Positions 1-64,000 of a stretch of 64,000 nt of DNA are shown in pieces. Within the stretch, counting starts at the first letter, position 1; every line of letters starts with the position of its first letter. A program made the translations under genes and the position numbers. The notes beneath the pieces were generated by a model. It was not told where the DNA came from. It did not search any database and was given only the letters and a program-made list of their open reading frames with translations. The DNA comes from a virus, in the IMG/VR virus record IMGVR_UViG_3300020160_001966, positions 52,360 through 116,359 of that record; one strand, written 5' to 3'.

Positions 1-1
1 A

Positions 2-400
2 GAACATAATGTTCAAAAATACGATATAGGTATACATGTAAGATGTGGTGGAGAAATGGTTGAATGGAACGATTATGATTTTGGTAAAAAAATAATAGAA
101 ACGGAATTTAAAAAAAGATTGGAAGAAATAGCAAATTTTAAAAAAGAAATATTTTTATGCTCAGATTCCAAAAAAGTTTTAGATATGGTTGATAGTTATA
201 ATATAAAAAACATATACTTGAGTCCATATGAACCCAATCATATTGATAGAGGTTTCAATGTTACAGAAAATGACTATATTTCAACTTTTTATGATCTATT
301 GACTTTGGCTAATTGTCGATCAATATATGCGACTCTCGGAGAGTTTGCTAAAACATCTTCTAGAATTTACAACAATGAATTACAATATTTTTACAACTGA
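2..400 (+). CDS. Partial fucosyltransferase-like glycosyltransferase (GT11/GT23-like), 5' truncated by window
   Basis: Frame is open from nt 2 (EHNVQKYDIGIHVRCGGEM...); GIHVRxG motif, FLCSD, and FYDLLTLANC..IYATLGEF C-terminal motif. Confidence 0.6.
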   Translation, partial: EHNVQKYDIGIHVRCGGEMVEWNDYDFGKKIIETEFKKRLEEIANFKKEIFLCSDSKKVLDMVDSYNIKNIYLSPYEPNHIDRGFNVTENDYISTFYDLLTLANCRSIYATLGEFAKTSSRIYNNELQYFYN

Positions 401-1295
401 AAAAGAACAATATCTAGTGGGTAATATCGAGTATGGTGGTTTTGGGGCCATGTATGCTAGAAGAAAACTCATAATGCAAATAGCTCAAGCCTTTAACAGA
501 ATACCCATCTTTAGATATTCTAAAGATTATGTATACGATGATCCATTTTTAGAATTTAATCCAAATATAAATGATTTAAAAAATAAAGGCATAAAAGAAA
601 TTAAAAAATTTGATTTCACTGATAATGATGAGGTAGCGGTTTTTTTCGATTTCGGTTCGTATTGGAATAGTGAAAACATGCATAAGTATCAATGCTGGAG
701 TCCTGATAAAGAAGATTATGTTCAATATTCTGGATATATGTACAATCTTTTAAAGTTAAAGGAAGAATATTCATTAAAGGTAGAAGAAAAGATAGATTTT
801 TTAAAACATAAGTATGATATAAAATCTTTCGATGATTATATAGCAATACATTTAAGAAGAGGCGATAAAATAACAGAAACTAATTACATTAACGATGTTA
901 CATTGTTTGATTATGTGGAAAATTTAAACATAGGGAATAAAATTTTTGTTACTAGCGATGAGTTGGATTATATATATGAAATTGAGCAAAAATATCCAAA
1001 TTTTGAATTTATTTACGATTCTGAAGAAAAAAGATATGGGAATAAAACTATTTCTAATGTTGATATGGTGGCTATGAATCCTTCATTAAAAGAACAAGAG
1101 ACTTTAACATTTGTAAAAAATGTGGAGATTTTAAAAAGATGTAAAGTTGTTATTGGACCTCATAGCGCACAAATGACTAAAATAGCAGGTTCTATGAATT
1201 CTTATTTAAAAAATAAAAAGACTTTGCTTCTTATAAATACAGAAAGCGATAAATGGGAATTAGAGACTATGGGTAGCTCTGAGCAAACTGCTTAA
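375..1295 (+). CDS. Alpha-fucosyltransferase-like protein (NodZ/FUT8 GT23-like)
   Basis: GGFG near N-terminus, AIHLRRGDK, IFVTSD, S.M.KIA motifs; ATG 375 preferred over 327. Confidence 0.65.
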   Translation: MNYNIFTTEKEQYLVGNIEYGGFGAMYARRKLIMQIAQAFNRIPIFRYSKDYVYDDPFLEFNPNINDLKNKGIKEIKKFDFTDNDEVAVFFDFGSYWNSENMHKYQCWSPDKEDYVQYSGYMYNLLKLKEEYSLKVEEKIDFLKHKYDIKSFDDYIAIHLRRGDKITETNYINDVTLFDYVENLNIGNKIFVTSDELDYIYEIEQKYPNFEFIYDSEEKRYGNKTISNVDMVAMNPSLKEQETLTFVKNVEILKRCKVVIGPHSAQMTKIAGSMNSYLKNKKTLLLINTESDKWELETMGSSEQTA

Positions 1296-2073
1296 AAATA
1301 TTTTTCATAATAGTCTTGACTTGTTGTTCTGATGTATCTGGAACACAATTATTCCAAGCTGGTAAGACTCCATGTTTTTGTTTGAAATATTCAGCCCCCC
1401 TTTGAATATTATCAGACCAGTCTTTTCTAGGTCTAATTGTACTGCTATTTTCCGAACATTCTATTTCATCCAAATATTCACAACTATTGGCCAGATCAGG
1501 CCAATTCCAATAAGGTGTGGTATAGCCTTCCTTTGAAATTCTATAAGAATGCTCAACATGCTCAAACGCATTTACAAAATTTTCATCTATAGTTCCACAT
1601 TTATATAGAACTTCTCTACTATAATAACAGAACGCCCCAACACTGTGAGTATTTATAGACAATTTTATATCCCCATAATCCACTATATATCTAGGACAAG
1701 GTTTCCCCTTAGATACCCCATTTTTATTAGCTGGACCATGATATGCAAAACAAAAATGTTGTATACCAGTTATTTTTCTAGCACGAATATATTCGTTAAA
1801 AACATTCGGGTCTTTTACAATTATATCGTCTTCAATAATAAAAATATGGTCCGCTCCAGATTTAATAGCATTTTGAAATAAAATATTTTTACTTTTACCC
1901 ACTCCCAAATTTGTTTTATTTTTTATATAAAAATCATTTCTTTCAACCTCAACATCGATCTTACCATCATTAACAACTCCAATAAAATCAACATTATTAG
2001 ATTTTTTAACAGATTGATAACATTTTTTAAAAAAATCTGTTCTATCGCAAGTAACTATTCCAACAAATACCAT
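1267..2073 (-). CDS. GT2-family glycosyltransferase
   Basis: VGIVTCDR, VVNDG, NLGVGKSKN, IIEDD (DxD-like), FEHVEH. Confidence 0.8.
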   Translation of the reverse strand: MVFVGIVTCDRTDFFKKCYQSVKKSNNVDFIGVVNDGKIDVEVERNDFYIKNKTNLGVGKSKNILFQNAIKSGADHIFIIEDDIIVKDPNVFNEYIRARKITGIQHFCFAYHGPANKNGVSKGKPCPRYIVDYGDIKLSINTHSVGAFCYYSREVLYKCGTIDENFVNAFEHVEHSYRISKEGYTTPYWNWPDLANSCEYLDEIECSENSSTIRPRKDWSDNIQRGAEYFKQKHGVLPAWNNCVPDTSEQQVKTIMKNIFKQFAQSYP

Positions 2074-2095
2074 ACTTGTTTAACTTATCTCCAAA

Positions 2096-2103
2096 TATAA
2101 ATA
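2096..2103 (+). promoter_or_regulatory. T4-type late promoter
   Basis: Exact TATAAATA 6 nt before ATG 2110. Confidence 0.7.
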
Positions 2104-2109
2104 ATTCAA

Positions 2110-2445
2110 ATGGCTGATGGAATTAATATTAGAATTTTACCAAGAACTGAAGTTTTAGATCCTCAAGATCTTTTTATTTTGGACAATAAATTTTTAGGAA
2201 CACAAACACTGGCTTTCAGTTCTGTGGTTCTTTCTGGTTCTCAAGTATCCTTTTATTCAGATTTTTTAAAATTATCATCTTATACCACAAGCACTTTACT
2301 TAGTGGAGGTATATCACCTTCTGGTAACATAATACCATCAAAAGAAGGTATTATATATTATTCGTCAAATACAAAAGATTTATTCGTTTCCGTTGGAAGA
2401 TATTCTGAAAAAGACTGGAAGAGAATATTAACAGTAAATTATTAA
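2110..2445 (+). CDS. Hypothetical, probably virion structural protein
   Basis: ORF after late promoter; N-terminus paralogous to next gene (LP..E...GT....F...V.....SFY). Confidence 0.45.
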   Translation: MADGINIRILPRTEVLDPQDLFILDNKFLGTQTLAFSSVVLSGSQVSFYSDFLKLSSYTTSTLLSGGISPSGNIIPSKEGIIYYSSNTKDLFVSVGRYSEKDWKRILTVNY

Positions 2446-2447
2446 AT

Positions 2448-3017
2448 ATGGCATTATACAATACTAAAAGCGTTAAAGATTTACCACAAGTTGAAGAAGT
2501 TATAGATGGCAATTATCTTCTTATTGAAAATGATTTGGGTACCAATATTATAGATTTTAAAGATTTTGTAATAGGTCCAAATAATGCATCTTTTTATAAC
2601 ACTATAGTATCATTATGTTCTAGATCCATTTCAATGTCTGCCACAGTAGACACTAAGTTACAATCAACGAGTGCCAAAATAGTCGAGGAAAATAACACTA
2701 AGATAGATGCATTAACAGCAAATTATCCTAGATATTTTGTAGTTTATCCGAAGAATCAATTAACAGTGGTTCAAGGCTTGAGATATGGTCAAACCATATT
2801 TAATAGTGAATTGGCGAGCATTGTTCCAGCCGATGTTAATGTGATACCAACCAATACATATGCTGCAAACATGAATTGGGTATTATTGTTATCGAGCACA
2901 CAAAATCCAGGTAATCCTCCAAGCCCAACGCCTTACAGTTACACAATAACAATTTCCTCAACGACTACACTTTCTCAAAATGCGGAGTTCGATTTACGAG
3001 TTTTAACCTTTTATTAA
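2448..3017 (+). CDS. Hypothetical, probably virion structural (fibre/baseplate-like) protein
   Basis: Ser/Thr-rich, beta-rich C-terminus; paralogous N-terminus. Confidence 0.45.
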   Translation: MALYNTKSVKDLPQVEEVIDGNYLLIENDLGTNIIDFKDFVIGPNNASFYNTIVSLCSRSISMSATVDTKLQSTSAKIVEENNTKIDALTANYPRYFVVYPKNQLTVVQGLRYGQTIFNSELASIVPADVNVIPTNTYAANMNWVLLLSSTQNPGNPPSPTPYSYTITISSTTTLSQNAEFDLRVLTFY

Positions 3018-3020
3018 TTT

Positions 3021-3230
3021 TTATTTTAAATGAAAATGTAAGGCTTTTGTAATTTTTCTCAAAATATCTCTATCAGATACCTTCTCGGCCTTTAATCTAG
3101 TTACTTCCTTTTTAAACGCATTAACAAATTCAGAAGATAAATTAAAATTTCTAGGGTAAAACATCCTAGACTTTGTTAATATTGAACCGTAACTCTCTAA
3201 AACTGTATTGACTTTTTTATAAAACTTCAC
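3021..3230 (-). CDS. Small hypothetical with capsid-targeting-like leader
   Basis: MKFYKKVNTVLE; TATAAATA (3236-3243, minus) 5 nt before GTG. Confidence 0.55.
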   Translation of the reverse strand: MKFYKKVNTVLESYGSILTKSRMFYPRNFNLSSEFVNAFKKEVTRLKAEKVSDRDILRKITKALHFHLK

Positions 3231-3238
3231 ATTATTAT

Positions 3239-3946
3239 TTATATCTTAATAATAGGAGTTTTCTCATCGTTCAAAGCTTCTTTTTGTTCATACAAAAGCT
3301 TTTGCATTTCTGCCAATTCGTTAATATCTAAAAGAGATTGATCCTCACCATACATATTACCATCATCTGTAACATACATGGCTATTTGAGCAATTCTTTC
3401 ATGCGGTTGACCATATATGTCGATAATAGCTGGTGCATTATCTTTTTCAAAGAAAGGTAGTTCTTCAGCACCTTTTTTATACTTCTTTAAGATTGCTTTA
3501 AATAAATTATCAATTTCTTCAACGTATTTAGGATCAACTTCTCTTACACCATTCTTTTCAATAGGAGGCATTAAATCTCTAGTACATATGAAAATGACAT
3601 CGAAATGCGCCATCGATTTCCTAACTTTAAATAAAGAATTTTCTATAAATTTATCGTTAAAACCTTTAACTCCATTACCATAACACCACATGGAATATAT
3701 TAAATTATCTAAAGGACATCTATCAAAAACAACATTTTGATGCAATGTGTAGGGTTCAGCTTCAGCGCATAAGATGTCTAAAATTTCTTCCTGCAATTTT
3801 GGAGTAGTATTTTTAGAATGATTTTTCTTTTTAATCAATTTCCTATAATTACTATTAATTAGTTGATATTTAGGCCATTTTTGCAAAAAATGTTGAATTA
3901 TTGTACTTTTACCAGTACATGCGGCTCCACTAAATGCAATTCTCAT
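3239..3946 (-). CDS. P-loop nucleotide kinase (AAA_28/dNMP-kinase-like)
   Basis: IAFSGAACTGKST Walker A, VVFDRCPLD. Confidence 0.75.
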   Translation of the reverse strand: MRIAFSGAACTGKSTIIQHFLQKWPKYQLINSNYRKLIKKKNHSKNTTPKLQEEILDILCAEAEPYTLHQNVVFDRCPLDNLIYSMWCYGNGVKGFNDKFIENSLFKVRKSMAHFDVIFICTRDLMPPIEKNGVREVDPKYVEEIDNLFKAILKKYKKGAEELPFFEKDNAPAIIDIYGQPHERIAQIAMYVTDDGNMYGEDQSLLDINELAEMQKLLYEQKEALNDEKTPIIKI

Positions 3947-3952
3947 AATGAT

Positions 3953-3980
3953 ATATTATCTCAAAAATTACAATATTCAA
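3953..3980 (-). promoter_or_regulatory. Sigma70-type early promoter
   Basis: TTGAAT-N16-TAATAT, 6 nt before ATG 3946. Confidence 0.55.
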
Positions 3981-4000
3981 CTAAAATATATTACCAAACA

Positions 4001-5236
4001 TTATCTAGATTGTATTCTAGCAGGAGGTCTATCTGCTGTAGGAGATTGTTGTTGTCTAACAGAAGGTCTATTAGTTGTTTGAGACTCTTGGCTGTTCTTC
4101 TCATCTTCCTTTTTACCACCTGAGAAAAAGTTTTTAATCGATGTGCCAACATCTCCAGCAAAATTGGAAGCAGAACCAGCGGCACCGCTCATTCCAGATT
4201 GTGGTCTAAAATCTTTACCTTCTCTTCTAACCTGAACATATTCTGGTTTATTATACTCACCTCTACCTTTTTTTGGATTTCTGATATATAATTGAGTTTT
4301 TGGATTATTAACATCTTCCTGTGTTGCTGGTCTATATTTCCCACCACCCATATCAACATATGATGGAAGAGTGTCTTTTCCAAATTTGATAGGCGTTGGT
4401 ACTTGATATTTTGGGGTCTGATCCGATGTTGTGGGTGTCGTTGAAGATCCTTGAACATTTCTTCCTAAAGTAGCTGCATTTTTATAATCAGATGAAGCAT
4501 ATGCCTTGTTTATGATGGGTTGAAACTTTTTAACATCATCTGGATTGTTTATATCGAATCTTTTACCGTTATTATCGTAAAATTGTTTTAAAGCAGATTT
4601 TAATACTTCATTTTTACCTTTATCTAATGAACTTGCTGAATCATATTCACCACCCATGTATTTTTTAAACACATTTTTAAGTCTTTCATCAGCGGCTAAT
4701 TCAGCTTCACTTCCAGTAGCTTGTGTCGTTTTTTCCGCTTCTGAAGATACTTCATTTCCAGCAGTTTCTTGTGACGGCGCGGCATCTACTCCACCATCTG
4801 GTACACTCACAGGTTCAATTTCTTCTATAGATGCATCTTTGCCAGCAGTGGGAGTTTCACTTTCAACTTCTTCTGGAGTATCACCAGAGTTTATTATCTC
4901 TATTACAACTGGTTGAAAATCTGAATTATAAACACTTGGAAATACAGTTACTAAATTGTTTTGAAATTCTCTAAAAGCATTTGTGGCTTTTTGATCATTG
5001 GAATTTAGATAAGCTTTACCAGCATCTGTATTTGCAGCATCTTTATATCCATTTAAAAATTCCAAAGCTTTTTCATACATGCTAACGCCGCCAGGTGTTT
5101 CGACTTTAGGATTATTTAAAAATTCCTTTTTTTGTTCTTCGGATAAATTTGAAAAATAATTGTTAAATTTAATTATTTTAGAAATTACATCTTCCATGTT
5201 ATTTTCATTCTGTTCTCTCAATATTTTATATTTCAT
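4001..5236 (-). CDS. Hypothetical low-complexity protein, candidate internal head protein
   Basis: Likely start MKYKILREQ at 5236 (the upstream extension overlaps the previous gene); acidic/Thr-rich linkers. Confidence 0.55.
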   Translation of the reverse strand: MKYKILREQNENNMEDVISKIIKFNNYFSNLSEEQKKEFLNNPKVETPGGVSMYEKALEFLNGYKDAANTDAGKAYLNSNDQKATNAFREFQNNLVTVFPSVYNSDFQPVVIEIINSGDTPEEVESETPTAGKDASIEEIEPVSVPDGGVDAAPSQETAGNEVSSEAEKTTQATGSEAELAADERLKNVFKKYMGGEYDSASSLDKGKNEVLKSALKQFYDNNGKRFDINNPDDVKKFQPIINKAYASSDYKNAATLGRNVQGSSTTPTTSDQTPKYQVPTPIKFGKDTLPSYVDMGGGKYRPATQEDVNNPKTQLYIRNPKKGRGEYNKPEYVQVRREGKDFRPQSGMSGAAGSASNFAGDVGTSIKNFFSGGKKEDEKNSQESQTTNRPSVRQQQSPTADRPPARIQSR

Positions 5237-5243
5237 AATACTA

Positions 5244-6041
5244 TTAAAAAGTGGGTTCTGGCAAGTTTGCACTTGAAGATGATCTTTTAGGTTTAGGTGA
5301 TGGTTTAGGGGATGGGGAAGGCGATGCTTTAGGAGTTGCTTTTGAAGATGGTGAGGGGGTTGGTTTTGGTGATGGTTTACCATTCTCGGAATCTTGAGGT
5401 TGATTTTCATCAGATGATGTAGACATCGCAACATTCGCACCAACATGTGCCAATAATGTTCTAGCACCAATAGCACCTAAAACTGCAACTAAAATTTCTT
5501 GCATATTTTTTGGTGAAGATTTAAATATTGTTTTAAAACCATTTATAAATTCTGGTTTTGAAAAAATAATATTTAGTATTTTTTGAATAATAGCCATTAT
5601 ACCTTTAAAAACATAAGCATTTTTGGATGCAGCACTTATAGCAGAACCGCCTTTCCAAGCCACTTTCAAAACCTTTAATCTACCAATCATTGGTATTGAG
5701 AAGAATATACTCAATAAAAGTTCAAATTTATTTTCATCTGAAGGATCGGATTGGTATTTTTTTAAATTTTTTTCAACATCTGGCCAACTGGTAATGCCTG
5801 TTGGATCAAGACATGATAAAAATTCCCCAATTGGATGTTCGAGTATTCCTTGCAAATCGATCAATCCATCAGTGCTTCTTTTTATGGATTCCATAAAATC
5901 TGAAGTTAAACTATATTTTCCAGAAAAATATCCTGCTATCGGTGCTGCTATAGCGGCTAACAACGCTAACGGCACTGCTTCATTTATAAGTTGTACATTA
6001 TTTTTATAATTTTCAAAAATTAACTCGCAGTCTTTATTCAT
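5244..6041 (-). CDS. Hypothetical with hydrophobic helices and Pro/Ser/Lys tail; candidate ejection protein
   Basis: MNKDCELIFENY...LINEA leader; AVPLALLAAIAAPIAGYF; DPTGITSWPDV...IPMIG; TAAATA upstream. Confidence 0.55.
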   Translation of the reverse strand: MNKDCELIFENYKNNVQLINEAVPLALLAAIAAPIAGYFSGKYSLTSDFMESIKRSTDGLIDLQGILEHPIGEFLSCLDPTGITSWPDVEKNLKKYQSDPSDENKFELLLSIFFSIPMIGRLKVLKVAWKGGSAISAASKNAYVFKGIMAIIQKILNIIFSKPEFINGFKTIFKSSPKNMQEILVAVLGAIGARTLLAHVGANVAMSTSSDENQPQDSENGKPSPKPTPSPSSKATPKASPSPSPKPSPKPKRSSSSANLPEPTF

Positions 6042-6114
6042 AATATCTTTATTTATTTAGTTTTTTTTTATTTATGATATCAATTTAAGGTTTGAGTTTA
6101 TAATACAAATATTT

Positions 6115-6708
6115 TTAATTATATACAAGAGCAGGATTCCTCCAGACACTACCATCCCACCATTCAAAACCTTGAAGATTCTTTTTATAGGACAAAAAAT
6201 GTACATAGTATTGAGATATGTATAAATACTCGTAACCTTCTTTGAATAATTTGTCTATCATAAAATAATAAGATAGAGTTCCATAAGAATGTTTTTTACT
6301 CGACTCATCCCAAACCATCATTGGAAAGTAAGGTATATTATCTCTAAAATATAAAAGTCCGCAAAAACAATCATCGAAAAAGAATTTGAAAGTATTGGGG
6401 TCTTCTAGAAGAATAGGTAAAGTTATACTACAGTATTTTTCTTTATTCGCCATTTGAGCGATTTCCAGTACATCTTTATCATATGTTATATTAATTTTTG
6501 AAAGTCTTTTCTGTCTTTTTTTAGATATGGGTTTTAATTTCAACCTCGAAGATCTAACTTGATACCAAGAATCGCTTTTAGGAAATTCAGGCAACCACCC
6601 GTTCTCAAACATATATTCGGATGTTTCATGCTCTTGTTTTGCTGTAACAGTCAAATAATTGTGTCCATCGGTATACAAGCCGTCATTGTGATCAAAAAAA
6701 ATTTTCAT
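6115..6708 (-). CDS. Arg/Leu-tRNA-protein transferase (ATE/Bpt)-like GNAT-fold protein
   Basis: ENGW, WYQVRSSR, SYGTLSYYFMI, YLYISQYY, YKKNLQGFEWWDG resemble ATE motifs. Confidence 0.6.
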   Translation of the reverse strand: MKIFFDHNDGLYTDGHNYLTVTAKQEHETSEYMFENGWLPEFPKSDSWYQVRSSRLKLKPISKKRQKRLSKINITYDKDVLEIAQMANKEKYCSITLPILLEDPNTFKFFFDDCFCGLLYFRDNIPYFPMMVWDESSKKHSYGTLSYYFMIDKLFKEGYEYLYISQYYVHFLSYKKNLQGFEWWDGSVWRNPALVYN

Positions 6709-7453
6709 TTGTTTTTTTAAATTTTAATTCAAAAGGCTCCACATAAGGATAACCATCTTCTATATAAAGTTTGTTGTAATTTAAAATTTCATCAGTATGG
6801 TACTTTATACTTCTTTCGCCAAATGAAAAATTGACTTCTGGTAAGTGATTAACGCTTAAACATTCAAAACCATATTTTTCAGCTATTTTTATCACATTAG
6901 ATACAGTTTGGGGATAGTACTTGAAAAAATTTTCATAATATTTCCTATTTTGTGTTTTTTCAAAAGTATCAGAAACATCAAACGTTTCTTTTAGAAATAA
7001 AATTCCTCCGTCTGCAAGAACTATATTACAATTTTTTAAAGTATTTTCTATTTTGGAGTGAAATAAACTCTCTAAAAAAACACAATGGGTCATGTCTTTT
7101 CCAGTATAATTTTCCATGTCTTCGACTTTAAATACGCAATTTGGAAAATTTGTTCTGGCTTGTTTTACACATTCTTCACTATTAGAAATGCCTTCAGCGT
7201 AACATATTTTACTTAATTTATCAACCATATAACCTGTACCACATCCCATATCAACTACCCTAGAATTTTTGTCGATACCGCTTTGCTTGATAATATGATC
7301 CATGAATTCTTTTTCATCTTTACCCACTGCAAAATTGCAATAAAAGGGAACCTCTAATGGATGACTAAGCAATCCAATTTGAGCGTTGTAAAATTCTCTA
7401 GCGTCTTTCCAAGGAACTTCTATTGTTATATAATTCTCACCAATTTCGGTCAT
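6692..7453 (-). CDS. Class I SAM-dependent methyltransferase
   Basis: VVDMGCGTG motif I; FLESLFH; GGILFLKE. Confidence 0.8.
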   Translation of the reverse strand: MTEIGENYITIEVPWKDAREFYNAQIGLLSHPLEVPFYCNFAVGKDEKEFMDHIIKQSGIDKNSRVVDMGCGTGYMVDKLSKICYAEGISNSEECVKQARTNFPNCVFKVEDMENYTGKDMTHCVFLESLFHSKIENTLKNCNIVLADGGILFLKETFDVSDTFEKTQNRKYYENFFKYYPQTVSNVIKIAEKYGFECLSVNHLPEVNFSFGERSIKYHTDEILNYNKLYIEDGYPYVEPFELKFKKTNENFF

Positions 7454-7491
7454 ATGTATTATATACTAATAATAAATAAAATTACAAAATA

Positions 7492-8238
7492 TTATTTATT
7501 AATAAAATTTTGTAATTTCTTACCACTCTCAGAATTTGATATAGCACCCCATGCTTGAGATAATGTTCCTTGTAAAGCTTTTTGCATTGCAGATGTTGAA
7601 AAATCCATAACAGCGTTTCCAGCATTTTGTAAAGTATCTTTCCAAGAATTATTTTCTGGTGGCGTGGTATTACCATCTTTATCAACATTTTCTTCTTTAT
7701 CATCTGGAATTGTATTATTCTGTTCTATTCCAACCTTAGAAGATCTTGCAACTCCAAGATGAACGTGATCATAATGATTACCACCAACATTTGATAACCA
7801 AATAATCTGGATTCTAAAACCATCTGGTGTATAATATTTGAAATCTCTACCCTCATAAGGTTTCCAAGAAGTAACATTTGCTCCACAATTTCTAGCAACA
7901 GCTATTGCAAATTGCGTTCCAGCCTCAACGTTTCCATTAAATGTCGTATTCAAACCAAAATCTGCTGCATATGCTGTCGTATTTCCAACATAATGATCTG
8001 ACATATACCCCGATTTCGTATTTTTTGTCCCCCTTTTTAAAGAATATGCTTTCCAATTACCCATGGGTAAAAGCGATATAAGTTTTGGCATGGAACCTCC
8101 CCAATCCCCATTTGAACCTCCAGCACTAGGTTGACCAGATGCATTTGCAACACCCACCAATGACCCTAAAGGGTTTTTATATGCCTCAAGAATAATATTA
8201 TATTGTTTTAATATATTATGTGTGTCGGAATTAAACAT
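7492..8238 (-). CDS. Peptidase M15-like Zn peptidoglycan hydrolase
   Basis: SDH-x7-AAD and HYDHVH Zn-ligand motifs. Confidence 0.6.
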   Translation of the reverse strand: MFNSDTHNILKQYNIILEAYKNPLGSLVGVANASGQPSAGGSNGDWGGSMPKLISLLPMGNWKAYSLKRGTKNTKSGYMSDHYVGNTTAYAADFGLNTTFNGNVEAGTQFAIAVARNCGANVTSWKPYEGRDFKYYTPDGFRIQIIWLSNVGGNHYDHVHLGVARSSKVGIEQNNTIPDDKEENVDKDGNTTPPENNSWKDTLQNAGNAVMDFSTSAMQKALQGTLSQAWGAISNSESGKKLQNFINK

Positions 8239-8244
8239 ATTCGA

Positions 8245-8919
8245 TTATTTCATATAGCTACTCATAAAATCTTCGTATTTTTTACCAATAGCCCCCTTTG
8301 CTGTATTTAAAACAGAAGATAATGCTTTTTTCATTCCCTCTTTACTAAAATCCCCACCAGTTAAATCATATACTTGTTGTTTAACATCATCGTATGTACT
8401 AGATGCAACATCTCCAATTTTAGACAATGTATCATTTTCTTCCGAACCATTATCACTTTCATCGTTTGATTTAATATTTGAAACTATTTCTCTTTCGTAA
8501 TCGGAATTAGGTTTTATATTTAAAGGTGTAACTACCAAGTTATTACTATTTTTACCCAAATTTGCAAAATAATTGTACATTTGTTTATCAGATCCAGAGT
8601 AAAAATCTATATTGTTTGTGACAGAACCACCACCTTTATCATCAACTCTATATATACCTTCAGTATTTCCAAATTCAGAACCTACAGGTCTTCCAGTTCT
8701 TTTATCTACTATTTTGACAATAGTACCGTGTGGAAGTTTATTATTTGCTACAGAATATCCTGCTATTAATTTGTTGTTTTTATTTCCCATGTATTGCCAC
8801 TCTGGTTTCAATATACCGTTCCTTATTTCACTTGCAGTTGTGCTATCAATATCAGCATTTCCATAAGCTGTGGCTCCAAACATATATTTTTCCAAAACAA
8901 ATTGTTTAAATGTTCTCAC
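8245..8919 (-). CDS. 3D-domain (MltA/RlpA-like) peptidoglycan-active protein
   Basis: ATAY, VANNKLPHGTIVKI, YRVDDKGG, NIDFY; starts MRTFKQFVLE. Confidence 0.7.
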   Translation of the reverse strand: MRTFKQFVLEKYMFGATAYGNADIDSTTASEIRNGILKPEWQYMGNKNNKLIAGYSVANNKLPHGTIVKIVDKRTGRPVGSEFGNTEGIYRVDDKGGGSVTNNIDFYSGSDKQMYNYFANLGKNSNNLVVTPLNIKPNSDYEREIVSNIKSNDESDNGSEENDTLSKIGDVASSTYDDVKQQVYDLTGGDFSKEGMKKALSSVLNTAKGAIGKKYEDFMSSYMK

Positions 8920-8957
8920 GTTAATATTTATAATAAAGAAACACTAAATATTCTTAT

Positions 8958-9482
8958 ATGGTTGGAAAAAAAGATACAGTAATGATATTTGAAAAATATC
9001 GCAACGTTTTAGCTGAACAACAACAAAACAATAATATACAGTCTATAATAAATCAAATAAACACTTCAGCTTTAGCTCCAGAAGTTAAACAAGGTCTAGT
9101 TTCTTTATTAAAAAATCCCGAAGTTGCATCTAAATGGCAAAGTGGTGATGCTGATACTGTGAATGCTGGTGATTCAAATTTTGCTAAAGAATTATCAATG
9201 GCAAAATATGGCGCTCCAGATCAAGATTTAGCAAATGCTCCAGATCCCAATTTTGCTAAAGAAATGGCCGCTGAAAGAGCTAAACAACAAAAGCAATATC
9301 CAGAACAAGAAGAAAACGAAGAATCTCCAGTAAATTGTGCAACTCTCCCCACACCAGAGGAAAGAAACAATTGTAACGTTAGAAGAAAACAAGTTGCAAT
9401 CAACAGTTTTTCAAAAATTCAAAATCCAGAGAAAAAAACGGTTTATAACGATCCTAACACCAGCAATAAAAGCTGGTTTTAA
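8958..9482 (+). CDS. Hypothetical with capsid-targeting-like leader
   Basis: KKDTVMIFEKYRNVLAEQ; CTAAATA 7 nt upstream. Confidence 0.55.
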   Translation: MVGKKDTVMIFEKYRNVLAEQQQNNNIQSIINQINTSALAPEVKQGLVSLLKNPEVASKWQSGDADTVNAGDSNFAKELSMAKYGAPDQDLANAPDPNFAKEMAAERAKQQKQYPEQEENEESPVNCATLPTPEERNNCNVRRKQVAINSFSKIQNPEKKTVYNDPNTSNKSWF

Positions 9483-9491
9483 TATAAAAAA

Positions 9492-9812
9492 TTAAACACC
9501 CCAACTTGTACCACCGAAAGGATTGCTCCATCCAGTAGTTGTTTTTTGTCCTATTTCAGCTGGAATGGGTAAAGGTTTTTGTGGTTGATTATCTGTGATT
9601 TTTTGCAAAGGAACTCCAAACAAATTTTGATTATCTTTATTGTCAAAATGAGTCTCTTTCATTTTTGAATAACTATCTCTTTTATCTATAGTAGCGTAAA
9701 AAGTTTCAATACAATTTACAATATAATCACATAGAATGTAATCTGGAGTATTACATTTATTGTCTAAAGAAAATTTATTAATTAAATCTGTTAGTTCTTT
9801 CTTAAATTCCAT
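9492..9812 (-). CDS. Hypothetical protein
   Basis: Open frame; NTPDYIL motif. Confidence 0.5.
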   Translation of the reverse strand: MEFKKELTDLINKFSLDNKCNTPDYILCDYIVNCIETFYATIDKRDSYSKMKETHFDNKDNQNLFGVPLQKITDNQPQKPLPIPAEIGQKTTTGWSNPFGGTSWGV

Positions 9813-9841
9813 ATTAAAATTTAGAAAGATTTTTTAAAAAA

Positions 9842-10204
9842 TCAAACCAAACCGAAAGATTTTTTAACTAATAAATTAATCCATCTATCAAAAGACTCTT
9901 TGACTATGGATTTTTTCTTTTTCTTTTTGTCCATGAAAGCTTTTTTCATAGGTTCTTTTTTATTACCATCTCTATCAACATCCAAATAATCTGGTTTTCT
10001 AGATTCTTTTATTTGTTTCTTTTTTGGAATTTTTGCACCAGACTCTTTAGCTTTATTTAAAGAAATAGCCACTGCTTGTTTTTGAGCTTTTTTCTTCGTT
10101 TTGGGTTTAGAAGTCCCAATTTTACCAGTTTTCTTATATTTCCCCATTTCAGATTTAATGTTTTTGGAGATTGTTTCTTTAGATTTTCCTTTTTTAAGTG
10201 GCAT
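9842..10204 (-). CDS. Small Lys-rich basic (DNA-binding/core-like) protein
   Basis: MPLKKGKSKETISKNI..., DYLDVDRDGNKKEPMKKA; TAAATA 8 nt upstream. Confidence 0.6.
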   Translation of the reverse strand: MPLKKGKSKETISKNIKSEMGKYKKTGKIGTSKPKTKKKAQKQAVAISLNKAKESGAKIPKKKQIKESRKPDYLDVDRDGNKKEPMKKAFMDKKKKKKSIVKESFDRWINLLVKKSFGLV

Positions 10205-10218
10205 AGTGAAATTATTTA

Positions 10219-10692
10219 TTATTTTTGAAGTGTTTTTCTATACAAATTTAAAATATCCTCATCATTTAAACCCATTTGCTTTAGATAAGTTTCTATGAAA
10301 GATATATCATTTGATGTTATTGCTTGTTGAACATCTGCGGATTCCAAATCCTTACCAAGTTCTTTCAATTTTTCGACAAGGTGTTTTTTAAATGTTGAAA
10401 GTCTTGAGCTATTAATTTTCGTTGCTTTTCCAGTTTCTTGAGTATTTTCATCTTCAACAGGCTCCAAATTAGACTTAGAGACAGTTTGAATAGGATTAAT
10501 TCCTGTTGGAGTGTTGATAATGAAAACTTTGAACTCTGTGGGAGAACCTCCACATTCTTGCAATACATATCCTTCATAATAAGGTGAATTGATTATACCC
10601 AACTTCTCAGACCACATAGGATCTACCTTAATGCGGACTTTTTGAAGTTTTGTTGTTCCAATCGCTTTTTCCAACAGGTTTAAAAATTTCAC
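10219..10692 (-). CDS. Hypothetical with capsid-targeting-like leader
   Basis: MKFLNLLEK; TATAAATA (10698-10705, minus) 5 nt before GTG. Confidence 0.55.
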   Translation of the reverse strand: MKFLNLLEKAIGTTKLQKVRIKVDPMWSEKLGIINSPYYEGYVLQECGGSPTEFKVFIINTPTGINPIQTVSKSNLEPVEDENTQETGKATKINSSRLSTFKKHLVEKLKELGKDLESADVQQAITSNDISFIETYLKQMGLNDEDILNLYRKTLQK

Positions 10693-10727
10693 TTAATTAT
10701 TTATACAAATGATGTATTAAAATTCAT

Positions 10728-11138
10728 TTAGTCTTTTTTACTAACATCAACCAACCCACCATTTATTTTAATAAATGGTTCTCCCAATAACACCTTATAT
10801 TCATTTTCCGTTCTATCCGCAATTGAAAATGGAACGTTGGAATATTTTTTACCATTTATAGAAACATTAAATTCAACCACTGGTCTATTTTCTTTATTGC
10901 CAGATCCTATATGTATTTTTATATCGTCTTTAAATGGACATGTTATTATTTTCCCATCTATGGTTTCGAACGTAACTTGTCCGTTTTTAGTAGCTTTGAC
11001 TATACCATGTAAAACATTGTGTGCGGTATTTCCAGTATCTGTTTTTGCTTTTAAAAATCCAATACCTTCAATTTCAATATCCTCTACAATACCTAGAGCT
11101 TTTTCTAAAATAGTTTTATATAGTTTTATAAATTTCAC
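10728..11138 (-). CDS. Retropepsin-like aspartic protease (RimK-associated family)
   Basis: AKTDTGN catalytic motif, R.V.F.V.I..., FSIADR, YKVLLG..F. Confidence 0.75.
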   Translation of the reverse strand: MKFIKLYKTILEKALGIVEDIEIEGIGFLKAKTDTGNTAHNVLHGIVKATKNGQVTFETIDGKIITCPFKDDIKIHIGSGNKENRPVVEFNVSINGKKYSNVPFSIADRTENEYKVLLGEPFIKINGGLVDVSKKD

Positions 11139-11142
11139 TTGA

Positions 11143-11160
11143 ATTATTTATATAAATAAT
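11143..11160. promoter_or_regulatory. Palindromic back-to-back late promoters
   Basis: Perfect 18-bp palindrome ATTATTTATATAAATAAT; TATAAATA on each strand 6 and 5 nt from divergent GTG starts. Confidence 0.7.
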
Positions 11161-11163
11161 AAG

Positions 11164-12777
11164 GTGAATAAAGATTGTTATTTAATTTTTGAACAATATA
11201 GATTAATTTCAGAAAATTTAATTCTAGAAAATGTACAAAAGGCTATAGAAATAAGAAACAAATATTACCCATCTTTAAAATATCAAGGAGAATTGATAGG
11301 AGATTATGAAGTTGAGGAAATATACAACGCCTTGGCTAGACAGCAAGTGGCGAAAACGATATATTTGAATTGGATATTCCTTTTAATACAAAATCGTGTT
11401 CCTAGAATAATGGAAGATTTACAAACAATAGCCAAAAATTTAAAAGTTTTTAATTCCAAGAGTAGTAAAATAGCAGCAGATGGATACCCAACTCAACTTT
11501 TCAAACCAAATAAAGAATTAATATATAAAACACCTCAAGACTTATATAAAGTTGTTGAAAATTATATGAATACTGATGATGTTGGTGAAAGAGGATTGTT
11601 AAAAACAGCTGAATATTTGAAATCAAAAGGAGAAGTTGGAAAAATTTATGAAGATGATGTTTATGCGGTTTATACTCCAAAAACATATGATGCATCGAAA
11701 GAATTAGCGTGTTTGACTAATTGGTGTACTAGGTTTCCAGACATGTATAAAAGATATTCTGGTGATGGACCTTTATATATTATTTTAAACAAACAATCTC
11801 TTGGCAATACGGAAGATAATAATAGAATGATACAATTTCATATTCCCTCAAAACAATTTAAAGATATAAAAGATAGAGAAATTAGAGAAAGACCCGTATT
11901 TATGAATAATTTGAAAGGTTTATTCAATACATTATACCCTAATGCATTATCTCAATTTAAAAAATTATCCAATGGTGAAATTGAAAGATCGGAATTAAGT
12001 GACGAAGCTAAACAATCTTTATATCTGATGCCTCAAGAATATAAAGAAGGATTGAATTTACCTTGTGGTGAAATGGAAGAAAAAATAGCCTCTGAATTAG
12101 GTGTTGATTGTGCTTTGGTTTTTGAAACTGACGGAAGATATGAAGTCAATGGTGAAATTTATGAGGTGCAAGAAGTATCACAAGTTAAAAATCAAGCAGT
12201 AGAAGGTATATTAGATTCTGGACTGGAAAGTGATTGGTTTTACAAAAATGTTTTAGATTATGGTAGACAGTATTCATGGGAAACAATTTACCGAAAAGAA
12301 GAATACGAAAACACACATTGGAATCAAAGAAAATATGAATTTGAAGATTTATTTGGAAATGATAATTATGTTGAAATTTATAATGAACATTTAAAACCTT
12401 ATCTGTCTGAAGAAGAAGAATATAAAGTTAGAAAAGCTACAGAATATGGTTACGATACATGGGTTGAAACAAAATTACCACCAAAAGTTTACGATGAGTA
12501 TGATTTGGAAGATGGTTCTTATTTGAAAGATGTCCCATATGAAGTGTATATAAGTTTCATGGAAGACTTTAGAGGAGATAATCCCATAAAATGGTATGTT
12601 GAAGAAAGAGGAGATAACGTTCAAGACATACCTAACATAGATTTGGATGCAGCTGTTGGTGAATTTGTTGAAAATTTAAATTGGGATGACTTGGTATCAT
12701 GGTCAGGAAGCTACGATGGTACAGGTTATAATTTTGATTTAAACGGTACGGAATATATGTTATACAGGATGGAGTAG
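11164..12777 (+). CDS. Large hypothetical (PcfJ-like central motif, acidic C-terminus)
   Basis: YEDDVYAVYTPKTYDAS...TNWCTR...Y...GPLYII; leader MNKDCYLIFEQY...LILE. Confidence 0.5.
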   Translation: MNKDCYLIFEQYRLISENLILENVQKAIEIRNKYYPSLKYQGELIGDYEVEEIYNALARQQVAKTIYLNWIFLLIQNRVPRIMEDLQTIAKNLKVFNSKSSKIAADGYPTQLFKPNKELIYKTPQDLYKVVENYMNTDDVGERGLLKTAEYLKSKGEVGKIYEDDVYAVYTPKTYDASKELACLTNWCTRFPDMYKRYSGDGPLYIILNKQSLGNTEDNNRMIQFHIPSKQFKDIKDREIRERPVFMNNLKGLFNTLYPNALSQFKKLSNGEIERSELSDEAKQSLYLMPQEYKEGLNLPCGEMEEKIASELGVDCALVFETDGRYEVNGEIYEVQEVSQVKNQAVEGILDSGLESDWFYKNVLDYGRQYSWETIYRKEEYENTHWNQRKYEFEDLFGNDNYVEIYNEHLKPYLSEEEEYKVRKATEYGYDTWVETKLPPKVYDEYDLEDGSYLKDVPYEVYISFMEDFRGDNPIKWYVEERGDNVQDIPNIDLDAAVGEFVENLNWDDLVSWSGSYDGTGYNFDLNGTEYMLYRME

Positions 12778-12780
12778 TAA

Positions 12781-13059
12781 TTACCAATTTTTACAACTTA
12801 AATATTTTGCCGTACCTGGCTTTGCCGTAGAGCATTTATGTCTAGCTCGAAAAGATTTTTTACGTTTTGTATTTCCACTCTTTCCAGTAACTTTCACACC
12901 CTTTTGCCCAAAATGTACTCTTTTATAACCTTTTCCTTTTGGGTTTTTCACACACTGCATCCATTTTTTACCTTTGGCTGTTGAAGATGTTTTTTTAGTT
13001 GGGCCAGTACATTTTGAGGATTCTAATAAAACATTAACCAATTGATCGAAATTATTCAT
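12781..13059 (-). CDS. Small basic Cys-containing protein
   Basis: MNNFDQLVNVLLES; VHFGQKG...RKKSFRARHKC...YLSCKNW. Confidence 0.6.
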   Translation of the reverse strand: MNNFDQLVNVLLESSKCTGPTKKTSSTAKGKKWMQCVKNPKGKGYKRVHFGQKGVKVTGKSGNTKRKKSFRARHKCSTAKPGTAKYLSCKNW

Positions 13060-13064
13060 AAAAC

Positions 13065-13084
13065 TATTTATTATTTAATAAATA
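13065..13084. promoter_or_regulatory. Divergent late promoter pair
   Basis: TAAATA on minus (13065-13070) and plus (13079-13084), each 5 nt from an ATG (13059, 13090). Confidence 0.6.
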
Positions 13085-13089
13085 ATAAT

Positions 13090-13695
13090 ATGAGTAGAAA
13101 AAATAGTCTTTTGGAAATTTCCAAAGCTTATGAACAAATTTTAAACGAAATGAATATTGGGATAGATTCATCTGCTCAAAACACTTTGTTGAAAAACACA
13201 ATGAAGCCATATGCATCCGAAAAAAAAGAATATCAATTCGTGATTCCCAAAAAACAATCTTCTAAACAAATGTTTAATACAGCTATGAAAGGGGATTTAG
13301 AAGGTGGTAAATGCCCTTGCGATTCCAATAAATGTGGAGAGCAAAATGACGAAGAAGAATCCAATGAAGATTCCAATTTAAACATGGCAAAATCAGAAAC
13401 TTATAAAATATTAAATTATGCAAAAGATTTGATGGAATTGTTGGAAAAAACTGATAAAATAGAGGCATGGATGTTAGCAAAATTAGTAAATGCAGCAGAT
13501 TATTTGTGTTCAGTAAGAGGCGTATTGGAATACGAAGATTACGAACAAAATGTCAAACAGTGCGTTGATGATTTATCAAGTGATATGAAAATCGTAACCC
13601 ATATAAATAATATGCTTAGTGGAGAAAACGAACATGTTAATGAAGAAGTTTTAAAAAGAGCAATTTTTAATTTGGAGATATTAAGATCAAAATGA
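13090..13695 (+). CDS. Hypothetical, candidate head-associated protein
   Basis: Start MSRKNSLLEISKAYEQILNE at 13090; MAKSETYKI...EAWMLAKL..AADYL block. Confidence 0.55.
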   Translation: MSRKNSLLEISKAYEQILNEMNIGIDSSAQNTLLKNTMKPYASEKKEYQFVIPKKQSSKQMFNTAMKGDLEGGKCPCDSNKCGEQNDEEESNEDSNLNMAKSETYKILNYAKDLMELLEKTDKIEAWMLAKLVNAADYLCSVRGVLEYEDYEQNVKQCVDDLSSDMKIVTHINNMLSGENEHVNEEVLKRAIFNLEILRSK

Positions 13696-14078
13696 GTAGA
13701 TTTCACACATTATTAAACAGAGCGTATAGGGAGATAATAACAGAACAAGAACAACCTCCAGTTCCACAAGGAACCCCTGAACAAGCAGTACCAACACCTA
13801 TTCCAGAAGTTCCTGAAACTCAACCACAACCTCAATCCCCAATTAAACCTTTAACATCAGAAGGTGAAACAGTTTTGGTTAGAATATTAGCTAAAGCTAT
13901 ATTAGTGGATATAACAGATCCAGTAGATGAACTTTCTGTTAAAGATATTTCTGAGAACAAAATCAATGCAGAAAACGCCCAAGAGTCTTTAACAAAATTA
14001 GTATCTATCATAAGAAAATATGATCAATCTGTTTCTAATGAGTTAGATATAGACAAGATTTTTCAATCAACTAAATAA
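13692..14078 (+). CDS. Hypothetical with leader and Pro/Gln-rich linker
   Basis: MSRFHTLLNRAYREIITEQ; ATGA overlap with previous gene. Confidence 0.55.
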   Translation: MSRFHTLLNRAYREIITEQEQPPVPQGTPEQAVPTPIPEVPETQPQPQSPIKPLTSEGETVLVRILAKAILVDITDPVDELSVKDISENKINAENAQESLTKLVSIIRKYDQSVSNELDIDKIFQSTK

Positions 14079-14532
14079 TTAAGTATAAACCAACTTTCCA
14101 TTTAATTATTTTTTCTTTTAAATCGGAGCATTTTAGATTTTTATCTAGAATATTTTGTATTTTTTTAAATGAAATATTGTTATTCTCATAAAAAAGATCC
14201 GATTTTATAGACAATTCTTTTATGAAACCTTTAGAGAAATCACTTTCATCATGGTATATTTCTGGAATTTGAAATATTTTACTTATTTTATTAATAATGA
14301 ACTTTTCATCTAATTCCAACACTGAATGTAATAGTATGGGTTTTTTAATATTTTTATCTAAAATAAAATTTAATACATGCTTAACGGAAAAATATAAAAA
14401 TATGTTTCTTTTTGTATTTTTCTTTTGCTCTTTAAAATCTATTTCAAATTGCTTACAGAAACACTCAACGTCTTCCGAGATTTTTTGTTTCAGCTTAGAA
14501 AAATTTACTATTCTAAATTCTATATTCTCCAT
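14071..14532 (-). CDS. Hypothetical protein
   Basis: Open frame filling the gap. Confidence 0.45.
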   Translation of the reverse strand: MENIEFRIVNFSKLKQKISEDVECFCKQFEIDFKEQKKNTKRNIFLYFSVKHVLNFILDKNIKKPILLHSVLELDEKFIINKISKIFQIPEIYHDESDFSKGFIKELSIKSDLFYENNNISFKKIQNILDKNLKCSDLKEKIIKWKVGLYLII

Positions 14533-14597
14533 ATTCTAAGTATAGAACTATATCAAAAACTCCCACAGAATTATTATAGTGAGTGAATGTGTAAAAG

Positions 14598-15083
14598 TCA
14601 ATAGGTAAAATTTTTCTTTTTTGATAATCTTACGTTAATTATTCCATTTATTGATTTTTCCTCAAAGAGACAATTGTTATCTACTTGATATTTCATTTCA
14701 CAATATTTCAATTCAAATTTTCCACCTCTAACTATAGTTAGAATTTCAAAATTGATATTTTCTTTACCTTTTTTTGAAATATAATCCTTAATATAATTAG
14801 AAGACGATGAGTAATCTTTCCAATCGCTTTCAACTATTCGCCTTCTGGCATTTGTTCTACCCTTTAATGGTTTTAACTTTTTTTTTGAATTGAATTGTTT
14901 AGATCCTATATACCAGCAACCGTCAGGTAGTGTTATTTTGTAAACAAATCCGAATAAATTAGAATTTAAATTACCAAAATAGTTTATATTTTCGGCAATA
15001 ATCCAGTGTCCACATTCTTTAAGATCTATTTCTAGTTCTTTTGTTTCTTTTTCGTTTTCTTCTTTTGGCGTTTTTTTTGGCAT
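14598..15083 (-). CDS. GIY-YIG-like nuclease-domain protein (start uncertain)
   Basis: FGFVYKIT...WYIGSKQF...ESDWKDYSSSS...E. Confidence 0.55.
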   Translation of the reverse strand: MPKKTPKEENEKETKELEIDLKECGHWIIAENINYFGNLNSNLFGFVYKITLPDGCWYIGSKQFNSKKKLKPLKGRTNARRRIVESDWKDYSSSSNYIKDYISKKGKENINFEILTIVRGGKFELKYCEMKYQVDNNCLFEEKSINGIINVRLSKKKNFTY

Positions 15084-15255
15084 TTCTTTTAAATGTTCCT
15101 AACACGTGTGCTATTTGTGTGCTTCCACTATTCCAAAAATCACTGTTACCAAAATCCCCTCCGTGATTAAATGAAGACCCATCCCCAAAAACCCCACCTC
15201 CTCCAGAGGCGTTATCTTCTAAAATAGTGTTAACTGTTGCATCAAAAAGTCTCAT
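15019..15255 (-). CDS. Small Gly-rich protein with basic tail and leader
   Basis: MRLFDATVNTILED; C-terminal KRRKRKRNKR. Confidence 0.5.
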   Translation of the reverse strand: MRLFDATVNTILEDNASGGGGVFGDGSSFNHGGDFGNSDFWNSGSTQIAHVLGTFKRNAKKNAKRRKRKRNKRTRNRS

Positions 15256-15262
15256 TTGACAA

Positions 15263-15691
15263 ATGGATAATTTATATTATAATTATTTAATTAAATATAT
15301 GTCTTTATCAAATTTTATAGAAGAATTGAAGAACGATTGTATTGTGGATGAGATAAATTTGAAAGAATCTGCATTATTGTTACCAGCTAAAAAGGCGAAA
15401 TGGGTTTCTAGGTTAATTTTACATAAAAATGAGCTAATAAAATTGGAGAATGATAAAAAAAACATGTTAAATTCTATAATGGATGACTTAAAAAAGAATT
15501 CAGTGACTTCATTATCTCAACCAGTATTGAAAAATATTGCAGAAAAAGATCCAAATATGAGATCTATAGATGAAAAAATTGAAAATAGTAAAAATAATAT
15601 AGAATTTCTCGAAAGAGTTGAAAAAATTATAAGCTCCATGAGTTTTGATATAGGTAATATCATTAAAATTGTACAATTGGAGACAACATGA
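15263..15691 (+). CDS. uvsY: Recombination mediator UvsY
   Basis: DEINLKESAL..PAKKAKW...FLE...K...SM.FDI.NII; adjacent to uvsW. Confidence 0.7.
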   Translation: MDNLYYNYLIKYMSLSNFIEELKNDCIVDEINLKESALLLPAKKAKWVSRLILHKNELIKLENDKKNMLNSIMDDLKKNSVTSLSQPVLKNIAEKDPNMRSIDEKIENSKNNIEFLERVEKIISSMSFDIGNIIKIVQLETT

Positions 15692-17145
15692 TAGATATAA
15701 CTTTAGATTCGAAGAAAAATAAAGGAATATATTCTGGAAAATACTTTGATGAGATTAAAGAGTTCTTTTCTGTAAAAAACGATGCTGCAAAATTTGCAAG
15801 AAATAGATTTGTGCCATCTAGAAAATATGCCATAACTAGCACTGGTCGGTTTGACCCTTGCTTATTGAGTGAAATAATTAAATTTTTAGAACAAAAAACT
15901 GAAACAAAAATAAAAGATATTAAAATAGACCCTCTTTTATTGGATGAGAATATGCCATCCAATCGTGGATGGAGGCAAAACCCCGCATTTTCGTTAAATG
16001 AATATGAATTATCGTTAAAATTGAGGGATTATCAAAAGGATATCGTTGATAAATGTTTGAATTTGGGTAGAGGTACTGTTTTATTGGCGACAGCTGGTGG
16101 TAAAACGTTGGTTATGGCATCACTTTTGTCTAAAGTGTGGACAATGCATTCTTCTTTTAAGGTTTGTTTGATAGTTCCGAATAGAGGTTTGGTTGAACAG
16201 ACTAATAATGATTTCAACGATTATAAAGTACCCTTCACTTTTTCTAAGTGGACTGGCGACGATCCTTTGGATCTTACTAAGAATGTTATAATCTGTAACA
16301 GTTCCATTTTACAATCTAAAAAAAGTGATACGTCTTGGATGGAATTTGTCGATTTGTTGATGATTGACGAATGTCATCACTTGAAAAAGGATAATGAGAT
16401 AACGAAAATAGTAGATTCATGTAAAACCAAGTATAAATTTGGTTTTACTGGCACCTTACCAGAGGATAAAATAGATCAATGGTCTATTATAGGTAAAATA
16501 GGGCCAGTCATATATCAAAAAAGAAGTTTTGAATTGAGAGATCAGAAACATGTTGTACCTGCTATAGCCCAAATATTGGAAATTCATTATAAAACTAAAC
16601 CTGTTAGGAGTTTCGGTACTTTGCTGGCCACGGAAAACTATAAAAATGAAATAAACTTTATAAAAAGTAATAAATTCAGAAATAATGTTATAAAAAAAAT
16701 AGCCAAAAACTCGAATAATAACATATTAATATTGTTGGATTATCTGGATCATGGTGATATACTATACAATATATTGAAAAGCGAACTCAAAGATAAAGAA
16801 GTCTTTTATATAAAGGGTGAGGTTGATGTTTCTGATAGAGAAACGATGAGGAAGACTATGGAATGTAAAGATAACGTTGTCTGCATAGCTATTTCTAAAA
16901 TTTTCTCAACTGGTATAAATATAAAAAATTTACACTATATAGTTTTTGCTGGTGGTGGTAAATCCAAAATTAAAACGCTTCAAAGTATAGGTAGAGGATT
17001 GCGTTTACATGAAAAGAAAAATACTTTATACATAGTTGATATTGCAGATCAACTATATTATGGAATGCAGCATCAGAGTAAAAGAATCGAGTTTTATGAT
17101 CAAGAGAAAATATCTTCACAATTGTTAAAATTATATGAAAATTAA
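15688..17145 (+). CDS. uvsW: SF2 DNA helicase UvsW
   Basis: LRDYQ, ATAGGKT, DECH, FGFTGT, STGIN, QSIGRGLR. Confidence 0.9.
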   Translation: MIDITLDSKKNKGIYSGKYFDEIKEFFSVKNDAAKFARNRFVPSRKYAITSTGRFDPCLLSEIIKFLEQKTETKIKDIKIDPLLLDENMPSNRGWRQNPAFSLNEYELSLKLRDYQKDIVDKCLNLGRGTVLLATAGGKTLVMASLLSKVWTMHSSFKVCLIVPNRGLVEQTNNDFNDYKVPFTFSKWTGDDPLDLTKNVIICNSSILQSKKSDTSWMEFVDLLMIDECHHLKKDNEITKIVDSCKTKYKFGFTGTLPEDKIDQWSIIGKIGPVIYQKRSFELRDQKHVVPAIAQILEIHYKTKPVRSFGTLLATENYKNEINFIKSNKFRNNVIKKIAKNSNNNILILLDYLDHGDILYNILKSELKDKEVFYIKGEVDVSDRETMRKTMECKDNVVCIAISKIFSTGINIKNLHYIVFAGGGKSKIKTLQSIGRGLRLHEKKNTLYIVDIADQLYYGMQHQSKRIEFYDQEKISSQLLKLYEN

Positions 17146-17623
17146 AGAACCAGTTAAAGAACCAGTTAAGGAAAAAGTTAAAAGAAAAAAACAAGATAAG
17201 CCGCATTATGTCAATGCGAGAGAATTCGAAGATGCTTTGATAAAATATTATGATGATGATAAAATAAGCGATTATATTGGGCAGAGTTTACATAAAATAG
17301 CAACAGGGTTATCGTACGCTCCCAACTTTATAAATTATTCCTTCAAAGAAGATATGGTAGGTGATGCAGTTGTTAAAATGTACCAAGCCATATTGCATAA
17401 AAAATTTAAATTGAATAAAGGTTTTTCTCCTTTTGGTTATTTTACAACCATCGCATATCATGCTTTCATATGTCGAATAAAAAAGGAAAAGAAACATCAT
17501 GAGGTCATTGAAGAGTATAAGGAAAGAAACTTTGATTTAATGATGCAAGGTTCAGAGGATTTTCCCTCACATAAAGTTTATAGTAGACCAGCACCTTTGG
17601 ACAAAGCCGATTATACCTACTAA
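17135..17623 (+). CDS. gp55: Late-transcription sigma factor
   Basis: HYVN..EF, IA.GLS..PNFINYS.KEDM.GD, PF.YFT.I...AF..RI.KEKK. Confidence 0.9.
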   Translation: MKIKEPVKEPVKEKVKRKKQDKPHYVNAREFEDALIKYYDDDKISDYIGQSLHKIATGLSYAPNFINYSFKEDMVGDAVVKMYQAILHKKFKLNKGFSPFGYFTTIAYHAFICRIKKEKKHHEVIEEYKERNFDLMMQGSEDFPSHKVYSRPAPLDKADYTY

Positions 17624-17626
17624 TAA

Positions 17627-18640
17627 ATGAAAAAAATAGCGATATATAGCGATTTACATTTAGGTATACATCAGAATAATTCAAATTGGCACAAGATAGC
17701 CGATGAGTGGTCTGATTGGTTTATTGATGATTTAAAAAAACAAAATTTAGATACTTTGTTTTTTCTAGGAGATTATTTTCATTCTAGATCAGAGATATCT
17801 GTCAATACTCTTCATTTTGCATCGAGTATGATACATAAATTTAAAGATTTTGATATCAAAATGCTGGTTGGTAATCATTGTAGTTTTTATAAAGATAGGC
17901 CAGATATACATTCACTTTCCATATTTAAAGGATATTCCAATATTGAGATTGTGGATAAGCCTAAAAATTTTGAAATCTTTGGTAAAAACGTTTTTATGGC
18001 TCCTTGGGGTACTGAAATTGATCAGATAAATGATTGTGATGTATTGATGGGGCATTTTGAAATTGAATCGTTCAAAATGAATCCTTCAAAATTTTGCGAA
18101 CATGGTTTCACGGCTACTCAGTTGTTGAAAAAAACCCATCTTATATTCAGTGGCCATTTTCATTTGAGAGATGAACGAGAATATAAGAACGGTAAAATAG
18201 TATACGTTGGAAATCCTTTTCAAATGGATTTTGGTGATTATGGTGATAGCAAAGGTTATTATGTTTTAAATTTTGAAGATTTGAGCTATGATTTTTTTGA
18301 AAACAATATATCACCTAAACATAAAAAGGTTAAACTGTCTGAATTGGATACGAATAAAGATGCCATTTCTAATAATATTGTTAAAATTATTGTAGATAAA
18401 AAGATAGAAGATGGTGGATACGACAAATATTCTCAAAATGTATCTAATTTAAAACCCTTTTCTTTTTCTTTTGACAATTCTATGGATTTAGATGAGCCTA
18501 AATTAGATGAGGAATCTGAAAATATTGATATGTCTGGTGTTGATTTTTCCAAAGCTATAACAGATTTTGTCGATATTATGAACATCGACAATAAAGAAGA
18601 TGTTTTGAATTACATAATGGATTTATATAAAAGAATATGA
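17627..18640 (+). CDS. gp47: Recombination endonuclease subunit (Mre11/SbcD-like)
   Basis: SDLHLG, LGDYFH, VGNH, GHFE, SGHFH, YVGNP. Confidence 0.9.
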   Translation: MKKIAIYSDLHLGIHQNNSNWHKIADEWSDWFIDDLKKQNLDTLFFLGDYFHSRSEISVNTLHFASSMIHKFKDFDIKMLVGNHCSFYKDRPDIHSLSIFKGYSNIEIVDKPKNFEIFGKNVFMAPWGTEIDQINDCDVLMGHFEIESFKMNPSKFCEHGFTATQLLKKTHLIFSGHFHLRDEREYKNGKIVYVGNPFQMDFGDYGDSKGYYVLNFEDLSYDFFENNISPKHKKVKLSELDTNKDAISNNIVKIIVDKKIEDGGYDKYSQNVSNLKPFSFSFDNSMDLDEPKLDEESENIDMSGVDFSKAITDFVDIMNIDNKEDVLNYIMDLYKRI

Positions 18641-20427
18641 AAAAAATAATATTTAAAACTTTAAAATTAAAAAATTTTTTTAGTGTTGGAAATGAACCTG
18701 TTGTTATAAATTTTCAAAAAGGTCTTAATATTATAACAGGTATCAATAAAGACTTAATGGATAGACAAAATGGGACTGGTAAAAGTACTATTATAGACGC
18801 TTTTCATTTTTCTTTGTTTGGGGAGACTACTAGAGATTTAAAAAAGGAATTTGTTTGCAATAATATAACGAATGAAATGTCTGAAGTGTCTTTAGCATTT
18901 TCTATAGGTGATGATCGATATGAAATATATAGAACATTGAAGCCTTCCAAATGCTACTTGTACCATAATGAGGAAGATATAAGCAGGGATAGTATGTCTA
19001 ATACTACTGAATATGTTTTATCATTACTTAAAATAACACCAGAGATTTTTTCTAATTGCATATGTCTTTCTATAAATTCTACAGTTCCTTTCATGGCTCA
19101 GAAAAAGATAGAAAAAAGAAAATTCATAGAAAATGTTTTTAATTTGAACATTTTTTCTGAAATGAATTGTTTTTTAAAAGAAGATTATTCTGATGTTAAG
19201 AAAAAATTGGAATATAATAGAGAAATGCATGTCCAATCGGAAAACAATTTAAAAATATTATTTGAAAAAAATAAAAAAATAACCGAGGAGCGTCTTAATA
19301 GAATTTTACATTGTGAGGATAATGTAAAAGAATACTCTGAGGAGATTGCTCAGTTGAATGAGTTCATATCTAATTATAACCCATCAGATAGTAAAAAAAA
19401 TGAAATAAAAATACAGAAATTGTCAGATAAGGAAATTGAAAGAAATAATGCTAAAGATATTCAAATTAATGAAATCTCTAGATTAAAAACTAGTATAGAT
19501 TTTTTGAATAAGAATCTATCTAAAATAGGGACCAAGGAAAGTAAATGTCCAGTTTGTTTAAAATCGTTAGATGATCACGATTTTGAATACATTGAAGAGG
19601 AGAAAAACAAAATTTTAAAAGATATTGAAAATTTCAATAAAGAAATGTCTTCAAAAAGTGTAGAACTTCAAAATTTAAAAAAAGAAATAGAGTTGATAAT
19701 AAAGGCTAAAAATGTTTTAAATCAAGAAATAAACATTGATAAATTAAAAGAACAAAAAATAGTTAATGATAGAAATAAAATAACATCTTTGAATAAAAAG
19801 ATGTTAGATCAACAGAAAGAAATAGATTCTTTAAAAAGTTTAAACATTAAAGAGAATGACGATACGGAACTATATGAAAAAAAATTACAAGAGATAAAGG
19901 ATGGGATCGATGTATTAGTTTCCAAGATGTATATTTTGGAAAATGTTAAATTTGCTTTGTCCGAGGAAGGTATAAAAAGTTTTGTGGTCAACAAAATGTT
20001 GAAATTGTTCAATGGTAAAATATCGCATTACTTGAAAGAAATGAACTCAAACATAACCGTGCAATTCGATCAATATTTTGAAGAAACTATTAAAAATGAG
20101 AGAAATAAACCTACGATGTATTTTAATTATAGCGGAGCGGAGAGAAAGGCTATAGACTTGGCTATCATGTTTGCTTTCATAGATATTTTGAAAATGCAGA
20201 CCAATATTAATTACAATGTTCAATTTTATGATGAATTATTGGATACTAGTTTAGATTCATCTGGAGTTGAAAGTGTTGTGAAAATATTGAATAGTTTTGT
20301 GGATAATGATAATTATGGCATATATGTCATCTCCCACAGAAAAGAATGTTCGAAAATGTCAACTGGTGAAGTTGTATTTTTGGAAAAGGATAATGGTATA
20401 ACGAAAAGAGTTGCTATTGAGGTTTGA
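18637..20427 (+). CDS. gp46: Recombination ATPase subunit (Rad50/SbcC-like)
   Basis: NGTGKST, CPVC zinc hook, YSGAE signature, FYDE Walker B, ISH. Confidence 0.9.
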   Translation: MKKIIFKTLKLKNFFSVGNEPVVINFQKGLNIITGINKDLMDRQNGTGKSTIIDAFHFSLFGETTRDLKKEFVCNNITNEMSEVSLAFSIGDDRYEIYRTLKPSKCYLYHNEEDISRDSMSNTTEYVLSLLKITPEIFSNCICLSINSTVPFMAQKKIEKRKFIENVFNLNIFSEMNCFLKEDYSDVKKKLEYNREMHVQSENNLKILFEKNKKITEERLNRILHCEDNVKEYSEEIAQLNEFISNYNPSDSKKNEIKIQKLSDKEIERNNAKDIQINEISRLKTSIDFLNKNLSKIGTKESKCPVCLKSLDDHDFEYIEEEKNKILKDIENFNKEMSSKSVELQNLKKEIELIIKAKNVLNQEINIDKLKEQKIVNDRNKITSLNKKMLDQQKEIDSLKSLNIKENDDTELYEKKLQEIKDGIDVLVSKMYILENVKFALSEEGIKSFVVNKMLKLFNGKISHYLKEMNSNITVQFDQYFEETIKNERNKPTMYFNYSGAERKAIDLAIMFAFIDILKMQTNINYNVQFYDELLDTSLDSSGVESVVKILNSFVDNDNYGIYVISHRKECSKMSTGEVVFLEKDNGITKRVAIEV

Positions 20428-20462
20428 TTTATTCGATGTTTTAAGTATATATTTTAAATACC

Positions 20463-21686
20463 ATGATTCAGTTACCAAGCAATTTTATAACGTCTCCCTT
20501 ATTGAAAAATTCTAGAAATTATGAACCTATTTTGCAGAAAAAAAATAATGTTGATGATTTAACTCCACCAGAGGCCAATGTTCCTAGAGTATTACAATAC
20601 TACGCTGATTATAGTGGGTGTGGTTTCTGGAGAATGATATGGCCAGAGCATTTGTTGAATGCTTTCAATCACTTCACGGTTCATGGTTCTACAGTGATGA
20701 ATTTGGATCCTAGATATTATGTTAATGTCAAAGCTGTAAGAATACAAAGGCAAGCTACTTCACATCAACTTAGATTCGTCCAATTCTTAAAAGAGATATC
20801 TAAAGAAATTGGGTTTAGAGTTATATATGAAATTGATGATTTAATATTTGCCGAAGATATTCCAGAGTATAACAAATATAAGCCAGCTTTTACTGATCCA
20901 GAAATTAGAAAAAACTGTCAAGAAATTATGTCTTTGTGTGATGAAATTACGGTAACTTGTCCATTCATGAAGCAATATTATATGGAAAAAACTGGACACA
21001 AGAATGTCACAATAATTCCAAATTTCCCTCCTAAATTTTGGCTTGGTCATTTTTATGACGAAAAGCAAATATCTAATAATTACGATACTTATAAATCCAA
21101 ACCTCGTATACTATATGCTGGATCTGGTGCTCACTTTGATGTTGATAATAGAGTAAATCAAAACGATGATTTCGCCCACGTTATTGATGTTATAGCTAAA
21201 ACTGTAGACAAATATCAATGGGTTTTCTTAGGTGCATATCCATTGCCTCTTAGAAATTTGGTACAATCTGGTAAAATAGAGTTTCATCCTTGGACTAATT
21301 TATATTTTTACGGTGAGAAAATTAAAAATCTAAGAATAAACATGCTAGTTGCTCCTTTGCAGAATAATAATTTTAATAAATCCAAATCAGATTTGAAATT
21401 GATAGAGGCTAATGCTTTTGGTTTACCAATTGCTTGTCAAAATCTATGCACTTATGAAAACGCTAGATTTAAATTTGATACTGGGGAAGAAATGATAGAT
21501 ATGATTGGCGATGTTCTTAGTAAGAAGGGTAGATACATGAATATATCTGGTAGAGCTAGATCCGATGCTAATAAAAGATGGTTAGAGAATGATGATAATA
21601 TTAAATGCTATCAAGAATTATTTTCTTTACCCTATGGTCATAAAGATAGGAAAATTTTGAATGCTATTAACGGTATAGTTGTTTAA
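20463..21686 (+). CDS. Phage GT-B glycosyltransferase-like protein
   Basis: YADYSGCGFWRMIWP, YEIDD, PL..N.FN.SKSDLK..E. Confidence 0.65.
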   Translation: MIQLPSNFITSPLLKNSRNYEPILQKKNNVDDLTPPEANVPRVLQYYADYSGCGFWRMIWPEHLLNAFNHFTVHGSTVMNLDPRYYVNVKAVRIQRQATSHQLRFVQFLKEISKEIGFRVIYEIDDLIFAEDIPEYNKYKPAFTDPEIRKNCQEIMSLCDEITVTCPFMKQYYMEKTGHKNVTIIPNFPPKFWLGHFYDEKQISNNYDTYKSKPRILYAGSGAHFDVDNRVNQNDDFAHVIDVIAKTVDKYQWVFLGAYPLPLRNLVQSGKIEFHPWTNLYFYGEKIKNLRINMLVAPLQNNNFNKSKSDLKLIEANAFGLPIACQNLCTYENARFKFDTGEEMIDMIGDVLSKKGRYMNISGRARSDANKRWLENDDNIKCYQELFSLPYGHKDRKILNAINGIVV

Positions 21687-21990
21687 TTAAAAACAAAATG
21701 CTTGGATATGTAAAATATGTTAATATTGGATACCATAGTGGATAATTCAATATTAACATTGTTAAGCCTCCAATTATTAATGATAGCCAAAAACTCATAC
21801 ATATCCAACAGGATAAAAGTTTTCCTAAAAATTCATTTTTAAAAGATACGATATCTATGAATTTATCAAAAGTGTATATGTATTTTTTATTAAAAAAAAT
21901 ATGGGATATTGTTGTTGTTAGTGGTGAAAAGAACCATAGTATGAGTATGCTGTTTACTATAAATAACCCCATTACATACGCCGTTGTCAT
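21667..21990 (-). CDS. DUF1360-like small membrane protein
   Basis: Hydrophobic helices; LLSCWICMSFW. Confidence 0.55.
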   Translation of the reverse strand: MTTAYVMGLFIVNSILILWFFSPLTTTISHIFFNKKYIYTFDKFIDIVSFKNEFLGKLLSCWICMSFWLSLIIGGLTMLILNYPLWYPILTYFTYPSILFLIKQLYR

Positions 21991-22181
21991 TTTTTCAAAT
22001 ACTCTTTAATTCTGGATATAAAACCGTTTCTCAAATTTCTTTCCGCACATGAATTACATCCACCTTGTCTTTTTATAGCGTCTAATGTTCTATTGTATTC
22101 GTCTCTAAGGGATTGACAATCGGTTATCTCTTGTGGACACGGTTGGTTGTTATCGAAAAATCTGCTTGCAATGTCTTCCAT
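21987..22181 (-). CDS. Small Cys-containing protein
   Basis: Start MEDIASRFF at 22181, TATAAATA 14 nt upstream; CP......C and GGCNSC. Confidence 0.5.
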   Translation of the reverse strand: MEDIASRFFDNNQPCPQEITDCQSLRDEYNRTLDAIKRQGGCNSCAERNLRNGFISRIKEYLKK

Positions 22182-22222
22182 AAACTGTATAATTATATTT
22201 ATAATTAAAACAAAAAATTCAA

Positions 22223-24796
22223 ATGTATAGAAATTTGTCATATAATTCTAAAAAACAATGTATGAAAATCTTCACTTGGAGTGAAGATGGTCAAAGAATC
22301 GTAGCAGATACATCATATCGACCTTATTTGTATTTGGAGACTAATGGTGATCATGAAGCGGTGAGTATTTTTAACACAAAATTAAAAAAGAAATCATTTT
22401 CAACTCAATTTGATAGATTAAAATATGTAAAAGAACTTGACCCATCTACTAGATTATTCGAGAACTTAAATGTTTATCAGCAATTTTTGATCGACATGTT
22501 TCATAATGAATATCAAAAACCTGATTTTTTAAAACATCCTTTAAAGGTTTATTACTTGGATATTGAGGTTTATTCTAAAGATGAAGGATTTCCCCATCCA
22601 GAACAAGCCAATGCTATAGTTAATGTCATAACGTTATATAATTCTTTGGATGATGTATATCATACTTGGGGTTTGAAGCAATACAAATCCAAAGAATCGA
22701 ATATATATTATCACCATTGTTCTTCGGAGAAACAATTGTTGGAGAAATTTATATCTTATATCGAAAAGGATCATATGGATGTATTGTCTGGTTGGAATAG
22801 TAAACTTTTCGATATACCATATTTGGTTAATAGGATTCGAAAGATATGTGGAGATGAAGATGTTTTAAGATTGTCTCCAACCAATAATGTTTATAGTAGA
22901 AAAGCATTTGGTAAATTTGGAAGAGAAGAGACTGTTTGGGTTTTAGATGGAGTCTCTTCTGTGGATTATATTGATGCGTATAGAAAATTTTGTTTAATTC
23001 CTAGAGAGAATTACAAATTAGACACTATAGCATCCATAGAGTTGGGTGAGAATAAAGTGGATTATGGTGGTGGTAATTTTTCTGATTTGGCCGATAATAA
23101 TTGGGAAACATTCGTAGACTATAATATTCAAGACGTTAAAATTCTAGTAAAGCTGGATAACAATTTAAGATATATGGAGCTTTTAAGGTCTTTGTCCGTG
23201 ACTGGTTTGACAACGATGGAGAGTGCTTTGCATAGTATAGGTGTTATAACTGGAGCAGCTGCAATAAGAGCTAGGGCTAGAGATAAAAAAATACCTACTT
23301 TTATAAGAGATTCTGATAAAATTTCCAAAAACGAAGGAGCTTTTGTGAAAGAGCCAGAGTCTGGTATACATAAACATTTGGTATCTTTCGATGCCAATTC
23401 TCTTTATCCCAACACTATGATAACTCTAAACATATCTCCTGAAACAAAGATTGGTGTTGTTATAGAAGAGAATGAAAATGAGATAAAATTGAGGGATGTT
23501 AACGATAAAACTCATACTTTATCTAAAAGTTCATTTAAAAAACTTATAGAAAAGGAAAGTATATCTATTTCTAAAGCAAATGTTTTATTTACTCAAAAGA
23601 AAAAGGGTTTATTTCCTGAGATAATTGATATTTACTATAAAAAGCGGGTTGATGCTAGGAAAGAATTGAACAAATTAGAAAGGGAAATATCGGAAATGGA
23701 GGATGGAGATGCTAAAGATGTATTAAAAAATGAGGCGAAACTTTTCGATATCAAGCAAATGACTTATAAAATTTTCTTAAATTCAATTTATGGCGCTTTT
23801 GGTAACAAGTATTTTGTTTTAGGTGATGATGATTTGGCTAGATCTATAACTTTGACAGGTCAATCTATTATTAATGAAGGATCGAGTGTTTTAACAAATT
23901 ATGTGGAGAATATAGTTGAAAAGAAAGTGTCTAGGGATGTTATTAGATATATAGACACCGACAGTTTGTTTTTTTCATTTGATGAAATTATCGAAAATAA
24001 TAAAATTGTTTTTTCTGAAAAAAATAAAGTTACAAAAGAGATGTATGATCTTATAGATGATGCTACAAAATATTTAAACGAAAATATTAAAAAATGGGCT
24101 GAGATTGAACTTAACAGTAAAGATCCTAGAATAGAATTTAAGAGAGAAAAAATATGTGATCTTGGTATGTTCTTGAAAAAGAAACATTACATATTACACA
24201 TATTAGATTCTGAAGGCATAAAATGTGATAAATTTAAATATACTGGTGTTGATGTGGTAAAAAGCACTATGCCTAAAAAAGTTAAACCTTTTGTAAAAAA
24301 TATCGCAGAAACTCTTTTGACCACGATGGATCATTCTAAAACGAATGATGTTATTGTTAAAGCGCATGATGAATTTTTGAAACTTTCATTGGAGGAAATT
24401 TCTACTATAGTTGGTATAAAAAATTACGATAAGTATTCCAAAATGTGTCAAGAGTTTCAAACTGTTAAAGGTATGCCTTATCACGTTAAAGCTGCATATT
24501 ATCACAATTTACTTTTGGATAGGTTGGAATTGGGTAAAAAATATGAAAAAATACAAAGCGGAGATAAGATTAAATTGTTTTATTTGAAACAACCTAATCG
24601 TTTTGGTATAGATTCCATAGCTTTTAAATACTATTATCCAGATGAATTTAGGAGTTTGTTTGAAATAGATTATGAAAAAATGTTTGATAAAATAATATAT
24701 TCTCCAGTTCAAAAATTTTTCAAAACAGTGAATTGGATACCTCAAAAACCTAACAATATGGTAGCTTGTAATTTGATGGATTTTTTATCTGAATAG
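22223..24796 (+). CDS. gp43: Family B DNA polymerase
   Basis: LDIEV exonuclease, FDANSLYP, KIFLNSIYG, YIDTDS. Confidence 0.95.
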   Translation: MYRNLSYNSKKQCMKIFTWSEDGQRIVADTSYRPYLYLETNGDHEAVSIFNTKLKKKSFSTQFDRLKYVKELDPSTRLFENLNVYQQFLIDMFHNEYQKPDFLKHPLKVYYLDIEVYSKDEGFPHPEQANAIVNVITLYNSLDDVYHTWGLKQYKSKESNIYYHHCSSEKQLLEKFISYIEKDHMDVLSGWNSKLFDIPYLVNRIRKICGDEDVLRLSPTNNVYSRKAFGKFGREETVWVLDGVSSVDYIDAYRKFCLIPRENYKLDTIASIELGENKVDYGGGNFSDLADNNWETFVDYNIQDVKILVKLDNNLRYMELLRSLSVTGLTTMESALHSIGVITGAAAIRARARDKKIPTFIRDSDKISKNEGAFVKEPESGIHKHLVSFDANSLYPNTMITLNISPETKIGVVIEENENEIKLRDVNDKTHTLSKSSFKKLIEKESISISKANVLFTQKKKGLFPEIIDIYYKKRVDARKELNKLEREISEMEDGDAKDVLKNEAKLFDIKQMTYKIFLNSIYGAFGNKYFVLGDDDLARSITLTGQSIINEGSSVLTNYVENIVEKKVSRDVIRYIDTDSLFFSFDEIIENNKIVFSEKNKVTKEMYDLIDDATKYLNENIKKWAEIELNSKDPRIEFKREKICDLGMFLKKKHYILHILDSEGIKCDKFKYTGVDVVKSTMPKKVKPFVKNIAETLLTTMDHSKTNDVIVKAHDEFLKLSLEEISTIVGIKNYDKYSKMCQEFQTVKGMPYHVKAAYYHNLLLDRLELGKKYEKIQSGDKIKLFYLKQPNRFGIDSIAFKYYYPDEFRSLFEIDYEKMFDKIIYSPVQKFFKTVNWIPQKPNNMVACNLMDFLSE

Positions 24797-24798
24797 TG

Positions 24799-24826
24799 TT
24801 GACATTTCGTATATTTTTGTTAAATT
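24799..24826 (+). promoter_or_regulatory. Sigma70-type promoter
   Basis: TTGACA-N16-TAAATT, 7 nt before ATG 24834. Confidence 0.6.
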
Positions 24827-24833
24827 ATAGTCT

Positions 24834-25181
24834 ATGGAAAATAAAGTTAAAGTATTCATTGATCATGTTGGACACACAATTGTTGGAGAACTTTTGGGTG
24901 AAGAAAATAAAATTTTAAAAATCAAAAATCCAGCAATTTTGATCGCATCTCCAAATAATAACGGTCAACTTACAGTTCAACTTGTTCCCGTCTTCTTTAA
25001 AGAATTTATAAAGCAAGATAAGAGGGAAAATGGTTCTGTTTTTAATTATAATGTGGATAACATTGTGTCTTCTGAAGTCGATTTGGAAACACGTTTGTTG
25101 GAACAATATGTTGGAATGTTCACACCAGCACCTAAAGTTGAAAATAAGGAGACTCCGACAATCAAATTGTTTGATGAGTAA
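24834..25181 (+). CDS. Hypothetical (Sm-like fold possible)
   Basis: VFIDHVGHTIVGE...IKNPA...LVP; upstream of uvsX. Confidence 0.5.
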   Translation: MENKVKVFIDHVGHTIVGELLGEENKILKIKNPAILIASPNNNGQLTVQLVPVFFKEFIKQDKRENGSVFNYNVDNIVSSEVDLETRLLEQYVGMFTPAPKVENKETPTIKLFDE

Positions 25182-25202
25182 TTAAATCTAATATTTGATG
25201 CT

Positions 25203-25240
25203 AAAAAAATCCGTGAGAGTTTGACTTTCACGGATTTTTT
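25203..25240. terminator. Intrinsic terminator, bidirectional-type hairpin
   Basis: AAAAAAATCCGTGAGAGT-TTG-ACTTTCACGGATTTTTT stem flanked by A and T runs. Confidence 0.7.
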
Positions 25241-25254
25241 GTTAACATATATAC

Positions 25255-26352
25255 ATGGCTAAAAATAAAAAAGAATCCGATGTAGGTGATGAAACTGTTG
25301 GTGATATTGAAGACGCTTTTAAGGTTTTAGAGGACTTGAATCCAGAAGCTGCGTATCTTAATCAGAACACCTTGTCTACGGTTAAGGATTGGATTGACAC
25401 TGGTTCAATGGCTCTAAATGCTGTTATATCTGGTTCTATATATGGCGGTATTCCTATGGGTAGGATTACTGGATTAGTTGGTCCACAAGCTTGTGGTAAA
25501 ACCTTAATTGCAAATAAAGTTATGGCAAATGCTCAAAAGAAAGGAATGCATGTTGTATATTTCGATACTGAAAATGCTTTAGATCCAGATACCGCTATTT
25601 CTTTAGGTTGCGATGCTAAAAGAATTAAACATTGTCCCATAGAAATCATTGAAGATTGTAGAAATCAAATAGTTAAATTTTTGAAGAATATTGTGGATAA
25701 TAAACTTCAAGGAAAGGTTATGATAGTTATAGATTCTTTGGGTAATTTGATATCCTCCAGAGAGGCTAAAATTATAGAAGATGGGAAGGATAGTGCTGAC
25801 ATGGGAGCCAGAGCCGTTTCTTTAAAAAGCATGTTGAGAGCTATTACACACGCCGCAGCTAAGGCTAATTGCGCTGTTTTATTCACAAATCATGTATATG
25901 ATAATCCAGCAGCACTATATCCAACATTGGTAAAAAACCAGAGTGGAGGTTCAGGTCCACTTTATATGTCTTCTGTAATCGTTCAATTAGCTACCAAACA
26001 AGAAAAAGTTGGAAAATCTGATAACAAAGACGCTGAAGAGGATGCTACAGCTTTAGCTAAAGGTATAAATGGTTTAACTATCAGGGCTTTCTGTGTGAAA
26101 AATAGATTTTCTATTCCGTTCTTGGAGACTGAAATGTATTTAAATTTTAAGACTGGTTTGAATGAATTGTCTGGTTTATTGGAAATGGCAGAAGGTTATA
26201 ATGTTTTACAAAAACAAGGTCATCGTTACGTTTTTAACGATGAAGTTTTGGGTTTTTATAAAGATTGGAAAAATGATGAAAATGTGTGGAATAAATTTTT
26301 ACCACTTTTGGATGAAACTTTGAAAAAAGAATTGAGATTTAAAAAGGAATAA
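25255..26352 (+). CDS. uvsX: RecA-like recombinase UvsX
   Basis: DTGSMALN, GPQACGKT, YFDTE, VIDSLGNL, SGGSG, KNRF. Confidence 0.9.
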   Translation: MAKNKKESDVGDETVGDIEDAFKVLEDLNPEAAYLNQNTLSTVKDWIDTGSMALNAVISGSIYGGIPMGRITGLVGPQACGKTLIANKVMANAQKKGMHVVYFDTENALDPDTAISLGCDAKRIKHCPIEIIEDCRNQIVKFLKNIVDNKLQGKVMIVIDSLGNLISSREAKIIEDGKDSADMGARAVSLKSMLRAITHAAAKANCAVLFTNHVYDNPAALYPTLVKNQSGGSGPLYMSSVIVQLATKQEKVGKSDNKDAEEDATALAKGINGLTIRAFCVKNRFSIPFLETEMYLNFKTGLNELSGLLEMAEGYNVLQKQGHRYVFNDEVLGFYKDWKNDENVWNKFLPLLDETLKKELRFKKE

Positions 26353-26356
26353 TATT

Positions 26357-26590
26357 ATGTATATATCAACTTGGGTATCAAAAAAATCACCTATAATGGA
26401 AGAAATCAGATTAGCTTTGAAGAAAAAAGCTGGCAAGGGAGAGCCTTCATTGTCTAGAAGAGAAGCTAATAGAACTTGGAGAGAAGACGTATTGGGCATA
26501 TTGTCCGATGAACAAAAAAGAGAAAGAAAGAATAAAAATAGAGAGAGAAATAATAGAAGTAAGAAAATAATTCAAATAGAGGAGGAATAA
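26357..26590 (+). CDS. Small basic hypothetical protein
   Basis: Open frame, K/R-rich. Confidence 0.4.
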   Translation: MYISTWVSKKSPIMEEIRLALKKKAGKGEPSLSRREANRTWREDVLGILSDEQKRERKNKNRERNNRSKKIIQIEEE

Positions 26591-26591
26591 T

Positions 26592-27860
26592 ATGAAATTC
26601 TTAAAATTGGGTAAGGATCTTGATCTTCATGCTCCAGATCAACATGGTCACAGTTTTAATATAAAAAGATATTATGAGTTGGAATATGGGTATGAATCTT
26701 CTTCTTTAAATATTTTTCAATATTTTGATATATCTCTTTTGGAGTATTTCTTCTCCAATTTTGAGTTTATATATCATTCTACCATAACTTTAAACGTGAA
26801 GGGTTTTGATGATAAATTAACTAAAGATAATTTTTTAAACTTCTTGAATGTAAAAAAAAGACCCAATTTTTATTTTAAACATGATGACTCTATTATAGTT
26901 TTGAGCATAGTTGATAATGATAATCAAGACGGATGTGAAAATTCGGAAGATGTTTTAAACGACAACTATGTTCAGCAAATGATAGATGATGAAGAAGAGG
27001 AATCTTCTTTAAACATAAAAAATGTTTATAAAAATATAAACAAAATGAATTCTAAGATACATGTTTCGCTTCATTATCCTAGTAATAAAATTTTTGATTC
27101 TTGGATGAAAGACTTTTCTTTCTTACAGAAGTATGTATTGGCAGACACTAAAAAAAATCAAGTTTGCGTATTGATGAAGAATCAATATGGTGAATATGAT
27201 TTTGAACCTTTGAACATAAAAGTTCCCAAAATAAATTTGGAATTGAATTATGGTCAAAGTTTTGGTAGTATATATGATAAAATTGTAAATAAGCTCTCCA
27301 ATATCAATAAAGGTCTTTATATGTTCCATGGACCGCCAGGTACTGGTAAAAGCAGCTTCATTAAACATTTGACTTCCGTTATAGATAAAGAGTTCATATT
27401 TATACCAGCAACTTTTTTGGAAAAATTTATTTCCGATCCAGATTTATTCTCCATTCTTATCAGAAGAAAAAAGTGCATATTAATTTTAGAAGATGCTGAA
27501 AAGATTTTAATATCTAGGGACGATCAAGAGAATCAATTCATATCGACTTTACTCAACATTTCAGATGGTATATTGTCTGATATTCTTGAGGCTTCTATAA
27601 TTTTAACTTTTAATTGTGAACACACTAAAATAGATAAAGCCTTGCGTAGAAAGGGTAGAACTATGATTGATTATAAATTCGACAAATTGAAAGTTGAAGA
27701 GGCTAAAAAGATGGCGAAATATTTAAATTTGTCTGAAGAGTTATTGAATAGCATAAATGAGCCAATGACTTTGAGTGAGATTTATAACATGAGTGATGAT
27801 AATAAATTCTATAATGAAGACGATAATAAGAGTAAAGTTATAGGGTTTGGAGTTAAATGA
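26592..27860 (+). CDS. AAA+ ATPase (BCS1-like)
   Basis: HGPPGTGKS, LILEDAE, LLNISDG, D.ALRRKGR. Confidence 0.85.
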   Translation: MKFLKLGKDLDLHAPDQHGHSFNIKRYYELEYGYESSSLNIFQYFDISLLEYFFSNFEFIYHSTITLNVKGFDDKLTKDNFLNFLNVKKRPNFYFKHDDSIIVLSIVDNDNQDGCENSEDVLNDNYVQQMIDDEEEESSLNIKNVYKNINKMNSKIHVSLHYPSNKIFDSWMKDFSFLQKYVLADTKKNQVCVLMKNQYGEYDFEPLNIKVPKINLELNYGQSFGSIYDKIVNKLSNINKGLYMFHGPPGTGKSSFIKHLTSVIDKEFIFIPATFLEKFISDPDLFSILIRRKKCILILEDAEKILISRDDQENQFISTLLNISDGILSDILEASIILTFNCEHTKIDKALRRKGRTMIDYKFDKLKVEEAKKMAKYLNLSEELLNSINEPMTLSEIYNMSDDNKFYNEDDNKSKVIGFGVK

Positions 27861-28500
27861 TATGATATATGGATCTAGTAGTAGGAAAAATTTTATAAAA
27901 TTAAAGAATGTAAATAAAATTTCAAAATCTGATGATGTTTCAATGTTGTTGATATTGAAAGAAAGTTTTGATGTTTATAAGATCAATCATTTATCTAAAA
28001 TGAAACAACCTCCTTCCTCCAATAAGGATGTTATTGCTTACTATGGGATAAATTCTCCAAATATTTCAAATGTTTTGGAGTCTAAAAAAATGCCTCCATT
28101 TTTTTATGAAAATTGGATTGTTGCTTTTTCTGGAGAAATGTTGAACGTCAATACTATATCTAATGTTTTTGAAAATTGTGATTTTTTAATACCAGACAAT
28201 AATTCGTGTTTAATAAATTGTATGTTAAATTTCATGCAACGAAACATTAAAAATGAGGTTGATGTTCTAAAGGAAGTTTTTTGTTTAATTGAGGGTTCTT
28301 ATTCTTGTTGGATTTTTAACATTAAAACTAAAAATTGTTTTTTATTAAAATGCAATTCGGATTTATATGCAAATATATATGATAATGATTTTTCAACAAA
28401 AGAAATTAATGGTTTTGAGCTATTAAATGATGGTGAGATATATCAATTGACCAAAGAAGGTATAACTTCTGTGGCGTATTTCGACTGTAGTTTATATTGA
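27847..28500 (+). CDS. Degenerate class II glutamine amidotransferase (Ntn)-like protein
   Basis: WIVAFSGEMLN, IEGSYSCWI and LY motifs; N-terminal Cys absent. Confidence 0.4.
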   Translation: MELNDMIYGSSSRKNFIKLKNVNKISKSDDVSMLLILKESFDVYKINHLSKMKQPPSSNKDVIAYYGINSPNISNVLESKKMPPFFYENWIVAFSGEMLNVNTISNVFENCDFLIPDNNSCLINCMLNFMQRNIKNEVDVLKEVFCLIEGSYSCWIFNIKTKNCFLLKCNSDLYANIYDNDFSTKEINGFELLNDGEIYQLTKEGITSVAYFDCSLY

Positions 28501-29166
28501 TTAATAGTTAGATGATCTAAAATCTTCATCATCTTTTCTAAAATCTGTACCCATGTCTCTGATTATATCTTCCCACTTACCCTTTAGTTCTTGTTTTTTC
28601 CAGTCTTGTTCTCTTTCATCAGAGTCGTCAAATTCCGAATAGTCATCATCTTCGAAAGACTGAAGAACGTCTGGTTCTTTATCTGGATCAAAATCTTCAA
28701 ACTTATCATCATCCATTTCTTCTTCGCTAATAGCGTTTAGTTCTATCAATTTATCGTAAATTGATAGAGGTGATGCGGTGATAATCCCCTCTTCATCATT
28801 TGTTGAAGAGTTTACTCTTTCTATAGCTTTTTTGATAGCGGATAAAATATCGACATCTTCCGTTACATTTGGAATATTTCTAAGAATTTCTCTAAGCTTT
28901 GGTCCAATATTCGTACTCAAATCTTCTGCTTTTACAACAACTTTTCTTTTAGGTTTTTCCTCTTGTTCTGTATCATTACCTTCTAAGTCAATATTTTCAG
29001 CATCATTATCCAAATCTCCCGTATCTATGTCATTTTCCACACTTGATTCTATATCACCAGTGTTGTCTTTCTCGTTATCGTTCTCATCAGAAACACTATC
29101 TTTGAACTTTTTTAAAATTTCTTCTCTATAGGATTCGAATATTGCTACTTGATCATTATTTCTCAT
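28501..29166 (-). CDS. Highly acidic protein with leader
   Basis: MRNNDQVAIFESY; D/E-rich; CTAAATA upstream. Confidence 0.55.
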   Translation of the reverse strand: MRNNDQVAIFESYREEILKKFKDSVSDENDNEKDNTGDIESSVENDIDTGDLDNDAENIDLEGNDTEQEEKPKRKVVVKAEDLSTNIGPKLREILRNIPNVTEDVDILSAIKKAIERVNSSTNDEEGIITASPLSIYDKLIELNAISEEEMDDDKFEDFDPDKEPDVLQSFEDDDYSEFDDSDEREQDWKKQELKGKWEDIIRDMGTDFRKDDEDFRSSNY

Positions 29167-29171
29167 ATTTG

Positions 29172-29199
29172 TTGAATTATTTAGTTTTTGGGTTACAAT
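29172..29199 (+). promoter_or_regulatory. Sigma70-type promoter
   Basis: TTGAAT-N16-TACAAT, 7 nt before ATG 29207. Confidence 0.55.
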
Positions 29200-29206
29200 A
29201 ATCTCA

Positions 29207-29890
29207 ATGAAAATTGTAGCTTGTAGTATAACCAGAGAACATGATCCTTGTCAAACAAAAATTTTTAAAACTTTTCAAAAAATAAACCAATACCACCCTT
29301 CTAAAAAAATAGAATTAAAATTAAAATGTGGTAACTTCACCATGGGGTTGAGTGAATATTATAATAATTGTATTGACAATTACGCTGAAAGTTGCGACTA
29401 TATGGTTCTTGTTCACGATGACGTTGAATTTATTAATATGGATTTACATTACCAAATAGAGAAATCTATGGAATTTTACGATATAGTAGGTGTCGCTGGA
29501 TGCTCCAACCCAAAAATTGGGGATACGAATCTTTGGCATTTGATGAGCGAGAAGCAAAATTTAAAAGGATTTGCGGGGCATAACTGTAAGGAAACGTTGA
29601 ACGAATACTATATTACTGCTTTTGGGGCATCTCCATCTAGAGTTGCCATGATAGATGGCGTTTTTATGGTTATTAAGTGTGATAAAATTTTAAAAACAAA
29701 AACTAGGTTTGATGAGAGTTTCAAATTCCATCATTATGATCTGGATTTTAGTCTTTCTAGTAATTTGAATAGGTTAAAAATTGGTGTTTGGCCGATACTA
29801 ATCGATCATTCATCGCCAGGTCTAAGATCATTTAATGAGAGTTGGAAAACTTCAAACGAATATTTTAAACAAAAATGGATAAAGAAATAA
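29207..29890 (+). CDS. GT2-like glycosyltransferase
   Basis: VLVHDDV, VGVAG, IDGVFM, FHHYDLDFSL, HSSPG. Confidence 0.75.
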   Translation: MKIVACSITREHDPCQTKIFKTFQKINQYHPSKKIELKLKCGNFTMGLSEYYNNCIDNYAESCDYMVLVHDDVEFINMDLHYQIEKSMEFYDIVGVAGCSNPKIGDTNLWHLMSEKQNLKGFAGHNCKETLNEYYITAFGASPSRVAMIDGVFMVIKCDKILKTKTRFDESFKFHHYDLDFSLSSNLNRLKIGVWPILIDHSSPGLRSFNESWKTSNEYFKQKWIKK

Positions 29891-31212
29891 CAAAAATAGA
29901 TTTGGACTTTTATGAAAAAGTCGTAATATATAATTGCCTGTTCAACTCTGAATATTTGGCATCTGTAATAGATCATTTGAATGTTGATTTATTTTCTGAT
30001 AAAGATATTAAATCGAGTATAGGTATTATAAAAGATTTCTATTTAAAACGTAGTGAAATTCCTACAATTACTGAAATTAAAACATATTTAAATGATCCAG
30101 ATCTTAAACAATCTTTTAAAAACGTTTTAACCAAATTGGACGAATTAGACAATGTTAAATTTAACAGAGATGAGCTTTATGAAAATACTGAAATATTTCT
30201 AAAAGAAAAATCCGTATATAAAGTTTTATTAGAAGCTGCTCAGAAAATAGATAACAATAAATTAGACTCTTCCGATCTTTTAATGAAGATGGAAAAGGCT
30301 GTTAGTATAAATCTTTCAAATTCCATGGGTTTGAGTTTATTGGACGATGTTGATTATTTCATTACAGAAATGTCGAAAAATGAATCCAAAATATCCAGTG
30401 GGTGGAAATGGCTGGATAATAAAATAAGTGGTGGGTTCGCTGAGAACGGTAGAGCATTATACGTTTTTATAGGTGAAACGAATGTTGGTAAGTCTATATT
30501 TTTAGGGAATGTTGCCGCAAACGTTGCAATGCAAGGAAAAACGGCACTTGTCATATCTCTAGAAATGTCGGAGATAATGTATGGAATGAGATTTGCATCC
30601 AATTTGACCAAGATACCGATGTTTGAATTGAAGAAAGACGTATCTATTTTAAGAAATGAATTATTAGATTTGAAGACTAAAAATAAAAAATCTAAAATTT
30701 TAATTAAAGAATTCCCACCATCAACGTTATCCACTTTCCAAGTTTCAGCATATATCAAAAAGTTGCAACAAAATGGTATAAAAGTGGATTGTTTAGTATT
30801 GGATTATTTAAATTTGATGGATAGTTCCAAGGGTACTAATATGTATGAAAGGATCAAATACATATCAGAACAATTGAGAGCTATTTCTTACAAATATAGC
30901 ATACCTGTCATTACAGCTTCTCAAATTAATAGATCTGGTTATAATTCATCAAATCCTAGTTTGGAAACAATATCCGAGGGTATTAGCTTGGCGAATACCG
31001 CCGATTGTATTTTCAATATATGGCAATCGGATGAGGATAAAGACATGGGTGTTATAAACATGGGTATAGCTAAAAATCGCTTTGGTCCGAATTTCGGATC
31101 TACTATATTAAAAATTGATTATACCACACTCACTTTGGAAGAGGATGATTTGAGAAACGACACTAGCGAGTTGGCAGAATTTAGTAAATCAATAAAAGAA
31201 CTTGAAGATTAA
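29875..31212 (+). CDS. gp41: Replicative DnaB-like helicase
   Basis: GETNVGKS, ISLEM, IKEFP, LDYLNL, TASQINRSG, KNRFG. Confidence 0.92.
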   Translation: MDKEITKIDLDFYEKVVIYNCLFNSEYLASVIDHLNVDLFSDKDIKSSIGIIKDFYLKRSEIPTITEIKTYLNDPDLKQSFKNVLTKLDELDNVKFNRDELYENTEIFLKEKSVYKVLLEAAQKIDNNKLDSSDLLMKMEKAVSINLSNSMGLSLLDDVDYFITEMSKNESKISSGWKWLDNKISGGFAENGRALYVFIGETNVGKSIFLGNVAANVAMQGKTALVISLEMSEIMYGMRFASNLTKIPMFELKKDVSILRNELLDLKTKNKKSKILIKEFPPSTLSTFQVSAYIKKLQQNGIKVDCLVLDYLNLMDSSKGTNMYERIKYISEQLRAISYKYSIPVITASQINRSGYNSSNPSLETISEGISLANTADCIFNIWQSDEDKDMGVINMGIAKNRFGPNFGSTILKIDYTTLTLEEDDLRNDTSELAEFSKSIKELED

Positions 31213-31249
31213 AAATATATTGATAAATTATATATAACAATATAAACAA

Positions 31250-32167
31250 ATGGATAATATTAAAAAGATACACGTATTTACACATGCAGATTTGGACGGA
31301 AGTGCTTCTTATTTGGTATTATCTTGGTATATGTGGAATAGTCCAACATATGTTTTATGTACACATGATTCGTTGAGATCTACGGTGTCGAAATGGTTGT
31401 TGAAAAATAAAATAGAAGATTACGATGCTGTTTATTTTTTAGGTTTGGATACTTGCGATATATGTGATTTGATAGATTATAAAAAAGTATATGTATTGGA
31501 TCATCATCAAGAGGCTAACAGGTGTAAAGATCTTTATAAGAATTTGAACATTGAACTTTTTGAATATGGTTCTAGTGTTTTGGGTGTATATAGATATTTT
31601 AAAAATAAATATCAAGATAGAAAAATAACGGCAAATCAAAGAAAATTTGTAGCTTTGGTGGATGATTACATTTCTTATAGACTTTTAGAAAAGGATTTAT
31701 CTATTGGATTGAATATGTTATACTGGAATTATCAAGGGGATAAACTTCAAAAGTTGAAAAAAGATTTTAACGATGGCTTCTCTCATCTTTCAGATGATCA
31801 AATTAAGATAATTGATTTCTATAAACAAAAAATACATAAAATAGTACAGGATGCCGATTTTTATGTTGGCGATTTTAAAATTCAAGGAGTTTTTAGAAAA
31901 ATCATAGCTACTTTTGCGGATACTTGTGTCAATGAGGTTGCTTCAGAATTGACAAATATGGGATATGAAATCGCTGTGATCGTGAATACCAAAACTCAAA
32001 AGGTGAGTTTTAGGAAAAATCATTTTTCCAATGTTGATTTACCGAAAATAGCTAAAACTTTAGCCGATGGTGGGGGTTATAAAAACATGGCTGGTGGATT
32101 ACTTAATGATAAATTTATGAATTTTACAAAACTTTTAAAAAAACATGACATTGGAAAAAGAATATAA
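31250..32167 (+). CDS. DHH-family phosphoesterase
   Basis: THADLDG, LDHH, VSFR, GGGY..MAGG. Confidence 0.8.
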   Translation: MDNIKKIHVFTHADLDGSASYLVLSWYMWNSPTYVLCTHDSLRSTVSKWLLKNKIEDYDAVYFLGLDTCDICDLIDYKKVYVLDHHQEANRCKDLYKNLNIELFEYGSSVLGVYRYFKNKYQDRKITANQRKFVALVDDYISYRLLEKDLSIGLNMLYWNYQGDKLQKLKKDFNDGFSHLSDDQIKIIDFYKQKIHKIVQDADFYVGDFKIQGVFRKIIATFADTCVNEVASELTNMGYEIAVIVNTKTQKVSFRKNHFSNVDLPKIAKTLADGGGYKNMAGGLLNDKFMNFTKLLKKHDIGKRI

Positions 32168-32429
32168 AGAGATTGAACATATTTTCAACTCCTTTTGTAG
32201 TTTTATGTGTATCATAAACAACAAGAAGATGAATTATGCTTCTATTTTACTTTTATACATACAAGATAAAAAAATAAGAGAATTTTTTAAGATGCTACAT
32301 AATGTTGATAATGATATGTCTGCTGTTAAGATTTTTTTAGAACAAGATCCGAGTCTTCATAAATCGAAATATATTATGAAGTTTATAAATAACAAAAAAA
32401 ATAAAAAAATTCTAGAAGCTTTAAAGTGA
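32145..32429 (+). CDS. Hypothetical protein
   Basis: Open frame in replication operon. Confidence 0.45.
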   Translation: MTLEKEYKEIEHIFNSFCSFMCIINNKKMNYASILLLYIQDKKIREFFKMLHNVDNDMSAVKIFLEQDPSLHKSKYIMKFINNKKNKKILEALK

Positions 32430-33076
32430 AAGATATAGAAGATATATATAACACTCACTTACGTATAAGTAGGAGTAAAAAAAATCTACCTTTTACTTTG
32501 AAAAAAGATTTTTCGAAGATAGAAGAACATGAAAAATATGCTGTCTTGTTGAAATTGAAAAATTTCTTTGAAAGAAATTCCTATGTTAACATGAGTGATT
32601 TCATGGAAGCTCCCTACATTGTGTATGAGGACGAAAGTTATTTTGATTTGGATTTTTATTTAACACAAAAAGCTGTTAAGAGCTATAATCTATATAGAAG
32701 AAAAAAGACATATTCTGAACCAGATTCTGAAATTCAAAAGAAAGCTGTAACTGATGGGCTTATGTTTATCTACAGATTTTGCAAGGATCATGATTTAAAT
32801 ATTGAAGAATATTTCCACCATAAAAACGGTGCTATCAATACTATTTTTTTACACTTGAAACAGAAAAATATATCTATTTATAACTGTTTAGCTTATGAAA
32901 ATTTTCAAACAATATTGAACCAAAACAATTATGAATTGTTAGAATTTATGCTTGGAGATGTAATCTCTAAAATTTCTATTTTTAGGACAAAATTTTACAT
33001 ATCAAAGTCTTGTAAAAAAATTTCAATCGAAGGTCTAAAAATAATAAAAGAAAAGCTTGCAAAAGAAAAAAAATAA
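32426..33076 (+). CDS. Possible helicase loader (gp59-like)
   Basis: 216 aa directly upstream of gp32, as in T4; little motif support. Confidence 0.4.
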   Translation: MKDIEDIYNTHLRISRSKKNLPFTLKKDFSKIEEHEKYAVLLKLKNFFERNSYVNMSDFMEAPYIVYEDESYFDLDFYLTQKAVKSYNLYRRKKTYSEPDSEIQKKAVTDGLMFIYRFCKDHDLNIEEYFHHKNGAINTIFLHLKQKNISIYNCLAYENFQTILNQNNYELLEFMLGDVISKISIFRTKFYISKSCKKISIEGLKIIKEKLAKEKK

Positions 33077-33095
33077 CGTAATATCTAAAAAGTAT

Positions 33096-33959
33096 ATGAA
33101 TACATACACCAACAAAATGTTCAACAGCATCAAAGACGCACTGCAAAAAAATTCAACTCAATCGAGTGGAAGAAACATTCTCAAGTTTGAGAAAGACAAG
33201 ACGTATACCATTCGTCTCATTCCTAATATCAATAATCCAGAGAAGACATTCTTCCACTATTACACATATGACTGGACTTCTTATGGTAATGGTCAATACA
33301 CCACCGCATTGTCTCCAGCAACCTTTGGTCAAAAGTGCGTGATTACAGATACAAAGTATCGTTTATTGAGGAATGGTTCAGATGAGGAAAAGCAAAAGGC
33401 TGATTTGCTCAGAAGGAATGAACGTTGGCTCGTAAATGCATATGTAGTGGACGATCCTACCAATCCTGACAATAATGGATGTGTCAAGATTATGCGTTAT
33501 GGTAAACAGTTGCATAAGATTATTTCTGATGCTATTGATGGTGAGGGTTCTGAGGATTATGGCGCTAGGATTTTCGATCTATCTGAAAATGGCGTTAACT
33601 TGAAGGTTAAGTGTGAACAGCAAGGTGATTACATTACATATGTCTCTTCTAAGTTTAGTTTACCTAGAAAGATTGAAGGTCTTGATGACGCTAAGGCTGA
33701 AAAGTTATACTCTTCGATTTTTGATTTGGAGTCTATCGTACCAACCAAATCTAATGAGGAGTTGGTTGCTGTTTTGGATGAGCATTTTTTCGCAAAGCCA
33801 ACTCTTATTTCAGAGAAAAAAGTTGTTAGTTTCTCTGAAGAGGAATCTTCTTCAAATACATCCAATTTGATCGATAATCAAAAGATTACTACATTGGAAT
33901 CTTTGAACGATGACGATGATGATGAAAATTTGAAAAAGCTCATTGCGGATTTAGATTAA
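33096..33959 (+). CDS. gp32: Single-stranded DNA-binding protein
   Basis: TIRLIP, NAYVVDDP.NP.NNG.VKI..YGK, D...G.N.K, acidic C-terminal tail; ATG 33096. Confidence 0.85.
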   Translation: MNTYTNKMFNSIKDALQKNSTQSSGRNILKFEKDKTYTIRLIPNINNPEKTFFHYYTYDWTSYGNGQYTTALSPATFGQKCVITDTKYRLLRNGSDEEKQKADLLRRNERWLVNAYVVDDPTNPDNNGCVKIMRYGKQLHKIISDAIDGEGSEDYGARIFDLSENGVNLKVKCEQQGDYITYVSSKFSLPRKIEGLDDAKAEKLYSSIFDLESIVPTKSNEELVAVLDEHFFAKPTLISEKKVVSFSEEESSSNTSNLIDNQKITTLESLNDDDDDENLKKLIADLD

Positions 33960-33960
33960 T

Positions 33961-34437
33961 ATGAATTTTGATTCAATAGTTCCAGAGGGTGATTTGCCCC
34001 CCAATCACCCTCTGGTTTTGGAGGCTTTAAAGGGTATAATATCTGGTCCGATTTCTGAATTACGTCAGAAAGTTGACAAGAATATTACTGAAGAAACTAG
34101 TCAAGCTGGACTTAGGAGCGGTAAAATAGATTATGAAAATATTTTACCAAACTTTAATTCTAATAATAATATTAATATTATACCCAATAGGGAATATAAT
34201 AACACTGCGAATAATGTCCTTGAGACTTTGGTTTCTTCTCAAAAACATAATGTTTTACAAAACAATAATGTAGAAATTCGCAACCACTCTTCTCCAGAAA
34301 AGGAATATGATGATCCAGATCAAATGCAACTTCCTTTATTTAAGCCTACTGAAATGTCGGATTTATATTCTAAAATGTTTGATTTGGAGAGAAAACTTGA
34401 TACTATTATAAAGTATGTCAAACCAAATAAAAATTAA
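33961..34437 (+). CDS. Hypothetical protein
   Basis: Open frame; DPDQMQLPLF. Confidence 0.45.
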   Translation: MNFDSIVPEGDLPPNHPLVLEALKGIISGPISELRQKVDKNITEETSQAGLRSGKIDYENILPNFNSNNNINIIPNREYNNTANNVLETLVSSQKHNVLQNNNVEIRNHSSPEKEYDDPDQMQLPLFKPTEMSDLYSKMFDLERKLDTIIKYVKPNKN

Positions 34438-35155
34438 AAATAAAATATCTTTTGTAAAAAATTTTTTATCTCCCATTTGTAAAGTTTCCGATTCAGCCGT
34501 TTTGGAAATTGAAAATGGTGTTATAAAGGCTTTGGTCTGTACTTCTGACAATTCTATCATTTTTCATAATACCCATGCTATAGAATCTTCTAGTGAAGAT
34601 TTGGTTGTTTTAAATTGTTCAGACTTGAAAAAGTTAATTCGTGCTTTGGATACTATAGTTTCTAAAAATGAAATTATGTTTACTTTGGAAGAAAATAATA
34701 TTTCTTATAATGATTCAAAGATTAAATTTAAATATCATCTTTTAGAAAATGATATTATCAAAAAACCTAAAATTAGTTTAAAAAAATTAGAAAGTATGGA
34801 TGCTCTCTCATCTTTTGTTATCACTAAAGATTCTTTAAAGGAGCTTGTTAGGGGGTCCGTTTTTAGTTCAGATTCGAATAAATTCTATTTAAATAGTGAA
34901 AATAACGGAGTTTTTGCTGAGTTGACAGATAAGACTAGAAACAATATAGACACTATAACAATGCAAGTTTCTGATAGTTTTGATGGAAATTCTTTTGAAG
35001 CGTTGCCTTTGAATTTTGAAATTTTTAGAATTATGGAAATTGGTGATTCTAATGATATAATTGTTAAAATTAATAGTAAATTAGGAATTGTATTATTCGA
35101 GATTTGTAATAATTATAATAAGATGTTATACATTATGTCATCTTTAATAAAATGA
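34415..35155 (+). CDS. gp45: Sliding clamp (gp45/PCNA-like)
   Basis: About 246 aa, two-domain beta pattern, replication context. Confidence 0.55.
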   Translation: MSNQIKIKNKISFVKNFLSPICKVSDSAVLEIENGVIKALVCTSDNSIIFHNTHAIESSSEDLVVLNCSDLKKLIRALDTIVSKNEIMFTLEENNISYNDSKIKFKYHLLENDIIKKPKISLKKLESMDALSSFVITKDSLKELVRGSVFSSDSNKFYLNSENNGVFAELTDKTRNNIDTITMQVSDSFDGNSFEALPLNFEIFRIMEIGDSNDIIVKINSKLGIVLFEICNNYNKMLYIMSSLIK

Positions 35156-35532
35156 AAAAAAACAAAAATTCGATTAAAACTCCTAGTTATTTCATAAAAC
35201 GTTTAAAAGACTCTGGTTTCATAGTTTGGAAAATTTTTGACGATTATGGTGTCCATGATCCTAGATGTTGGACTGTTTTAGTAGACCCTAAAGGAGCCTC
35301 CGTATATATCACATGTTTTTTAAATAAAGAGTTTTTTGGTGATGTTATGTTTGAGTTAAGTGACGGTGGGCAAAAGTTTTTAAAAAATTTTTCTATTAAA
35401 ACTGAAAGCTTGGAAGTTATCATTACCCACTTAATAAGTGCTGGTGTGAAAAACGATGCTGGAAATAGTCCATTTAGAAAAGATAAATATTCATATCATG
35501 AGTCAACAGAGGGGCAAAAAGAAAGATCCTAG
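35152..35532 (+). CDS. Hypothetical protein
   Basis: T.SYFIKRLKDSG...DPR.WT. Confidence 0.5.
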   Translation: MKKNKNSIKTPSYFIKRLKDSGFIVWKIFDDYGVHDPRCWTVLVDPKGASVYITCFLNKEFFGDVMFELSDGGQKFLKNFSIKTESLEVIITHLISAGVKNDAGNSPFRKDKYSYHESTEGQKERS

Positions 35533-35830
35533 AATATTTCTTGGAAAAGAAAAGGAAAAATTGTCTTCTCTAGACAAAGCTCAGATAAATGAACTTTTAT
35601 CTGAGTCTATTAGTAGTTATGTATCCAAGGTCGCTAAAGAGGTTAAGAACACTGATGATATGGTTTCACTATTGAATGGATACATAACTGAATTTTTGGA
35701 AGCTTTTTTATTATTCGGATATGATATAAAAGGCACTCCGCTTTGTATTCATTATGCGAGAAATCAAAAAGATGCTGATGCTTTGAATTGCTTGGTGAAT
35801 AAAGCATTGTTTAATAAAATGAATGAATAG
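35456..35830 (+). CDS. Hypothetical protein (start probably internal)
   Basis: Open frame. Confidence 0.45.
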   Translation: MLEIVHLEKINIHIMSQQRGKKKDPRIFLGKEKEKLSSLDKAQINELLSESISSYVSKVAKEVKNTDDMVSLLNGYITEFLEAFLLFGYDIKGTPLCIHYARNQKDADALNCLVNKALFNKMNE

Positions 35831-36116
35831 TTTTATTAAAAAGTTAATTACCGAGAAATCTAATAAAACACATATACCTTTAGGTTCTTGCTATGCGGTG
35901 TTGCGAGGTGATTATCATGGTGAAATATTTGTATTTTTTAAACAAATTGCAAATGATTTGATGTTTGTCTCTTTACCTAAAATGATATTAAGAGAGGTTG
36001 ATGTGGTTAAATTTGATATAGGGTTGAAGGAAAATATACTAGATTCTTTTAATATATTACCAGAAGATATATATAAAGTTATAGAATCTCATGGAAATAA
36101 TCTCATCGAGAGTTAA
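35823..36116 (+). CDS. Hypothetical protein
   Basis: Open frame. Confidence 0.45.
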   Translation: MNSFIKKLITEKSNKTHIPLGSCYAVLRGDYHGEIFVFFKQIANDLMFVSLPKMILREVDVVKFDIGLKENILDSFNILPEDIYKVIESHGNNLIES

Positions 36117-36124
36117 ATAATTGA

Positions 36125-36316
36125 ATGAATAGAGTAGAAGCTAGAATAATAACATCGCCTATTTCTGGACAACCTTGCGCTCCTAGAATTATTGAAACTA
36201 GAGTTGGTAACAATATAGTTAAAGAAGCTCATTGGATCGATCCAGCATCTGGCGCTTTTATAAGAAAAGGGGTCATTGAAGTGAAGCCCTATATCAGAGA
36301 AGATAAAAAGTCTTGA
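36125..36316 (+). CDS. Small hypothetical protein
   Basis: ITSPISG...W.DP.SG.F..KG. Confidence 0.5.
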   Translation: MNRVEARIITSPISGQPCAPRIIETRVGNNIVKEAHWIDPASGAFIRKGVIEVKPYIREDKKS

Positions 36317-36340
36317 CATGTATTTTTGAAGATGTAAAGT
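36313..36340 (+). promoter_or_regulatory. Sigma70-type promoter
   Basis: TTGACA-N16-TAAAGT, 6 nt before GTG 36347. Confidence 0.6.
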
Positions 36341-36346
36341 GGGTAT

Positions 36347-37366
36347 GTGGTCAAATTACCTGAAACTTACGTTGTAAATAAATTCTATCAATATGCTGGT
36401 TCGCCTAAACATAATAGGGGTACTAATGTTTATCAAGCTAGTTGCCCGATTTGTAGGGAAGGTAAATCTTGGTTGAGAAAAAAAAGGTGTTATTACATTC
36501 CTTCTAAAAATGTAATCCATTGTCATAATTGTGGTTGGCATGGTAATCCTGTTAATTGGATCATGGAATTGCAGTCTTCTTCCTTATCCGAAATTCTAAG
36601 CGAGTCTAATAATTATGACACGATAGTTATTCCTATCAATGAGAGTAAAGATGATAAAAAGGTTACAAATTATGAATTACCTTGCGATTGTATAGATTTG
36701 GAAAATAGCGACGAATTGAATTTTTATAGTAATAACAATATAGTAATGCAAGCTGCATCGATTCTAAAAGATAGGGGATTGTTGACATGCATAAATAGGC
36801 CGAAGAAATATTATATTACTTTAACAGATTTTGTTCATAAAAATCGTATAATTATACCTTTTTATGATGAAAATAACAAAATCATCTTTTATCAATCTAG
36901 GAAAATATTGAACAATGACGATAGACCTAGATATCTTTCTAAAAAGAATAGTGAGAGAAGTGTTTTCAATATAAACAATGTTATTGAAGATATTCCATAT
37001 GTTTTTATAACGGAGGGTCCGTTTGATTGTACTTTTATTAAAAATGGTATAGCTTTGGCTGGAATAACTGAGAGTGGATCAGATACATTTACTGAAAAAC
37101 AAAGGGTGCAGATGCAAATGTTTCCATTGCATGAAAATGTTTTTGTTTTAGATAATCAATGGAACGATACAACATCTAAGAAAAAAACTAAAGATTTAAT
37201 TGATGCTGGTAAAAAGGTATTCTTGTGGCCAAAAGAATATAATAAATTTAAAGATATAAATGATGTATGTATTAGATATAAATTGAACGAGTTTCCTTAT
37301 AAGTTTATATTAAAAAATTCTTTTTCTGGAATGGTTGGTAAGTTGAAATTAGCTGAAATTAAATAA
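36347..37366 (+). CDS. gp61: DNA primase
   Basis: CPIC...CHNCG zinc finger, IIIPFY, EGPFD Toprim, KDIND. Confidence 0.9.
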   Translation: MVKLPETYVVNKFYQYAGSPKHNRGTNVYQASCPICREGKSWLRKKRCYYIPSKNVIHCHNCGWHGNPVNWIMELQSSSLSEILSESNNYDTIVIPINESKDDKKVTNYELPCDCIDLENSDELNFYSNNNIVMQAASILKDRGLLTCINRPKKYYITLTDFVHKNRIIIPFYDENNKIIFYQSRKILNNDDRPRYLSKKNSERSVFNINNVIEDIPYVFITEGPFDCTFIKNGIALAGITESGSDTFTEKQRVQMQMFPLHENVFVLDNQWNDTTSKKKTKDLIDAGKKVFLWPKEYNKFKDINDVCIRYKLNEFPYKFILKNSFSGMVGKLKLAEIK

Positions 37367-37376
37367 ATATTTTTCT

Positions 37377-37976
37377 ATGAACAAATATATAATTTATCTT
37401 TTAGGCTGTATTTTATTCTCCTTTGGAGCTACACTATTTATTACTAGCAATTTGGGTACTGACCCCTTGGATGTTCTGGCTATTGGAATGAAAGACACAT
37501 TTGGTTGGATGATAGGTACAACTCAAAGCGTTTTCGCATTATGTTGTTTATTTCTATATAGTTATTTGAATAAATGGAAATTCCCACCAATCTCAACCTT
37601 CTTGACTTTTTTCATATGTGGATATCTTATAGATTTTTTTCTATTTTTATTAAACCATCAACACATTGTTAATCCATTTCTGGAAATGCTTTTTGGGGTT
37701 ATTATTTGTACCCAAGCTAGTGCTTTAATAATGATGTCTGGATTTGGTATAAGAGCCATGGATTTGGTTGCAATATCATTATCCGAGATAACCAAAAAAC
37801 CATTTTGGCTGTTTAAAGGTATTGCCGAGGTATTGCTTTTGACCGTTGGTTATTTTTTGGGAGGCATTGTTGGTATCGGCACTATTTTCTTTTTACTATT
37901 TGTGGGTTGGTTAATACAACCATGTATTCGTTTAAATAGTAAATTGGGAATACCTAATTACGGCAAGGTTCATTAA
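37377..37976 (+). CDS. YczE/YyaS/YitT-family membrane protein
   Basis: Multi-TM; LGTDPLDVL, GIGTI; internal two-fold repeat. Confidence 0.75.
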   Translation: MNKYIIYLLGCILFSFGATLFITSNLGTDPLDVLAIGMKDTFGWMIGTTQSVFALCCLFLYSYLNKWKFPPISTFLTFFICGYLIDFFLFLLNHQHIVNPFLEMLFGVIICTQASALIMMSGFGIRAMDLVAISLSEITKKPFWLFKGIAEVLLLTVGYFLGGIVGIGTIFFLLFVGWLIQPCIRLNSKLGIPNYGKVH

Positions 37977-38392
37977 TCTTGCTCACCAGCAATTAAGTAT
38001 CCCTTTAATGCTTCAGCTAAACCGCTGAGTTCAACTGCTATACGAGATATTCTACGATGTTCCGAGGATGCTATTTTCTCGAAAAGGGTATCGCAACCAG
38101 CATTGTGTAATTGAGCTTGAACGGATGTTTGATTCACACCATTCACATATTCAACAAATTTTTCAATTTCTGCAACCCATTCAGATAAAATTTTCTTTTG
38201 TTTAGCTAAAGATTCTTTTCTAATAACTTCAACTTGACCAACATCTGTATTGAAAGATTCTGGTGGTGTCCCAGCATCTAATTCAGCGGTCATAGCTGCT
38301 GTTTCCGCATTCGCGGTAGCTTCTGGTGCAGCCACAGCCTCTTGTTCATCTTGTTCCAAGATGGCGTTGAAATATTTTTCGTATATACCCAT
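37973..38392 (-). CDS. Hypothetical with leader
   Basis: MGIYEKYFNAILEQ; TAAATA 5 nt upstream. Confidence 0.55.
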   Translation of the reverse strand: MGIYEKYFNAILEQDEQEAVAAPEATANAETAAMTAELDAGTPPESFNTDVGQVEVIRKESLAKQKKILSEWVAEIEKFVEYVNGVNQTSVQAQLHNAGCDTLFEKIASSEHRRISRIAVELSGLAEALKGYLIAGEQD

Positions 38393-38430
38393 AAGATTAT
38401 TTATTTATTACGTCTAAATATTTATAACAA

Positions 38431-38817
38431 ATGAAAGAAAATTTTAAAATACTTCAAGAAGACGATCAAAAAATATACAATAAATGGGTTAAAGGTATAG
38501 CAAAACAGGAAGCTCCGTCTCAAGTTATTACAGTTGATGATATTGTAAATAGATATAGAAATAATGTTTCCTATGAAGCTAGTAGGCAATTACCATTTGG
38601 TTTAGATTTTTTATTGGATAGAATAGGTGATATTTTCGTAAAATGTTCAAATGTGAGAATGGATTTGGCAAATGCTATGAAGAATCCAGTCATATATGAA
38701 CATAATCAAAGAATATCAGCTGTTAAAAAATTGAATGATAAAATAGACAAAGTACAAGAAATGTTATTTTCCTGTACGGAAGAGATGAATGAAATAGTTG
38801 AAAGTCACGAAAAGTGA
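38431..38817 (+). CDS. Hypothetical with short leader
   Basis: MKENFKILQED; CTAAATA 10 nt upstream. Confidence 0.5.
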   Translation: MKENFKILQEDDQKIYNKWVKGIAKQEAPSQVITVDDIVNRYRNNVSYEASRQLPFGLDFLLDRIGDIFVKCSNVRMDLANAMKNPVIYEHNQRISAVKKLNDKIDKVQEMLFSCTEEMNEIVESHEK

Positions 38818-39310
38818 TATAATTATTGATGTAATGTTTAATGTCACAAATCCTATCATTAAAAGAATAATATCTAGCTTGCTCATAACATCAACAATAT
38901 CCTTTCTAGGAGCTTTGTTTTTATTAAATTTTGGTTTTAATTTTATAGTTAGTTTGTTTTTTATTTTTATTCTACAATTTGTAGTTTTTTATTTTTATGG
39001 AGAGCATGTTAAAAGGAAAAATGCATATATTGAGGCAGAATTGGAATTGCAAGCTGCTTCTGAATTGAGAAAAATAACCGCTGATGTTGTATGCCCATGT
39101 GATCAAAAAGTTCAAACTACCATACCAGTAGAGATGAATCGTGAAAATTCATATGTGTGCGGTCAATGTAATAAAAGAGTTGGAATTTTGATAGATCTTA
39201 AAACCGTATTAAAAACAGATCCGATAATTGATGATCCGTTAAAAAATTCTGAAATTTTAAAAAATGTAAATGAAGCTTTAAAAGACCCATCTCATAATGA
39301 TAGAATTTAA
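38798..39310 (+). CDS. Two-TM protein with Zn-ribbon-like C-terminus
   Basis: Hydrophobic pair; CPC...CGQC. Confidence 0.5.
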   Translation: MKVTKSDIIIDVMFNVTNPIIKRIISSLLITSTISFLGALFLLNFGFNFIVSLFFIFILQFVVFYFYGEHVKRKNAYIEAELELQAASELRKITADVVCPCDQKVQTTIPVEMNRENSYVCGQCNKRVGILIDLKTVLKTDPIIDDPLKNSEILKNVNEALKDPSHNDRI

Positions 39311-39665
39311 AAAAACAGATAGTAGTTCCATTCCTCCAGAAATTACATCTAGAGAAATTGTTAAAAATGAAGATGTTTTATATTTTTTTGAACAATTGTG
39401 TAAAAAAAATGTTGAGGATTATATGGTTTTTAAAAAAAATAGTTTTAAAAATCAAAATTTAGATATAATTAAAGATTTTTTAAACAAATTTGAGAATTTC
39501 ATAAAAGATGAAAGTTCAAATAAAGACAATAAAGAAGTTGTTAATATAATTTTTAACAATATAAAGAACAATATAAAAATATTAGAACATTTGGAAATGC
39601 TTCCAAAAGATAATAAAAACAAAGCATTTTTATTATCATTCGTATCTTCTAGATTATTTCCTTGA
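39297..39665 (+). CDS. Hypothetical protein
   Basis: Open frame. Confidence 0.4.
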   Translation: MIEFKKTDSSSIPPEITSREIVKNEDVLYFFEQLCKKNVEDYMVFKKNSFKNQNLDIIKDFLNKFENFIKDESSNKDNKEVVNIIFNNIKNNIKILEHLEMLPKDNKNKAFLLSFVSSRLFP

Positions 39666-39699
39666 CTTTCTTTTTAAAAATTGAGACACTGCATGTCTT

Positions 39700-39987
39700 A
39701 TGAATGAAAAAGTTGTAATCAAAACAAGCAAAGAAGAACATGTAATGGATAAAGACGCTTTTATACGTTGGCTATGCTTGATAGAGATTGTTCAATTGGC
39801 CGAAGAAAAAGCGATTGATTTGAAGGTAGATTTGGAAGATGTTGATTGGGTCAAACCATTGGCTTTTAAAAAATATATGAATGAGCGTTTTAAAAGTATG
39901 GAAATTGATTTAATGGCTGACGAACGAAATGGTAGTATGGTCTTGGATTACGTCAATAATAACCACCATATTCCAGAGTATTGTTAA
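39700..39987 (+). CDS. Hypothetical protein
   Basis: RWLCLIE...W.KP.AF.KY. Confidence 0.5.
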   Translation: MNEKVVIKTSKEEHVMDKDAFIRWLCLIEIVQLAEEKAIDLKVDLEDVDWVKPLAFKKYMNERFKSMEIDLMADERNGSMVLDYVNNNHHIPEYC

Positions 39988-40708
39988 TGCTCATATCGAA
40001 TACGAATTTTTTAGATTCGGTGTCTGAATCTTGTGGATATGATGATAGTCTTTCTGTTGGGGTTTGTAAAGACCCCGACAGATCTCCATAGAATGTATCA
40101 TCATGTACTTGATAATTTCCCTTTTCTTGGGGTATATTCTCAAAAGAATGTTCAAGACGTTTAGCTTTCAATAACCAAACATAATGGCCAGCTAAAGGAT
40201 TTATGGAAGAATTGTCCTCATCACATCTTTCTGTAATTTCGTACATTTTACCGTCTCTTTCACCAGGTCTATCTGAACCGTATTCCACTAATTTAAAAAC
40301 ATCTCCAGATTTAGGTTCTAATTTTTTATCTGGAAAATGAGCATAAAATGAACTTATGTGTAAATATGCTGTTACTTGATCATCAGATCTATAGCCGAAT
40401 TTTGATAATACCAAAGCATTCTCAGCCAAAGTGAATATCATTATCATCTCTTTAGGTTCTTCGAATTGATCGACTGGCATTTCCCCATAAGTATTATCAC
40501 CGTCTTTTAAATTGTATAAATTTCTATAATACAATATTTTTTGACCATATAAATCTATTTGCTCTCTCCAATAATTACTATATAATAATCTTTCAGCTTC
40601 ATTTTTTTCTTTATCTGTAAAACGCAATGTTGATGACACATAGTTATTGTAATTATCGGGATAAGTCCTGATACAATTCACACCTTTATGTTTATCGTAA
40701 GTTATCAT
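39953..40708 (-). CDS. gp14: Neck protein (gp14-like)
   Basis: EQIDLYGQ...Y, YGE, LSKFG, PKSGD..KL. Confidence 0.75.
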   Translation of the reverse strand: MITYDKHKGVNCIRTYPDNYNNYVSSTLRFTDKEKNEAERLLYSNYWREQIDLYGQKILYYRNLYNLKDGDNTYGEMPVDQFEEPKEMIMIFTLAENALVLSKFGYRSDDQVTAYLHISSFYAHFPDKKLEPKSGDVFKLVEYGSDRPGERDGKMYEITERCDEDNSSINPLAGHYVWLLKAKRLEHSFENIPQEKGNYQVHDDTFYGDLSGSLQTPTERLSSYPQDSDTESKKFVFDMSINNTLEYGGYY

Positions 40709-41085
40709 TTTTTTAATATAAAGGATTTTTTACTATCATCCCAAACTATTTGTATTCCAGTATTTCCTAATTTTTTTGGTTCCGTTTTAGATACGCTATA
40801 TATACCATATTTTTTACATACCTTTTTCAATTGTACACTATTTAAAGGGACATTCACAGATGGATTATTTTTCAATTTCTCCACTTGCTGAATGATTGTC
40901 ATATCTGGTTTATGCATATCTGGAACAGTTTGTGCATGTTTTCTTTTAAAAGGATCTAATATTAAAGACCTTCTGTGTCTGGCTCCCTTTTTTATAGGTG
41001 GTTTTTGTGGTAAAAACATGTTCACGTAACCATGATTCCATGTTTGCTCTAAAATAATAGAAAATGTTTTTGCGAATAGCCCCAT
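40705..41085 (-). CDS. Hypothetical basic protein with leader
   Basis: Start MGLFAKTFSIILEQ at 41085; TAAATA 5 nt upstream. Confidence 0.55.
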   Translation of the reverse strand: MGLFAKTFSIILEQTWNHGYVNMFLPQKPPIKKGARHRRSLILDPFKRKHAQTVPDMHKPDMTIIQQVEKLKNNPSVNVPLNSVQLKKVCKKYGIYSVSKTEPKKLGNTGIQIVWDDSKKSFILKK

Positions 41086-41101
41086 GGAACTATTTATTAT
41101 T

Positions 41102-42925
41102 TTATGCTTCTGGAGTTGGAGCCTTACCTTCGTTACTAGGTGGAGGCGTTGGGGCCGATGCTCCAGATGGAGGAGGTCCAAAATCTGGTGGGGCTTCTTC
41201 CGCACCACCTCCTGCTCCACCTATTGGTGATCCAGCAGGAGCGCCACCACCACTTCCAGTCGGAATAGCTCCACCACTTCCAGCAGCCATAGGTTGCCCT
41301 TCTACAACTTCACCTCCAGCGGTTGTCAATTGCCTCCAATTTGGTCCCATAGCTGTGATTTGAGCCAATTCAAATTCCAATTCTTTATCCTTTTTCAAGA
41401 ATGCTCTATTTGCTAAAATTTCTTGATCACTCCATCTCAAATATTTTTTCTGAGCATATGTTTTTGATATGGATTCGTTTTGAGTCATATTGTTGAATGT
41501 TGTGTATTTTATTTCAGCCTTTTGAGCCTCTCTCATTTCAAAAAAGTTGGTTGGTGGGGTAAATTTGATATCAAAGTCTGTTTCTTTAACATCATATTTA
41601 CTCCATAATTTTTTTAATTTTAAATGCACTATAAAAGTATTCTTTAAACTTTCCGCAAAATGCATTTGCATACGCATAATAAATTTAGCAAATTTTAATT
41701 CCTCTCTCAAAATTTGCATACCATCACCATATGCTGAATCTGGAGCTATTCTATTGACAGGTACTTTTAAAGATTTATACAATTTGATTAAAAAATAATC
41801 CAAATCTGGCAAAGTGTTTAATTGAGGTCCACCTTGAAGCTCTCTAACATCTGTTCCTTCAGAACCTTGTCTTTTTGCAAACCAATAATTATCCAAATAA
41901 CTCTGAGGATTGAATTTGTTCACTTGACCAGCTTGATCAACATCAAATGTTCTTTTAGACCAATAATCTTGAATCATTTTTCTCAAATATGATTCAGCTT
42001 TAGGTGCTGGCATTGTTCCAACATCAACGTTGAAAACTAGTCTTGAAGGCGCTCTTGCTAGTCTATGAATGACTACACTATCTTCTATCAGAGATAGTTG
42101 ACGATATGCGCGTCTAGCGTTTTCAATGAAAGGTATTCTCATTGTTTTATTTTCATTCCATATTCCAGAATTGACATATGTAATTTGATTTTTATCCATA
42201 GGCACTAAAGCATAATCAACCACTTTAGATGGATTTGTCTGATCGAATACAGGTTTTCTTAAAAGAAATCCTTTTATCAACATGTTTTGAATATTTCCAA
42301 AAATAGGATCTATTAGTTCTGTTGGAACACTGACAACACCGAGTACACCTTCTTCTTCTCTTTCTTTATGTATAATGTTTTCCCAATATAATTCTCCATC
42401 AACCATTACATTTCTAAAATACTCCCAACCCTTTTTTTCAAATTCAAAATAATTTATAATTTTATCAAATTCTTCTGTTAAATCAGATTTTGCGTCAGAT
42501 TTTAAATCTTCATTGGGGAATTCCAATTTAACAATCTTGTTATTCTCATCTTTATTAACAGATTCATCACATATTTCATCCAATGCTTCAGCCACTTCCG
42601 AAAAAGCTGCCATTACTCTATAGTCACGCAATCTTGCAATTTTATCCGCTTGGACATTCGCATACATGTATTGTGTGAAATTCGAATCAATATTAAAAAA
42701 TGCCGTTGGAGATAACTCGTTATATTCTGAAGATGAACTTATACTCTGTCTAGCTAACGCTTCTGTCCTTTTGGAACCCGTATCTTGGAAAGATTTAAAC
42801 TTTGGATTTAATTTAGAGATGGTATCTATTACAGTATATGACTGATATGGAAGGTATGAATTTACATAATTCATTAAGCTTCTTCCAAATGTAGACTCTC
42901 TTCCTGATGATGAATTTGTTGGCAC
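41102..42925 (-). CDS. gp20: Portal vertex protein
   Basis: EVAEALDEI, VDGELY, LIEDSVVIHRLARAPSRLVF.VDVG.MP..KAE.Y, EDY-like NYWF.KR.G..GT; GTG 42925 lies 5 nt after TATAAATA (42931-42938). Confidence 0.95.
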   Translation of the reverse strand: MPTNSSSGRESTFGRSLMNYVNSYLPYQSYTVIDTISKLNPKFKSFQDTGSKRTEALARQSISSSSEYNELSPTAFFNIDSNFTQYMYANVQADKIARLRDYRVMAAFSEVAEALDEICDESVNKDENNKIVKLEFPNEDLKSDAKSDLTEEFDKIINYFEFEKKGWEYFRNVMVDGELYWENIIHKEREEEGVLGVVSVPTELIDPIFGNIQNMLIKGFLLRKPVFDQTNPSKVVDYALVPMDKNQITYVNSGIWNENKTMRIPFIENARRAYRQLSLIEDSVVIHRLARAPSRLVFNVDVGTMPAPKAESYLRKMIQDYWSKRTFDVDQAGQVNKFNPQSYLDNYWFAKRQGSEGTDVRELQGGPQLNTLPDLDYFLIKLYKSLKVPVNRIAPDSAYGDGMQILREELKFAKFIMRMQMHFAESLKNTFIVHLKLKKLWSKYDVKETDFDIKFTPPTNFFEMREAQKAEIKYTTFNNMTQNESISKTYAQKKYLRWSDQEILANRAFLKKDKELEFELAQITAMGPNWRQLTTAGGEVVEGQPMAAGSGGAIPTGSGGGAPAGSPIGGAGGGAEEAPPDFGPPPSGASAPTPPPSNEGKAPTPEA

Positions 42926-43004
42926 AGTATTATTTATATCGGAAAATGCTAAAGAAAACAAATTTTATCATTGGAATGTTTATAAAACGTGATAATATTG
43001 ATAT

Positions 43005-43286
43005 ATGGAAATTTTTGATTTTATAAACAACGTACTTTTTTTTAAAAAAGATGTTGTTGAATTGAATTGTGAGGAATATAAAAAATATAATTCTTATTTG
43101 ATTAATAGATGGATTTCTATGCACAGTCCAGACAATGCAATGATCATAAATCAAACAGTCAATAGAAAAAATTTCTTATGCAAGGACTCCGATTCTCAGT
43201 ATAAGTTTTTATTAAATGTGATCCCAAAATCAAAGTATAAAAAAATCGAATATATTAAAAAAAATACAAATGAAGATAAAGCTTGA
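43005..43286 (+). CDS. gp62: Clamp loader small subunit
   Basis: IFDFIN, Y..YLINR..SM, QY.FL...IPK. Confidence 0.7.
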   Translation: MEIFDFINNVLFFKKDVVELNCEEYKKYNSYLINRWISMHSPDNAMIINQTVNRKNFLCKDSDSQYKFLLNVIPKSKYKKIEYIKKNTNEDKA

Positions 43287-43317
43287 TTTCTATATATCAT
43301 ATCTTAAATAAAAAAAC

Positions 43318-43770
43318 ATGAATATAGATGCATTAACACCACAAAAATCTTTAATTGACCTAGATGGCTTTTCACAAAATTCTTTAAATAGTGTTTTTAT
43401 TGGTTACAACTTATCAAAAGTATTAGACGATATTATATTGGTAGAACTTGTAGATTTGGGTGGCAATTCCAATGAAATTGTTAGGAACGGTATCGTTGTT
43501 CCAATTAACGCCGAAACTCAAGCTTGGAGAATTGGTAAGGTTATTCTTTGTGGGCAAGGTACATCTTTAGTAAAACAAGGAGATCATGTCATATTTCCCA
43601 ATAATAAAGGTATAATGATTTCAAATGTTGAAATTGAGGGTTACGGTAAATTGGAGCATGGTCAATTTTTAAATGAACATAGAATTTTTGGAATAGCCAC
43701 ACCTAGACAAGATGTACATATCGAGACAGAATCTAAAAGCACTGCTAAGAACAAGCGTTTGCGAAATTAA
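43318..43770 (+). CDS. GroES-like co-chaperonin (gp31 analogue)
   Basis: VLDDIILVE, GIVVP, GKVILCG.G...VK.GD.VIF; TAAATA 7 nt upstream. Confidence 0.8.
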   Translation: MNIDALTPQKSLIDLDGFSQNSLNSVFIGYNLSKVLDDIILVELVDLGGNSNEIVRNGIVVPINAETQAWRIGKVILCGQGTSLVKQGDHVIFPNNKGIMISNVEIEGYGKLEHGQFLNEHRIFGIATPRQDVHIETESKSTAKNKRLRN

Positions 43771-44089
43771 ATTTAGAAGAAGAAATCCGATAGCTGGGAG
43801 ATCTTTATATAGGAGAATGTTATGTACAACGTCTCCAACTATTTTGAATTCATTAGATGGTCGTTTAACTTTAAATTTTAGACCAACATCTAATCCTCCC
43901 TCCTATAATCCAGATCAATATAATTTGGTCATAGTTTGGGATATTTTAATGCAAGACTATAGGAGCGTTAATATGTCTTATTGCAATTTAATAGCAAAAA
44001 TTCCAGCAAATAAAACATTTTGGGATTATTTTATAAAAGAAATTTTACCCAAAAGTTCGAATGAGAAAAAATATTGGATGGATATTTAA
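43712..44089 (+). CDS. DUF2693/SH3-fold-like protein
   Basis: L....CEIKF.R....R.MLCT...VWD....DYR. Confidence 0.55.
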   Translation: MYISRQNLKALLRTSVCEIKFRRRNPIAGRSLYRRMLCTTSPTILNSLDGRLTLNFRPTSNPPSYNPDQYNLVIVWDILMQDYRSVNMSYCNLIAKIPANKTFWDYFIKEILPKSSNEKKYWMDI

Positions 44090-44095
44090 CAAATT

Positions 44096-44425
44096 ATGAA
44101 TAATGATAATGATATATTTTTGAATAATTTACATAGAAATTTTAAATTCATATGTAATGGTAAAACAATTAAAGAGGGTAAACTTATTCTGTTTAATTTG
44201 AATGATTTTTATTACTCTTTCACGTTAGATGTGTCTGGTAATATAAAAAATTTTAAAATGCCTATGGCTTTTTCCGTCATGGACAATTTGAGTTCCATTA
44301 AATTGGATTATAGAATAAAAACATTGTGTCATAATGTTTACGATTTTGAAATTTACAGTAGAACCATTGAACCTAAATCTAAAACTTGTTTTTATGATAA
44401 TATAGTTGAAATGGTATTTGCTTGA
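44096..44425 (+). CDS. Hypothetical protein
   Basis: Open frame. Confidence 0.45.
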   Translation: MNNDNDIFLNNLHRNFKFICNGKTIKEGKLILFNLNDFYYSFTLDVSGNIKNFKMPMAFSVMDNLSSIKLDYRIKTLCHNVYDFEIYSRTIEPKSKTCFYDNIVEMVFA

Positions 44426-44452
44426 TTTGTCTAAATAATTCAAACACCGATA

Positions 44453-45268
44453 ATGAAAAAATCTCCTTATTTTTTTGAAATAAAAAATCTTCTAATACAA
44501 TTTTTGGCTGCTTTTAATAATGTTGTTATTAAAAGATTTGATGAGGATAGAGATATTAAGCAAACATTACAAGTCAGATATGTATATGCCCCGAAACAGA
44601 GAGTTATATATGATTTGGTTAATTTTTCTCAAAATATAACTTTACCAGTTGTTAGCGTTAACATAACAAGTTTTTCTAGAGATGAAAGTAGAGTTTTTAA
44701 CAAAAATTTAGGATTTCATAGACCAGATAGTTTAAAAGAAAATCAACCTACTCATTTAACTAGATTTTACAGAACTCCAGTTCCAGTGAATATAGGAGTT
44801 AATATGAATATAATGACCAAATATCAAACGGATTTGGATCAAATAATGTCTAATTTTATTCCATTTTGCAATCCTTATATAATATTATCTTGGAAAACTC
44901 CCGAAGAATTCAATCTACCCTTCATAGAAGAAATAAGATCTGAAGTTCTTTGGAATGGGCAAGTTAGTGTGGAGTATCCAACGGACATAGATGGTAATAA
45001 AAAATATTTTGTTGTAGGTAATACTAGTTTTACAATCAAAGGATGGCTTTTTTCAGATGCTAAACCAGTTAATAACATTTTTTATATAGATGCTGGTTTA
45101 TCTGTGGTTAAAGGTGATCTACATGAGAGTAGGTATTTCGAATTGAGTTCTCAAATTGTGCCGTATGAAAATTGTCACGAATATTATAATACGGAAATAA
45201 TTTCAATTTCTGCTAATCCTCAAATAGAAGATGTTCAATTTGAGTACTCTCCAATTTTTGAAGAATAG
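44453..45268 (+). CDS. gp15: Tail sheath stabiliser/completion protein
   Basis: YAPKQR, TLPVVS, D.SR..NK, PVPVN...M.I..K...D.DQI, F..KGWL. Confidence 0.85.
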   Translation: MKKSPYFFEIKNLLIQFLAAFNNVVIKRFDEDRDIKQTLQVRYVYAPKQRVIYDLVNFSQNITLPVVSVNITSFSRDESRVFNKNLGFHRPDSLKENQPTHLTRFYRTPVPVNIGVNMNIMTKYQTDLDQIMSNFIPFCNPYIILSWKTPEEFNLPFIEEIRSEVLWNGQVSVEYPTDIDGNKKYFVVGNTSFTIKGWLFSDAKPVNNIFYIDAGLSVVKGDLHESRYFELSSQIVPYENCHEYYNTEIISISANPQIEDVQFEYSPIFEE

Positions 45269-45270
45269 AC

Positions 45271-45298
45271 TTGATTTTTAAATTATTTCGTATATAAT
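45271..45298 (+). promoter_or_regulatory. Sigma70-type promoter
   Basis: TTGATT-N16-TATAAT, 6 nt before ATG 45305. Confidence 0.6.
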
Positions 45299-45304
45299 AA
45301 TCTC

Positions 45305-45466
45305 ATGGAAAATACAGAATCCGTTAAAAACGATAATATGGTGAAGGCTAAACAAGAAATAGAAGAAGTTCTTGAAAAATATAAGATTGTTTTAGTCCCA
45401 GTCATTATACATCAAGGTGATAAGACTATTAGCCGAATTGATATAACATCTTTGAGCGAAGAGTAA
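45305..45466 (+). CDS. 53-aa hypothetical, absent from ORF track
   Basis: MENTESVKND...ITSLSEE*, directly behind promoter. Confidence 0.55.
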   Translation: MENTESVKNDNMVKAKQEIEEVLEKYKIVLVPVIIHQGDKTISRIDITSLSEE

Positions 45467-45467
45467 G

Positions 45468-46193
45468 ATGTGGGTTGAAGAATTTCCCTTGATTGGGGAA
45501 AAAATCCCATCCTTAGAAAAGGATACACATACTTATCGTTGCTCGGATGGTTATTTATATAAATCCGTTTCTTCAATACTTTCTTCTATAAAACCAAAAT
45601 TTGATTTAGAACAGAAAGCCTTGGAATATTCTTTAAGGAGAAAGATTCCAATAGATGATGTTTTTAAATTGTGGGAAGATAAGAAAAATGTCGGTTTAAA
45701 ATATGGTACCGATGTTCATGAAAATGTTGAAGAATATTTTAAAACGAGGAATGTTATAAATTCTAGATATGAATCTATTATTAAAGAAATCTACGATAGG
45801 GTTTATGTTGAGAGTGGACATAACGAATTGATATGTTTTGATAAAAATAAAAAAATATGCGGTACAGCCGATTATGTTGTATTTGGTTTTAATTTTTTTG
45901 ATATTTTTGATTTTAAAACAAATTTAAAATTTAATTTTGAAAATCAATATGATGATAAATTTTTATTAGATCCAGTATCCCATTTACCAAACTCTGAGTA
46001 TTTTATATACTCTTTGCAATTATCTTTTTATGCTAATATGATAGAAAGATTGACTGGTTTAAAATGTAGATTTTTAAATATATTTTGGTTGAAACGTATG
46101 ATAGATACTAAATTAGTCTTCAAGGCCAAGTGGTTGAAATATACAGTCCCTTACTTAAAGGAAGAAGTTGAAAATATTTTATGCAACGTTTAA
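45468..46193 (+). CDS. PD-(D/E)XK exonuclease (RecB/lambda-exo-like)
   Basis: SVSSIL, GT.VHE, GTAD, DFKT, QLS.Y. Confidence 0.8.
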   Translation: MWVEEFPLIGEKIPSLEKDTHTYRCSDGYLYKSVSSILSSIKPKFDLEQKALEYSLRRKIPIDDVFKLWEDKKNVGLKYGTDVHENVEEYFKTRNVINSRYESIIKEIYDRVYVESGHNELICFDKNKKICGTADYVVFGFNFFDIFDFKTNLKFNFENQYDDKFLLDPVSHLPNSEYFIYSLQLSFYANMIERLTGLKCRFLNIFWLKRMIDTKLVFKAKWLKYTVPYLKEEVENILCNV

Positions 46194-46609
46194 AATGGGA
46201 AGAATATGCACTCGAATTGGCAAGAACGGCTTCTTTGAGGTCCGAAGATCCTTTTAGAAAAGTTGGTGCTTGTGCATTGTCTTATGATAATAGAGTATTG
46301 GGGGTTGCATATAATGGTTTAAAGAGTGGTAAAATTGTTGATGAATCTTTTTGGAAAGATAGAGACGCTAGAAGACCTTTCATGATTCATGCTGAAACTA
46401 ATCTTCTTTCACTATTTCCTAGAAATGAGGGTTCTTTGATAGCAGTAACTTTGTTACCATGTTCTAGTTGTGCTAAAATGATTTGTTCTTGGAATATTAA
46501 TACTGTTGTGTATTCTGAAGAATATGAAAATGTTGATGCTTTGCATAGTAAAGAAATATTTGATTTTTATAATATAAGATTGAAAAAAATAACATATTCG
46601 AATAAATAA
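46181..46609 (+). CDS. cd: dCMP deaminase
   Basis: RS.DP..KVGAC, YNG, HAETN, PCSSC. Confidence 0.9.
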   Translation: MQRLKWEEYALELARTASLRSEDPFRKVGACALSYDNRVLGVAYNGLKSGKIVDESFWKDRDARRPFMIHAETNLLSLFPRNEGSLIAVTLLPCSSCAKMICSWNINTVVYSEEYENVDALHSKEIFDFYNIRLKKITYSNK

Positions 46610-46617
46610 TTTGAAAT

Positions 46618-48423
46618 ATGGCTACAGTTGCAACTATTTCTGTCAATTTCGCAAATTACGGCACCTCATCATTCACTCCAGCTGGAGTAACAGATAGGTC
46701 TATAAACCCCTTAACATTATCTCAATTTTGTCTAGGTTCATCTACTGGTGATTTCGGTTATATTGGGGGGTTTGTTAAAAAAACGGGCGATACCATGAGT
46801 GGTATGTTGACCCTTCCTTTGACGATGCCTACAACCGATAATCATGCCGCTAGAAAGGGGTATGTAGATTCTAGAATAAATTCTTTATCTTCAACTATAT
46901 CTGACACTGGTGTTATTGGATATGTTCGTATTTCTGGATCTACCATGACTGGTATGTTGACTTTACCAACTACCGACCCTACTAATGTCAATCATTCTAC
47001 GAGAAAGGGTTATGTTGATGGTAGAATAGCTTCATTATCTGGACAAGTTAATAATGTATTGGCAGGAAATCCAGGCTATTTGAAACTAAATGGTGGTACC
47101 ATGTCTGGTATAATCAACATGGGTAATAGCAAAATTACTCAATTACCAACCACTGGCCTTAATGATACTGATGCTGTTCCTAAGAAATATGTGGATGATG
47201 CTATTGGTGGTGGTACTAGTGGTTTGGTTAGTAAATCATATGTTGATGCCGCTGATGGTTTACGAGTGTTGAAGACTGGCGATACCATGAGCGGAACTTT
47301 GAATATAGCTGGTACGACTCAGACTATAGGGGTTAATACTGGACCCACTGGAGCTAGTTTGGATATTCAAGCCAGTACCACTGGTATTGACGGCAATGCT
47401 GCATATATGAGTTTTCATAGACCATCCAAATATGCTGTTAGATTGGGTCTAGATACTGATAATAAATTAAAAGTTGGTGGGTGGAGCATGGGTAATGTAG
47501 CCTATGAAATTTTAAATTCTAACAATTGGTCTACTTATATACCCAATCAAACGTCTAATGATCTTAGATACATATTAAAAGCTGGTGATACCATGAGTGG
47601 TTTTTTAACATTAAATGCTAATCCTACTTCAAATTTACATGCTGCCACTAAACAATACGTAGATAGTGCCGTTGGCGGTGGTACTAGTGGATTAGTTAGT
47701 AAAACATATGTAGATAACGCCGATGCCTTGAGGGTGTTGAAGACTGGTGATACCATGAGTGGTTTTTTAACATTACATGCTAATCCCACTTCAAATTTAC
47801 ATGCTGTCACTAAACAATACGTAGATGCTGGCTTGGGTGGTAAAGTAGATTCCGCTACACTTGGGCTTTATTTACCTTTGAATGGTGGTACTTTAACTAA
47901 CTTTTTAACATTACATGCTAATCCTACTTCAAATTTACATGCTGCCACTAAACAATACGTAGACAGTGGTGTTTCTGCCGCAACAACCGCTGCCAATACA
48001 GCAAAAACAGCTGCCGATAATGCCGCTACTGCTGCTGCGGCTGCTAATACGAATGCTAATACTAGAGTTTTAAAAGCTGGTGACACCATGACTGGCTCAT
48101 TGACAGTTCAAGGTAATATTACCGCTAGTGGAGAAGTTACTGCATATTCGGATGCAAGGTTAAAAACAAATATTAAAGTTATAGAAGATGCCTTAAATAA
48201 AGTTCTGAAATTAAAAGGTGTAAGTTTTGAAAAAAAACCTGATAATAGAAAATCCATAGGTGTTATTGCGCAAGATGTCATGGAAGTTATACCTGAAGTT
48301 GTTAATTATGAAACAGATGGTTATTATTCCGTAGCGTATGGTAACATTGTTGCCGTTTTGATTGAAGCTGTAAAGGAGCTTTCAAATAAAGTTGACATTT
48401 TAGAACAAAAGTTAAATAGTTAA
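46618..48423 (+). CDS. Tail fibre protein with internal repeats and C-terminal intramolecular chaperone
   Basis: Repeated GDTMSG.L / HA.TKQYVD units; YSDARLKTNI...GVIAQ..PE.V (S74-type). Confidence 0.85.
   Translation: MATVATISVNFANYGTSSFTPAGVTDRSINPLTLSQFCLGSSTGDFGYIGGFVKKTGDTMSGMLTLPLTMPTTDNHAARKGYVDSRINSLSSTISDTGVIGYVRISGSTMTGMLTLPTTDPTNVNHSTRKGYVDGRIASLSGQVNNVLAGNPGYLKLNGGTMSGIINMGNSKITQLPTTGLNDTDAVPKKYVDDAIGGGTSGLVSKSYVDAADGLRVLKTGDTMSGTLNIAGTTQTIGVNTGPTGASLDIQASTTGIDGNAAYMSFHRPSKYAVRLGLDTDNKLKVGGWSMGNVAYEILNSNNWSTYIPNQTSNDLRYILKAGDTMSGFLTLNANPTSNLHAATKQYVDSAVGGGTSGLVSKTYVDNADALRVLKTGDTMSGFLTLHANPTSNLHAVTKQYVDAGLGGKVDSATLGLYLPLNGGTLTNFLTLHANPTSNLHAATKQYVDSGVSAATTAANTAKTAADNAATAAAAANTNANTRVLKAGDTMTGSLTVQGNITASGEVTAYSDARLKTNIKVIEDALNKVLKLKGVSFEKKPDNRKSIGVIAQDVMEVIPEVVNYETDGYYSVAYGNIVAVLIEAVKELSNKVDILEQKLNS
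47582..47968 (+). repeat. Three near-identical ~70-90 nt repeats in fibre gene
   Basis: TTTTTAACATTA(A/C)ATGCTAATCC(T/C)ACTTCAAATTTACATGCTG(C/T)CACTAAACAATACGTAGA at about 47601, 47763 and 47902. Confidence 0.85.
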
Positions 48424-48432
48424 CATATTATT

Positions 48433-49518
48433 ATGGCTATTAGAATATCTGGTCCCTTACCTATACAAGAAATATCCAACGAGTTCGGCGGTTCAGTGCC
48501 GCATGCTTTATCGGAATATTATGCTGATGGGGTTTTCGTGAAAAATGAATATAACCCAAAGACTCCACCAATTCCAAATAAAGGTGTTGGTAATAATACT
48601 ATTAAAGTTGGAGATTTTTACGGTAAAGGTAAGAAAAAAGCGGTGACTGTTACAATTACATCCAATGAATCTTCTGTCAATGTTTATGCTACAAAATTTA
48701 GATCTTTAATTCAAAACGAGATTCAGGATGTGGACGCTACTTTAATTATTAATTCTGGAGTTACTCTTACTGGAAATCCAGCATTGATTGTAACAGCCAA
48801 TGATCCCACTAGACTTAATGGTTTTAGATCTACAGATTCAATTACAATAATTAATAACGGCAATATTATTGGGAATGCTGGTACTGGTGGTGATGGAGGA
48901 TGTGCTAGTGGTGTCGCTGGGAAGAACGGAACCGTTGGAGGAATGGGTGTGCAATTATATAGAGCAACTAGCATCATAAACAACGGAACTATAGCTGGAG
49001 GAGCTTCTGGTGGTAAGGGTGGTACTGGTGGGGTTATTACATCTTATAATCAAAGAGCAGTTGCAGCTACTAGAAAATATTGTCCACCAGCGCAGCAACA
49101 AAGAAGTCAAGTAAATGTGTGTAACACTGATGAAAATTGCAGAGGTGTTGGTTGGATGAGTTGTGGTTGCAGAAGACCTTGCGGGAAGACTAACGCTAGA
49201 TGCGATGGCAGATATGGAAGAGGTAGAGGGCAACAAAGAACTAACTATTATCCACCTTGTCAGGGTAGTGATACGCCAGCTAGAGCACAAAACAATGATG
49301 TTAGAAGTACAGATACTTGCGGAGGTAAAGGTGGTGACGGCGCTACACCTTTCAGTAACACAGTATTGGCTGGAGGTAATGGTGGCGGTGGAGGTGCTAC
49401 AAACGGCAATGCTGGAGGTAAATGGGGTGAAGGCGGTTCTTATTATTTAAAAGGTGCTAATTCCTTGGTAGGTACTGTAGGTGGAACTCTACTTGGCTTA
49501 TCTTCAGCTACACCATAA
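48433..49518 (+). CDS. gp38-like glycine-rich adhesin
   Basis: I.EI..EFGG...LSEYY N-terminus; INNGNIIG, NNGTIAGG and polyglycine segments; follows fibre. Confidence 0.7.
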   Translation: MAIRISGPLPIQEISNEFGGSVPHALSEYYADGVFVKNEYNPKTPPIPNKGVGNNTIKVGDFYGKGKKKAVTVTITSNESSVNVYATKFRSLIQNEIQDVDATLIINSGVTLTGNPALIVTANDPTRLNGFRSTDSITIINNGNIIGNAGTGGDGGCASGVAGKNGTVGGMGVQLYRATSIINNGTIAGGASGGKGGTGGVITSYNQRAVAATRKYCPPAQQQRSQVNVCNTDENCRGVGWMSCGCRRPCGKTNARCDGRYGRGRGQQRTNYYPPCQGSDTPARAQNNDVRSTDTCGGKGGDGATPFSNTVLAGGNGGGGGATNGNAGGKWGEGGSYYLKGANSLVGTVGGTLLGLSSATP

Positions 49519-49559
49519 AAAAAAATATTGACATTTATAATTCATATACTATATTATAG

Positions 49560-50207
49560 ATGTATATGTTTAATTATAATTACTCGATTATTAATGAATC
49601 TTCGATAGATAAAGACGAGCATTTTCAGATTTTAATAAAATCTGAAAAACTTTTAAAAAAATACGATATTAAAATTAAGAAATATGTAGATGATGACTTA
49701 TTGAACATAATTTGTGAATACTACGGAAATAAATTTATGGAATCTGAAAAAAAATATATTGCGATAATTGAAAAATTAAAAGAAGAATCTCATTTTGAAT
49801 TCTTCTTTAAAAAAAATTCGGAAGAATCTATCGACTATGATAGATTGCCAGATATAACTTTGGATATATTGGAAATAGATCATGATAATTTAGAAGTTAA
49901 ATTTTTGCCTTATTCTAGCTTGTATAAGAGTGTTAATAAATCTGTATACCCGACAATAAGTTGTAAATTCGATTTATTGGATGGTGTGGTGTCTAATGGT
50001 TTAGACCTTGGAAATTTATTATTAGATTATTCTCAACAGTTGATATCTAATATTTTGGATGAAGAAAAAAATGATCCAAACATTTATTCTAAAAATGATA
50101 TTGTGGGTACTGTTATGGATGGTGGTGATGATGATCGGGAATATTTAAACGATACTGTATTTTTTGGTAAATCTAATAAAGCACTCGATGCTTTGAATTT
50201 TATATAA
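49560..50207 (+). CDS. Hypothetical protein
   Basis: Open frame after TTGACA-N16-TATATT. Confidence 0.45.
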   Translation: MYMFNYNYSIINESSIDKDEHFQILIKSEKLLKKYDIKIKKYVDDDLLNIICEYYGNKFMESEKKYIAIIEKLKEESHFEFFFKKNSEESIDYDRLPDITLDILEIDHDNLEVKFLPYSSLYKSVNKSVYPTISCKFDLLDGVVSNGLDLGNLLLDYSQQLISNILDEEKNDPNIYSKNDIVGTVMDGGDDDREYLNDTVFFGKSNKALDALNFI

Positions 50208-50208
50208 T

Positions 50209-50529
50209 ATGGATACATTTTTTAATCTTTTATATTTTGTGCTTTTATCTTTAAGCATTTCTGTTATGTGGAATTTTTCTAAAATTTTTAATCCTTTTAG
50301 AAATTTAATATCCAGAATTCCTTATGTTAGGGTACCTTTATTGTGTCCAGAGTGTAGTTCTTTTTGGTTTGGGCTTCTATGCTCTTTATTATATAATCCA
50401 ATTGTTTTAGATTTTAATTTTTTTATAATCTCTAATATATTTTGTGGTTTAATTGTTTATTTGTTCGCTCATTTTATTTTTAAAAATGAACAAATAAATC
50501 TTGAAAATAAAATCAATTTTATTAAATAA
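50209..50529 (+). CDS. DUF1360-like small membrane protein (paralog)
   Basis: LLCPECSSFW between hydrophobic helices. Confidence 0.55.
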   Translation: MDTFFNLLYFVLLSLSISVMWNFSKIFNPFRNLISRIPYVRVPLLCPECSSFWFGLLCSLLYNPIVLDFNFFIISNIFCGLIVYLFAHFIFKNEQINLENKINFIK

Positions 50530-50537
50530 AAAAAAAT

Positions 50538-50972
50538 ATGAACAAAGAACTATTATTAAAAGCCGTAACTGAATATGAATTTACCCATGGTATTTTCATA
50601 GAATTAAACAAAGATGGGTCCGATTTCCAAAAAGAATTTATAAAATTAGCGCCTTCAATTGAAGCGGATATTAAAAGTTCTGCTTTAAATCGAGAATGTT
50701 CATGCACAGTTAAGGTTAAAAACTTTATCAGAGATCATAAAGATGAATGTATTTCTTTTTTAAGAAATATGGTGGAATCTTCAATTATAACAGAAATTGA
50801 TTTTGAACTTTTAAATAAAGAATATCGTGTATTAGTGGTAGCTGGAAAAGTGGCTAAAACTTCTATAAAAGATTGGCCAGAATTTATAAACAATCTGGAA
50901 GAGAGTAATGCTACTTATAAAGGTATGCATGTTGTTAAAGAAAACGATGATATTTATGTTTTCTTTTCTTGA
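50538..50972 (+). CDS. Hypothetical protein
   Basis: NRECSC motif. Confidence 0.5.
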   Translation: MNKELLLKAVTEYEFTHGIFIELNKDGSDFQKEFIKLAPSIEADIKSSALNRECSCTVKVKNFIRDHKDECISFLRNMVESSIITEIDFELLNKEYRVLVVAGKVAKTSIKDWPEFINNLEESNATYKGMHVVKENDDIYVFFS

Positions 50973-51631
50973 AAATGATAAATTTTGATACAAAAAATTT
51001 CTCATCTTTAAAAGTGTATGATTTTAATTGTGAGAAATCTTTAGTGGATAAAACTTTATATTCTATAAAAAATATAGAATATAGAAATAATGATTTCAAT
51101 AAAATTTCCATAGGTAGATTAAATGATTTGGATGAATTTAAAGATTTACACGAATGGTTTCAGAAATGTGTTGACACTGTATTTTTAGATTTAAATTTAC
51201 CAAAAACTTTTAAAAATATAAAGATTATAGAATCTTGGGCGAATAAAAGTGTTAGAAGTGAATCACATCATATGCACCATCATCCTAATTCGTATTTGAG
51301 TGCTATATTTTACTTAACATCCAATTCTTCTGGATTTACAAAATTTGTGACAGATAATATGTGGTATAATGATGAGCATTTATTTTCTTCTCATTTCGAT
51401 ACAGATTATTTCGAAAAGGATAATATTTTTACTCAAAAACCAGAAGCTGGTAAACTTTTAATTTTCCCTTCGAGATTACATCATTACGTTGAGCCTAATA
51501 TGGGGGATGATAGTAGATATACTATATCTTTTAACGCATATCCTGAAATATACGATGATAGACACAGTATTTATATATCTATAAGTGTAAATCCTTTTGA
51601 TAGGAAAAAAATTGAAAACACAGAAGTTTAA
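50969..51631 (+). CDS. 2OG-Fe(II) oxygenase (TIGR02466-like)
   Basis: WAN, HHHPNSYLSAIFY, LIFPS.L.H.V, R.TISFN. Confidence 0.85.
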   Translation: MKMINFDTKNFSSLKVYDFNCEKSLVDKTLYSIKNIEYRNNDFNKISIGRLNDLDEFKDLHEWFQKCVDTVFLDLNLPKTFKNIKIIESWANKSVRSESHHMHHHPNSYLSAIFYLTSNSSGFTKFVTDNMWYNDEHLFSSHFDTDYFEKDNIFTQKPEAGKLLIFPSRLHHYVEPNMGDDSRYTISFNAYPEIYDDRHSIYISISVNPFDRKKIENTEV

Positions 51632-52044
51632 AAAGTTGATTCAAATTTGTAAATCGTTTCAACCAATCCACCACCCCATTTCGTCGATCAGAACCTTTCA
51701 TGTAACTTTTGCTATTTTAAAAAATAGAATAGTATCTATAGGGATGAACAATACAAAAACGCATCCTAATATTAAAAGGTTAAATTATAAATCTAATGAT
51801 GGGGAAGATCTTAGAGATATTGCTAGAATGCATTCTGAATTGAATTGTGTTTTAAAATTGCAAAAAAAAAATAAATATTGAAAATTTCAAAAATATAGTT
51901 TTTGTAAATATAAGGCTTGACAAGATGGGTAACTTGAGATATGCTAAACCTTGCAATGGATGTAGTCATCTCATGAAACAGACAGGATATAAAAAATTTT
52001 ATTATTCTGGAGAATGTGGTGATTTCATAGAATATGATAACTAA
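51597..52044 (+). pseudogene. Zn-dependent cytidine-deaminase-like gene split by frameshift at A10 run
   Basis: HSE motif in frame 1 (stop 51881); AKPCNGC in the +1 frame ending TAA 52042-52044; A10 at 51862-51871. Confidence 0.75.
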
Positions 52045-52288
52045 GAAAAAATACAGAAATTTAAAACACTTATCGGATTTTGCAAAATCTTTCAATTCAT
52101 CTGAAAAATCTAAAGGGGATGTTAAGAAGAACCTTTTAAAATCTAAAGATGGTATTCGTATGCTTACTAGTAGTTCATGTATACGTCCAGATATTTTTTT
52201 AAATAATGATAGAACTTGTGATCATTGTAAATACTCTGATGATTGCGTGTGCCGTATAAAAAAATTTAGCAAATATTATAAAAAATGA
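52034..52288 (+). CDS. Small Cys-rich hypothetical protein
   Basis: C.RPDIFL....CDHC...C.C. Confidence 0.5.
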   Translation: MITKKKYRNLKHLSDFAKSFNSSEKSKGDVKKNLLKSKDGIRMLTSSSCIRPDIFLNNDRTCDHCKYSDDCVCRIKKFSKYYKK

Positions 52289-52572
52289 AAACTATAGACA
52301 AAGAATTTACTTATAAAAATTTTAGTTACAAACAATTGCTCAGAGATGGTAAAATTGCAATATATGAACAAAAATTAAAGGATGGTATTAAATGCGATTA
52401 TGAGGTTGTTATTATAGAAGAACATAATGGCTATGAAATAGCTGGTAATAAATTTCCACCATCTGAGATGTATCCATCATCTAACCAGTGGGGTGTTAAG
52501 GGTTTTACATTCACTGATTATGATGATGCATTGATAAAATTTAAAAAACTAAAGAAGAAACATGAAAAATAA
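52285..52572 (+). CDS. Hypothetical protein
   Basis: YEV...E.YP.S..WG..G.T. Confidence 0.5.
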   Translation: MKTIDKEFTYKNFSYKQLLRDGKIAIYEQKLKDGIKCDYEVVIIEEHNGYEIAGNKFPPSEMYPSSNQWGVKGFTFTDYDDALIKFKKLKKKHEK

Positions 52573-52708
52573 TAATCAAGCGGGAAAAGGTGATCGTTAT
52601 AGACCAGTCGATAAAAAAAAATATGATTCAAATTATGACTCGATTAAATGGGGTAAAAAAGATGTTAAGAGTAATAGTTCTAAAAAAAACCTTTCTTCCG
52701 ATAATTAG
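52562..52708 (+). CDS. 48-aa basic peptide, absent from ORF track
   Basis: MKNNNQAGKGDRYRPVDKKKYDSNYDSIKWG...; GKG..RP.D...Y..N.D.I pattern. Confidence 0.5.
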   Translation: MKNNNQAGKGDRYRPVDKKKYDSNYDSIKWGKKDVKSNSSKKNLSSDN

Positions 52709-52919
52709 TTTGTGTTTCCTGACATCATGTTCTAATTTAAAAACAGAGGGTAATTTTGGAGGAAATGAATATAAAGCCTCTAATGAATTAACATTCACGT
52801 ATGCTTTGTCTGAAAATGTAAAATTGAAAAGTAAAATTTCTCAACCTTACATCTATAAAAATTCTATAGATAAACATGTTCCAGATTATGCTGAAAGTGG
52901 AGTATTTTTCGATTTTTAA
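52662..52919 (+). CDS. Putative lipoprotein
   Basis: MLRVIVLKKTFLPIISLCFLTSC lipobox; ends GVFFDF. Confidence 0.5.
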   Translation: MLRVIVLKKTFLPIISLCFLTSCSNLKTEGNFGGNEYKASNELTFTYALSENVKLKSKISQPYIYKNSIDKHVPDYAESGVFFDF

Positions 52920-54020
52920 ATGAAAAATATTATATTGCAATCAAATATAATTCATGATGAGTATACTGATCAGACTAGTAAATTTTACGATGTTCCTTTT
53001 TCTGAAAAAAGTACATTTTCCATAGAAAATAATATAGAACTTCCAGATGATTGGAAGATTGGTTTAATTTACGGTCCTAGTGGTTCTGGAAAAAGTACTT
53101 TATTAAAACAATTTGGTGAAATCAAGAATATAGAATGGGATGATAGTAAATCTTTAATATCTAACTTTTTTCCATTTTCTTTTGAAGATGCTTCTCATGT
53201 TTTAACATCTGTTGGTTTTTCTACTATACCATCATGGTATAGGCCGTATAATGTTTTGTCTAATGGTGAAAAGTTTAGAGCGGATTTGGCAAAAAATTTG
53301 ATATGTAAAGAATTCGTTTTAATAGATGAATTTACCAGTGTGGTTGATAGAAATGTCGCTAAGTCCACATCTAATTCTGTTTCAAAATATATAAGAAATA
53401 CTAATAAGAAGGTCATTTTTTCTTCTTGTCATGAAGATATTATAGAGTGGTTAAATCCAGATTGGATGTATAATCCAATAGAAGGTAAGATGGTGTTACC
53501 AAGGGGGTGTCTTCAGCGACCTAAAATTGAACTTAAAATTTTCAGAGTCAAATATGATGCGTGGGAATTATTCAAACAACATCATTATTTGAGCAATTCT
53601 TTAAATAAAGCTGCGAAATGTTTCATCGCCTATTGGAAAGATGTCCCAGTTGCTTTTAATGCCACCTTATCATTCCCACATCCATTCGTTAAAAATGCTT
53701 GGAGAGGTAGCAGGACTGTTGTATTGCCAGATTTTCAAGGTCTTGGAATAGGTTCTAGACTTTCTGATCACATAGCCAGTATGGTTGTTGAGAAGGGTGG
53801 TAGATATTTTTCTAAAACCATACATCCATCTATGATAGCATATAGATTAAAAAGCGGTCTATGGAAAGAAACTACTCATTCTAGAAAGTCCAGAAATCCT
53901 AAAAACAAAAGTATGCTTGCCATGAATTGGAATGCTACAGATAGGTTTTGTTATGCTTTCGAATATATAGGAAAACCATCCTCATCCGAAGAATCTAAAA
54001 TTTTTTGGGAAAAATGTTGA
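52920..54020 (+). CDS. ABC-type ATPase fused to GNAT acetyltransferase
   Basis: GPSGSGKST, LSNGE, IDEF, SCH; RTVVLPDFQGLGIG acetyl-CoA motif. Confidence 0.85.
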   Translation: MKNIILQSNIIHDEYTDQTSKFYDVPFSEKSTFSIENNIELPDDWKIGLIYGPSGSGKSTLLKQFGEIKNIEWDDSKSLISNFFPFSFEDASHVLTSVGFSTIPSWYRPYNVLSNGEKFRADLAKNLICKEFVLIDEFTSVVDRNVAKSTSNSVSKYIRNTNKKVIFSSCHEDIIEWLNPDWMYNPIEGKMVLPRGCLQRPKIELKIFRVKYDAWELFKQHHYLSNSLNKAAKCFIAYWKDVPVAFNATLSFPHPFVKNAWRGSRTVVLPDFQGLGIGSRLSDHIASMVVEKGGRYFSKTIHPSMIAYRLKSGLWKETTHSRKSRNPKNKSMLAMNWNATDRFCYAFEYIGKPSSSEESKIFWEKC

Positions 54021-54052
54021 TTTACTATAATTATGCGCTAATATAATCATAT

Positions 54053-54598
54053 ATGGGAGAAAAAAAATATATAACACCTGATGTTTATTACATCGATAAT
54101 TTTTTAGAAGAATCTTTTATAGATAATTTGCACGATAAAATATCTAACCCTTCATCTTTGTGGTTTAGACATTCATGTAGAGGTTTTGATGTCGATAAAA
54201 ATTTTTATTTCTATAATCCTTTAAGTCCTGACGATTATGCGGGTGAATATGAACATTTTTCTAACATATTGAAGGATAATGAAGTTACTAGAATTTATGT
54301 AAATGGTCAAGTTGGTGTGGAGCATGGTAATTTTCATAAAGATGATGGTGATGAAACTTTTTTAATAGGGTTGACTAAAGGTTGGAATTCAGAATCTGGT
54401 GGAGCTACCGAATTTAAATCGGGAGATGATTGTTCATTTTCCATATATCCAAAATATAATAGAATAATATGTTTTAAATCAGATATAGAACATAGGGCTT
54501 TACCAAACGTAGATTTACATTCTTTTAGAATGACTTTAGCGATAAAAACTAATAAAGTTAAAAAAAATAATATTTCAAATATAAATTTTATAGCATAA
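54053..54598 (+). CDS. 2OG-Fe(II) oxygenase (prolyl-hydroxylase-like)
   Basis: HKDDG, GG.TEF, P.YNR..F...I.H, R.TLA. Confidence 0.8.
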   Translation: MGEKKYITPDVYYIDNFLEESFIDNLHDKISNPSSLWFRHSCRGFDVDKNFYFYNPLSPDDYAGEYEHFSNILKDNEVTRIYVNGQVGVEHGNFHKDDGDETFLIGLTKGWNSESGGATEFKSGDDCSFSIYPKYNRIICFKSDIEHRALPNVDLHSFRMTLAIKTNKVKKNNISNINFIA

Positions 54599-54599
54599 T

Positions 54600-55130
54600 A
54601 TGAACAATAAAACGCACATCAATGAAGATATATATTTTGTAGACAATTTTTTACCAGAAGATTTTTTGAATGACTTGGTTAATAAAGTATTGAACGATTC
54701 TTGGCATAAACATTATAGTAGAGACGGTGATGGAATTTTCTTTTGGGCTTTAAATTTAACTAATGATTCTTATGAAAATGAATTAGAATTTATAGAAAGT
54801 TTATTCCCTAATAATGATGTTTTGAGGGTTTATGTTAACGGACATTCGGGTATACAGCATGGGAGCTTCCATACAGATGATGGTGAAGAAACATATCTGG
54901 TGGGTTTAACTAAAGGTTGGAATTCAGAATCTGGTGGAGCTACTGAATTTAAAACGAAACATGATAATTCTACACTTTCAATATATCCTCTATATAATAG
55001 AATGGTTTGTTTTCCAGCACATATTGAACATAGGGCTGCTCCAAATATTGATTTATACACTTTTAGAATGACTTTAGCTATTCAAACTGATCGTAAAAAT
55101 TCTACAAAAGGTTTAAATTTTATACAATAA
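54600..55130 (+). CDS. 2OG-Fe(II) oxygenase, tandem paralog
   Basis: HTDDG, GGATEF, PLYNR, IEHRA, RMTLA. Confidence 0.8.
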   Translation: MNNKTHINEDIYFVDNFLPEDFLNDLVNKVLNDSWHKHYSRDGDGIFFWALNLTNDSYENELEFIESLFPNNDVLRVYVNGHSGIQHGSFHTDDGEETYLVGLTKGWNSESGGATEFKTKHDNSTLSIYPLYNRMVCFPAHIEHRAAPNIDLYTFRMTLAIQTDRKNSTKGLNFIQ

Positions 55131-55132
55131 AC

Positions 55133-55160
55133 TTGACAATGTGAAATGCCAGTTTATCAT
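55133..55160 (+). promoter_or_regulatory. Sigma70-type promoter
   Basis: TTGACA-N16-TATCAT, 8 nt before ATG 55169. Confidence 0.6.
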
Positions 55161-55168
55161 ATAAAGGT

Positions 55169-55447
55169 ATGACTAAAAAAGTAGAATGCGTTGAAGAGTA
55201 TTTTGTGAAGTTCACCGATGAGGAATTCCAAAAATTAGGTTGGAAACCTAATCAAAAATTTTCAGTAGAATTAAAATCCGATGATTCTATTTTACTTAAA
55301 CCTTTTGTTTCTTTGGAAATTGATCTTTCTGAATTTAAACGAGAAACTTTGGAGTTTATAATTTCTCTTTCTGTAGAAAAAGATATTTCTATAAATGATG
55401 TGATTTGTGAAATTTTAGAAAAGGAGATCGAAAAAAATGACAAATAA
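55169..55447 (+). CDS. Possible AbrB-like regulator
   Basis: LGWKPNQKFSVEL.....ILLKP. Confidence 0.4.
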   Translation: MTKKVECVEEYFVKFTDEEFQKLGWKPNQKFSVELKSDDSILLKPFVSLEIDLSEFKRETLEFIISLSVEKDISINDVICEILEKEIEKNDK

Positions 55448-55652
55448 AGATAGTATTTTTAGAGTAGTTGATTCTTGTGAAGATGGTGAAGCTTTACGTC
55501 CAGTTGTGGATATGGAGATATCTTCATTTGCAACTTTAAGCGATATGCTTTATGCTTTTGAACGTTTTTTATTATCCATAGGGTATGTGTTTCCTGATAA
55601 TACGCATTTGGATTTTATATCAGATGACGAGAGTGATGGGAGGGAATTTTAA
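55437..55652 (+). CDS. Small acidic hypothetical protein
   Basis: Open frame. Confidence 0.45.
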   Translation: MTNKDSIFRVVDSCEDGEALRPVVDMEISSFATLSDMLYAFERFLLSIGYVFPDNTHLDFISDDESDGREF

Positions 55653-56233
55653 TGGGAATGTTTGATTACGTTAAGTGCGACTATCCTCTTCCAGATATAG
55701 AGGTGGCTGAAAAATGGAATATCGATCTTAAATCGGTTTCTTTCCAAACAAAAGATATGGATAATTGTTTGGAAGAATATATAATTAAAAATGATGGAGA
55801 ACTCTATATTGTAAAAAATGAATACAAATGGGTGGATGATGATAATAGTTTTTTGAAAGGTTATTGTGAAGTTGTTAGCTCTGAGGAAGTTAAGGCTGAA
55901 TATCATGGTATGATGAATTTTTACCACTATGAACATGACTTGACGAAAGATGATAAACATTTCACATTATCTATAGATTTTTTGGCTAAATTTGTAGATA
56001 ATAAATTGGTGGATTTGAAGGTTTTGGAAGTTGAAGAGAAAGATATAACTGAGTATAAGCTTCAAACAGATAAACTATTTGAGGAGAGAAAACGTTATTG
56101 TAATAAATGGTATATAAAATATATTTTTAATACCAAATATGTTTTATTTTTTAGAAAAATGTTAAAAAACTTTATACATAAAGTTTTTAAATTAGTCGAA
56201 AGGATATATCATTTCACATTTATTCATTTATGA
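55652..56233 (+). CDS. Conserved phage hypothetical protein
   Basis: MGMFD.V.C.YPLP...FQTKD....L..Y. Confidence 0.55.
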   Translation: MGMFDYVKCDYPLPDIEVAEKWNIDLKSVSFQTKDMDNCLEEYIIKNDGELYIVKNEYKWVDDDNSFLKGYCEVVSSEEVKAEYHGMMNFYHYEHDLTKDDKHFTLSIDFLAKFVDNKLVDLKVLEVEEKDITEYKLQTDKLFEERKRYCNKWYIKYIFNTKYVLFFRKMLKNFIHKVFKLVERIYHFTFIHL

Positions 56234-56982
56234 AAAAGGTTAAATCTAAAAAAATTCAAATTGAATTTGATTATGAACATCTTTCAATTTTAACAACTGC
56301 TTTGGAAGTTTATTCTCGTCTTCGTTCTGGTCAAGTTGATATGGCTATGAGTGAGGCATATGCTGATAGGTATCTTGATTGGAACGAGAGGGAAGCTATC
56401 CATAGACATGTTAGATATGCTATGTTCCCATCTTTACCAGAAAGAAGATATGATGGTCATGGTGGGTTTTACGATCAGTATAATAACGAATATGATGAGA
56501 GTGGTTCTATAATAAAAGAATCAGAAGAGTGGGTTAAAAAGAAAAATTTCCCACATTTAGATCACCCGAATTCATCTTTTGGTGTTGGTAATACTGAAGA
56601 GATGAGAGATGGTACAATTGCATGGGAGATTAAAAAGGTTATAGATCAATATCTCCATTATGAGAGAAATGATGGATATCGCAGGATATGTGATGTTAGC
56701 GGTGATGGTGCTATGAAGTATTCAAACGTCGAGCCTCCTAAAATATTGGATGGCATTTTAGGATATTGGAAGCCTCAGAAGCAATTTAGAATACCTCAAA
56801 AGTTTCAAAAAAAGATTGATAATGCTATTAAAAATAAAAAATTCGATAAAGCTTGGGATATTGTTTATGAAGCATTTGAAAAATCACCATTACCTAAAGG
56901 AAATTGTTCGAAAATAGAAGATGTTGGTGGAAGTTATTATGTTATAATTGAAGAACCTTATAAATTTGATGAAAAGTATTGA
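56230..56982 (+). CDS. Hypothetical protein
   Basis: Open frame; ALEVYSRLRSGQ. Confidence 0.5.
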   Translation: MKKVKSKKIQIEFDYEHLSILTTALEVYSRLRSGQVDMAMSEAYADRYLDWNEREAIHRHVRYAMFPSLPERRYDGHGGFYDQYNNEYDESGSIIKESEEWVKKKNFPHLDHPNSSFGVGNTEEMRDGTIAWEIKKVIDQYLHYERNDGYRRICDVSGDGAMKYSNVEPPKILDGILGYWKPQKQFRIPQKFQKKIDNAIKNKKFDKAWDIVYEAFEKSPLPKGNCSKIEDVGGSYYVIIEEPYKFDEKY

Positions 56983-57667
56983 TCCACATAAGCCTTTATT
57001 ATTTTTAGGAGATCATCATGGAGAATGGTCTTATCTTCTTGATATTATAGATACTAAAAAAATAAGCGATTGTTATTTGATTAGCGTTGGGGATTCTGGA
57101 ATTGGATTTACCAATAAGGAAAATCAAATAAAGATGATAAATTATTTAAATTATGAATTTAAAGAAAGAAATATTATCTTTATGGCTATTAGAGGTAATC
57201 ATGATGATCCTGTTTATTTTCAAGGAATTGATAGAGTTTCATTAAGTAATTTTGAATTAATTGAAGATTATACTGTAGCCGAATATGATGGTAAAAAAAT
57301 TCAATTTATTGGTGGTGCGGTTTCTATCGATAGAACATCTAGAACCGAAGGACGTTCGTATTGGGAAGATGAAGTAGTTAAATTCGATAGAGATAAATGC
57401 AAAGAAGTAGATATTCTAATAACCCATACTGCCCCTTCTTGGTGCTTTCCACAGCAATTTAATGAATTGGTTTATGGATGGGCAAATGAGGATGCTTATT
57501 TGCTGGAAGACCTTACAGACGAAAGAGCCATTATGGATGAGATTTGTAAACTATGTAAACCATCATTACATCTTTATGGACATTTTCATTCTAGTTGGAC
57601 TGAGGTTATAAATGGATGTAAACATAAGCTTTTAGACATTAATGAATTTTGGGGGAATCGTGGATAA
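56948..57667 (+). CDS. Calcineurin-like metallophosphoesterase
   Basis: GDHHG, VGDSG, RGNHD, GGAVSID, THTAP, YGHFH. Confidence 0.9.
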   Translation: MKNLINLMKSIDPHKPLLFLGDHHGEWSYLLDIIDTKKISDCYLISVGDSGIGFTNKENQIKMINYLNYEFKERNIIFMAIRGNHDDPVYFQGIDRVSLSNFELIEDYTVAEYDGKKIQFIGGAVSIDRTSRTEGRSYWEDEVVKFDRDKCKEVDILITHTAPSWCFPQQFNELVYGWANEDAYLLEDLTDERAIMDEICKLCKPSLHLYGHFHSSWTEVINGCKHKLLDINEFWGNRG

Positions 57668-57673
57668 TTTTTA

Positions 57674-58768
57674 ATGAAAGTGAATATACCAACAGAGGAA
57701 GATTGTTTTAATATCGTTCCTAACAAATTTTGTGGTTTGGATTGTTATTTAATAACTCCAGAAATCGATGCGAAGTGGACTAGTAACAATTTATTTTACA
57801 GATCTTTAATTACAGATAAAGATGGAAATGTTTTATCTTCTGGTTTTCCTAAATTTTTTAATTATGGGGAGAAGACAAACTGTTATCCAGACCCTCAAAT
57901 TTTTAATGATTGGAGATGCGAAGATAAGATTGATGGTTCTTTGCTTATAGCTGATTATGTAAATGATCAATTTTCTATGAGAACGAGAGGAACTGTTTCA
58001 TACTCCACTCAAGAAAACTTTAAAGATTTTGAGAGATTGCCAGAAAAATATCCAGAAGTTGTTAATTTTTTAAAAAATAATCAGCATTTGAGTCTTTTGT
58101 TCGAGATTGTTACACCGAACAATGTGATTGTTGTTAGAGCTTCTCAGATAGAATTTTACCTCATAGGTGCTATAAACAAGAATGGTATGTGTGTTGTTTC
58201 CTCTGCCGATTTGACTGATATATGGAGGAAGATAGGTCCGATACCTACACCACAATCTTATAACTTCTTAGACACTAATGATCTTTCTAAGATAGCAGAA
58301 AATATAAAATATTGGAAGGGTAAAGAGGGTATTGTTGTTTCTTACAATAATGGTCAAAATAGAATCAAATTAAAATCAGATTGGTATTTGTTTTGTCACA
58401 GAGTTAAATCGCAACTCAGTTCTACTAAAAATCTTATTGATTATTATATAGATAATAACATGCCTTCTTATGAAGAATTTTATAAAATGATTGAAACAGA
58501 ATTTGATTATGAGATTGCTATTCAATTAAAATGGGAATTGGAAAAAATTTGCGAAGCAGGAGAAAAATCGAAAAAATATATTGATCATATACTAGAAGTA
58601 GTACATGATATTAGAAAAGTAGAAACGAGAAAAGAACAAGCAGAAATGATATTGAGAAATTTTAAAGATAATTCATCATTTGTATTTTCTGTTTTAGACG
58701 GTAAAAAAATAACCAAAGATCAATGGATTAATTTGATGAAACAAAATTTAATCATCTCACAGGATTGA
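57674..58768 (+). CDS. rnlA: T4 Rnl1-like RNA ligase
   Basis: FPKFFN, KIDGS (motif I), TRG, FEI, EGIV, KLKSDWY. Confidence 0.8.
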   Translation: MKVNIPTEEDCFNIVPNKFCGLDCYLITPEIDAKWTSNNLFYRSLITDKDGNVLSSGFPKFFNYGEKTNCYPDPQIFNDWRCEDKIDGSLLIADYVNDQFSMRTRGTVSYSTQENFKDFERLPEKYPEVVNFLKNNQHLSLLFEIVTPNNVIVVRASQIEFYLIGAINKNGMCVVSSADLTDIWRKIGPIPTPQSYNFLDTNDLSKIAENIKYWKGKEGIVVSYNNGQNRIKLKSDWYLFCHRVKSQLSSTKNLIDYYIDNNMPSYEEFYKMIETEFDYEIAIQLKWELEKICEAGEKSKKYIDHILEVVHDIRKVETRKEQAEMILRNFKDNSSFVFSVLDGKKITKDQWINLMKQNLIISQD

Positions 58769-59429
58769 TTTCGAAGGTTTTGTGTTTCATTACAATTTCC
58801 GCTGGAACGTATAAAGTCATGTCGAAATTGCCAAAACGTCTTCTAGTGTAGAAGACTGCTTCTTTGTTTGGTATAAGAACCGCATCTTCTTTAATATCTG
58901 TATATTTGACAGCTTCTTTGTTTGAGGTATGAAATAATTCTACACCCCTACCTTCTCCTCTCTTAGAGAAAAGTCCTAAAGATTCTATTTCTTTTAAAAG
59001 AGGGTGTCTTTTAACCATATCGAAACCTCCTCTTGAAGTATTGTAAAATGCTATGTAGTTCGCCTCACCATACATCCATCCTTTATGTCCCTTATTGCCT
59101 ACAAATTCCAATAATAAGTTATCTGTTCCTATCAATCTTTTGTCGTTTTTAACTTCAACATAACAAGATTTATTTTTAGCAACCTTACCCGCATTTTCAG
59201 GTCTATCCCCCCATGCAGGTTCTCCTTTATCTAATACTTTAAAATCGATGTGTAGAACTGTCTCTTCGTATTGATCTGCTTGTTTACATTTTAATTTATT
59301 CTGTTTACACAATTGTACGAATAAATCTTCGTAAGCTTGCCCTCTAGCTTCATCTCTTTCGGCATTACTGGCATTTTCTCCAGCATGAGCTTCTAATACT
59401 AAATTATAATAATTGTCGAAAAGATTCAT
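58752..59429 (-). CDS. PD-(D/E)XK restriction-like nuclease with leader
   Basis: G..YE, HIDF, YVEVK, LLEF, GWMYG.ANYIAF; starts MNLFDNYYNLVLEA. Confidence 0.6.
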   Translation of the reverse strand: MNLFDNYYNLVLEAHAGENASNAERDEARGQAYEDLFVQLCKQNKLKCKQADQYEETVLHIDFKVLDKGEPAWGDRPENAGKVAKNKSCYVEVKNDKRLIGTDNLLLEFVGNKGHKGWMYGEANYIAFYNTSRGGFDMVKRHPLLKEIESLGLFSKRGEGRGVELFHTSNKEAVKYTDIKEDAVLIPNKEAVFYTRRRFGNFDMTLYVPAEIVMKHKTFEINPVR

Positions 59430-59443
59430 ATTAACTATTTATG

Positions 59444-59704
59444 TCAAGATTTATCTCCCTTTTTCCAAGATATTCTTTTAGAACTTTTTTTATTTTTTTT
59501 TCTGGAATTGCACATTGCTTTGGTTGGTCTACATGCTGGATAACTTCTTCTTTTTTCTCCTTCTTGTCTACCACAAGGTTTTCCTGTTTTACAATCAATC
59601 CAACCCTTTCCTTTATTTCTATCGAACCAACCCTTTAATCCTTTTTTCTTTTCACTTTCAAATTTTTCTAAAAGTATATTAACGTATGATTGGAAATTAT
59701 TCAT
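59444..59704 (-). CDS. Small basic Cys-containing protein with leader
   Basis: MNNFQSYVNILLEK; GL..WF....W.DCKTGKPCGR...YPACRP. Confidence 0.6.
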   Translation of the reverse strand: MNNFQSYVNILLEKFESEKKKGLKGWFDRNKGKGWIDCKTGKPCGRQEGEKRRSYPACRPTKAMCNSRKKNKKSSKRISWKKGDKS

Positions 59705-59889
59705 TTGCTTTTATTTCCCCAATTTTTAGCTCCAGCTTTTCTACATTTTACTAAAGCTCCTGATGCATAAGCACTTGGCCAAACTTTATATCTGGATTTT
59801 ACTTTTTTATAACAAGCGTCTTGTTTCTTTTTAGTTTTAGCCTCGTTTATAATTTGTTTACAAAGGTTGTCAAAATTTGAAATGCTCAT
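59701..59889 (-). CDS. Small basic protein with leader
   Basis: NFDNLCKQIINEA; DACYKKVKSRYKVWPSAYASGALVKCR; TATAAATA 59905-59912 (minus). Confidence 0.65.
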   Translation of the reverse strand: MSISNFDNLCKQIINEAKTKKKQDACYKKVKSRYKVWPSAYASGALVKCRKAGAKNWGNKSK

Positions 59890-59898
59890 ATTTTTTTA

Positions 59899-59926
59899 TT
59901 GAAATATTTATATTTTATACTATGAT
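59899..59926 (+). promoter_or_regulatory. Sigma70-type promoter overlapping a divergent late promoter
   Basis: TTGAAA-N16-TATGAT, 6 nt before ATG 59933. Confidence 0.5.
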
Positions 59927-59932
59927 TGAATA

Positions 59933-60154
59933 ATGAAAGTAAAGGATCTAATTGAAAAACTTCAAACGGAAGACCCCGAAATGAAAGTTGTAGTAACTGG
60001 TTATGAGTGCGGGTATGACGAATTGAAATACCTTAATAGGGTTGGTATATGTAAAAACTTAAAGAAAAAGGATAAATGGTGGGAGGGTGAGTATCACGAT
60101 GCCCCCACATCCGTTTCGGAAGAGATTGCTTTACTTTTACCTAGAACATCTTAA
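59933..60154 (+). CDS. Small conserved phage hypothetical protein
   Basis: MKVKDLIEKLQ..DP...VV..GYE.G. Confidence 0.55.
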   Translation: MKVKDLIEKLQTEDPEMKVVVTGYECGYDELKYLNRVGICKNLKKKDKWWEGEYHDAPTSVSEEIALLLPRTS

Positions 60155-60163
60155 ATTATTACT

Positions 60164-60298
60164 ATGTTTTATTTTATTATATCTTTTATCGGATCGGTTG
60201 CTCTCGTAACGGTTGCTTTTGTATTGATATTGATACATAATTACGCTAAAGCGGCAGAAGAAGAATATGAAAATAGTAAATATGACAGTTATGACTGA
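60164..60298 (+). CDS. 44-aa single-TM peptide, absent from ORF track
   Basis: MFLFIISFIGSVALVTVAFVLILIH... Confidence 0.4.
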   Translation: MFYFIISFIGSVALVTVAFVLILIHNYAKAAEEEYENSKYDSYD

Positions 60299-60306
60299 AA
60301 TTTATT

Positions 60307-60705
60307 ATGGCTAAATTTAAAAATATTATAATAACTCATGAATTTTTAGATTCTAATGAGGGAGCTTATTTTATATTTGGGGATAATTTGGTGAGAAGGG
60401 GTTATGGTGGTGCCGCGAAATTAAGAGATCATCCACATGCTTTGGGTTTTATTACTAAAAAATTTCCAGACAATGATGATTCATCTTTCTACAGACCTGA
60501 AGAATATAAATCTGTATTTTACGAGGAGTTGTATAAATTACACACTATTATAAAAAAATATCCAAATAGAATTTTTTATGTGTCTAAGTTAGGAGAAGGT
60601 TTGGCCAATAGATTTCAAATATGGGAAAATTTAATACAAAAAAATTTGTTAATTTTTTTGAAAAAGTTTGATAATGTAGTTTTTTGTTGGAATGAAGAAG
60701 AATAA
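60307..60705 (+). CDS. Macrodomain-like hypothetical protein
   Basis: FIFGDN...G.GGAA...G..TK...G.GLA. Confidence 0.5.
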   Translation: MAKFKNIIITHEFLDSNEGAYFIFGDNLVRRGYGGAAKLRDHPHALGFITKKFPDNDDSSFYRPEEYKSVFYEELYKLHTIIKKYPNRIFYVSKLGEGLANRFQIWENLIQKNLLIFLKKFDNVVFCWNEEE

Positions 60706-60994
60706 TTTTATGAAATACCAAAGAATTGATTTTCGTATTAACGACGAATGGATGAGTAGTTGTTTCGATGATCTTAATGAAGAGTGTAAAGATATTGTAA
60801 ATGATTTAATAAATTCTTCATTATCATGTCAACAATGGTCATATGATAAAAAACATTTATATTATACGAAAATTGTCGCTGTAACCTACGAGTTGGGTAG
60901 GAATAAAAAAAGAAACAAAATTTCTAAAATAATATCACGTTTAAAAGATAAATTTTTTTGTCTAGTATCTAGGCTTGTGGTTTATATACCTTAA
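60692..60994 (+). CDS. Hypothetical protein
   Basis: Open frame. Confidence 0.4.
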   Translation: MKKNNFMKYQRIDFRINDEWMSSCFDDLNEECKDIVNDLINSSLSCQQWSYDKKHLYYTKIVAVTYELGRNKKRNKISKIISRLKDKFFCLVSRLVVYIP

Positions 60995-60997
60995 TTT

Positions 60998-61273
60998 ATG
61001 TATTTCAATCTATCATTAAGAAATTTTTGCAAACCAAGAAAACAATTCGAAAAGTATTTTTCATTTTACAAACAACTTTCCAAATATAAAAACTTAGAAT
61101 TTGAAACATATTATTCAGGGTATGACATTTTTATATTTGAATTAGATTTTTGTCCAATTGCAAAAGATCATGGCGGGTTGATTATAAATTTAAATTTTTT
61201 GGGATTTGAAGGTAGTTTGAGAATATATGATTCCAGACATTGGGATTATAAAAATTGGTGCTGGGAAGAATAG
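60998..61273 (+). CDS. Hypothetical protein
   Basis: DHGG...YD.RHWD....CW. Confidence 0.5.
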   Translation: MYFNLSLRNFCKPRKQFEKYFSFYKQLSKYKNLEFETYYSGYDIFIFELDFCPIAKDHGGLIINLNFLGFEGSLRIYDSRHWDYKNWCWEE

Positions 61274-61275
61274 TC

Positions 61276-61303
61276 TTGACATTTTTTAAAAATATATTAA
61301 TAT
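61276..61303 (+). promoter_or_regulatory. Sigma70-type promoter
   Basis: TTGACA-N16-TAATAT, 7 nt before ATG 61311. Confidence 0.6.
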
Positions 61304-61310
61304 TGAATAT

Positions 61311-61817
61311 ATGAAATCAGAACTTGAGCTTGAGCTTGTAAAAAAATATCCAAAGATCCTCAGAGATTATAAGGGAGATAAAATGGAAACTTGTATGGCA
61401 TGGGGAATGGAGTGCGACGATGGCTGGTACGCAGTTCTAGACAAATGTATGGAGAAACTTCAATACTTTTGTGACCTTTGTACGAGTAGTGAAGAAGAAG
61501 TACAAGTAGTTGCAACACAAATTAAAGAGAAGTTTGGAACATTGTCTTTCTATACAAGCGTTTACGGTGCAAACAGCATTGAAAACAGTATTATAGACAA
61601 CATTATTGATGCAGCAGAAATAAAATCTGCTCATACCTGTGAAGTTACAGGTAAAGAAGGAACAGTTTGTAAAAGGGGAGGCTGGTATAGAACTTTATCT
61701 TACGAACAAGCTCGAAAAGATGGTTATGTTGCTTGTAACGAATCTACCGAAGCCTATTGGAAAGAAAAGGATGCAAAAGGAGAAAAGAACGATGATGATG
61801 AATCGGGAACAAATTGA
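61311..61817 (+). CDS. Conserved phage hypothetical protein
   Basis: GMEC.DGW, QIKEKFGTL.FY, TCE.TG. Confidence 0.6.
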   Translation: MKSELELELVKKYPKILRDYKGDKMETCMAWGMECDDGWYAVLDKCMEKLQYFCDLCTSSEEEVQVVATQIKEKFGTLSFYTSVYGANSIENSIIDNIIDAAEIKSAHTCEVTGKEGTVCKRGGWYRTLSYEQARKDGYVACNESTEAYWKEKDAKGEKNDDDESGTN

Positions 61818-62076
61818 AGAATATGCTTTTTATGAGTCGGGATTATCCGCTGATGGATGTTTGGATAAACTTGACGATTATGCTAAGAGTGCTATTCAAA
61901 GATATGGAAGACTTCTTATTGAGAAACAAACAGAAATTTCAAGAAAGCTTTATAGTGTTGCTTTGCAATTACAAGAAGTCTCTAAAACAAATATGGTAGT
62001 TGTAGTTGGTCCAAATTTTTATTCAGAATTAGTAGATGCTATTAAAATGTATGAAGAATATAATTCAATTTCTTGA
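61639..62076 (+). CDS. Hypothetical protein (true start probably the MMMNREQ run near 61790)
   Basis: Open frame; 5' part overlaps previous gene. Confidence 0.4.
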   Translation: MKLQVKKEQFVKGEAGIELYLTNKLEKMVMLLVTNLPKPIGKKRMQKEKRTMMMNREQIEEYAFYESGLSADGCLDKLDDYAKSAIQRYGRLLIEKQTEISRKLYSVALQLQEVSKTNMVVVVGPNFYSELVDAIKMYEEYNSIS

Positions 62077-62221
62077 AAAATTTTTGTTTTTCCTTGTTAT
62101 TCTCTTATTGATATTATCGGCTTTCGTTTTTAGTTACTTTATACAAAAACAAAGTCCATTGGACATGCAAGAATTGGAAGATATAGTAGAACAGGAATTA
62201 TTAGAAAGAGATAAAAATTAA
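62036..62221 (+). CDS. Small single-TM protein
   Basis: FLFFLVILLLILSAFVFSYF. Confidence 0.45.
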   Translation: MLLKCMKNIIQFLEKFLFFLVILLLILSAFVFSYFIQKQSPLDMQELEDIVEQELLERDKN

Positions 62222-62222
62222 C

Positions 62223-62666
62223 ATGAATAAAGAAAACTACACACCAGATGGAATGCATCCAGAAGATGCTATTTATAAAGTAAAAACATTTATTAATGAA
62301 CTCCAAAAAGTTCAGGAAAAATATTTCAATGAATTGGTAGATGATTTAAATATAGATAAAATCGGAGAAGAGTGGTTGTTTGATTACATATATAATGGTG
62401 ACGATGAATATGATGGCTTCGATCATTATATTGAAAAGTCTGGAAAAAAATATGATGATTTTATCATTAAAGATATATTATATAATCCATTAGAAACCTT
62501 CTCGTCTACAGACTTTGGAGAATTTAGTCCCATGATGCATATGAGTTCATATGATGCCGATATTGATACGACCTTTCCTACCGCTTTCAATGATAATGAA
62601 CCTATCTCTTTAGGTTTGGAAGAAATTAAATTCAAGGCTTCAGATGTATTGAAAAATGATCAATGA
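62223..62666 (+). CDS. Acidic hypothetical protein
   Basis: Open frame. Confidence 0.45.
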   Translation: MNKENYTPDGMHPEDAIYKVKTFINELQKVQEKYFNELVDDLNIDKIGEEWLFDYIYNGDDEYDGFDHYIEKSGKKYDDFIIKDILYNPLETFSSTDFGEFSPMMHMSSYDADIDTTFPTAFNDNEPISLGLEEIKFKASDVLKNDQ

Positions 62667-62919
62667 AATCACGAAATTAACCAGTGAGTGGTATTCTTTG
62701 ATTGGAAAGGATCACCATAAGGATAGGGACTGTCATTGGTATATAGAGACGAAATTTAGTTATGGGAAACCACCGAAGTATACCGTACAACACTGGGGAT
62801 ATATTCTCGATGAGATTGTAGAAGAATGTGCTTCTTATGATGAAGCACTAAAAAAGCTGAAAGAAATATTGGAAAAAGAGATAAAGGAATATATGTCTTA
62901 TGAAAGAGATGTTTGGTAA
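62656..62919 (+). CDS. Hypothetical protein
   Basis: DHHKDRDCHWYI...H.GYI. Confidence 0.5.
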   Translation: MINEITKLTSEWYSLIGKDHHKDRDCHWYIETKFSYGKPPKYTVQHWGYILDEIVEECASYDEALKKLKEILEKEIKEYMSYERDVW

Positions 62920-62922
62920 AAT

Positions 62923-63195
62923 ATGATTAAAGAATTACTATATCAAATTTCTGGATTGTTGATGACCTTTTGTTATTTGGTCTGTACAATACCACAAATT
63001 ATAAAAACAATCAAAACAAAATCTGCCAAAGATATATCAGTTAGTTCTTTGGGGTTAGTGGTTTCTGGTCATATGTTCTCTATCGTATATGCCACATTCG
63101 GTAGTAATAATATTTGGGTTTTTGTTTGTGCGTTTGGGGGTCTTTTGTCTGCTGTTACAATGTTAATTCTTTGGAATAACTACGGAAAAAAATAA
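62923..63195 (+). CDS. SemiSWEET/PQ-loop transporter
   Basis: 3 TM; PQIIKTIKTKSAKDIS signature. Confidence 0.8.
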   Translation: MIKELLYQISGLLMTFCYLVCTIPQIIKTIKTKSAKDISVSSLGLVVSGHMFSIVYATFGSNNIWVFVCAFGGLLSAVTMLILWNNYGKK

Positions 63196-63274
63196 TACAT
63201 TTGAGATGTAATCATAATTTATTCTATAAAAATAGAAATGTTGTATAAATATTTTATAGAAATATTTTATATAT

Positions 63275-64000
63275 ATGAGAATATCTTTAATTGCACCGAA
63301 TGTAAATGGTATATACGAAATTAATTGTGGAACTTCAACACCAACAATAAGCGGTTTTGTAAATATTACAGATTTTCCAAATTTAAATAGCTTTATTTGC
63401 AAAGATAATGATATTGAAGGTTTTACTGTTTCAACTACAAAATTGTTTTTAACCCTTCTTACGTTATCTGGTAACAAACTTTATGGAAATTTTGATGCAA
63501 ATAATATACCAAATATTAGATTCTTAAACATTTCAAATAATTCCATATCAGCAATCGATACATCTTCGAATTTAAACAGTTTAGTCGATATAACAGCGAG
63601 ATTTAACCAATTTAAAAATAATTTTAGTATAACAAAATTTCCAAACTTAACTAGTTTAGATTTATATTGGAATGGATTAACAGCATTTCCAATATTTTCT
63701 GTAGGAAATAAAATCGAAACTTTAAATTTGTATTATAATCCAATTGTTGGGGATTGCGATTTGAGTTTAGTTCCAAATATTAAAGATATCGATGTCCAAT
63801 ATAATTATAACACAAGACTTACAAATTACGGACCTTTGACTGGTATTGAAGTTATTAATGCTAGAGATACTCTTATAACTGGTTTAGAAACTCTCACTAA
63901 TAAACCAAACATAAGAGTAATAAACTTTGCTGCTAGTACTAGTAATAGATACATTTCTTTAACTGGACAATTCCCTCTTGATCTATCAAATTTAACAAAG
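63275..64000 (+). CDS. Leucine-rich-repeat protein, 3' truncated, absent from ORF track
   Basis: Frame open from ATG 63275: FPNLNSFICKDN, LTLSGNKLYG, FLNISNNSI, PNLTSLDLYWN, LTGQFPLDLSNLT; TATAAATA at 63244-63251. Confidence 0.75.
   Translation, partial: MRISLIAPNVNGIYEINCGTSTPTISGFVNITDFPNLNSFICKDNDIEGFTVSTTKLFLTLLTLSGNKLYGNFDANNIPNIRFLNISNNSISAIDTSSNLNSLVDITARFNQFKNNFSITKFPNLTSLDLYWNGLTAFPIFSVGNKIETLNLYYNPIVGDCDLSLVPNIKDIDVQYNYNTRLTNYGPLTGIEVINARDTLITGLETLTNKPNIRVINFAASTSNRYISLTGQFPLDLSNLTK

Follow-up and report, generated by a model that had tools for sequence, protein, structure and literature searches.

About 23 genes, plus three weak candidates, scattered over more than 100 kb of a phage contig begin with a short peptide that ends in glutamate. 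This raises the question of whether the peptide addresses its proteins to the phage head, and how large such a cargo might be. The window analysed here is a stretch of 64,000 nucleotides, bases 52360-116359 of a 116,359-bp IMG/VR fragment (IMGVR_UViG_3300020160_001966) with an estimated completeness of 55% of the genome. The source is an uncultured freshwater phage with a G+C content of 30% and, judged by its genes, a distant T4-like myophage. Its T4-like marks are a gp23-type capsid protein, a T4-type portal and TATAAATA motifs; the major capsid protein matches phrog_138 at 8e-83 and is 32-34% identical to cyanophage gp23. All 20 N-termini named in the initial annotation are present and translate as written.

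The peptides take three forms. The class A consensus is the 13-mer M-x-x-F-x-x-x-[VFY]-N-x-[IV]-L-E, class B is defined by D-x-x-x-I-F-E-x-Y, and relatives of the phage carry a 10-mer with the consensus M-[IK]-[TS]-F-K-x-[FY]-[ILV]-x-E. The leader genes of the window, together with the leader-free portal gene as context, are listed in window positions; G001 and G010 are two related genomes.

3021-3230, minus strand: 69-residue basic protein (pI 10.2), class A leader MKFYKKVNTVLE, GTG start; TATAAATA 6 nt upstream, leave-one-out score 16.0.
4001-5236, minus strand: 411-residue protein, short leader MKYKILRE; the G010 orthologue starts MKYIME followed by Q.
5244-6041, minus strand: 265-residue protein, class B leader MNKDCELIFENY...LINE, by motif; TAAATA upstream.
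7492-8238, minus strand: 248-residue LAS-type zinc-peptidase-like protein, class B variant leader MFNSDTHNILKQYNIILE, by homologues, invariant residues and a model.
8245-8919, minus strand: 224-residue 3D-domain protein, T4-type 10-mer MRTFKQFVLE, GTG start; TATAAATA 5 nt upstream, homologues.
8958-9482, plus strand: 174-residue protein, class B leader MVGKKDTVMIFEKY...VLAE, which in the orthologue of G010 begins MLGKKDNHDIFNQYKSILLE.
10219-10692, minus strand: 157-residue protein, short leader MKFLNLLE, GTG start; TATAAATA 6 nt upstream.
10728-11138, minus strand: 136-residue predicted retropepsin-like protease (PF05618), class A leader MKFIKLYKTILE, GTG start.
11164-12777, plus strand: 537-residue acidic protein, class B leader MNKDCYLIFEQY...LILE, GTG start, by motif.
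12781-13059, minus strand: 92-residue very basic protein (pI 10.5), class A leader MNNFDQLVNVLLE, by class A matrix.
13090-13695, plus strand: 201-residue acidic protein, class B-like variant MSRKNSLLEISKAYEQILNE, by orthologue N-termini.
13692-14078, plus strand: 128-residue acidic Pro-rich protein, 18-residue variant leader MSRFHTLLNRAYREIITE, by orthologue N-termini.
15019-15255, minus strand: 78-residue protein (pI 11.5), Gly-rich in the middle and with a tail of Lys/Arg, class A leader MRLFDATVNTILE; matrix score 25.6, the highest.
28501-29166, minus strand: 221-residue protein, extremely acidic at pI 4.1, class B leader MRNNDQVAIFESY, which in the orthologue of G010 begins MKDKDQVAIFESY.
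37973-38392, minus strand: 139-residue acidic protein, class A leader MGIYEKYFNAILE; leader and TAAATA 6 nt upstream in 7 of 7 orthologues.
38431-38817, plus strand: 128-residue protein, 10-residue leader-like start MKENFKILQE; TAAATA upstream.
40705-41085, minus strand: 126-residue basic protein, class A leader MGLFAKTFSIILE; eight orthologues keep leader and promoter spacing.
41102-42961, minus strand: T4-type portal protein (PF07230 at 3.5e-99), without leader.
58752-59429, minus strand: 225-residue protein, class A leader MNLFDNYYNLVLE, kept by homologues.
59444-59704, minus strand: 86-residue very basic protein (30% Lys+Arg), class A leader MNNFQSYVNILLE, by class A matrix.
59701-59889, minus strand: 62-residue basic protein, variant leader MSISNFDNLCKQIINE; mature part matches phrog_727 at 1.1e-21, class A score low (3.7).

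The bare (I/L/V)-x-E rule, taken alone, is weak evidence: 58 of 154 genes (38%) have such an ending within residues 8-23, but so do 14-32% (about 22%) of equal windows inside proteins. The tighter class A and class B motifs are far above chance and are placed at the N-terminus. Class A was scored with a leave-one-out position matrix built from 11 seeds of the contig. By this score class A proved nearly exclusive to leader N-termini: ten of the 11 seeds score 9.1-19.9, as against 9.6 for the top unrelated start of 1,903 candidates, and among 30,739 internal positions none reaches 15 and two reach 10. Position 4 is F or Y in nine seeds and the other two have the aromatic one residue earlier; a second hydrophobic or aromatic residue follows the first aromatic after 3-4 residues, and the seeds end in [IV]-L-E (9/11) or L-L-E (2/11). 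The core of class B, [ILVM]-F-E-x-Y, occurs six times in the 36,745 residues of all contig proteins, five times at residues 8-10. Shorter leaders of 8-10 residues are hard to separate from chance one by one, and the loose 10-mer pattern also matches four unrelated starts. By BLAST, the mature parts of the leader proteins are unrelated to one another except for a C-terminal tag common to 7492-8238 and 8245-8919 and one weak pair.

Leader exchange among relatives is the strongest evidence for capsid targeting. In two cargo families, class A, class B and the 10-mer stand interchangeably in front of the same mature domain. The 86 homologues of 7492-8238 with the same mature domain include 44 with class B, 25-26 with a T4-like 10-mer and three with a 13-mer, and the 47 homologues of 8245-8919 include 31-33 with 10-mers (e.g. 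MKTFKQFIAE) and ten with 13-mers (e.g. MNKFDSFCNQILE). In the G001 and G010 orthologues the leader type is swapped and the Glu at the junction is always kept. The G001 orthologue of 15019-15255 has the T4-type leader MITFKQFVMNE on the same mature start, ENVAGDGG, and in that of 10728-11138 the same mature protein follows the 10-mer MRSYKEFFYE. Orthologues of 3021-3230 start MKFHKQANALLE (G010) and MLFDKNYNFIME (G001), and the G010 orthologue of 12781-13059 is 90% identical with its leader kept. The leader genes ending or starting at 10692, 13692, 13090, 59889 and 38431 are probable members because their orthologues keep Glu at the same junction: MKFLNLLE before N (G010) and MLNKLIE before N (G001) for 10219-10692; MSRFHKILNKGYKELITE before QDQPP and MKFNKLLETKYRELFE before QVPP for 13692-14078; MTRKSSLLELSKAYEQVLEE (G010) and MSRKGELEKISEAYTQIV (G001), both preceded by TAAATA, for 13090-13695; and MRETFNILLE before DDQKIY and MKKRPSVLNE before DSMKLY for 38431-38817. 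The gene at 4001-5236, for which Pfam and PHROG searches gave no match, is the weakest member.

The peptides resemble a known signal. T4 ipII and ipIII start with MKTYQEFIAE, the sequence that had been put forward for T4 internal proteins from the outset. According to a review (PMC9026906), positions 4 and 7 of the IPIII signal govern targeting and positions 8 and 10 processing, and T4 gp21 cleaves after L/I-x-E, which bears out the cleavage rule assumed at first. T4 and the present lineage share aromatics at positions 4 and 7, I/L/V at 8 and Glu at 10. Fifty distinct 10-mers were collected from homologues of the two cargo proteins by a filter that admitted only peptides with F/Y at both 4 and 7 and with E at 10, and they are therefore not independent evidence for positions 4 and 7. 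Position 8, left free by the filter, is I/L/V in 47 and F in three; positions 2, 3 and 5 are also T4-like, and the closest 10-mer, MKTFKQFIAE, is identical to MKTYQEFIAE at 7 of 10 positions. Class B resembles sequences in T4 gp21 substrates, namely LDSIFES in gp22 and KIFEN in gp23.

The leader genes are linked to late transcription. TAAATA lies 3-12 nt upstream of 16 of 23 leader genes versus 23 of 132 other genes (Fisher p = 1.2e-6), in agreement with the late-promoter placement described in the initial annotation. Because start codons lie 5-7 nt behind TATAAATA, the mRNAs are probably nearly without a 5' leader. Late genes without the peptide encode the sheath, tube, tail, terminase and gp5-like hub. 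Six further leader genes lie left of the window, at genome positions 14651, 18625, 20655, 21398, 39611 and 42516. The class A gene at 39611 lacks a TAAATA shortly before its own start and is flanked by two apparent ribonucleotide reductase subunit genes, read by eye, which counts against the capsid-targeting reading. In the head module, a 270-residue class B protein is encoded directly upstream of the scaffold gene, and a 384-residue class A protein, to which 5244-6041 is weakly similar, about 1.7 kb beyond it, upstream of the scaffold and capsid genes. The gene at 40705-41085 comes immediately downstream of that for the portal, where T4 has its genes 67/68.

These observations are most likely explained if the N-terminal peptides are T4-type capsid-targeting propeptides. 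The leader would form a short amphipathic helix with an aromatic residue at position 4, an aromatic or hydrophobic residue one turn later and an [ILV]-x-Glu end. Three forms would do one job: the T4-like 10-mer, the class A 13-mer with an extra turn, and class B with about 12-20 residues. Late in infection, the leader would dock its protein onto the prohead scaffolding core, and a gp21-type prohead serine protease (Peptidase_S77) would cut after Glu to free the mature protein inside the head. Part of the cargo may stay with the DNA and be ejected into the next host; the acidic, disordered members are more likely to be disposable parts of the core or scaffold. With near-T4 tags on about two dozen unrelated late proteins, the phage probably loads far more protein into its head than T4 does.

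More distant relatives encode such a protease, but the main gap in this reading is that the 55%-complete contig has no gene for Peptidase_S77, S78, ClpP or S49. In the closest relatives, L006, L007, L008 and L021 (92% capsid identity), the place upstream of the scaffold gene where the protease normally lies holds other genes without Peptidase_S77, and G010, a syntenic 91.8-kb relative with an 83% identical portal, has no S77 gene in a sequence that stops short of the capsid module. Peptidase_S77 is found in every tested relative with a capsid identity of 84% or less; it occurs in G001-G005, G009, G012, G013 and nearly all other related loci. Its N-terminus in the relatives, M[AS]L[RK]LLVE before TP, resembles that of T4 gp21, MNEPQLLIE before T. 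The protease gene of G012 adjoins a cluster of leader genes (e.g. MKSFKQYITE, MKDNDSLILENLY), and a gene at the far end of G012 is 46% identical to the start of the present contig, which fits a protease gene in the missing part of the genome.

Recognisable among the predicted cargo are a pair of cell-wall hydrolases, one retropepsin-like protease, perhaps a nuclease, and seven small basic proteins, six with pI above 10 in the window and a seventh, Lys-rich, left of it. LAS zinc peptidases bind zinc through His...Asp...His ligands on the hedgehog/DD-peptidase fold; in the family of 7492-8238, H82, D93, H158 and H160 are invariant in 54 sequences. Pfam, PDB-sequence and Foldseek searches gave no match; the AlphaFold2 model (pLDDT 76) has the leader as a helix at residues 4-21, and its best structural rows by VIA-align are LAS folds at Z 3.3-5.2, all below 6, including 9flh (Z 5.2), 1lbu (Z 4.8), hedgehog, MepA and Ply500. 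The product of 8245-8919 is probably a cell-wall lytic enzyme; several homologues are labelled 3D domain proteins by JGI. Its leader membership is confirmed by comparison of sequences: N-termini of homologues are conserved at the GTG start, and one collection gene call begins 12 codons later. The 10728-11138 protein matches PF05618 at 7.1e-9 (36.1 bits, cut-off 27) over residues 19-135. A PD-(D/E)xK nuclease is a possible product of 58752-59429, whose homologues (68% and 52% identity in the alignment) have an invariant D62...E92-V-K94; the Atlas leads NOV_C and PDDEXK_14 are present in few cluster members, and the AlphaFold2 pLDDT of 39 is too low for a usable model. The payload had been called enzymatically diverse; four proteins bear on this, each with partial support. 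Among the remaining products, 12781-13059 matches phrog_7595 and, below the cut-off, DUF5754 at 1.1e-5, and 59444-59704 is the second gene of a small minus-strand operon starting at 59889. The 11164-12777 protein has no Pfam, PHROG or PDB family match, no reliable Atlas lead and no orthologue found in G001 or G010.

The leaders could also be removed propeptides of proteins that are mostly transient core or scaffold components, as are T4 gp22, gp67 and gp68, to be degraded and expelled, with no large injected payload. This is unlikely as a general account, even if the acidic, Pro/Gln-rich, disordered-looking bearers (the 270-residue protein next to the scaffold gene, 13692-14078, 37973-38392 and 28501-29166, pI 4.1) would suit it and class B resembles sites within the T4 scaffold protein gp22. 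However, the bearers include predicted folded enzymes (the LAS-like peptidase, the 3D domain and the retropepsin-like protease) as well as six small basic proteins of pI above 10. A scaffold would have no use for such activities, and many bearers are variable accessory genes missing from G001 and G010. Variable accessory status is typical of T4 internal proteins.

It is less probable still that the N-terminus is a recognition tag for a machine other than the head, such as a modifying enzyme, a tail or baseplate assembly step, or export. The densest leader cluster does include a methyltransferase gene (6692-7453) and a 197-residue gene. Wall hydrolases are expected near the tail tip, and in P0141, a homologue of 8245-8919, the 3D domain is fused to a baseplate-hub domain (PF04717); because wall hydrolases need a periplasmic site, a tail location is conceivable for these two. 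However, the leader genes are widely spread without a constant neighbouring enzyme: among ten leader-free neighbours scanned, including the methyltransferase, an AAA ATPase and a SegE-type endonuclease, none recurs beside leader genes. At positions 4, 7, 8 and 10 the tag agrees with the T4 capsid signal known from experiment (4, 7 and 10 were fixed by the 10-mer filter), it invariably closes with the motif at which the protease family encoded by relatives cuts, and its hydrophobic stretch is, by eye, too short for a Sec/Tat signal.

A nucleotide or early-codon need of leaderless late mRNAs, or a by-product of AT-rich codon usage, might be suspected from the spacing to TATAAATA and the low G+C content but is barely credible, since 23 other genes with the same promoter spacing (including those for sheath, tube, terminase and gp5-like hub) lack the motif, three very different peptide forms interchange on the same protein, and the motif is absent from 1,900 other candidate starts and from internal positions of the same composition.

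Capsid-targeting propeptides, the preferred reading, place the phage beside T4, in which IPI, IPII, IPIII and the Alt propeptide likewise have an N-terminal peptide of about ten residues, there removed by gp21, on unrelated proteins. Late expression, a T4-type head module and small basic cargo proteins, deduced here from sequence, are further likenesses. However, about 23 bearers occur on half a genome, whereas the review lists eight core and internal proteins for T4 (PMC9026906). The lineage adds the 13-mer and D-x-x-x-IFE-x-Y forms, wall hydrolases and a retropepsin-like protease are among its predicted cargo, many of its genes start with GTG on apparently leaderless mRNAs, and in this sub-lineage the protease gene is missing from the head module. 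More speculatively, and we hold it doubtful, a three-part address grammar (10-mer, 13-mer and D-x-x-x-IFE-x-Y) may load at least 30 proteins per genome, with the forms perhaps sorting amounts or layers, a cargo including head-delivered wall hydrolases, nuclease and aspartic protease, and, in one sub-lineage, a protease gene that has moved from the capsid module to a site next to a group of cargo genes.

In the giant phages phiKZ, 201phi2-1 and SPN3US, a diverged homologue of gp21 processes many head and ejection proteins: according to the same review (PMC9026906), the head proteins that it cuts after Glu number in the tens, and the mass of protein ejected is large. The present phage is predicted to resemble them in having many proteins cut after Glu by a gp21-family protease and a large ejected cargo. 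In contrast, the phiKZ-type sites are S/A-x-E, often internal and multiple, and the consulted passages of the review mention no short conserved N-terminal address common to the substrates (PMC9026906), whereas the phage described here has a conserved, modular address peptide and belongs to the true T4 relatives of the gp23/gp20 type.

Proteins of different kinds in the window begin with a leader, an N-terminal peptide ending in [ILV]-x-E, and the best explanation, which the sequence comparisons make rather probable, is that these leaders are T4-type capsid-targeting and processing signals loading many proteins into the head. All 20 N-termini listed in the initial annotation read as written. 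The bare (I/L/V)-x-E rule is indeed present near the N-terminus but is weak, being found in 58 of 154 genes (38%) compared with 14-32% in equal-size control windows within proteins. The class A leader, a 13-mer, follows M-x-x-F-x-x-x-[VFY]-N-x-[IV]-L-E and stands up to the profile check against controls: in leave-one-out scoring the matrix gives 9.1-19.9 for 10 of 11 seeds and 9.6 for the top unrelated hit out of 1,903 candidate starts, and none of 30,739 internal positions reaches 15. These scores at candidate starts and internal positions reject composition as the source of the motif. A search of all 36,745 residues finds class B, [ILVM]-F-E-x-Y after D-x-x-x, six times; in five cases it is at residues 8-10. 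Paralogy as the source of the common N-termini is also rejected: by BLAST the mature parts of these proteins are unrelated, except for one weak pair and a C-terminal tag common to two candidate wall hydrolases. The left half of the contig carries six more leader genes, bringing the bearers to about 23 good and three weak ones.

The two candidate wall hydrolases show how the leaders are exchanged.

7492-8238, minus strand: LAS-like protein of 248 aa, with invariant His, Asp and His; best structural matches are LAS-fold zinc peptidases, weak
8245-8919, minus strand: 3D-domain protein of 224 aa, its homologues so named by JGI

Among 86 close homologues of the LAS-like protein in public data, the same mature domain follows a class B leader in 44, a T4-like 10-mer in 25-26 (consensus M-[IK]-[TS]-F-K-x-[FY]-[ILV]-x-E) and the 13-mer in three. 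Likewise, 47 homologues of the 3D-domain protein carry the 10-mer in 31-33 cases and the 13-mer in 10. Orthologues of window genes in two related genomes, G001 and G010, have switched leader type while keeping the junction Glu, as in MRLFDATVNTILE/DNASGGGG versus MITFKQFVMNE/ENVAGDGG and MKFIKLYKTILE/KALG versus MRSYKEFFYE/QILG (slash, junction). Such exchange on one mature domain with the Glu retained marks the leaders as separable, interchangeable modules, one form of which is essentially the T4 signal. In the LAS-like protein, AlphaFold2 models the leader as a helix (residues 4-21, pLDDT 80-89).

T4 ipII and ipIII start with MKTYQEFIAE, and the nearest 10-mer of the lineage, MKTFKQFIAE, is identical to it at seven of ten residues. 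According to a review (PMC9026906; also PMC3012670), the first 10 residues suffice for packaging of IPIII, residues 4 and 7 serving targeting and residues 8 and 10 processing, and the T4 prohead protease gp21 cleaves after L/I-x-E. Fifty distinct 10-mers were gathered by a filter requiring F/Y at positions 4 and 7 and E at position 10; at position 8, which was unfiltered, 47 of the 50 have I/L/V and three have F. Class B resembles LDSIFES of T4 gp22 and KIFEN of T4 gp23. The gene immediately downstream of the portal gene, in the place of T4 genes 67 and 68, encodes a class A protein, and the small basic leader proteins are similar to the basic internal proteins of T4; the comparison with T4 rests on the review PMC9026906. 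We infer that the leader proteins are cleaved and packaged.

Leader genes mostly sit behind TAAATA late promoters, as had been proposed: the motif lies 3-12 nt before the start codon in 16 of 23 leader genes versus 23 of 132 others (p = 1.2e-6). The late-type genes lacking a leader include those for sheath, tube, terminase and a gp5-like hub, so the leader is not general to late or leaderless messages. The starts at 3230, 8919, 10692, 11138, 11164 and further positions have TATAAATA ending 5-7 nt upstream and lack a Shine-Dalgarno sequence, five of them being GTG. The late mRNAs probably have no 5' leader, some of them apparently with GUG at the very 5' end. Standard gene callers may trim leaders off at GTG starts, and a public gene call of 212 aa (P0098) lacks the 12-residue leader of the 3D-domain protein. 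A class A protein of 132 aa encoded to the left of the window (MKFDKLINQILE, phrog_17560; genome 39213-39611) has no late-promoter motif near its own start, is absent from G001 and G010, and is flanked by two genes that read, by eye only, as ribonucleotide reductase subunits.

The gene content identifies the source as a distant, uncultured T4-like myophage. The 116,359-bp IMG/VR viral contig, of which the window forms bases 52360-116359, has about 30% G+C and is estimated to be about 55% complete. It encodes a major capsid protein of the gp23 family (phrog_138 at 8e-83; 32-34% identity to cyanophage gp23), a large terminase, tail sheath and tail tube, and a portal.

41102-42961 (window): T4-type portal (PF07230, 3.5e-99)

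A 4.7-kb stretch had no megablast match among cultured phages. Relatives in IMG/VR comprise hundreds of contigs, one being the complete 229.7-kb genome G001; G010 (91.8 kb) is syntenic with the contig and extends only about 5 kb past its right end.

The family of gp21, Peptidase_S77, was not found on this partial contig, nor were the prohead protease families S78, ClpP and S49. In relatives with at most 84% capsid identity, S77 precedes the scaffold gene by about 1 kb, whereas other genes fill this slot in the sub-lineage of 92% capsid identity (this contig and loci L006, L007, L008 and L021).

Genome 16938-20655 (left of window): slot lacking S77 in comparison with most of the clade

Three proteins are encoded on the upstream side of the scaffold and capsid genes: a class B protein of 270 aa that is acidic and disordered, one of 134 aa, and a class A protein of 384 aa. 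The last ~29 residues of the first (genome 17813-18625, left of window) match a separate 47-51-aa ORF adjoining the scaffold gene upstream in relatives (L008, 1175-1330; G001, ~100155-100241); a small core protein seems to be fused here to the leader-bearing acidic protein. In the 45-kb relative G012 (29.5% G+C), S77 is found at 9771-10445, apart from the capsid gene and between baseplate genes and a leader-gene cluster, and a gene at its far end is 46% identical to the first gene fragment of the window contig. This fits a protease located in the missing part of the genome. P0002, P0005 and P0097, which are identical to window proteins, come from a contig of 198,024 bp, so a longer assembly of the phage exists; an exact-pattern scan of metagenome contigs for it, as a route to the protease, found nothing. 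The S77 proteins of relatives begin with M[AS]L[RK]LLVE/TP, homologous to MNEPQLLIE/T of T4 gp21, which PMC9026906 gives as a likely self-cleavage site. Complex prediction of the scaffold protein with the N-terminal 48 residues of the LAS-like protein scored 0.00, giving no verdict either way.

The principle is already known from T4; this case adds a large set of bearers, wall hydrolases included, together with a displaced protease gene and three leader forms that replace one another within individual protein families. If the reading as packaging signals is true, the T4 signal would not be confined to three coliphage proteins and would belong to a general, evolvable loading system among environmental T4-like phages. 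It would also supply a simple sequence rule for telling which orphan genes have virion-delivered products, such as anti-defence factors, nucleases and wall-degrading enzymes. For T4 protein-packaging technology, the 13-mer and class B would offer natural alternative tags; candidate sequences are, besides the 10-mer MKTFKQFIAE, MNKFDSFCNQILE and MNKDTQMIFERY...E.

The cargo was described initially as enzymatically diverse, which is only partly shown: there are a few enzyme leads, the two hydrolases and the following two, but nearly all of the 20 leader proteins are orphans in Pfam and PHROGs.

10728-11138: retropepsin-like protease (PF05618, above cut-off)
58752-59429: putative nuclease of 225 aa, D...E-V-K kept, weak nuclease leads

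The nuclease reading is a lead only, and AlphaFold2 reached pLDDT 39 for this protein from three sequences. PDB sequence searches of four leader proteins gave nothing useful, and Foldseek with the LAS-like model gave no match at E <= 0.001. Several acidic, disordered bearers are more suggestive of core or scaffold components. Six small window proteins have pI > 10, and a seventh, Lys-rich, lies left of the window. In P0141, a metagenomic homologue of the 3D-domain protein, the 3D domain is fused to Phage_base_V, a gp5-like baseplate hub, so the same enzyme is tail-borne in some phages. Both hydrolases share a C-terminal helical tag of ~35 residues (DFS...M.KAL...GAI; 7492-7640 and 8245-8390), and 3D-protein homologues have other recurrent C-termini, ...GMGGGIK or ...KDFLGE; these may represent a second, C-terminal address or propeptide.

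Among the neighbours, a class I SAM methyltransferase (6692-7453; PF13649, 5e-9) is overlapped by a 197-aa gene (6115-6708) with no Pfam match at E <= 0.01. The leader-gene cluster also contains an AAA_28 ATPase (3239-3946, 3e-13) and a SegE-type GIY-YIG homing endonuclease (14598-15083, 8.7e-24), and looks like a plastic region visited by mobile elements.

Follow-up and report, generated by a model that had tools for sequence, protein, structure and literature searches.

Adjacent genes for two predicted wall enzymes of an uncultured T4-like phage carry T4-like leaders and a common C-terminal tail

Results

Genomic context and the gene pair

The DNA investigated here (the window) is a stretch of 64,000 nucleotides, the right-hand 64 kb of one virus record of 116,359 bases that was judged 55% complete. 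It has a G+C content of about 30% and contains T4-type genes for UvsY, UvsW, a gp55-type late sigma factor (17135-17623), gp46/47, gp43, UvsX, gp41, gp32, gp61 and the gp20 portal; gp23, tail sheath, tail tube, large terminase and a gp5-like hub protein are encoded in the remainder of the record. Judging by its gene content, which includes T4-like genes for replication, the late sigma factor, portal, sheath and gp23, the source is an uncultured T4-like myovirus. Comparison with 50,697 GenBank phage records, at both the DNA and the protein level, gave no match for the region. The N-terminal region of the gp23 homolog resembles that of T4 and contains L-L-E sites; no prohead protease of the gp21 type (PF03420) was detected in the 55%-complete record. 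For the gp5-like protein (808 aa), Pfam returned an OB domain only, without a lysozyme or other enzyme domain, and a PDB sequence search with this protein yielded zero matches. The record also encodes a separate Phage_lysozyme-family gene that has no leader.

Two adjacent open reading frames, 8245-8919 (minus strand, 224 aa) and 7492-8238 (minus strand, 248 aa), are separated by a gap of 6 bases. The upstream gene has a GTG start that is preceded, at a distance of 5 bases, by TATAAATA (8925..8932, minus strand), the T4 late-promoter consensus. There are 23 such sites in the window, 6 of which stand 5-6 bases ahead of the first start codon of an open reading frame. The second gene, which starts 6 bases past the stop codon of the first, lacks a separate TATAAATA. 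A preliminary description of this DNA, made from the letters alone, had called the two products a 3D-domain protein and an M15-like peptidase and had described them as wall hydrolases with leaders and a common C-terminal tag of 23 residues. Both names are supported at the level of the fold, for the peptidase by a match of middling quality (see below); neither protein reached a Pfam or PHROG model, so that the names are assignments by fold.

The 3D/MltA-fold protein

The product of 8245..8919 (minus strand) is a predicted glycan-cleaving enzyme of the MltA/3D fold. Its 3D/DPBB catalytic core (approximately residues 13-135; 8515..8883, minus strand) was modeled with a pLDDT of 88-95 and includes the conserved residues Asp72, Asp94 and Asp105. 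Foldseek matched the model to MltA (7esj_A, E = 8.8e-5, probability 1.00), and further MltA entries as well as YuiC were matched with probabilities of 0.95-1.00. We collected a family of 47 proteins out of 319 candidates, several of which are named as 3D-domain proteins in their source. Across 46 sequences, D105 and D25 are invariant, and conservation is 90% or higher at D72 and D94. The Pfam 3D domain (PF06725) is defined by three conserved aspartates, to which D72, D94 and D105 would correspond.

On the sequence level the relationship is distant. No PF06725 match was obtained for the protein of the window, and 23 of 46 family members gave weak matches (best E = 6.6e-4). An hhalign comparison of the family with P0092, a protein that bears a 3D domain, reached a probability of only 1.7%, and a PDB sequence search with the family profile returned one insignificant match (E = 0.71). 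One further protein (P0137) contains a 3D domain that is 65% identical to the one in the window and lies inside a gp5-type OB domain. Matches of PF11673 to the C-terminal tail (5/46, best 0.0016) were weak and treated as noise.

The LAS/M15-like peptidase

The product of 7492..8238 (minus strand) is a predicted metallopeptidase of the LAS fold (M15-like). In a family of 92 proteins, selected out of 376 candidates, S80, D81, H82, H155, H158 and H160 are invariant, and conservation is 90% or higher at D93 and D157. From H82, D93 and the HxH motif we infer a metal-ligand pattern of the LAS/M15 type. The core of the model has a pLDDT of 88-96. The best structural alignment with VIA-align was to the C-domain of VldE (Z = 6.9, rmsd 2.8, 88 aligned residues), where Z values below 8 can arise by chance; lower ranks were occupied by the Zn DD-peptidase 1lbu (5.8), hedgehog N-domains (5.1-5.2), Ply500 (4.1) and the T5 L-Ala-D-Glu peptidase (3.7). 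Foldseek with the same model returned nothing at E <= 0.001. The predicted fold thus has a match of middling quality to the LAS/hedgehog type. Searches of Pfam and PHROG assigned 0 families to the peptidase of the window, and a PDB sequence search with the profile of all 92 sequences gave no match at E <= 1.

Relatives of this domain also occur in multidomain proteins. Fusions of the peptidase domain in other phage contigs join it to Glucosaminidase and PG_binding_1, to Phage_lysozyme2 and PG_binding_1, to SLT or to GH19, and it also occurs together with SLT inside a protein of 2352 aa. Matches to families that cleave wall glycans were present in 5 of 12 scanned proteins with the peptidase domain (PF01832, PF18013, PF01464 twice, PF00182); a sixth had a weak PG_binding_1 match only. 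In the cellular relative P0092, a Pfam 3D domain precedes the peptidase domain. Two large proteins with distant homologs of the domain (2352 and 2388 aa) are possibly tape-measure-like. A scan of metagenomes yielded only 4 loci, 2 of them being copies of loci from viral contigs. Taken by their domain associations, the predicted peptidoglycan role of both enzymes is well supported.

N-terminal leaders

Both proteins begin with a leader, as the preliminary description had indicated. In the 3D protein it comprises ten residues (MRTFKQFVLE; 8890..8919, minus strand), ends with V-L-E and follows a family consensus of MxTFKQFIxE, with conservation of 90% or higher at F4 and E10 (46 homologs). The leader of the peptidase has eighteen residues (MFNSDTHNILKQYNIILE; 8185..8238, minus strand), ends with I-L-E and forms a helix in the model (residues 4-21). 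Homologs of the peptidase have either such a longer leader or a ten-residue leader of the MITFKxFLLE type. A hydrophobic-x-E motif within the first 25 residues was found in 44/46 homologs of the 3D protein and in 81/92 homologs of the peptidase; internal control windows contained the motif in 0, 1 and 0 of 46 and in 2, 3 and 7 of 92 sequences, respectively. Public gene calls often place the start of the 3D protein at Met13 and thereby lose the leader; P0094 and the Atlas record start at residue 13.

According to a section of PMC9026906, the gp21 protease of T4 cleaves after L/I-x-E, and capsid targeting sequences span 10-19 residues, of which residues 4 and 7 serve targeting and residues 8 and 10 processing. 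T4 IPIII and IPII both begin with MKTYQEFIAE (translated from AF158101). At positions 4, 7, 8 and 10 the 3D leader consensus reads F, F, I and E, compared to Y, F, I and E in T4. For the protein of the window itself, M1, T3, F7 and E10 are identical to IPII and IPIII (4/10), with Y/F at position 4, I/V at position 8 and K/R at position 2; K occupies position 2 in most homologs. By this comparison of residues, the 3D family has a leader that matches the T4 capsid targeting sequence as found in IPII/IPIII. The N-termini of the T4 core proteins gp67, gp68, gp21, gp22 and gp24 are of a similar style.

The shared C-terminal tail

The catalytic parts of the two proteins are unrelated, and BLASTP aligned nothing between them. 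In a single comparison of protein against protein, similarity was confined to the C-terminal stretch (16/35 identical residues, 30.4 bits, E = 1e-5). All of this agrees with the preliminary description, whose 23-residue tag lies exactly at residues 212-234 of the peptidase (7537-7605) and 190-212 of the 3D protein (8284-8352). The DTL and the acidic linker noted there are also present, the 40 residues preceding the tail having a net charge of -4 and -9; the last 45 residues of the two proteins have net charges of +2 and +3.

The tag nevertheless proved to be part of a longer element. Its amphipathic character (moderate), its conservation and its presence on both enzymes stood, but its length is about 45-60 residues instead of 23. 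In the 3D protein the tail reaches from DTL to the C-terminus (residues 162-224; 8248..8436, minus strand), with predicted helices at 166-186 and 193-223 (pLDDT 35-48), and in the peptidase it covers residues 197-248 (7495..7650, minus strand), with predicted helices at 199-212, 215-234 and 237-246 (pLDDT 31-60). The hydrophobic moment of the tail is 0.46-0.47 in the 3D protein (protein mean 0.25) and 0.41-0.46 in the peptidase (mean 0.24). We therefore describe the tail as two or three moderately amphipathic helices, predicted at low model confidence.

A loose regular expression of the motif matched these two proteins only among the 487 open reading frames of at least 40 aa in the whole 116,359-base record. 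A tail HMM detected both tails (E = 1.5e-12 for the 3D protein and 1.8e-14 for the peptidase) and no carrier beyond these two genes in the record. Conservation of the motif in homologs was evident: an HMM made with 9 tails, taken from the window and from related loci, matched 49/92 members of the peptidase family and 16/46 of the 3D family at E <= 1e-3, the median distance to the C-terminus being 2 residues. Phage homologs without a match of this long type mostly bear other tail subtypes. Inspection of the C-termini of all family members revealed several such subtypes, each occurring in both families, so that the single fixed tag of the preliminary description gives way to a group of subtypes with co-variation inside genomes. 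The two otherwise unrelated proteins of one lineage are nearly identical over about 45 tail residues.

We quantified this co-variation by comparing the tails of both families in 7 lineages. The summed score for same-genome pairs was 709, in comparison to a mean of 337, and was reached by 2 of 5040 possible pairings (for 3 of the 7 lineages, the two proteins were assigned to one genome solely by contigs of equal length). The best match of a tail was its partner from the same genome in 4/7 rows and 5/7 columns. With 8 pairs, three of which come from one lineage, the observed sum was reached by 10 of 20000 permutations. Identical tail residues were encoded by the same codon at 10/15, 23/35, 21/30 and 15/28 positions, which are raw counts. 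The within-genome likeness of the tails could also result from recombination between the adjacent genes instead of a shared partner.

The tail HMM was also run on 4872 open reading frames from the record and the fetched loci. It identified three extra carriers (L008:9273-10007, E = 3.6e-13; L007:9279-10001, E = 2.1e-7; L051:4501-5157, E = 0.01), all of which adjoin a family member. The peptidase of L007 and that of L008 are each preceded by a gene that retains the leader and the tail of the 3D gene of L054 with a different domain. The domain of L007 (P0143, P0147) matched PHROG families named endolysin, tape measure protein and tail injection transglycosylase, and an Atlas look-up of it led to unnamed clusters only; the domain of the L008 type had no match. 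By eye, an H...D...HxDxH pattern can be seen in the L051 protein.

A HMMER search of 1.84 billion representatives with the 9-tail profile yielded 6 proteins at E <= 0.001, all from these families, of which P0145, P0146 and P0147 were new. This small number suggests that the tail is either narrow in its range or too short for wide detection. Of 6 candidates from a word-indexed search with the tail alone, only 4 belonged to the family, all of them close homologs of the peptidase; looking up the tail in the Atlas yielded no usable match, and a full-text search of the literature found no paper on a shared C-terminal module of such enzymes. A single prediction of a complex between the tails (residues 185-248 of the peptidase and 150-224 of the 3D protein, with their own alignments) returned no answer (score 0.00) and counts neither for nor against binding. 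We also considered the tail as a C-terminal propeptide that is cleaved off as in Alt, and rejected this since no L/I-x-E was seen by eye between the catalytic domain and the tail.

Neighboring genes

Downstream of the pair lies a gene for a leader-bearing protein with hydrophobic segments and an end rich in Pro, Ser and Lys (5244..6041, minus strand), whose homologs directly follow the peptidase in four related loci (L006, L055, L007 and L008). This product may be a membrane part of the same module. It is followed by the fourth gene of the conserved block (4001..5240, minus strand), with homologs after the hydrophobic protein in L055, L007 and L008; its true start is probably an internal Met that opens the leader-like MKYKILRE. 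In Pfam and PHROG, the hydrophobic protein had no match of known function and the product of 4001 no match at all. Altogether, such leaders are encoded by about 15 genes located between 3021 and 14078. This block, which includes small, very basic proteins resembling the T4 internal proteins, is syntenic in relatives. The recurrence in related loci of the pair followed by the leader-bearing hydrophobic protein and the homolog of 4001 fits a delivery module. From the sequences compared here, the design appears to be a leader, an exchangeable wall-enzyme cassette and a tail, always as an adjacent pair of a glycan cutter and a peptide cutter.

Discussion

We propose, with a probability of about one half, that the two proteins are wall enzymes loaded into the phage head for use at entry, with the tail as their common adaptor. 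The pair would be expressed late and would consist of an MltA/3D-fold enzyme for glycan strands and a LAS-fold zinc peptidase, both cleaving peptidoglycan and each built of a leader, a catalytic domain, an acidic linker and a helical tail. The leader would act like the capsid targeting sequence of T4 and direct the protein to the prohead core, and the prohead protease would remove it after L/I-x-E. The mature enzymes would then ride in the head and exit with the DNA at the next infection. Retained on the mature proteins, the tail would bind the two enzymes to each other or to one common partner, and such an adaptor would bring about their joint delivery at the wall. Several observations weaken the proposal, among them the absence of a prohead protease match in the 55%-complete record, the lack of Pfam and PHROG matches for both proteins, the middling fold match of the peptidase, the hhalign probability of 1.7% and the low confidence of the tail models. 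Head proteins of T4 that are ejected along with the DNA are taken to reach the cytoplasm, according to a part of PMC9026906. A wall enzyme would be useless there. In addition, P0137 demonstrates that a 3D domain can ride on a baseplate hub.

The tail could have another purpose even if the enzymes are cargo of the virion, namely as an envelope-targeting element whose amphipathic helices hold the ejected enzymes at the membrane face or at the wall in the periplasm, as PG_binding_1 does in fused relatives. The tail helices are amphipathic and mildly basic (+2 and +3) behind an acidic linker, and the tail is confined to wall enzymes and absent from the other leader-bearing neighbors. Moreover, two loci (L010 and L011) encode glycosidase and peptidase in a single chain with a leader and PG_binding_1 and without the tail, and the split forms show the reverse arrangement, with the tail and without a wall-binding domain. 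These two loci, however, are non-syntenic and come from a different phage group, and both the charge and the hydrophobicity of the tail are modest. A generic binder would also not need the within-genome matching of subtypes, unless recombination alone explains this matching, and we regard envelope targeting as unlikely.

As to the place of the enzymes in the particle, P0137 carries its 3D domain, 65% identical to that of the window, inside a gp5-type OB domain and the 808-aa gp5-like protein of the phage itself lacks a lysozyme domain in Pfam. The two proteins could accordingly be components of the tail or baseplate, which the C-terminal module would dock on the hub or tube in functional replacement of the lysozyme domain of T4 gp5, with another role for the leader. 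The known wall enzymes of myovirus particles described in a section of PMC5380687 are borne on the baseplate, and the distant peptidase homologs of 2352 and 2388 aa are possibly tape-measure-like. This arrangement is hard to reconcile with a leader that agrees with the head-targeting sequence of T4 at its important residues, and with the location of the genes in the block of about 15 leader-bearing genes, outside the tail and baseplate block; we hold it to be quite improbable. LAS peptidases and lytic transglycosylases are common types of endolysin, and endolysin genes are likewise expressed late. With Ply500 and the T5 endolysin among the fold matches of the peptidase, the pair might be taken for endolysins with a membrane-active or regulatory lysis helix as the tail and a merely coincidental likeness of the leader to T4. 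The record, however, has its separate leaderless gene of the Phage_lysozyme family, no holin-like gene adjoins the pair, and synteny is conserved with other leader-bearing genes. Leaders that end in the protease motif are conserved in 44/46 and 81/92 homologs, and relatives of the domains reside in giant proteins of the virion type, all of which makes endolysins a very improbable explanation.

Returning to head-loaded entry enzymes, a wider scenario can be outlined, which we put forward as speculative and rather doubtful. In a lineage of contractile-tailed T4-like phages, the breaching of the wall would have moved from the baseplate spike into the head, with a glycan cutter and a peptide cutter loaded by means of the T4-type capsid-targeting leader, and a plug-in C-terminal adaptor would couple glycan and peptide cutters as well as the neighboring leader-bearing membrane proteins. 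Any cassette would fit into this scheme (3D, a domain with an NNPGN motif, two kinds of LAS-like peptidases), and a myovirus would thereby possess a periplasmic apparatus resembling an ejectosome, of the kind the preliminary description had suggested. T4-like phages of this type are abundant and uncultured. If true, a glycanase and a peptidase loaded together into the head would change the picture of how T4-type phages enter their hosts. The combination of leader, cassette and tail would represent a natural plug-in scheme that is usable for loading enzymes into capsids, and the co-variation of tails within genomes offers a handle for locating the partner of the tail.

Among known systems, T4 IPI, IPII, IPIII and Alt resemble the pair in their N-termini, sharing a short amphipathic propeptide that ends in L/I-x-E. 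Like the internal proteins of T4, the proteins described here place unrelated cargo domains behind one leader and are encoded in a gene cluster; unlike the T4 head proteins, their cargo would be wall enzymes with a second shared module at the C-terminus. T4 is not known to package wall enzymes in its head. Its entry lysozyme is located on the baseplate protein gp5, according to a section of PMC5380687. Both gp5 and the present pair would provide a wall enzyme of a T4-type virion at the time of entry, and P0137 combines the 3D domain with the gp5-type OB domain, but the 3D enzyme of the window stands on its own as a separate protein, equipped with leader and tail.

Head-carried wall enzymes are known from short-tailed phages, and gp16 of the podoviruses T7/T3, gp36 of SP6 and gp36 of phiKMV are named as muralytic ejection proteins inside the head in the same section of PMC5380687. 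An excerpt of this source, from 2017, lists two different particle-borne lysins for only two phages. Our own full-text search of the literature found no paper on T4-like phages that load wall enzymes into the head. Carriage of a wall enzyme in the head and membrane-active partners encoded alongside would be common to the podovirus proteins and the present module. In contrast, the podovirus ejection proteins are single proteins of 107-143 kDa from short-tailed phages with an extensible tail, whereas two enzymes of about 25 kDa are found here in a contractile-tailed T4-like phage. Neither the pair nor the products of 5244 and 4001 had PHROG or Pfam homology to the ejectosome proteins T7 gp14-16 and P22 gp7/16/20, and the resemblance is functional only.

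The catalytic domains themselves can be placed next to MltA/YuiC and the LAS peptidases (M15: VldE, the Streptomyces DD-peptidase, Ply500, the T5 endolysin), whose folds they match, in the peptidase with middling quality, and whose three Asp and H...D...HxH residues are present. They differ from these families in being too distant in sequence for the Pfam models, and in the peptidase the spacing between His and Asp is H-x10-D.

Organization of the leader-bearing gene block

The enzyme pair lies in a block of about 15 genes (window 3021-14078), nearly all of which carry T4-like leaders. Among the products of the block are a Zn_protease-like protein (PF05618, 10728-11138), one protein of 537 aa (11164-12777) and another of 92 aa that is very basic (12781-13059). 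An AAA_28 P-loop protein encoded at 3239-3946 also falls within the block and has no leader. The segment that separates the peptidase gene from the gene for the hydrophobic leader protein (6115-7453) contains two further genes, one encoding a class I methyltransferase (PF13649, E = 5e-9) and the other being an ORF of 197 aa. Since both are missing at the corresponding place in the related loci L006, L055, L007 and L008, they appear to have been inserted into the module.

The 8-mer TATAAATA, taken as the T4 late-promoter consensus, occurs 23 times in the window, and six of these sites are located 5-6 bases upstream of an ORF's first start codon (2096-2103 and 11151-11158 on the plus strand; 3236-3243, 8925-8932, 10698-10705 and 11145-11152 on the minus strand). 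Control 8-mers, with 12-27 sites each, gave 0-3 such placements. The start codon is GTG in five of the six ORFs, and a leader is likewise present in five of them. This pattern suggests late transcripts that start at or beside the start codon.

Domain exchange and fusion among homologs

In the related loci L007 and L008, the gene ahead of the peptidase (L007:9279-10001 and L008:9273-10007) encodes the same leader and C-terminal tail as the gene at L054:9986-10645, whereas other domains with an NNPG motif take the place of the 3D domain. This amounts to a cassette swap, in which leader and tail are kept and the 3D domain is exchanged. Some homologs of the glycan enzyme (P0102, P0110, P0115, P0123, P0134, P0145 and P0146) have a further conserved piece beyond the tail, which terminates in F-L-G-E plus one residue; this ending is a putative protease-type L-x-E site at the extreme C-terminus.

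The 3D domain was also found in a homologous protein, P0137, where a gp5-type OB domain encloses it between LPWAE and VWxFF segments. At this position the phage's own gp5-like protein (P0149, L003:2400-4826) shows no enzyme domain in Pfam and instead contains a low-complexity insertion roughly 80 residues long. Elsewhere in the record, a separate Phage_lysozyme-family gene without a leader (L004:8172-8786, G000:C1:46172-46786; PF00959, E = 4.3e-8) encodes the likelier candidate endolysin.

In a different phage group (L010 and L011), several genes share another recurring leader (MIRLKxIL.E, MKKLKDILSE and similar). One of these leader-bearing proteins, 598-637 aa in length, joins an N-terminal part, PG_binding_1, a glycosidase and the LAS peptidase.
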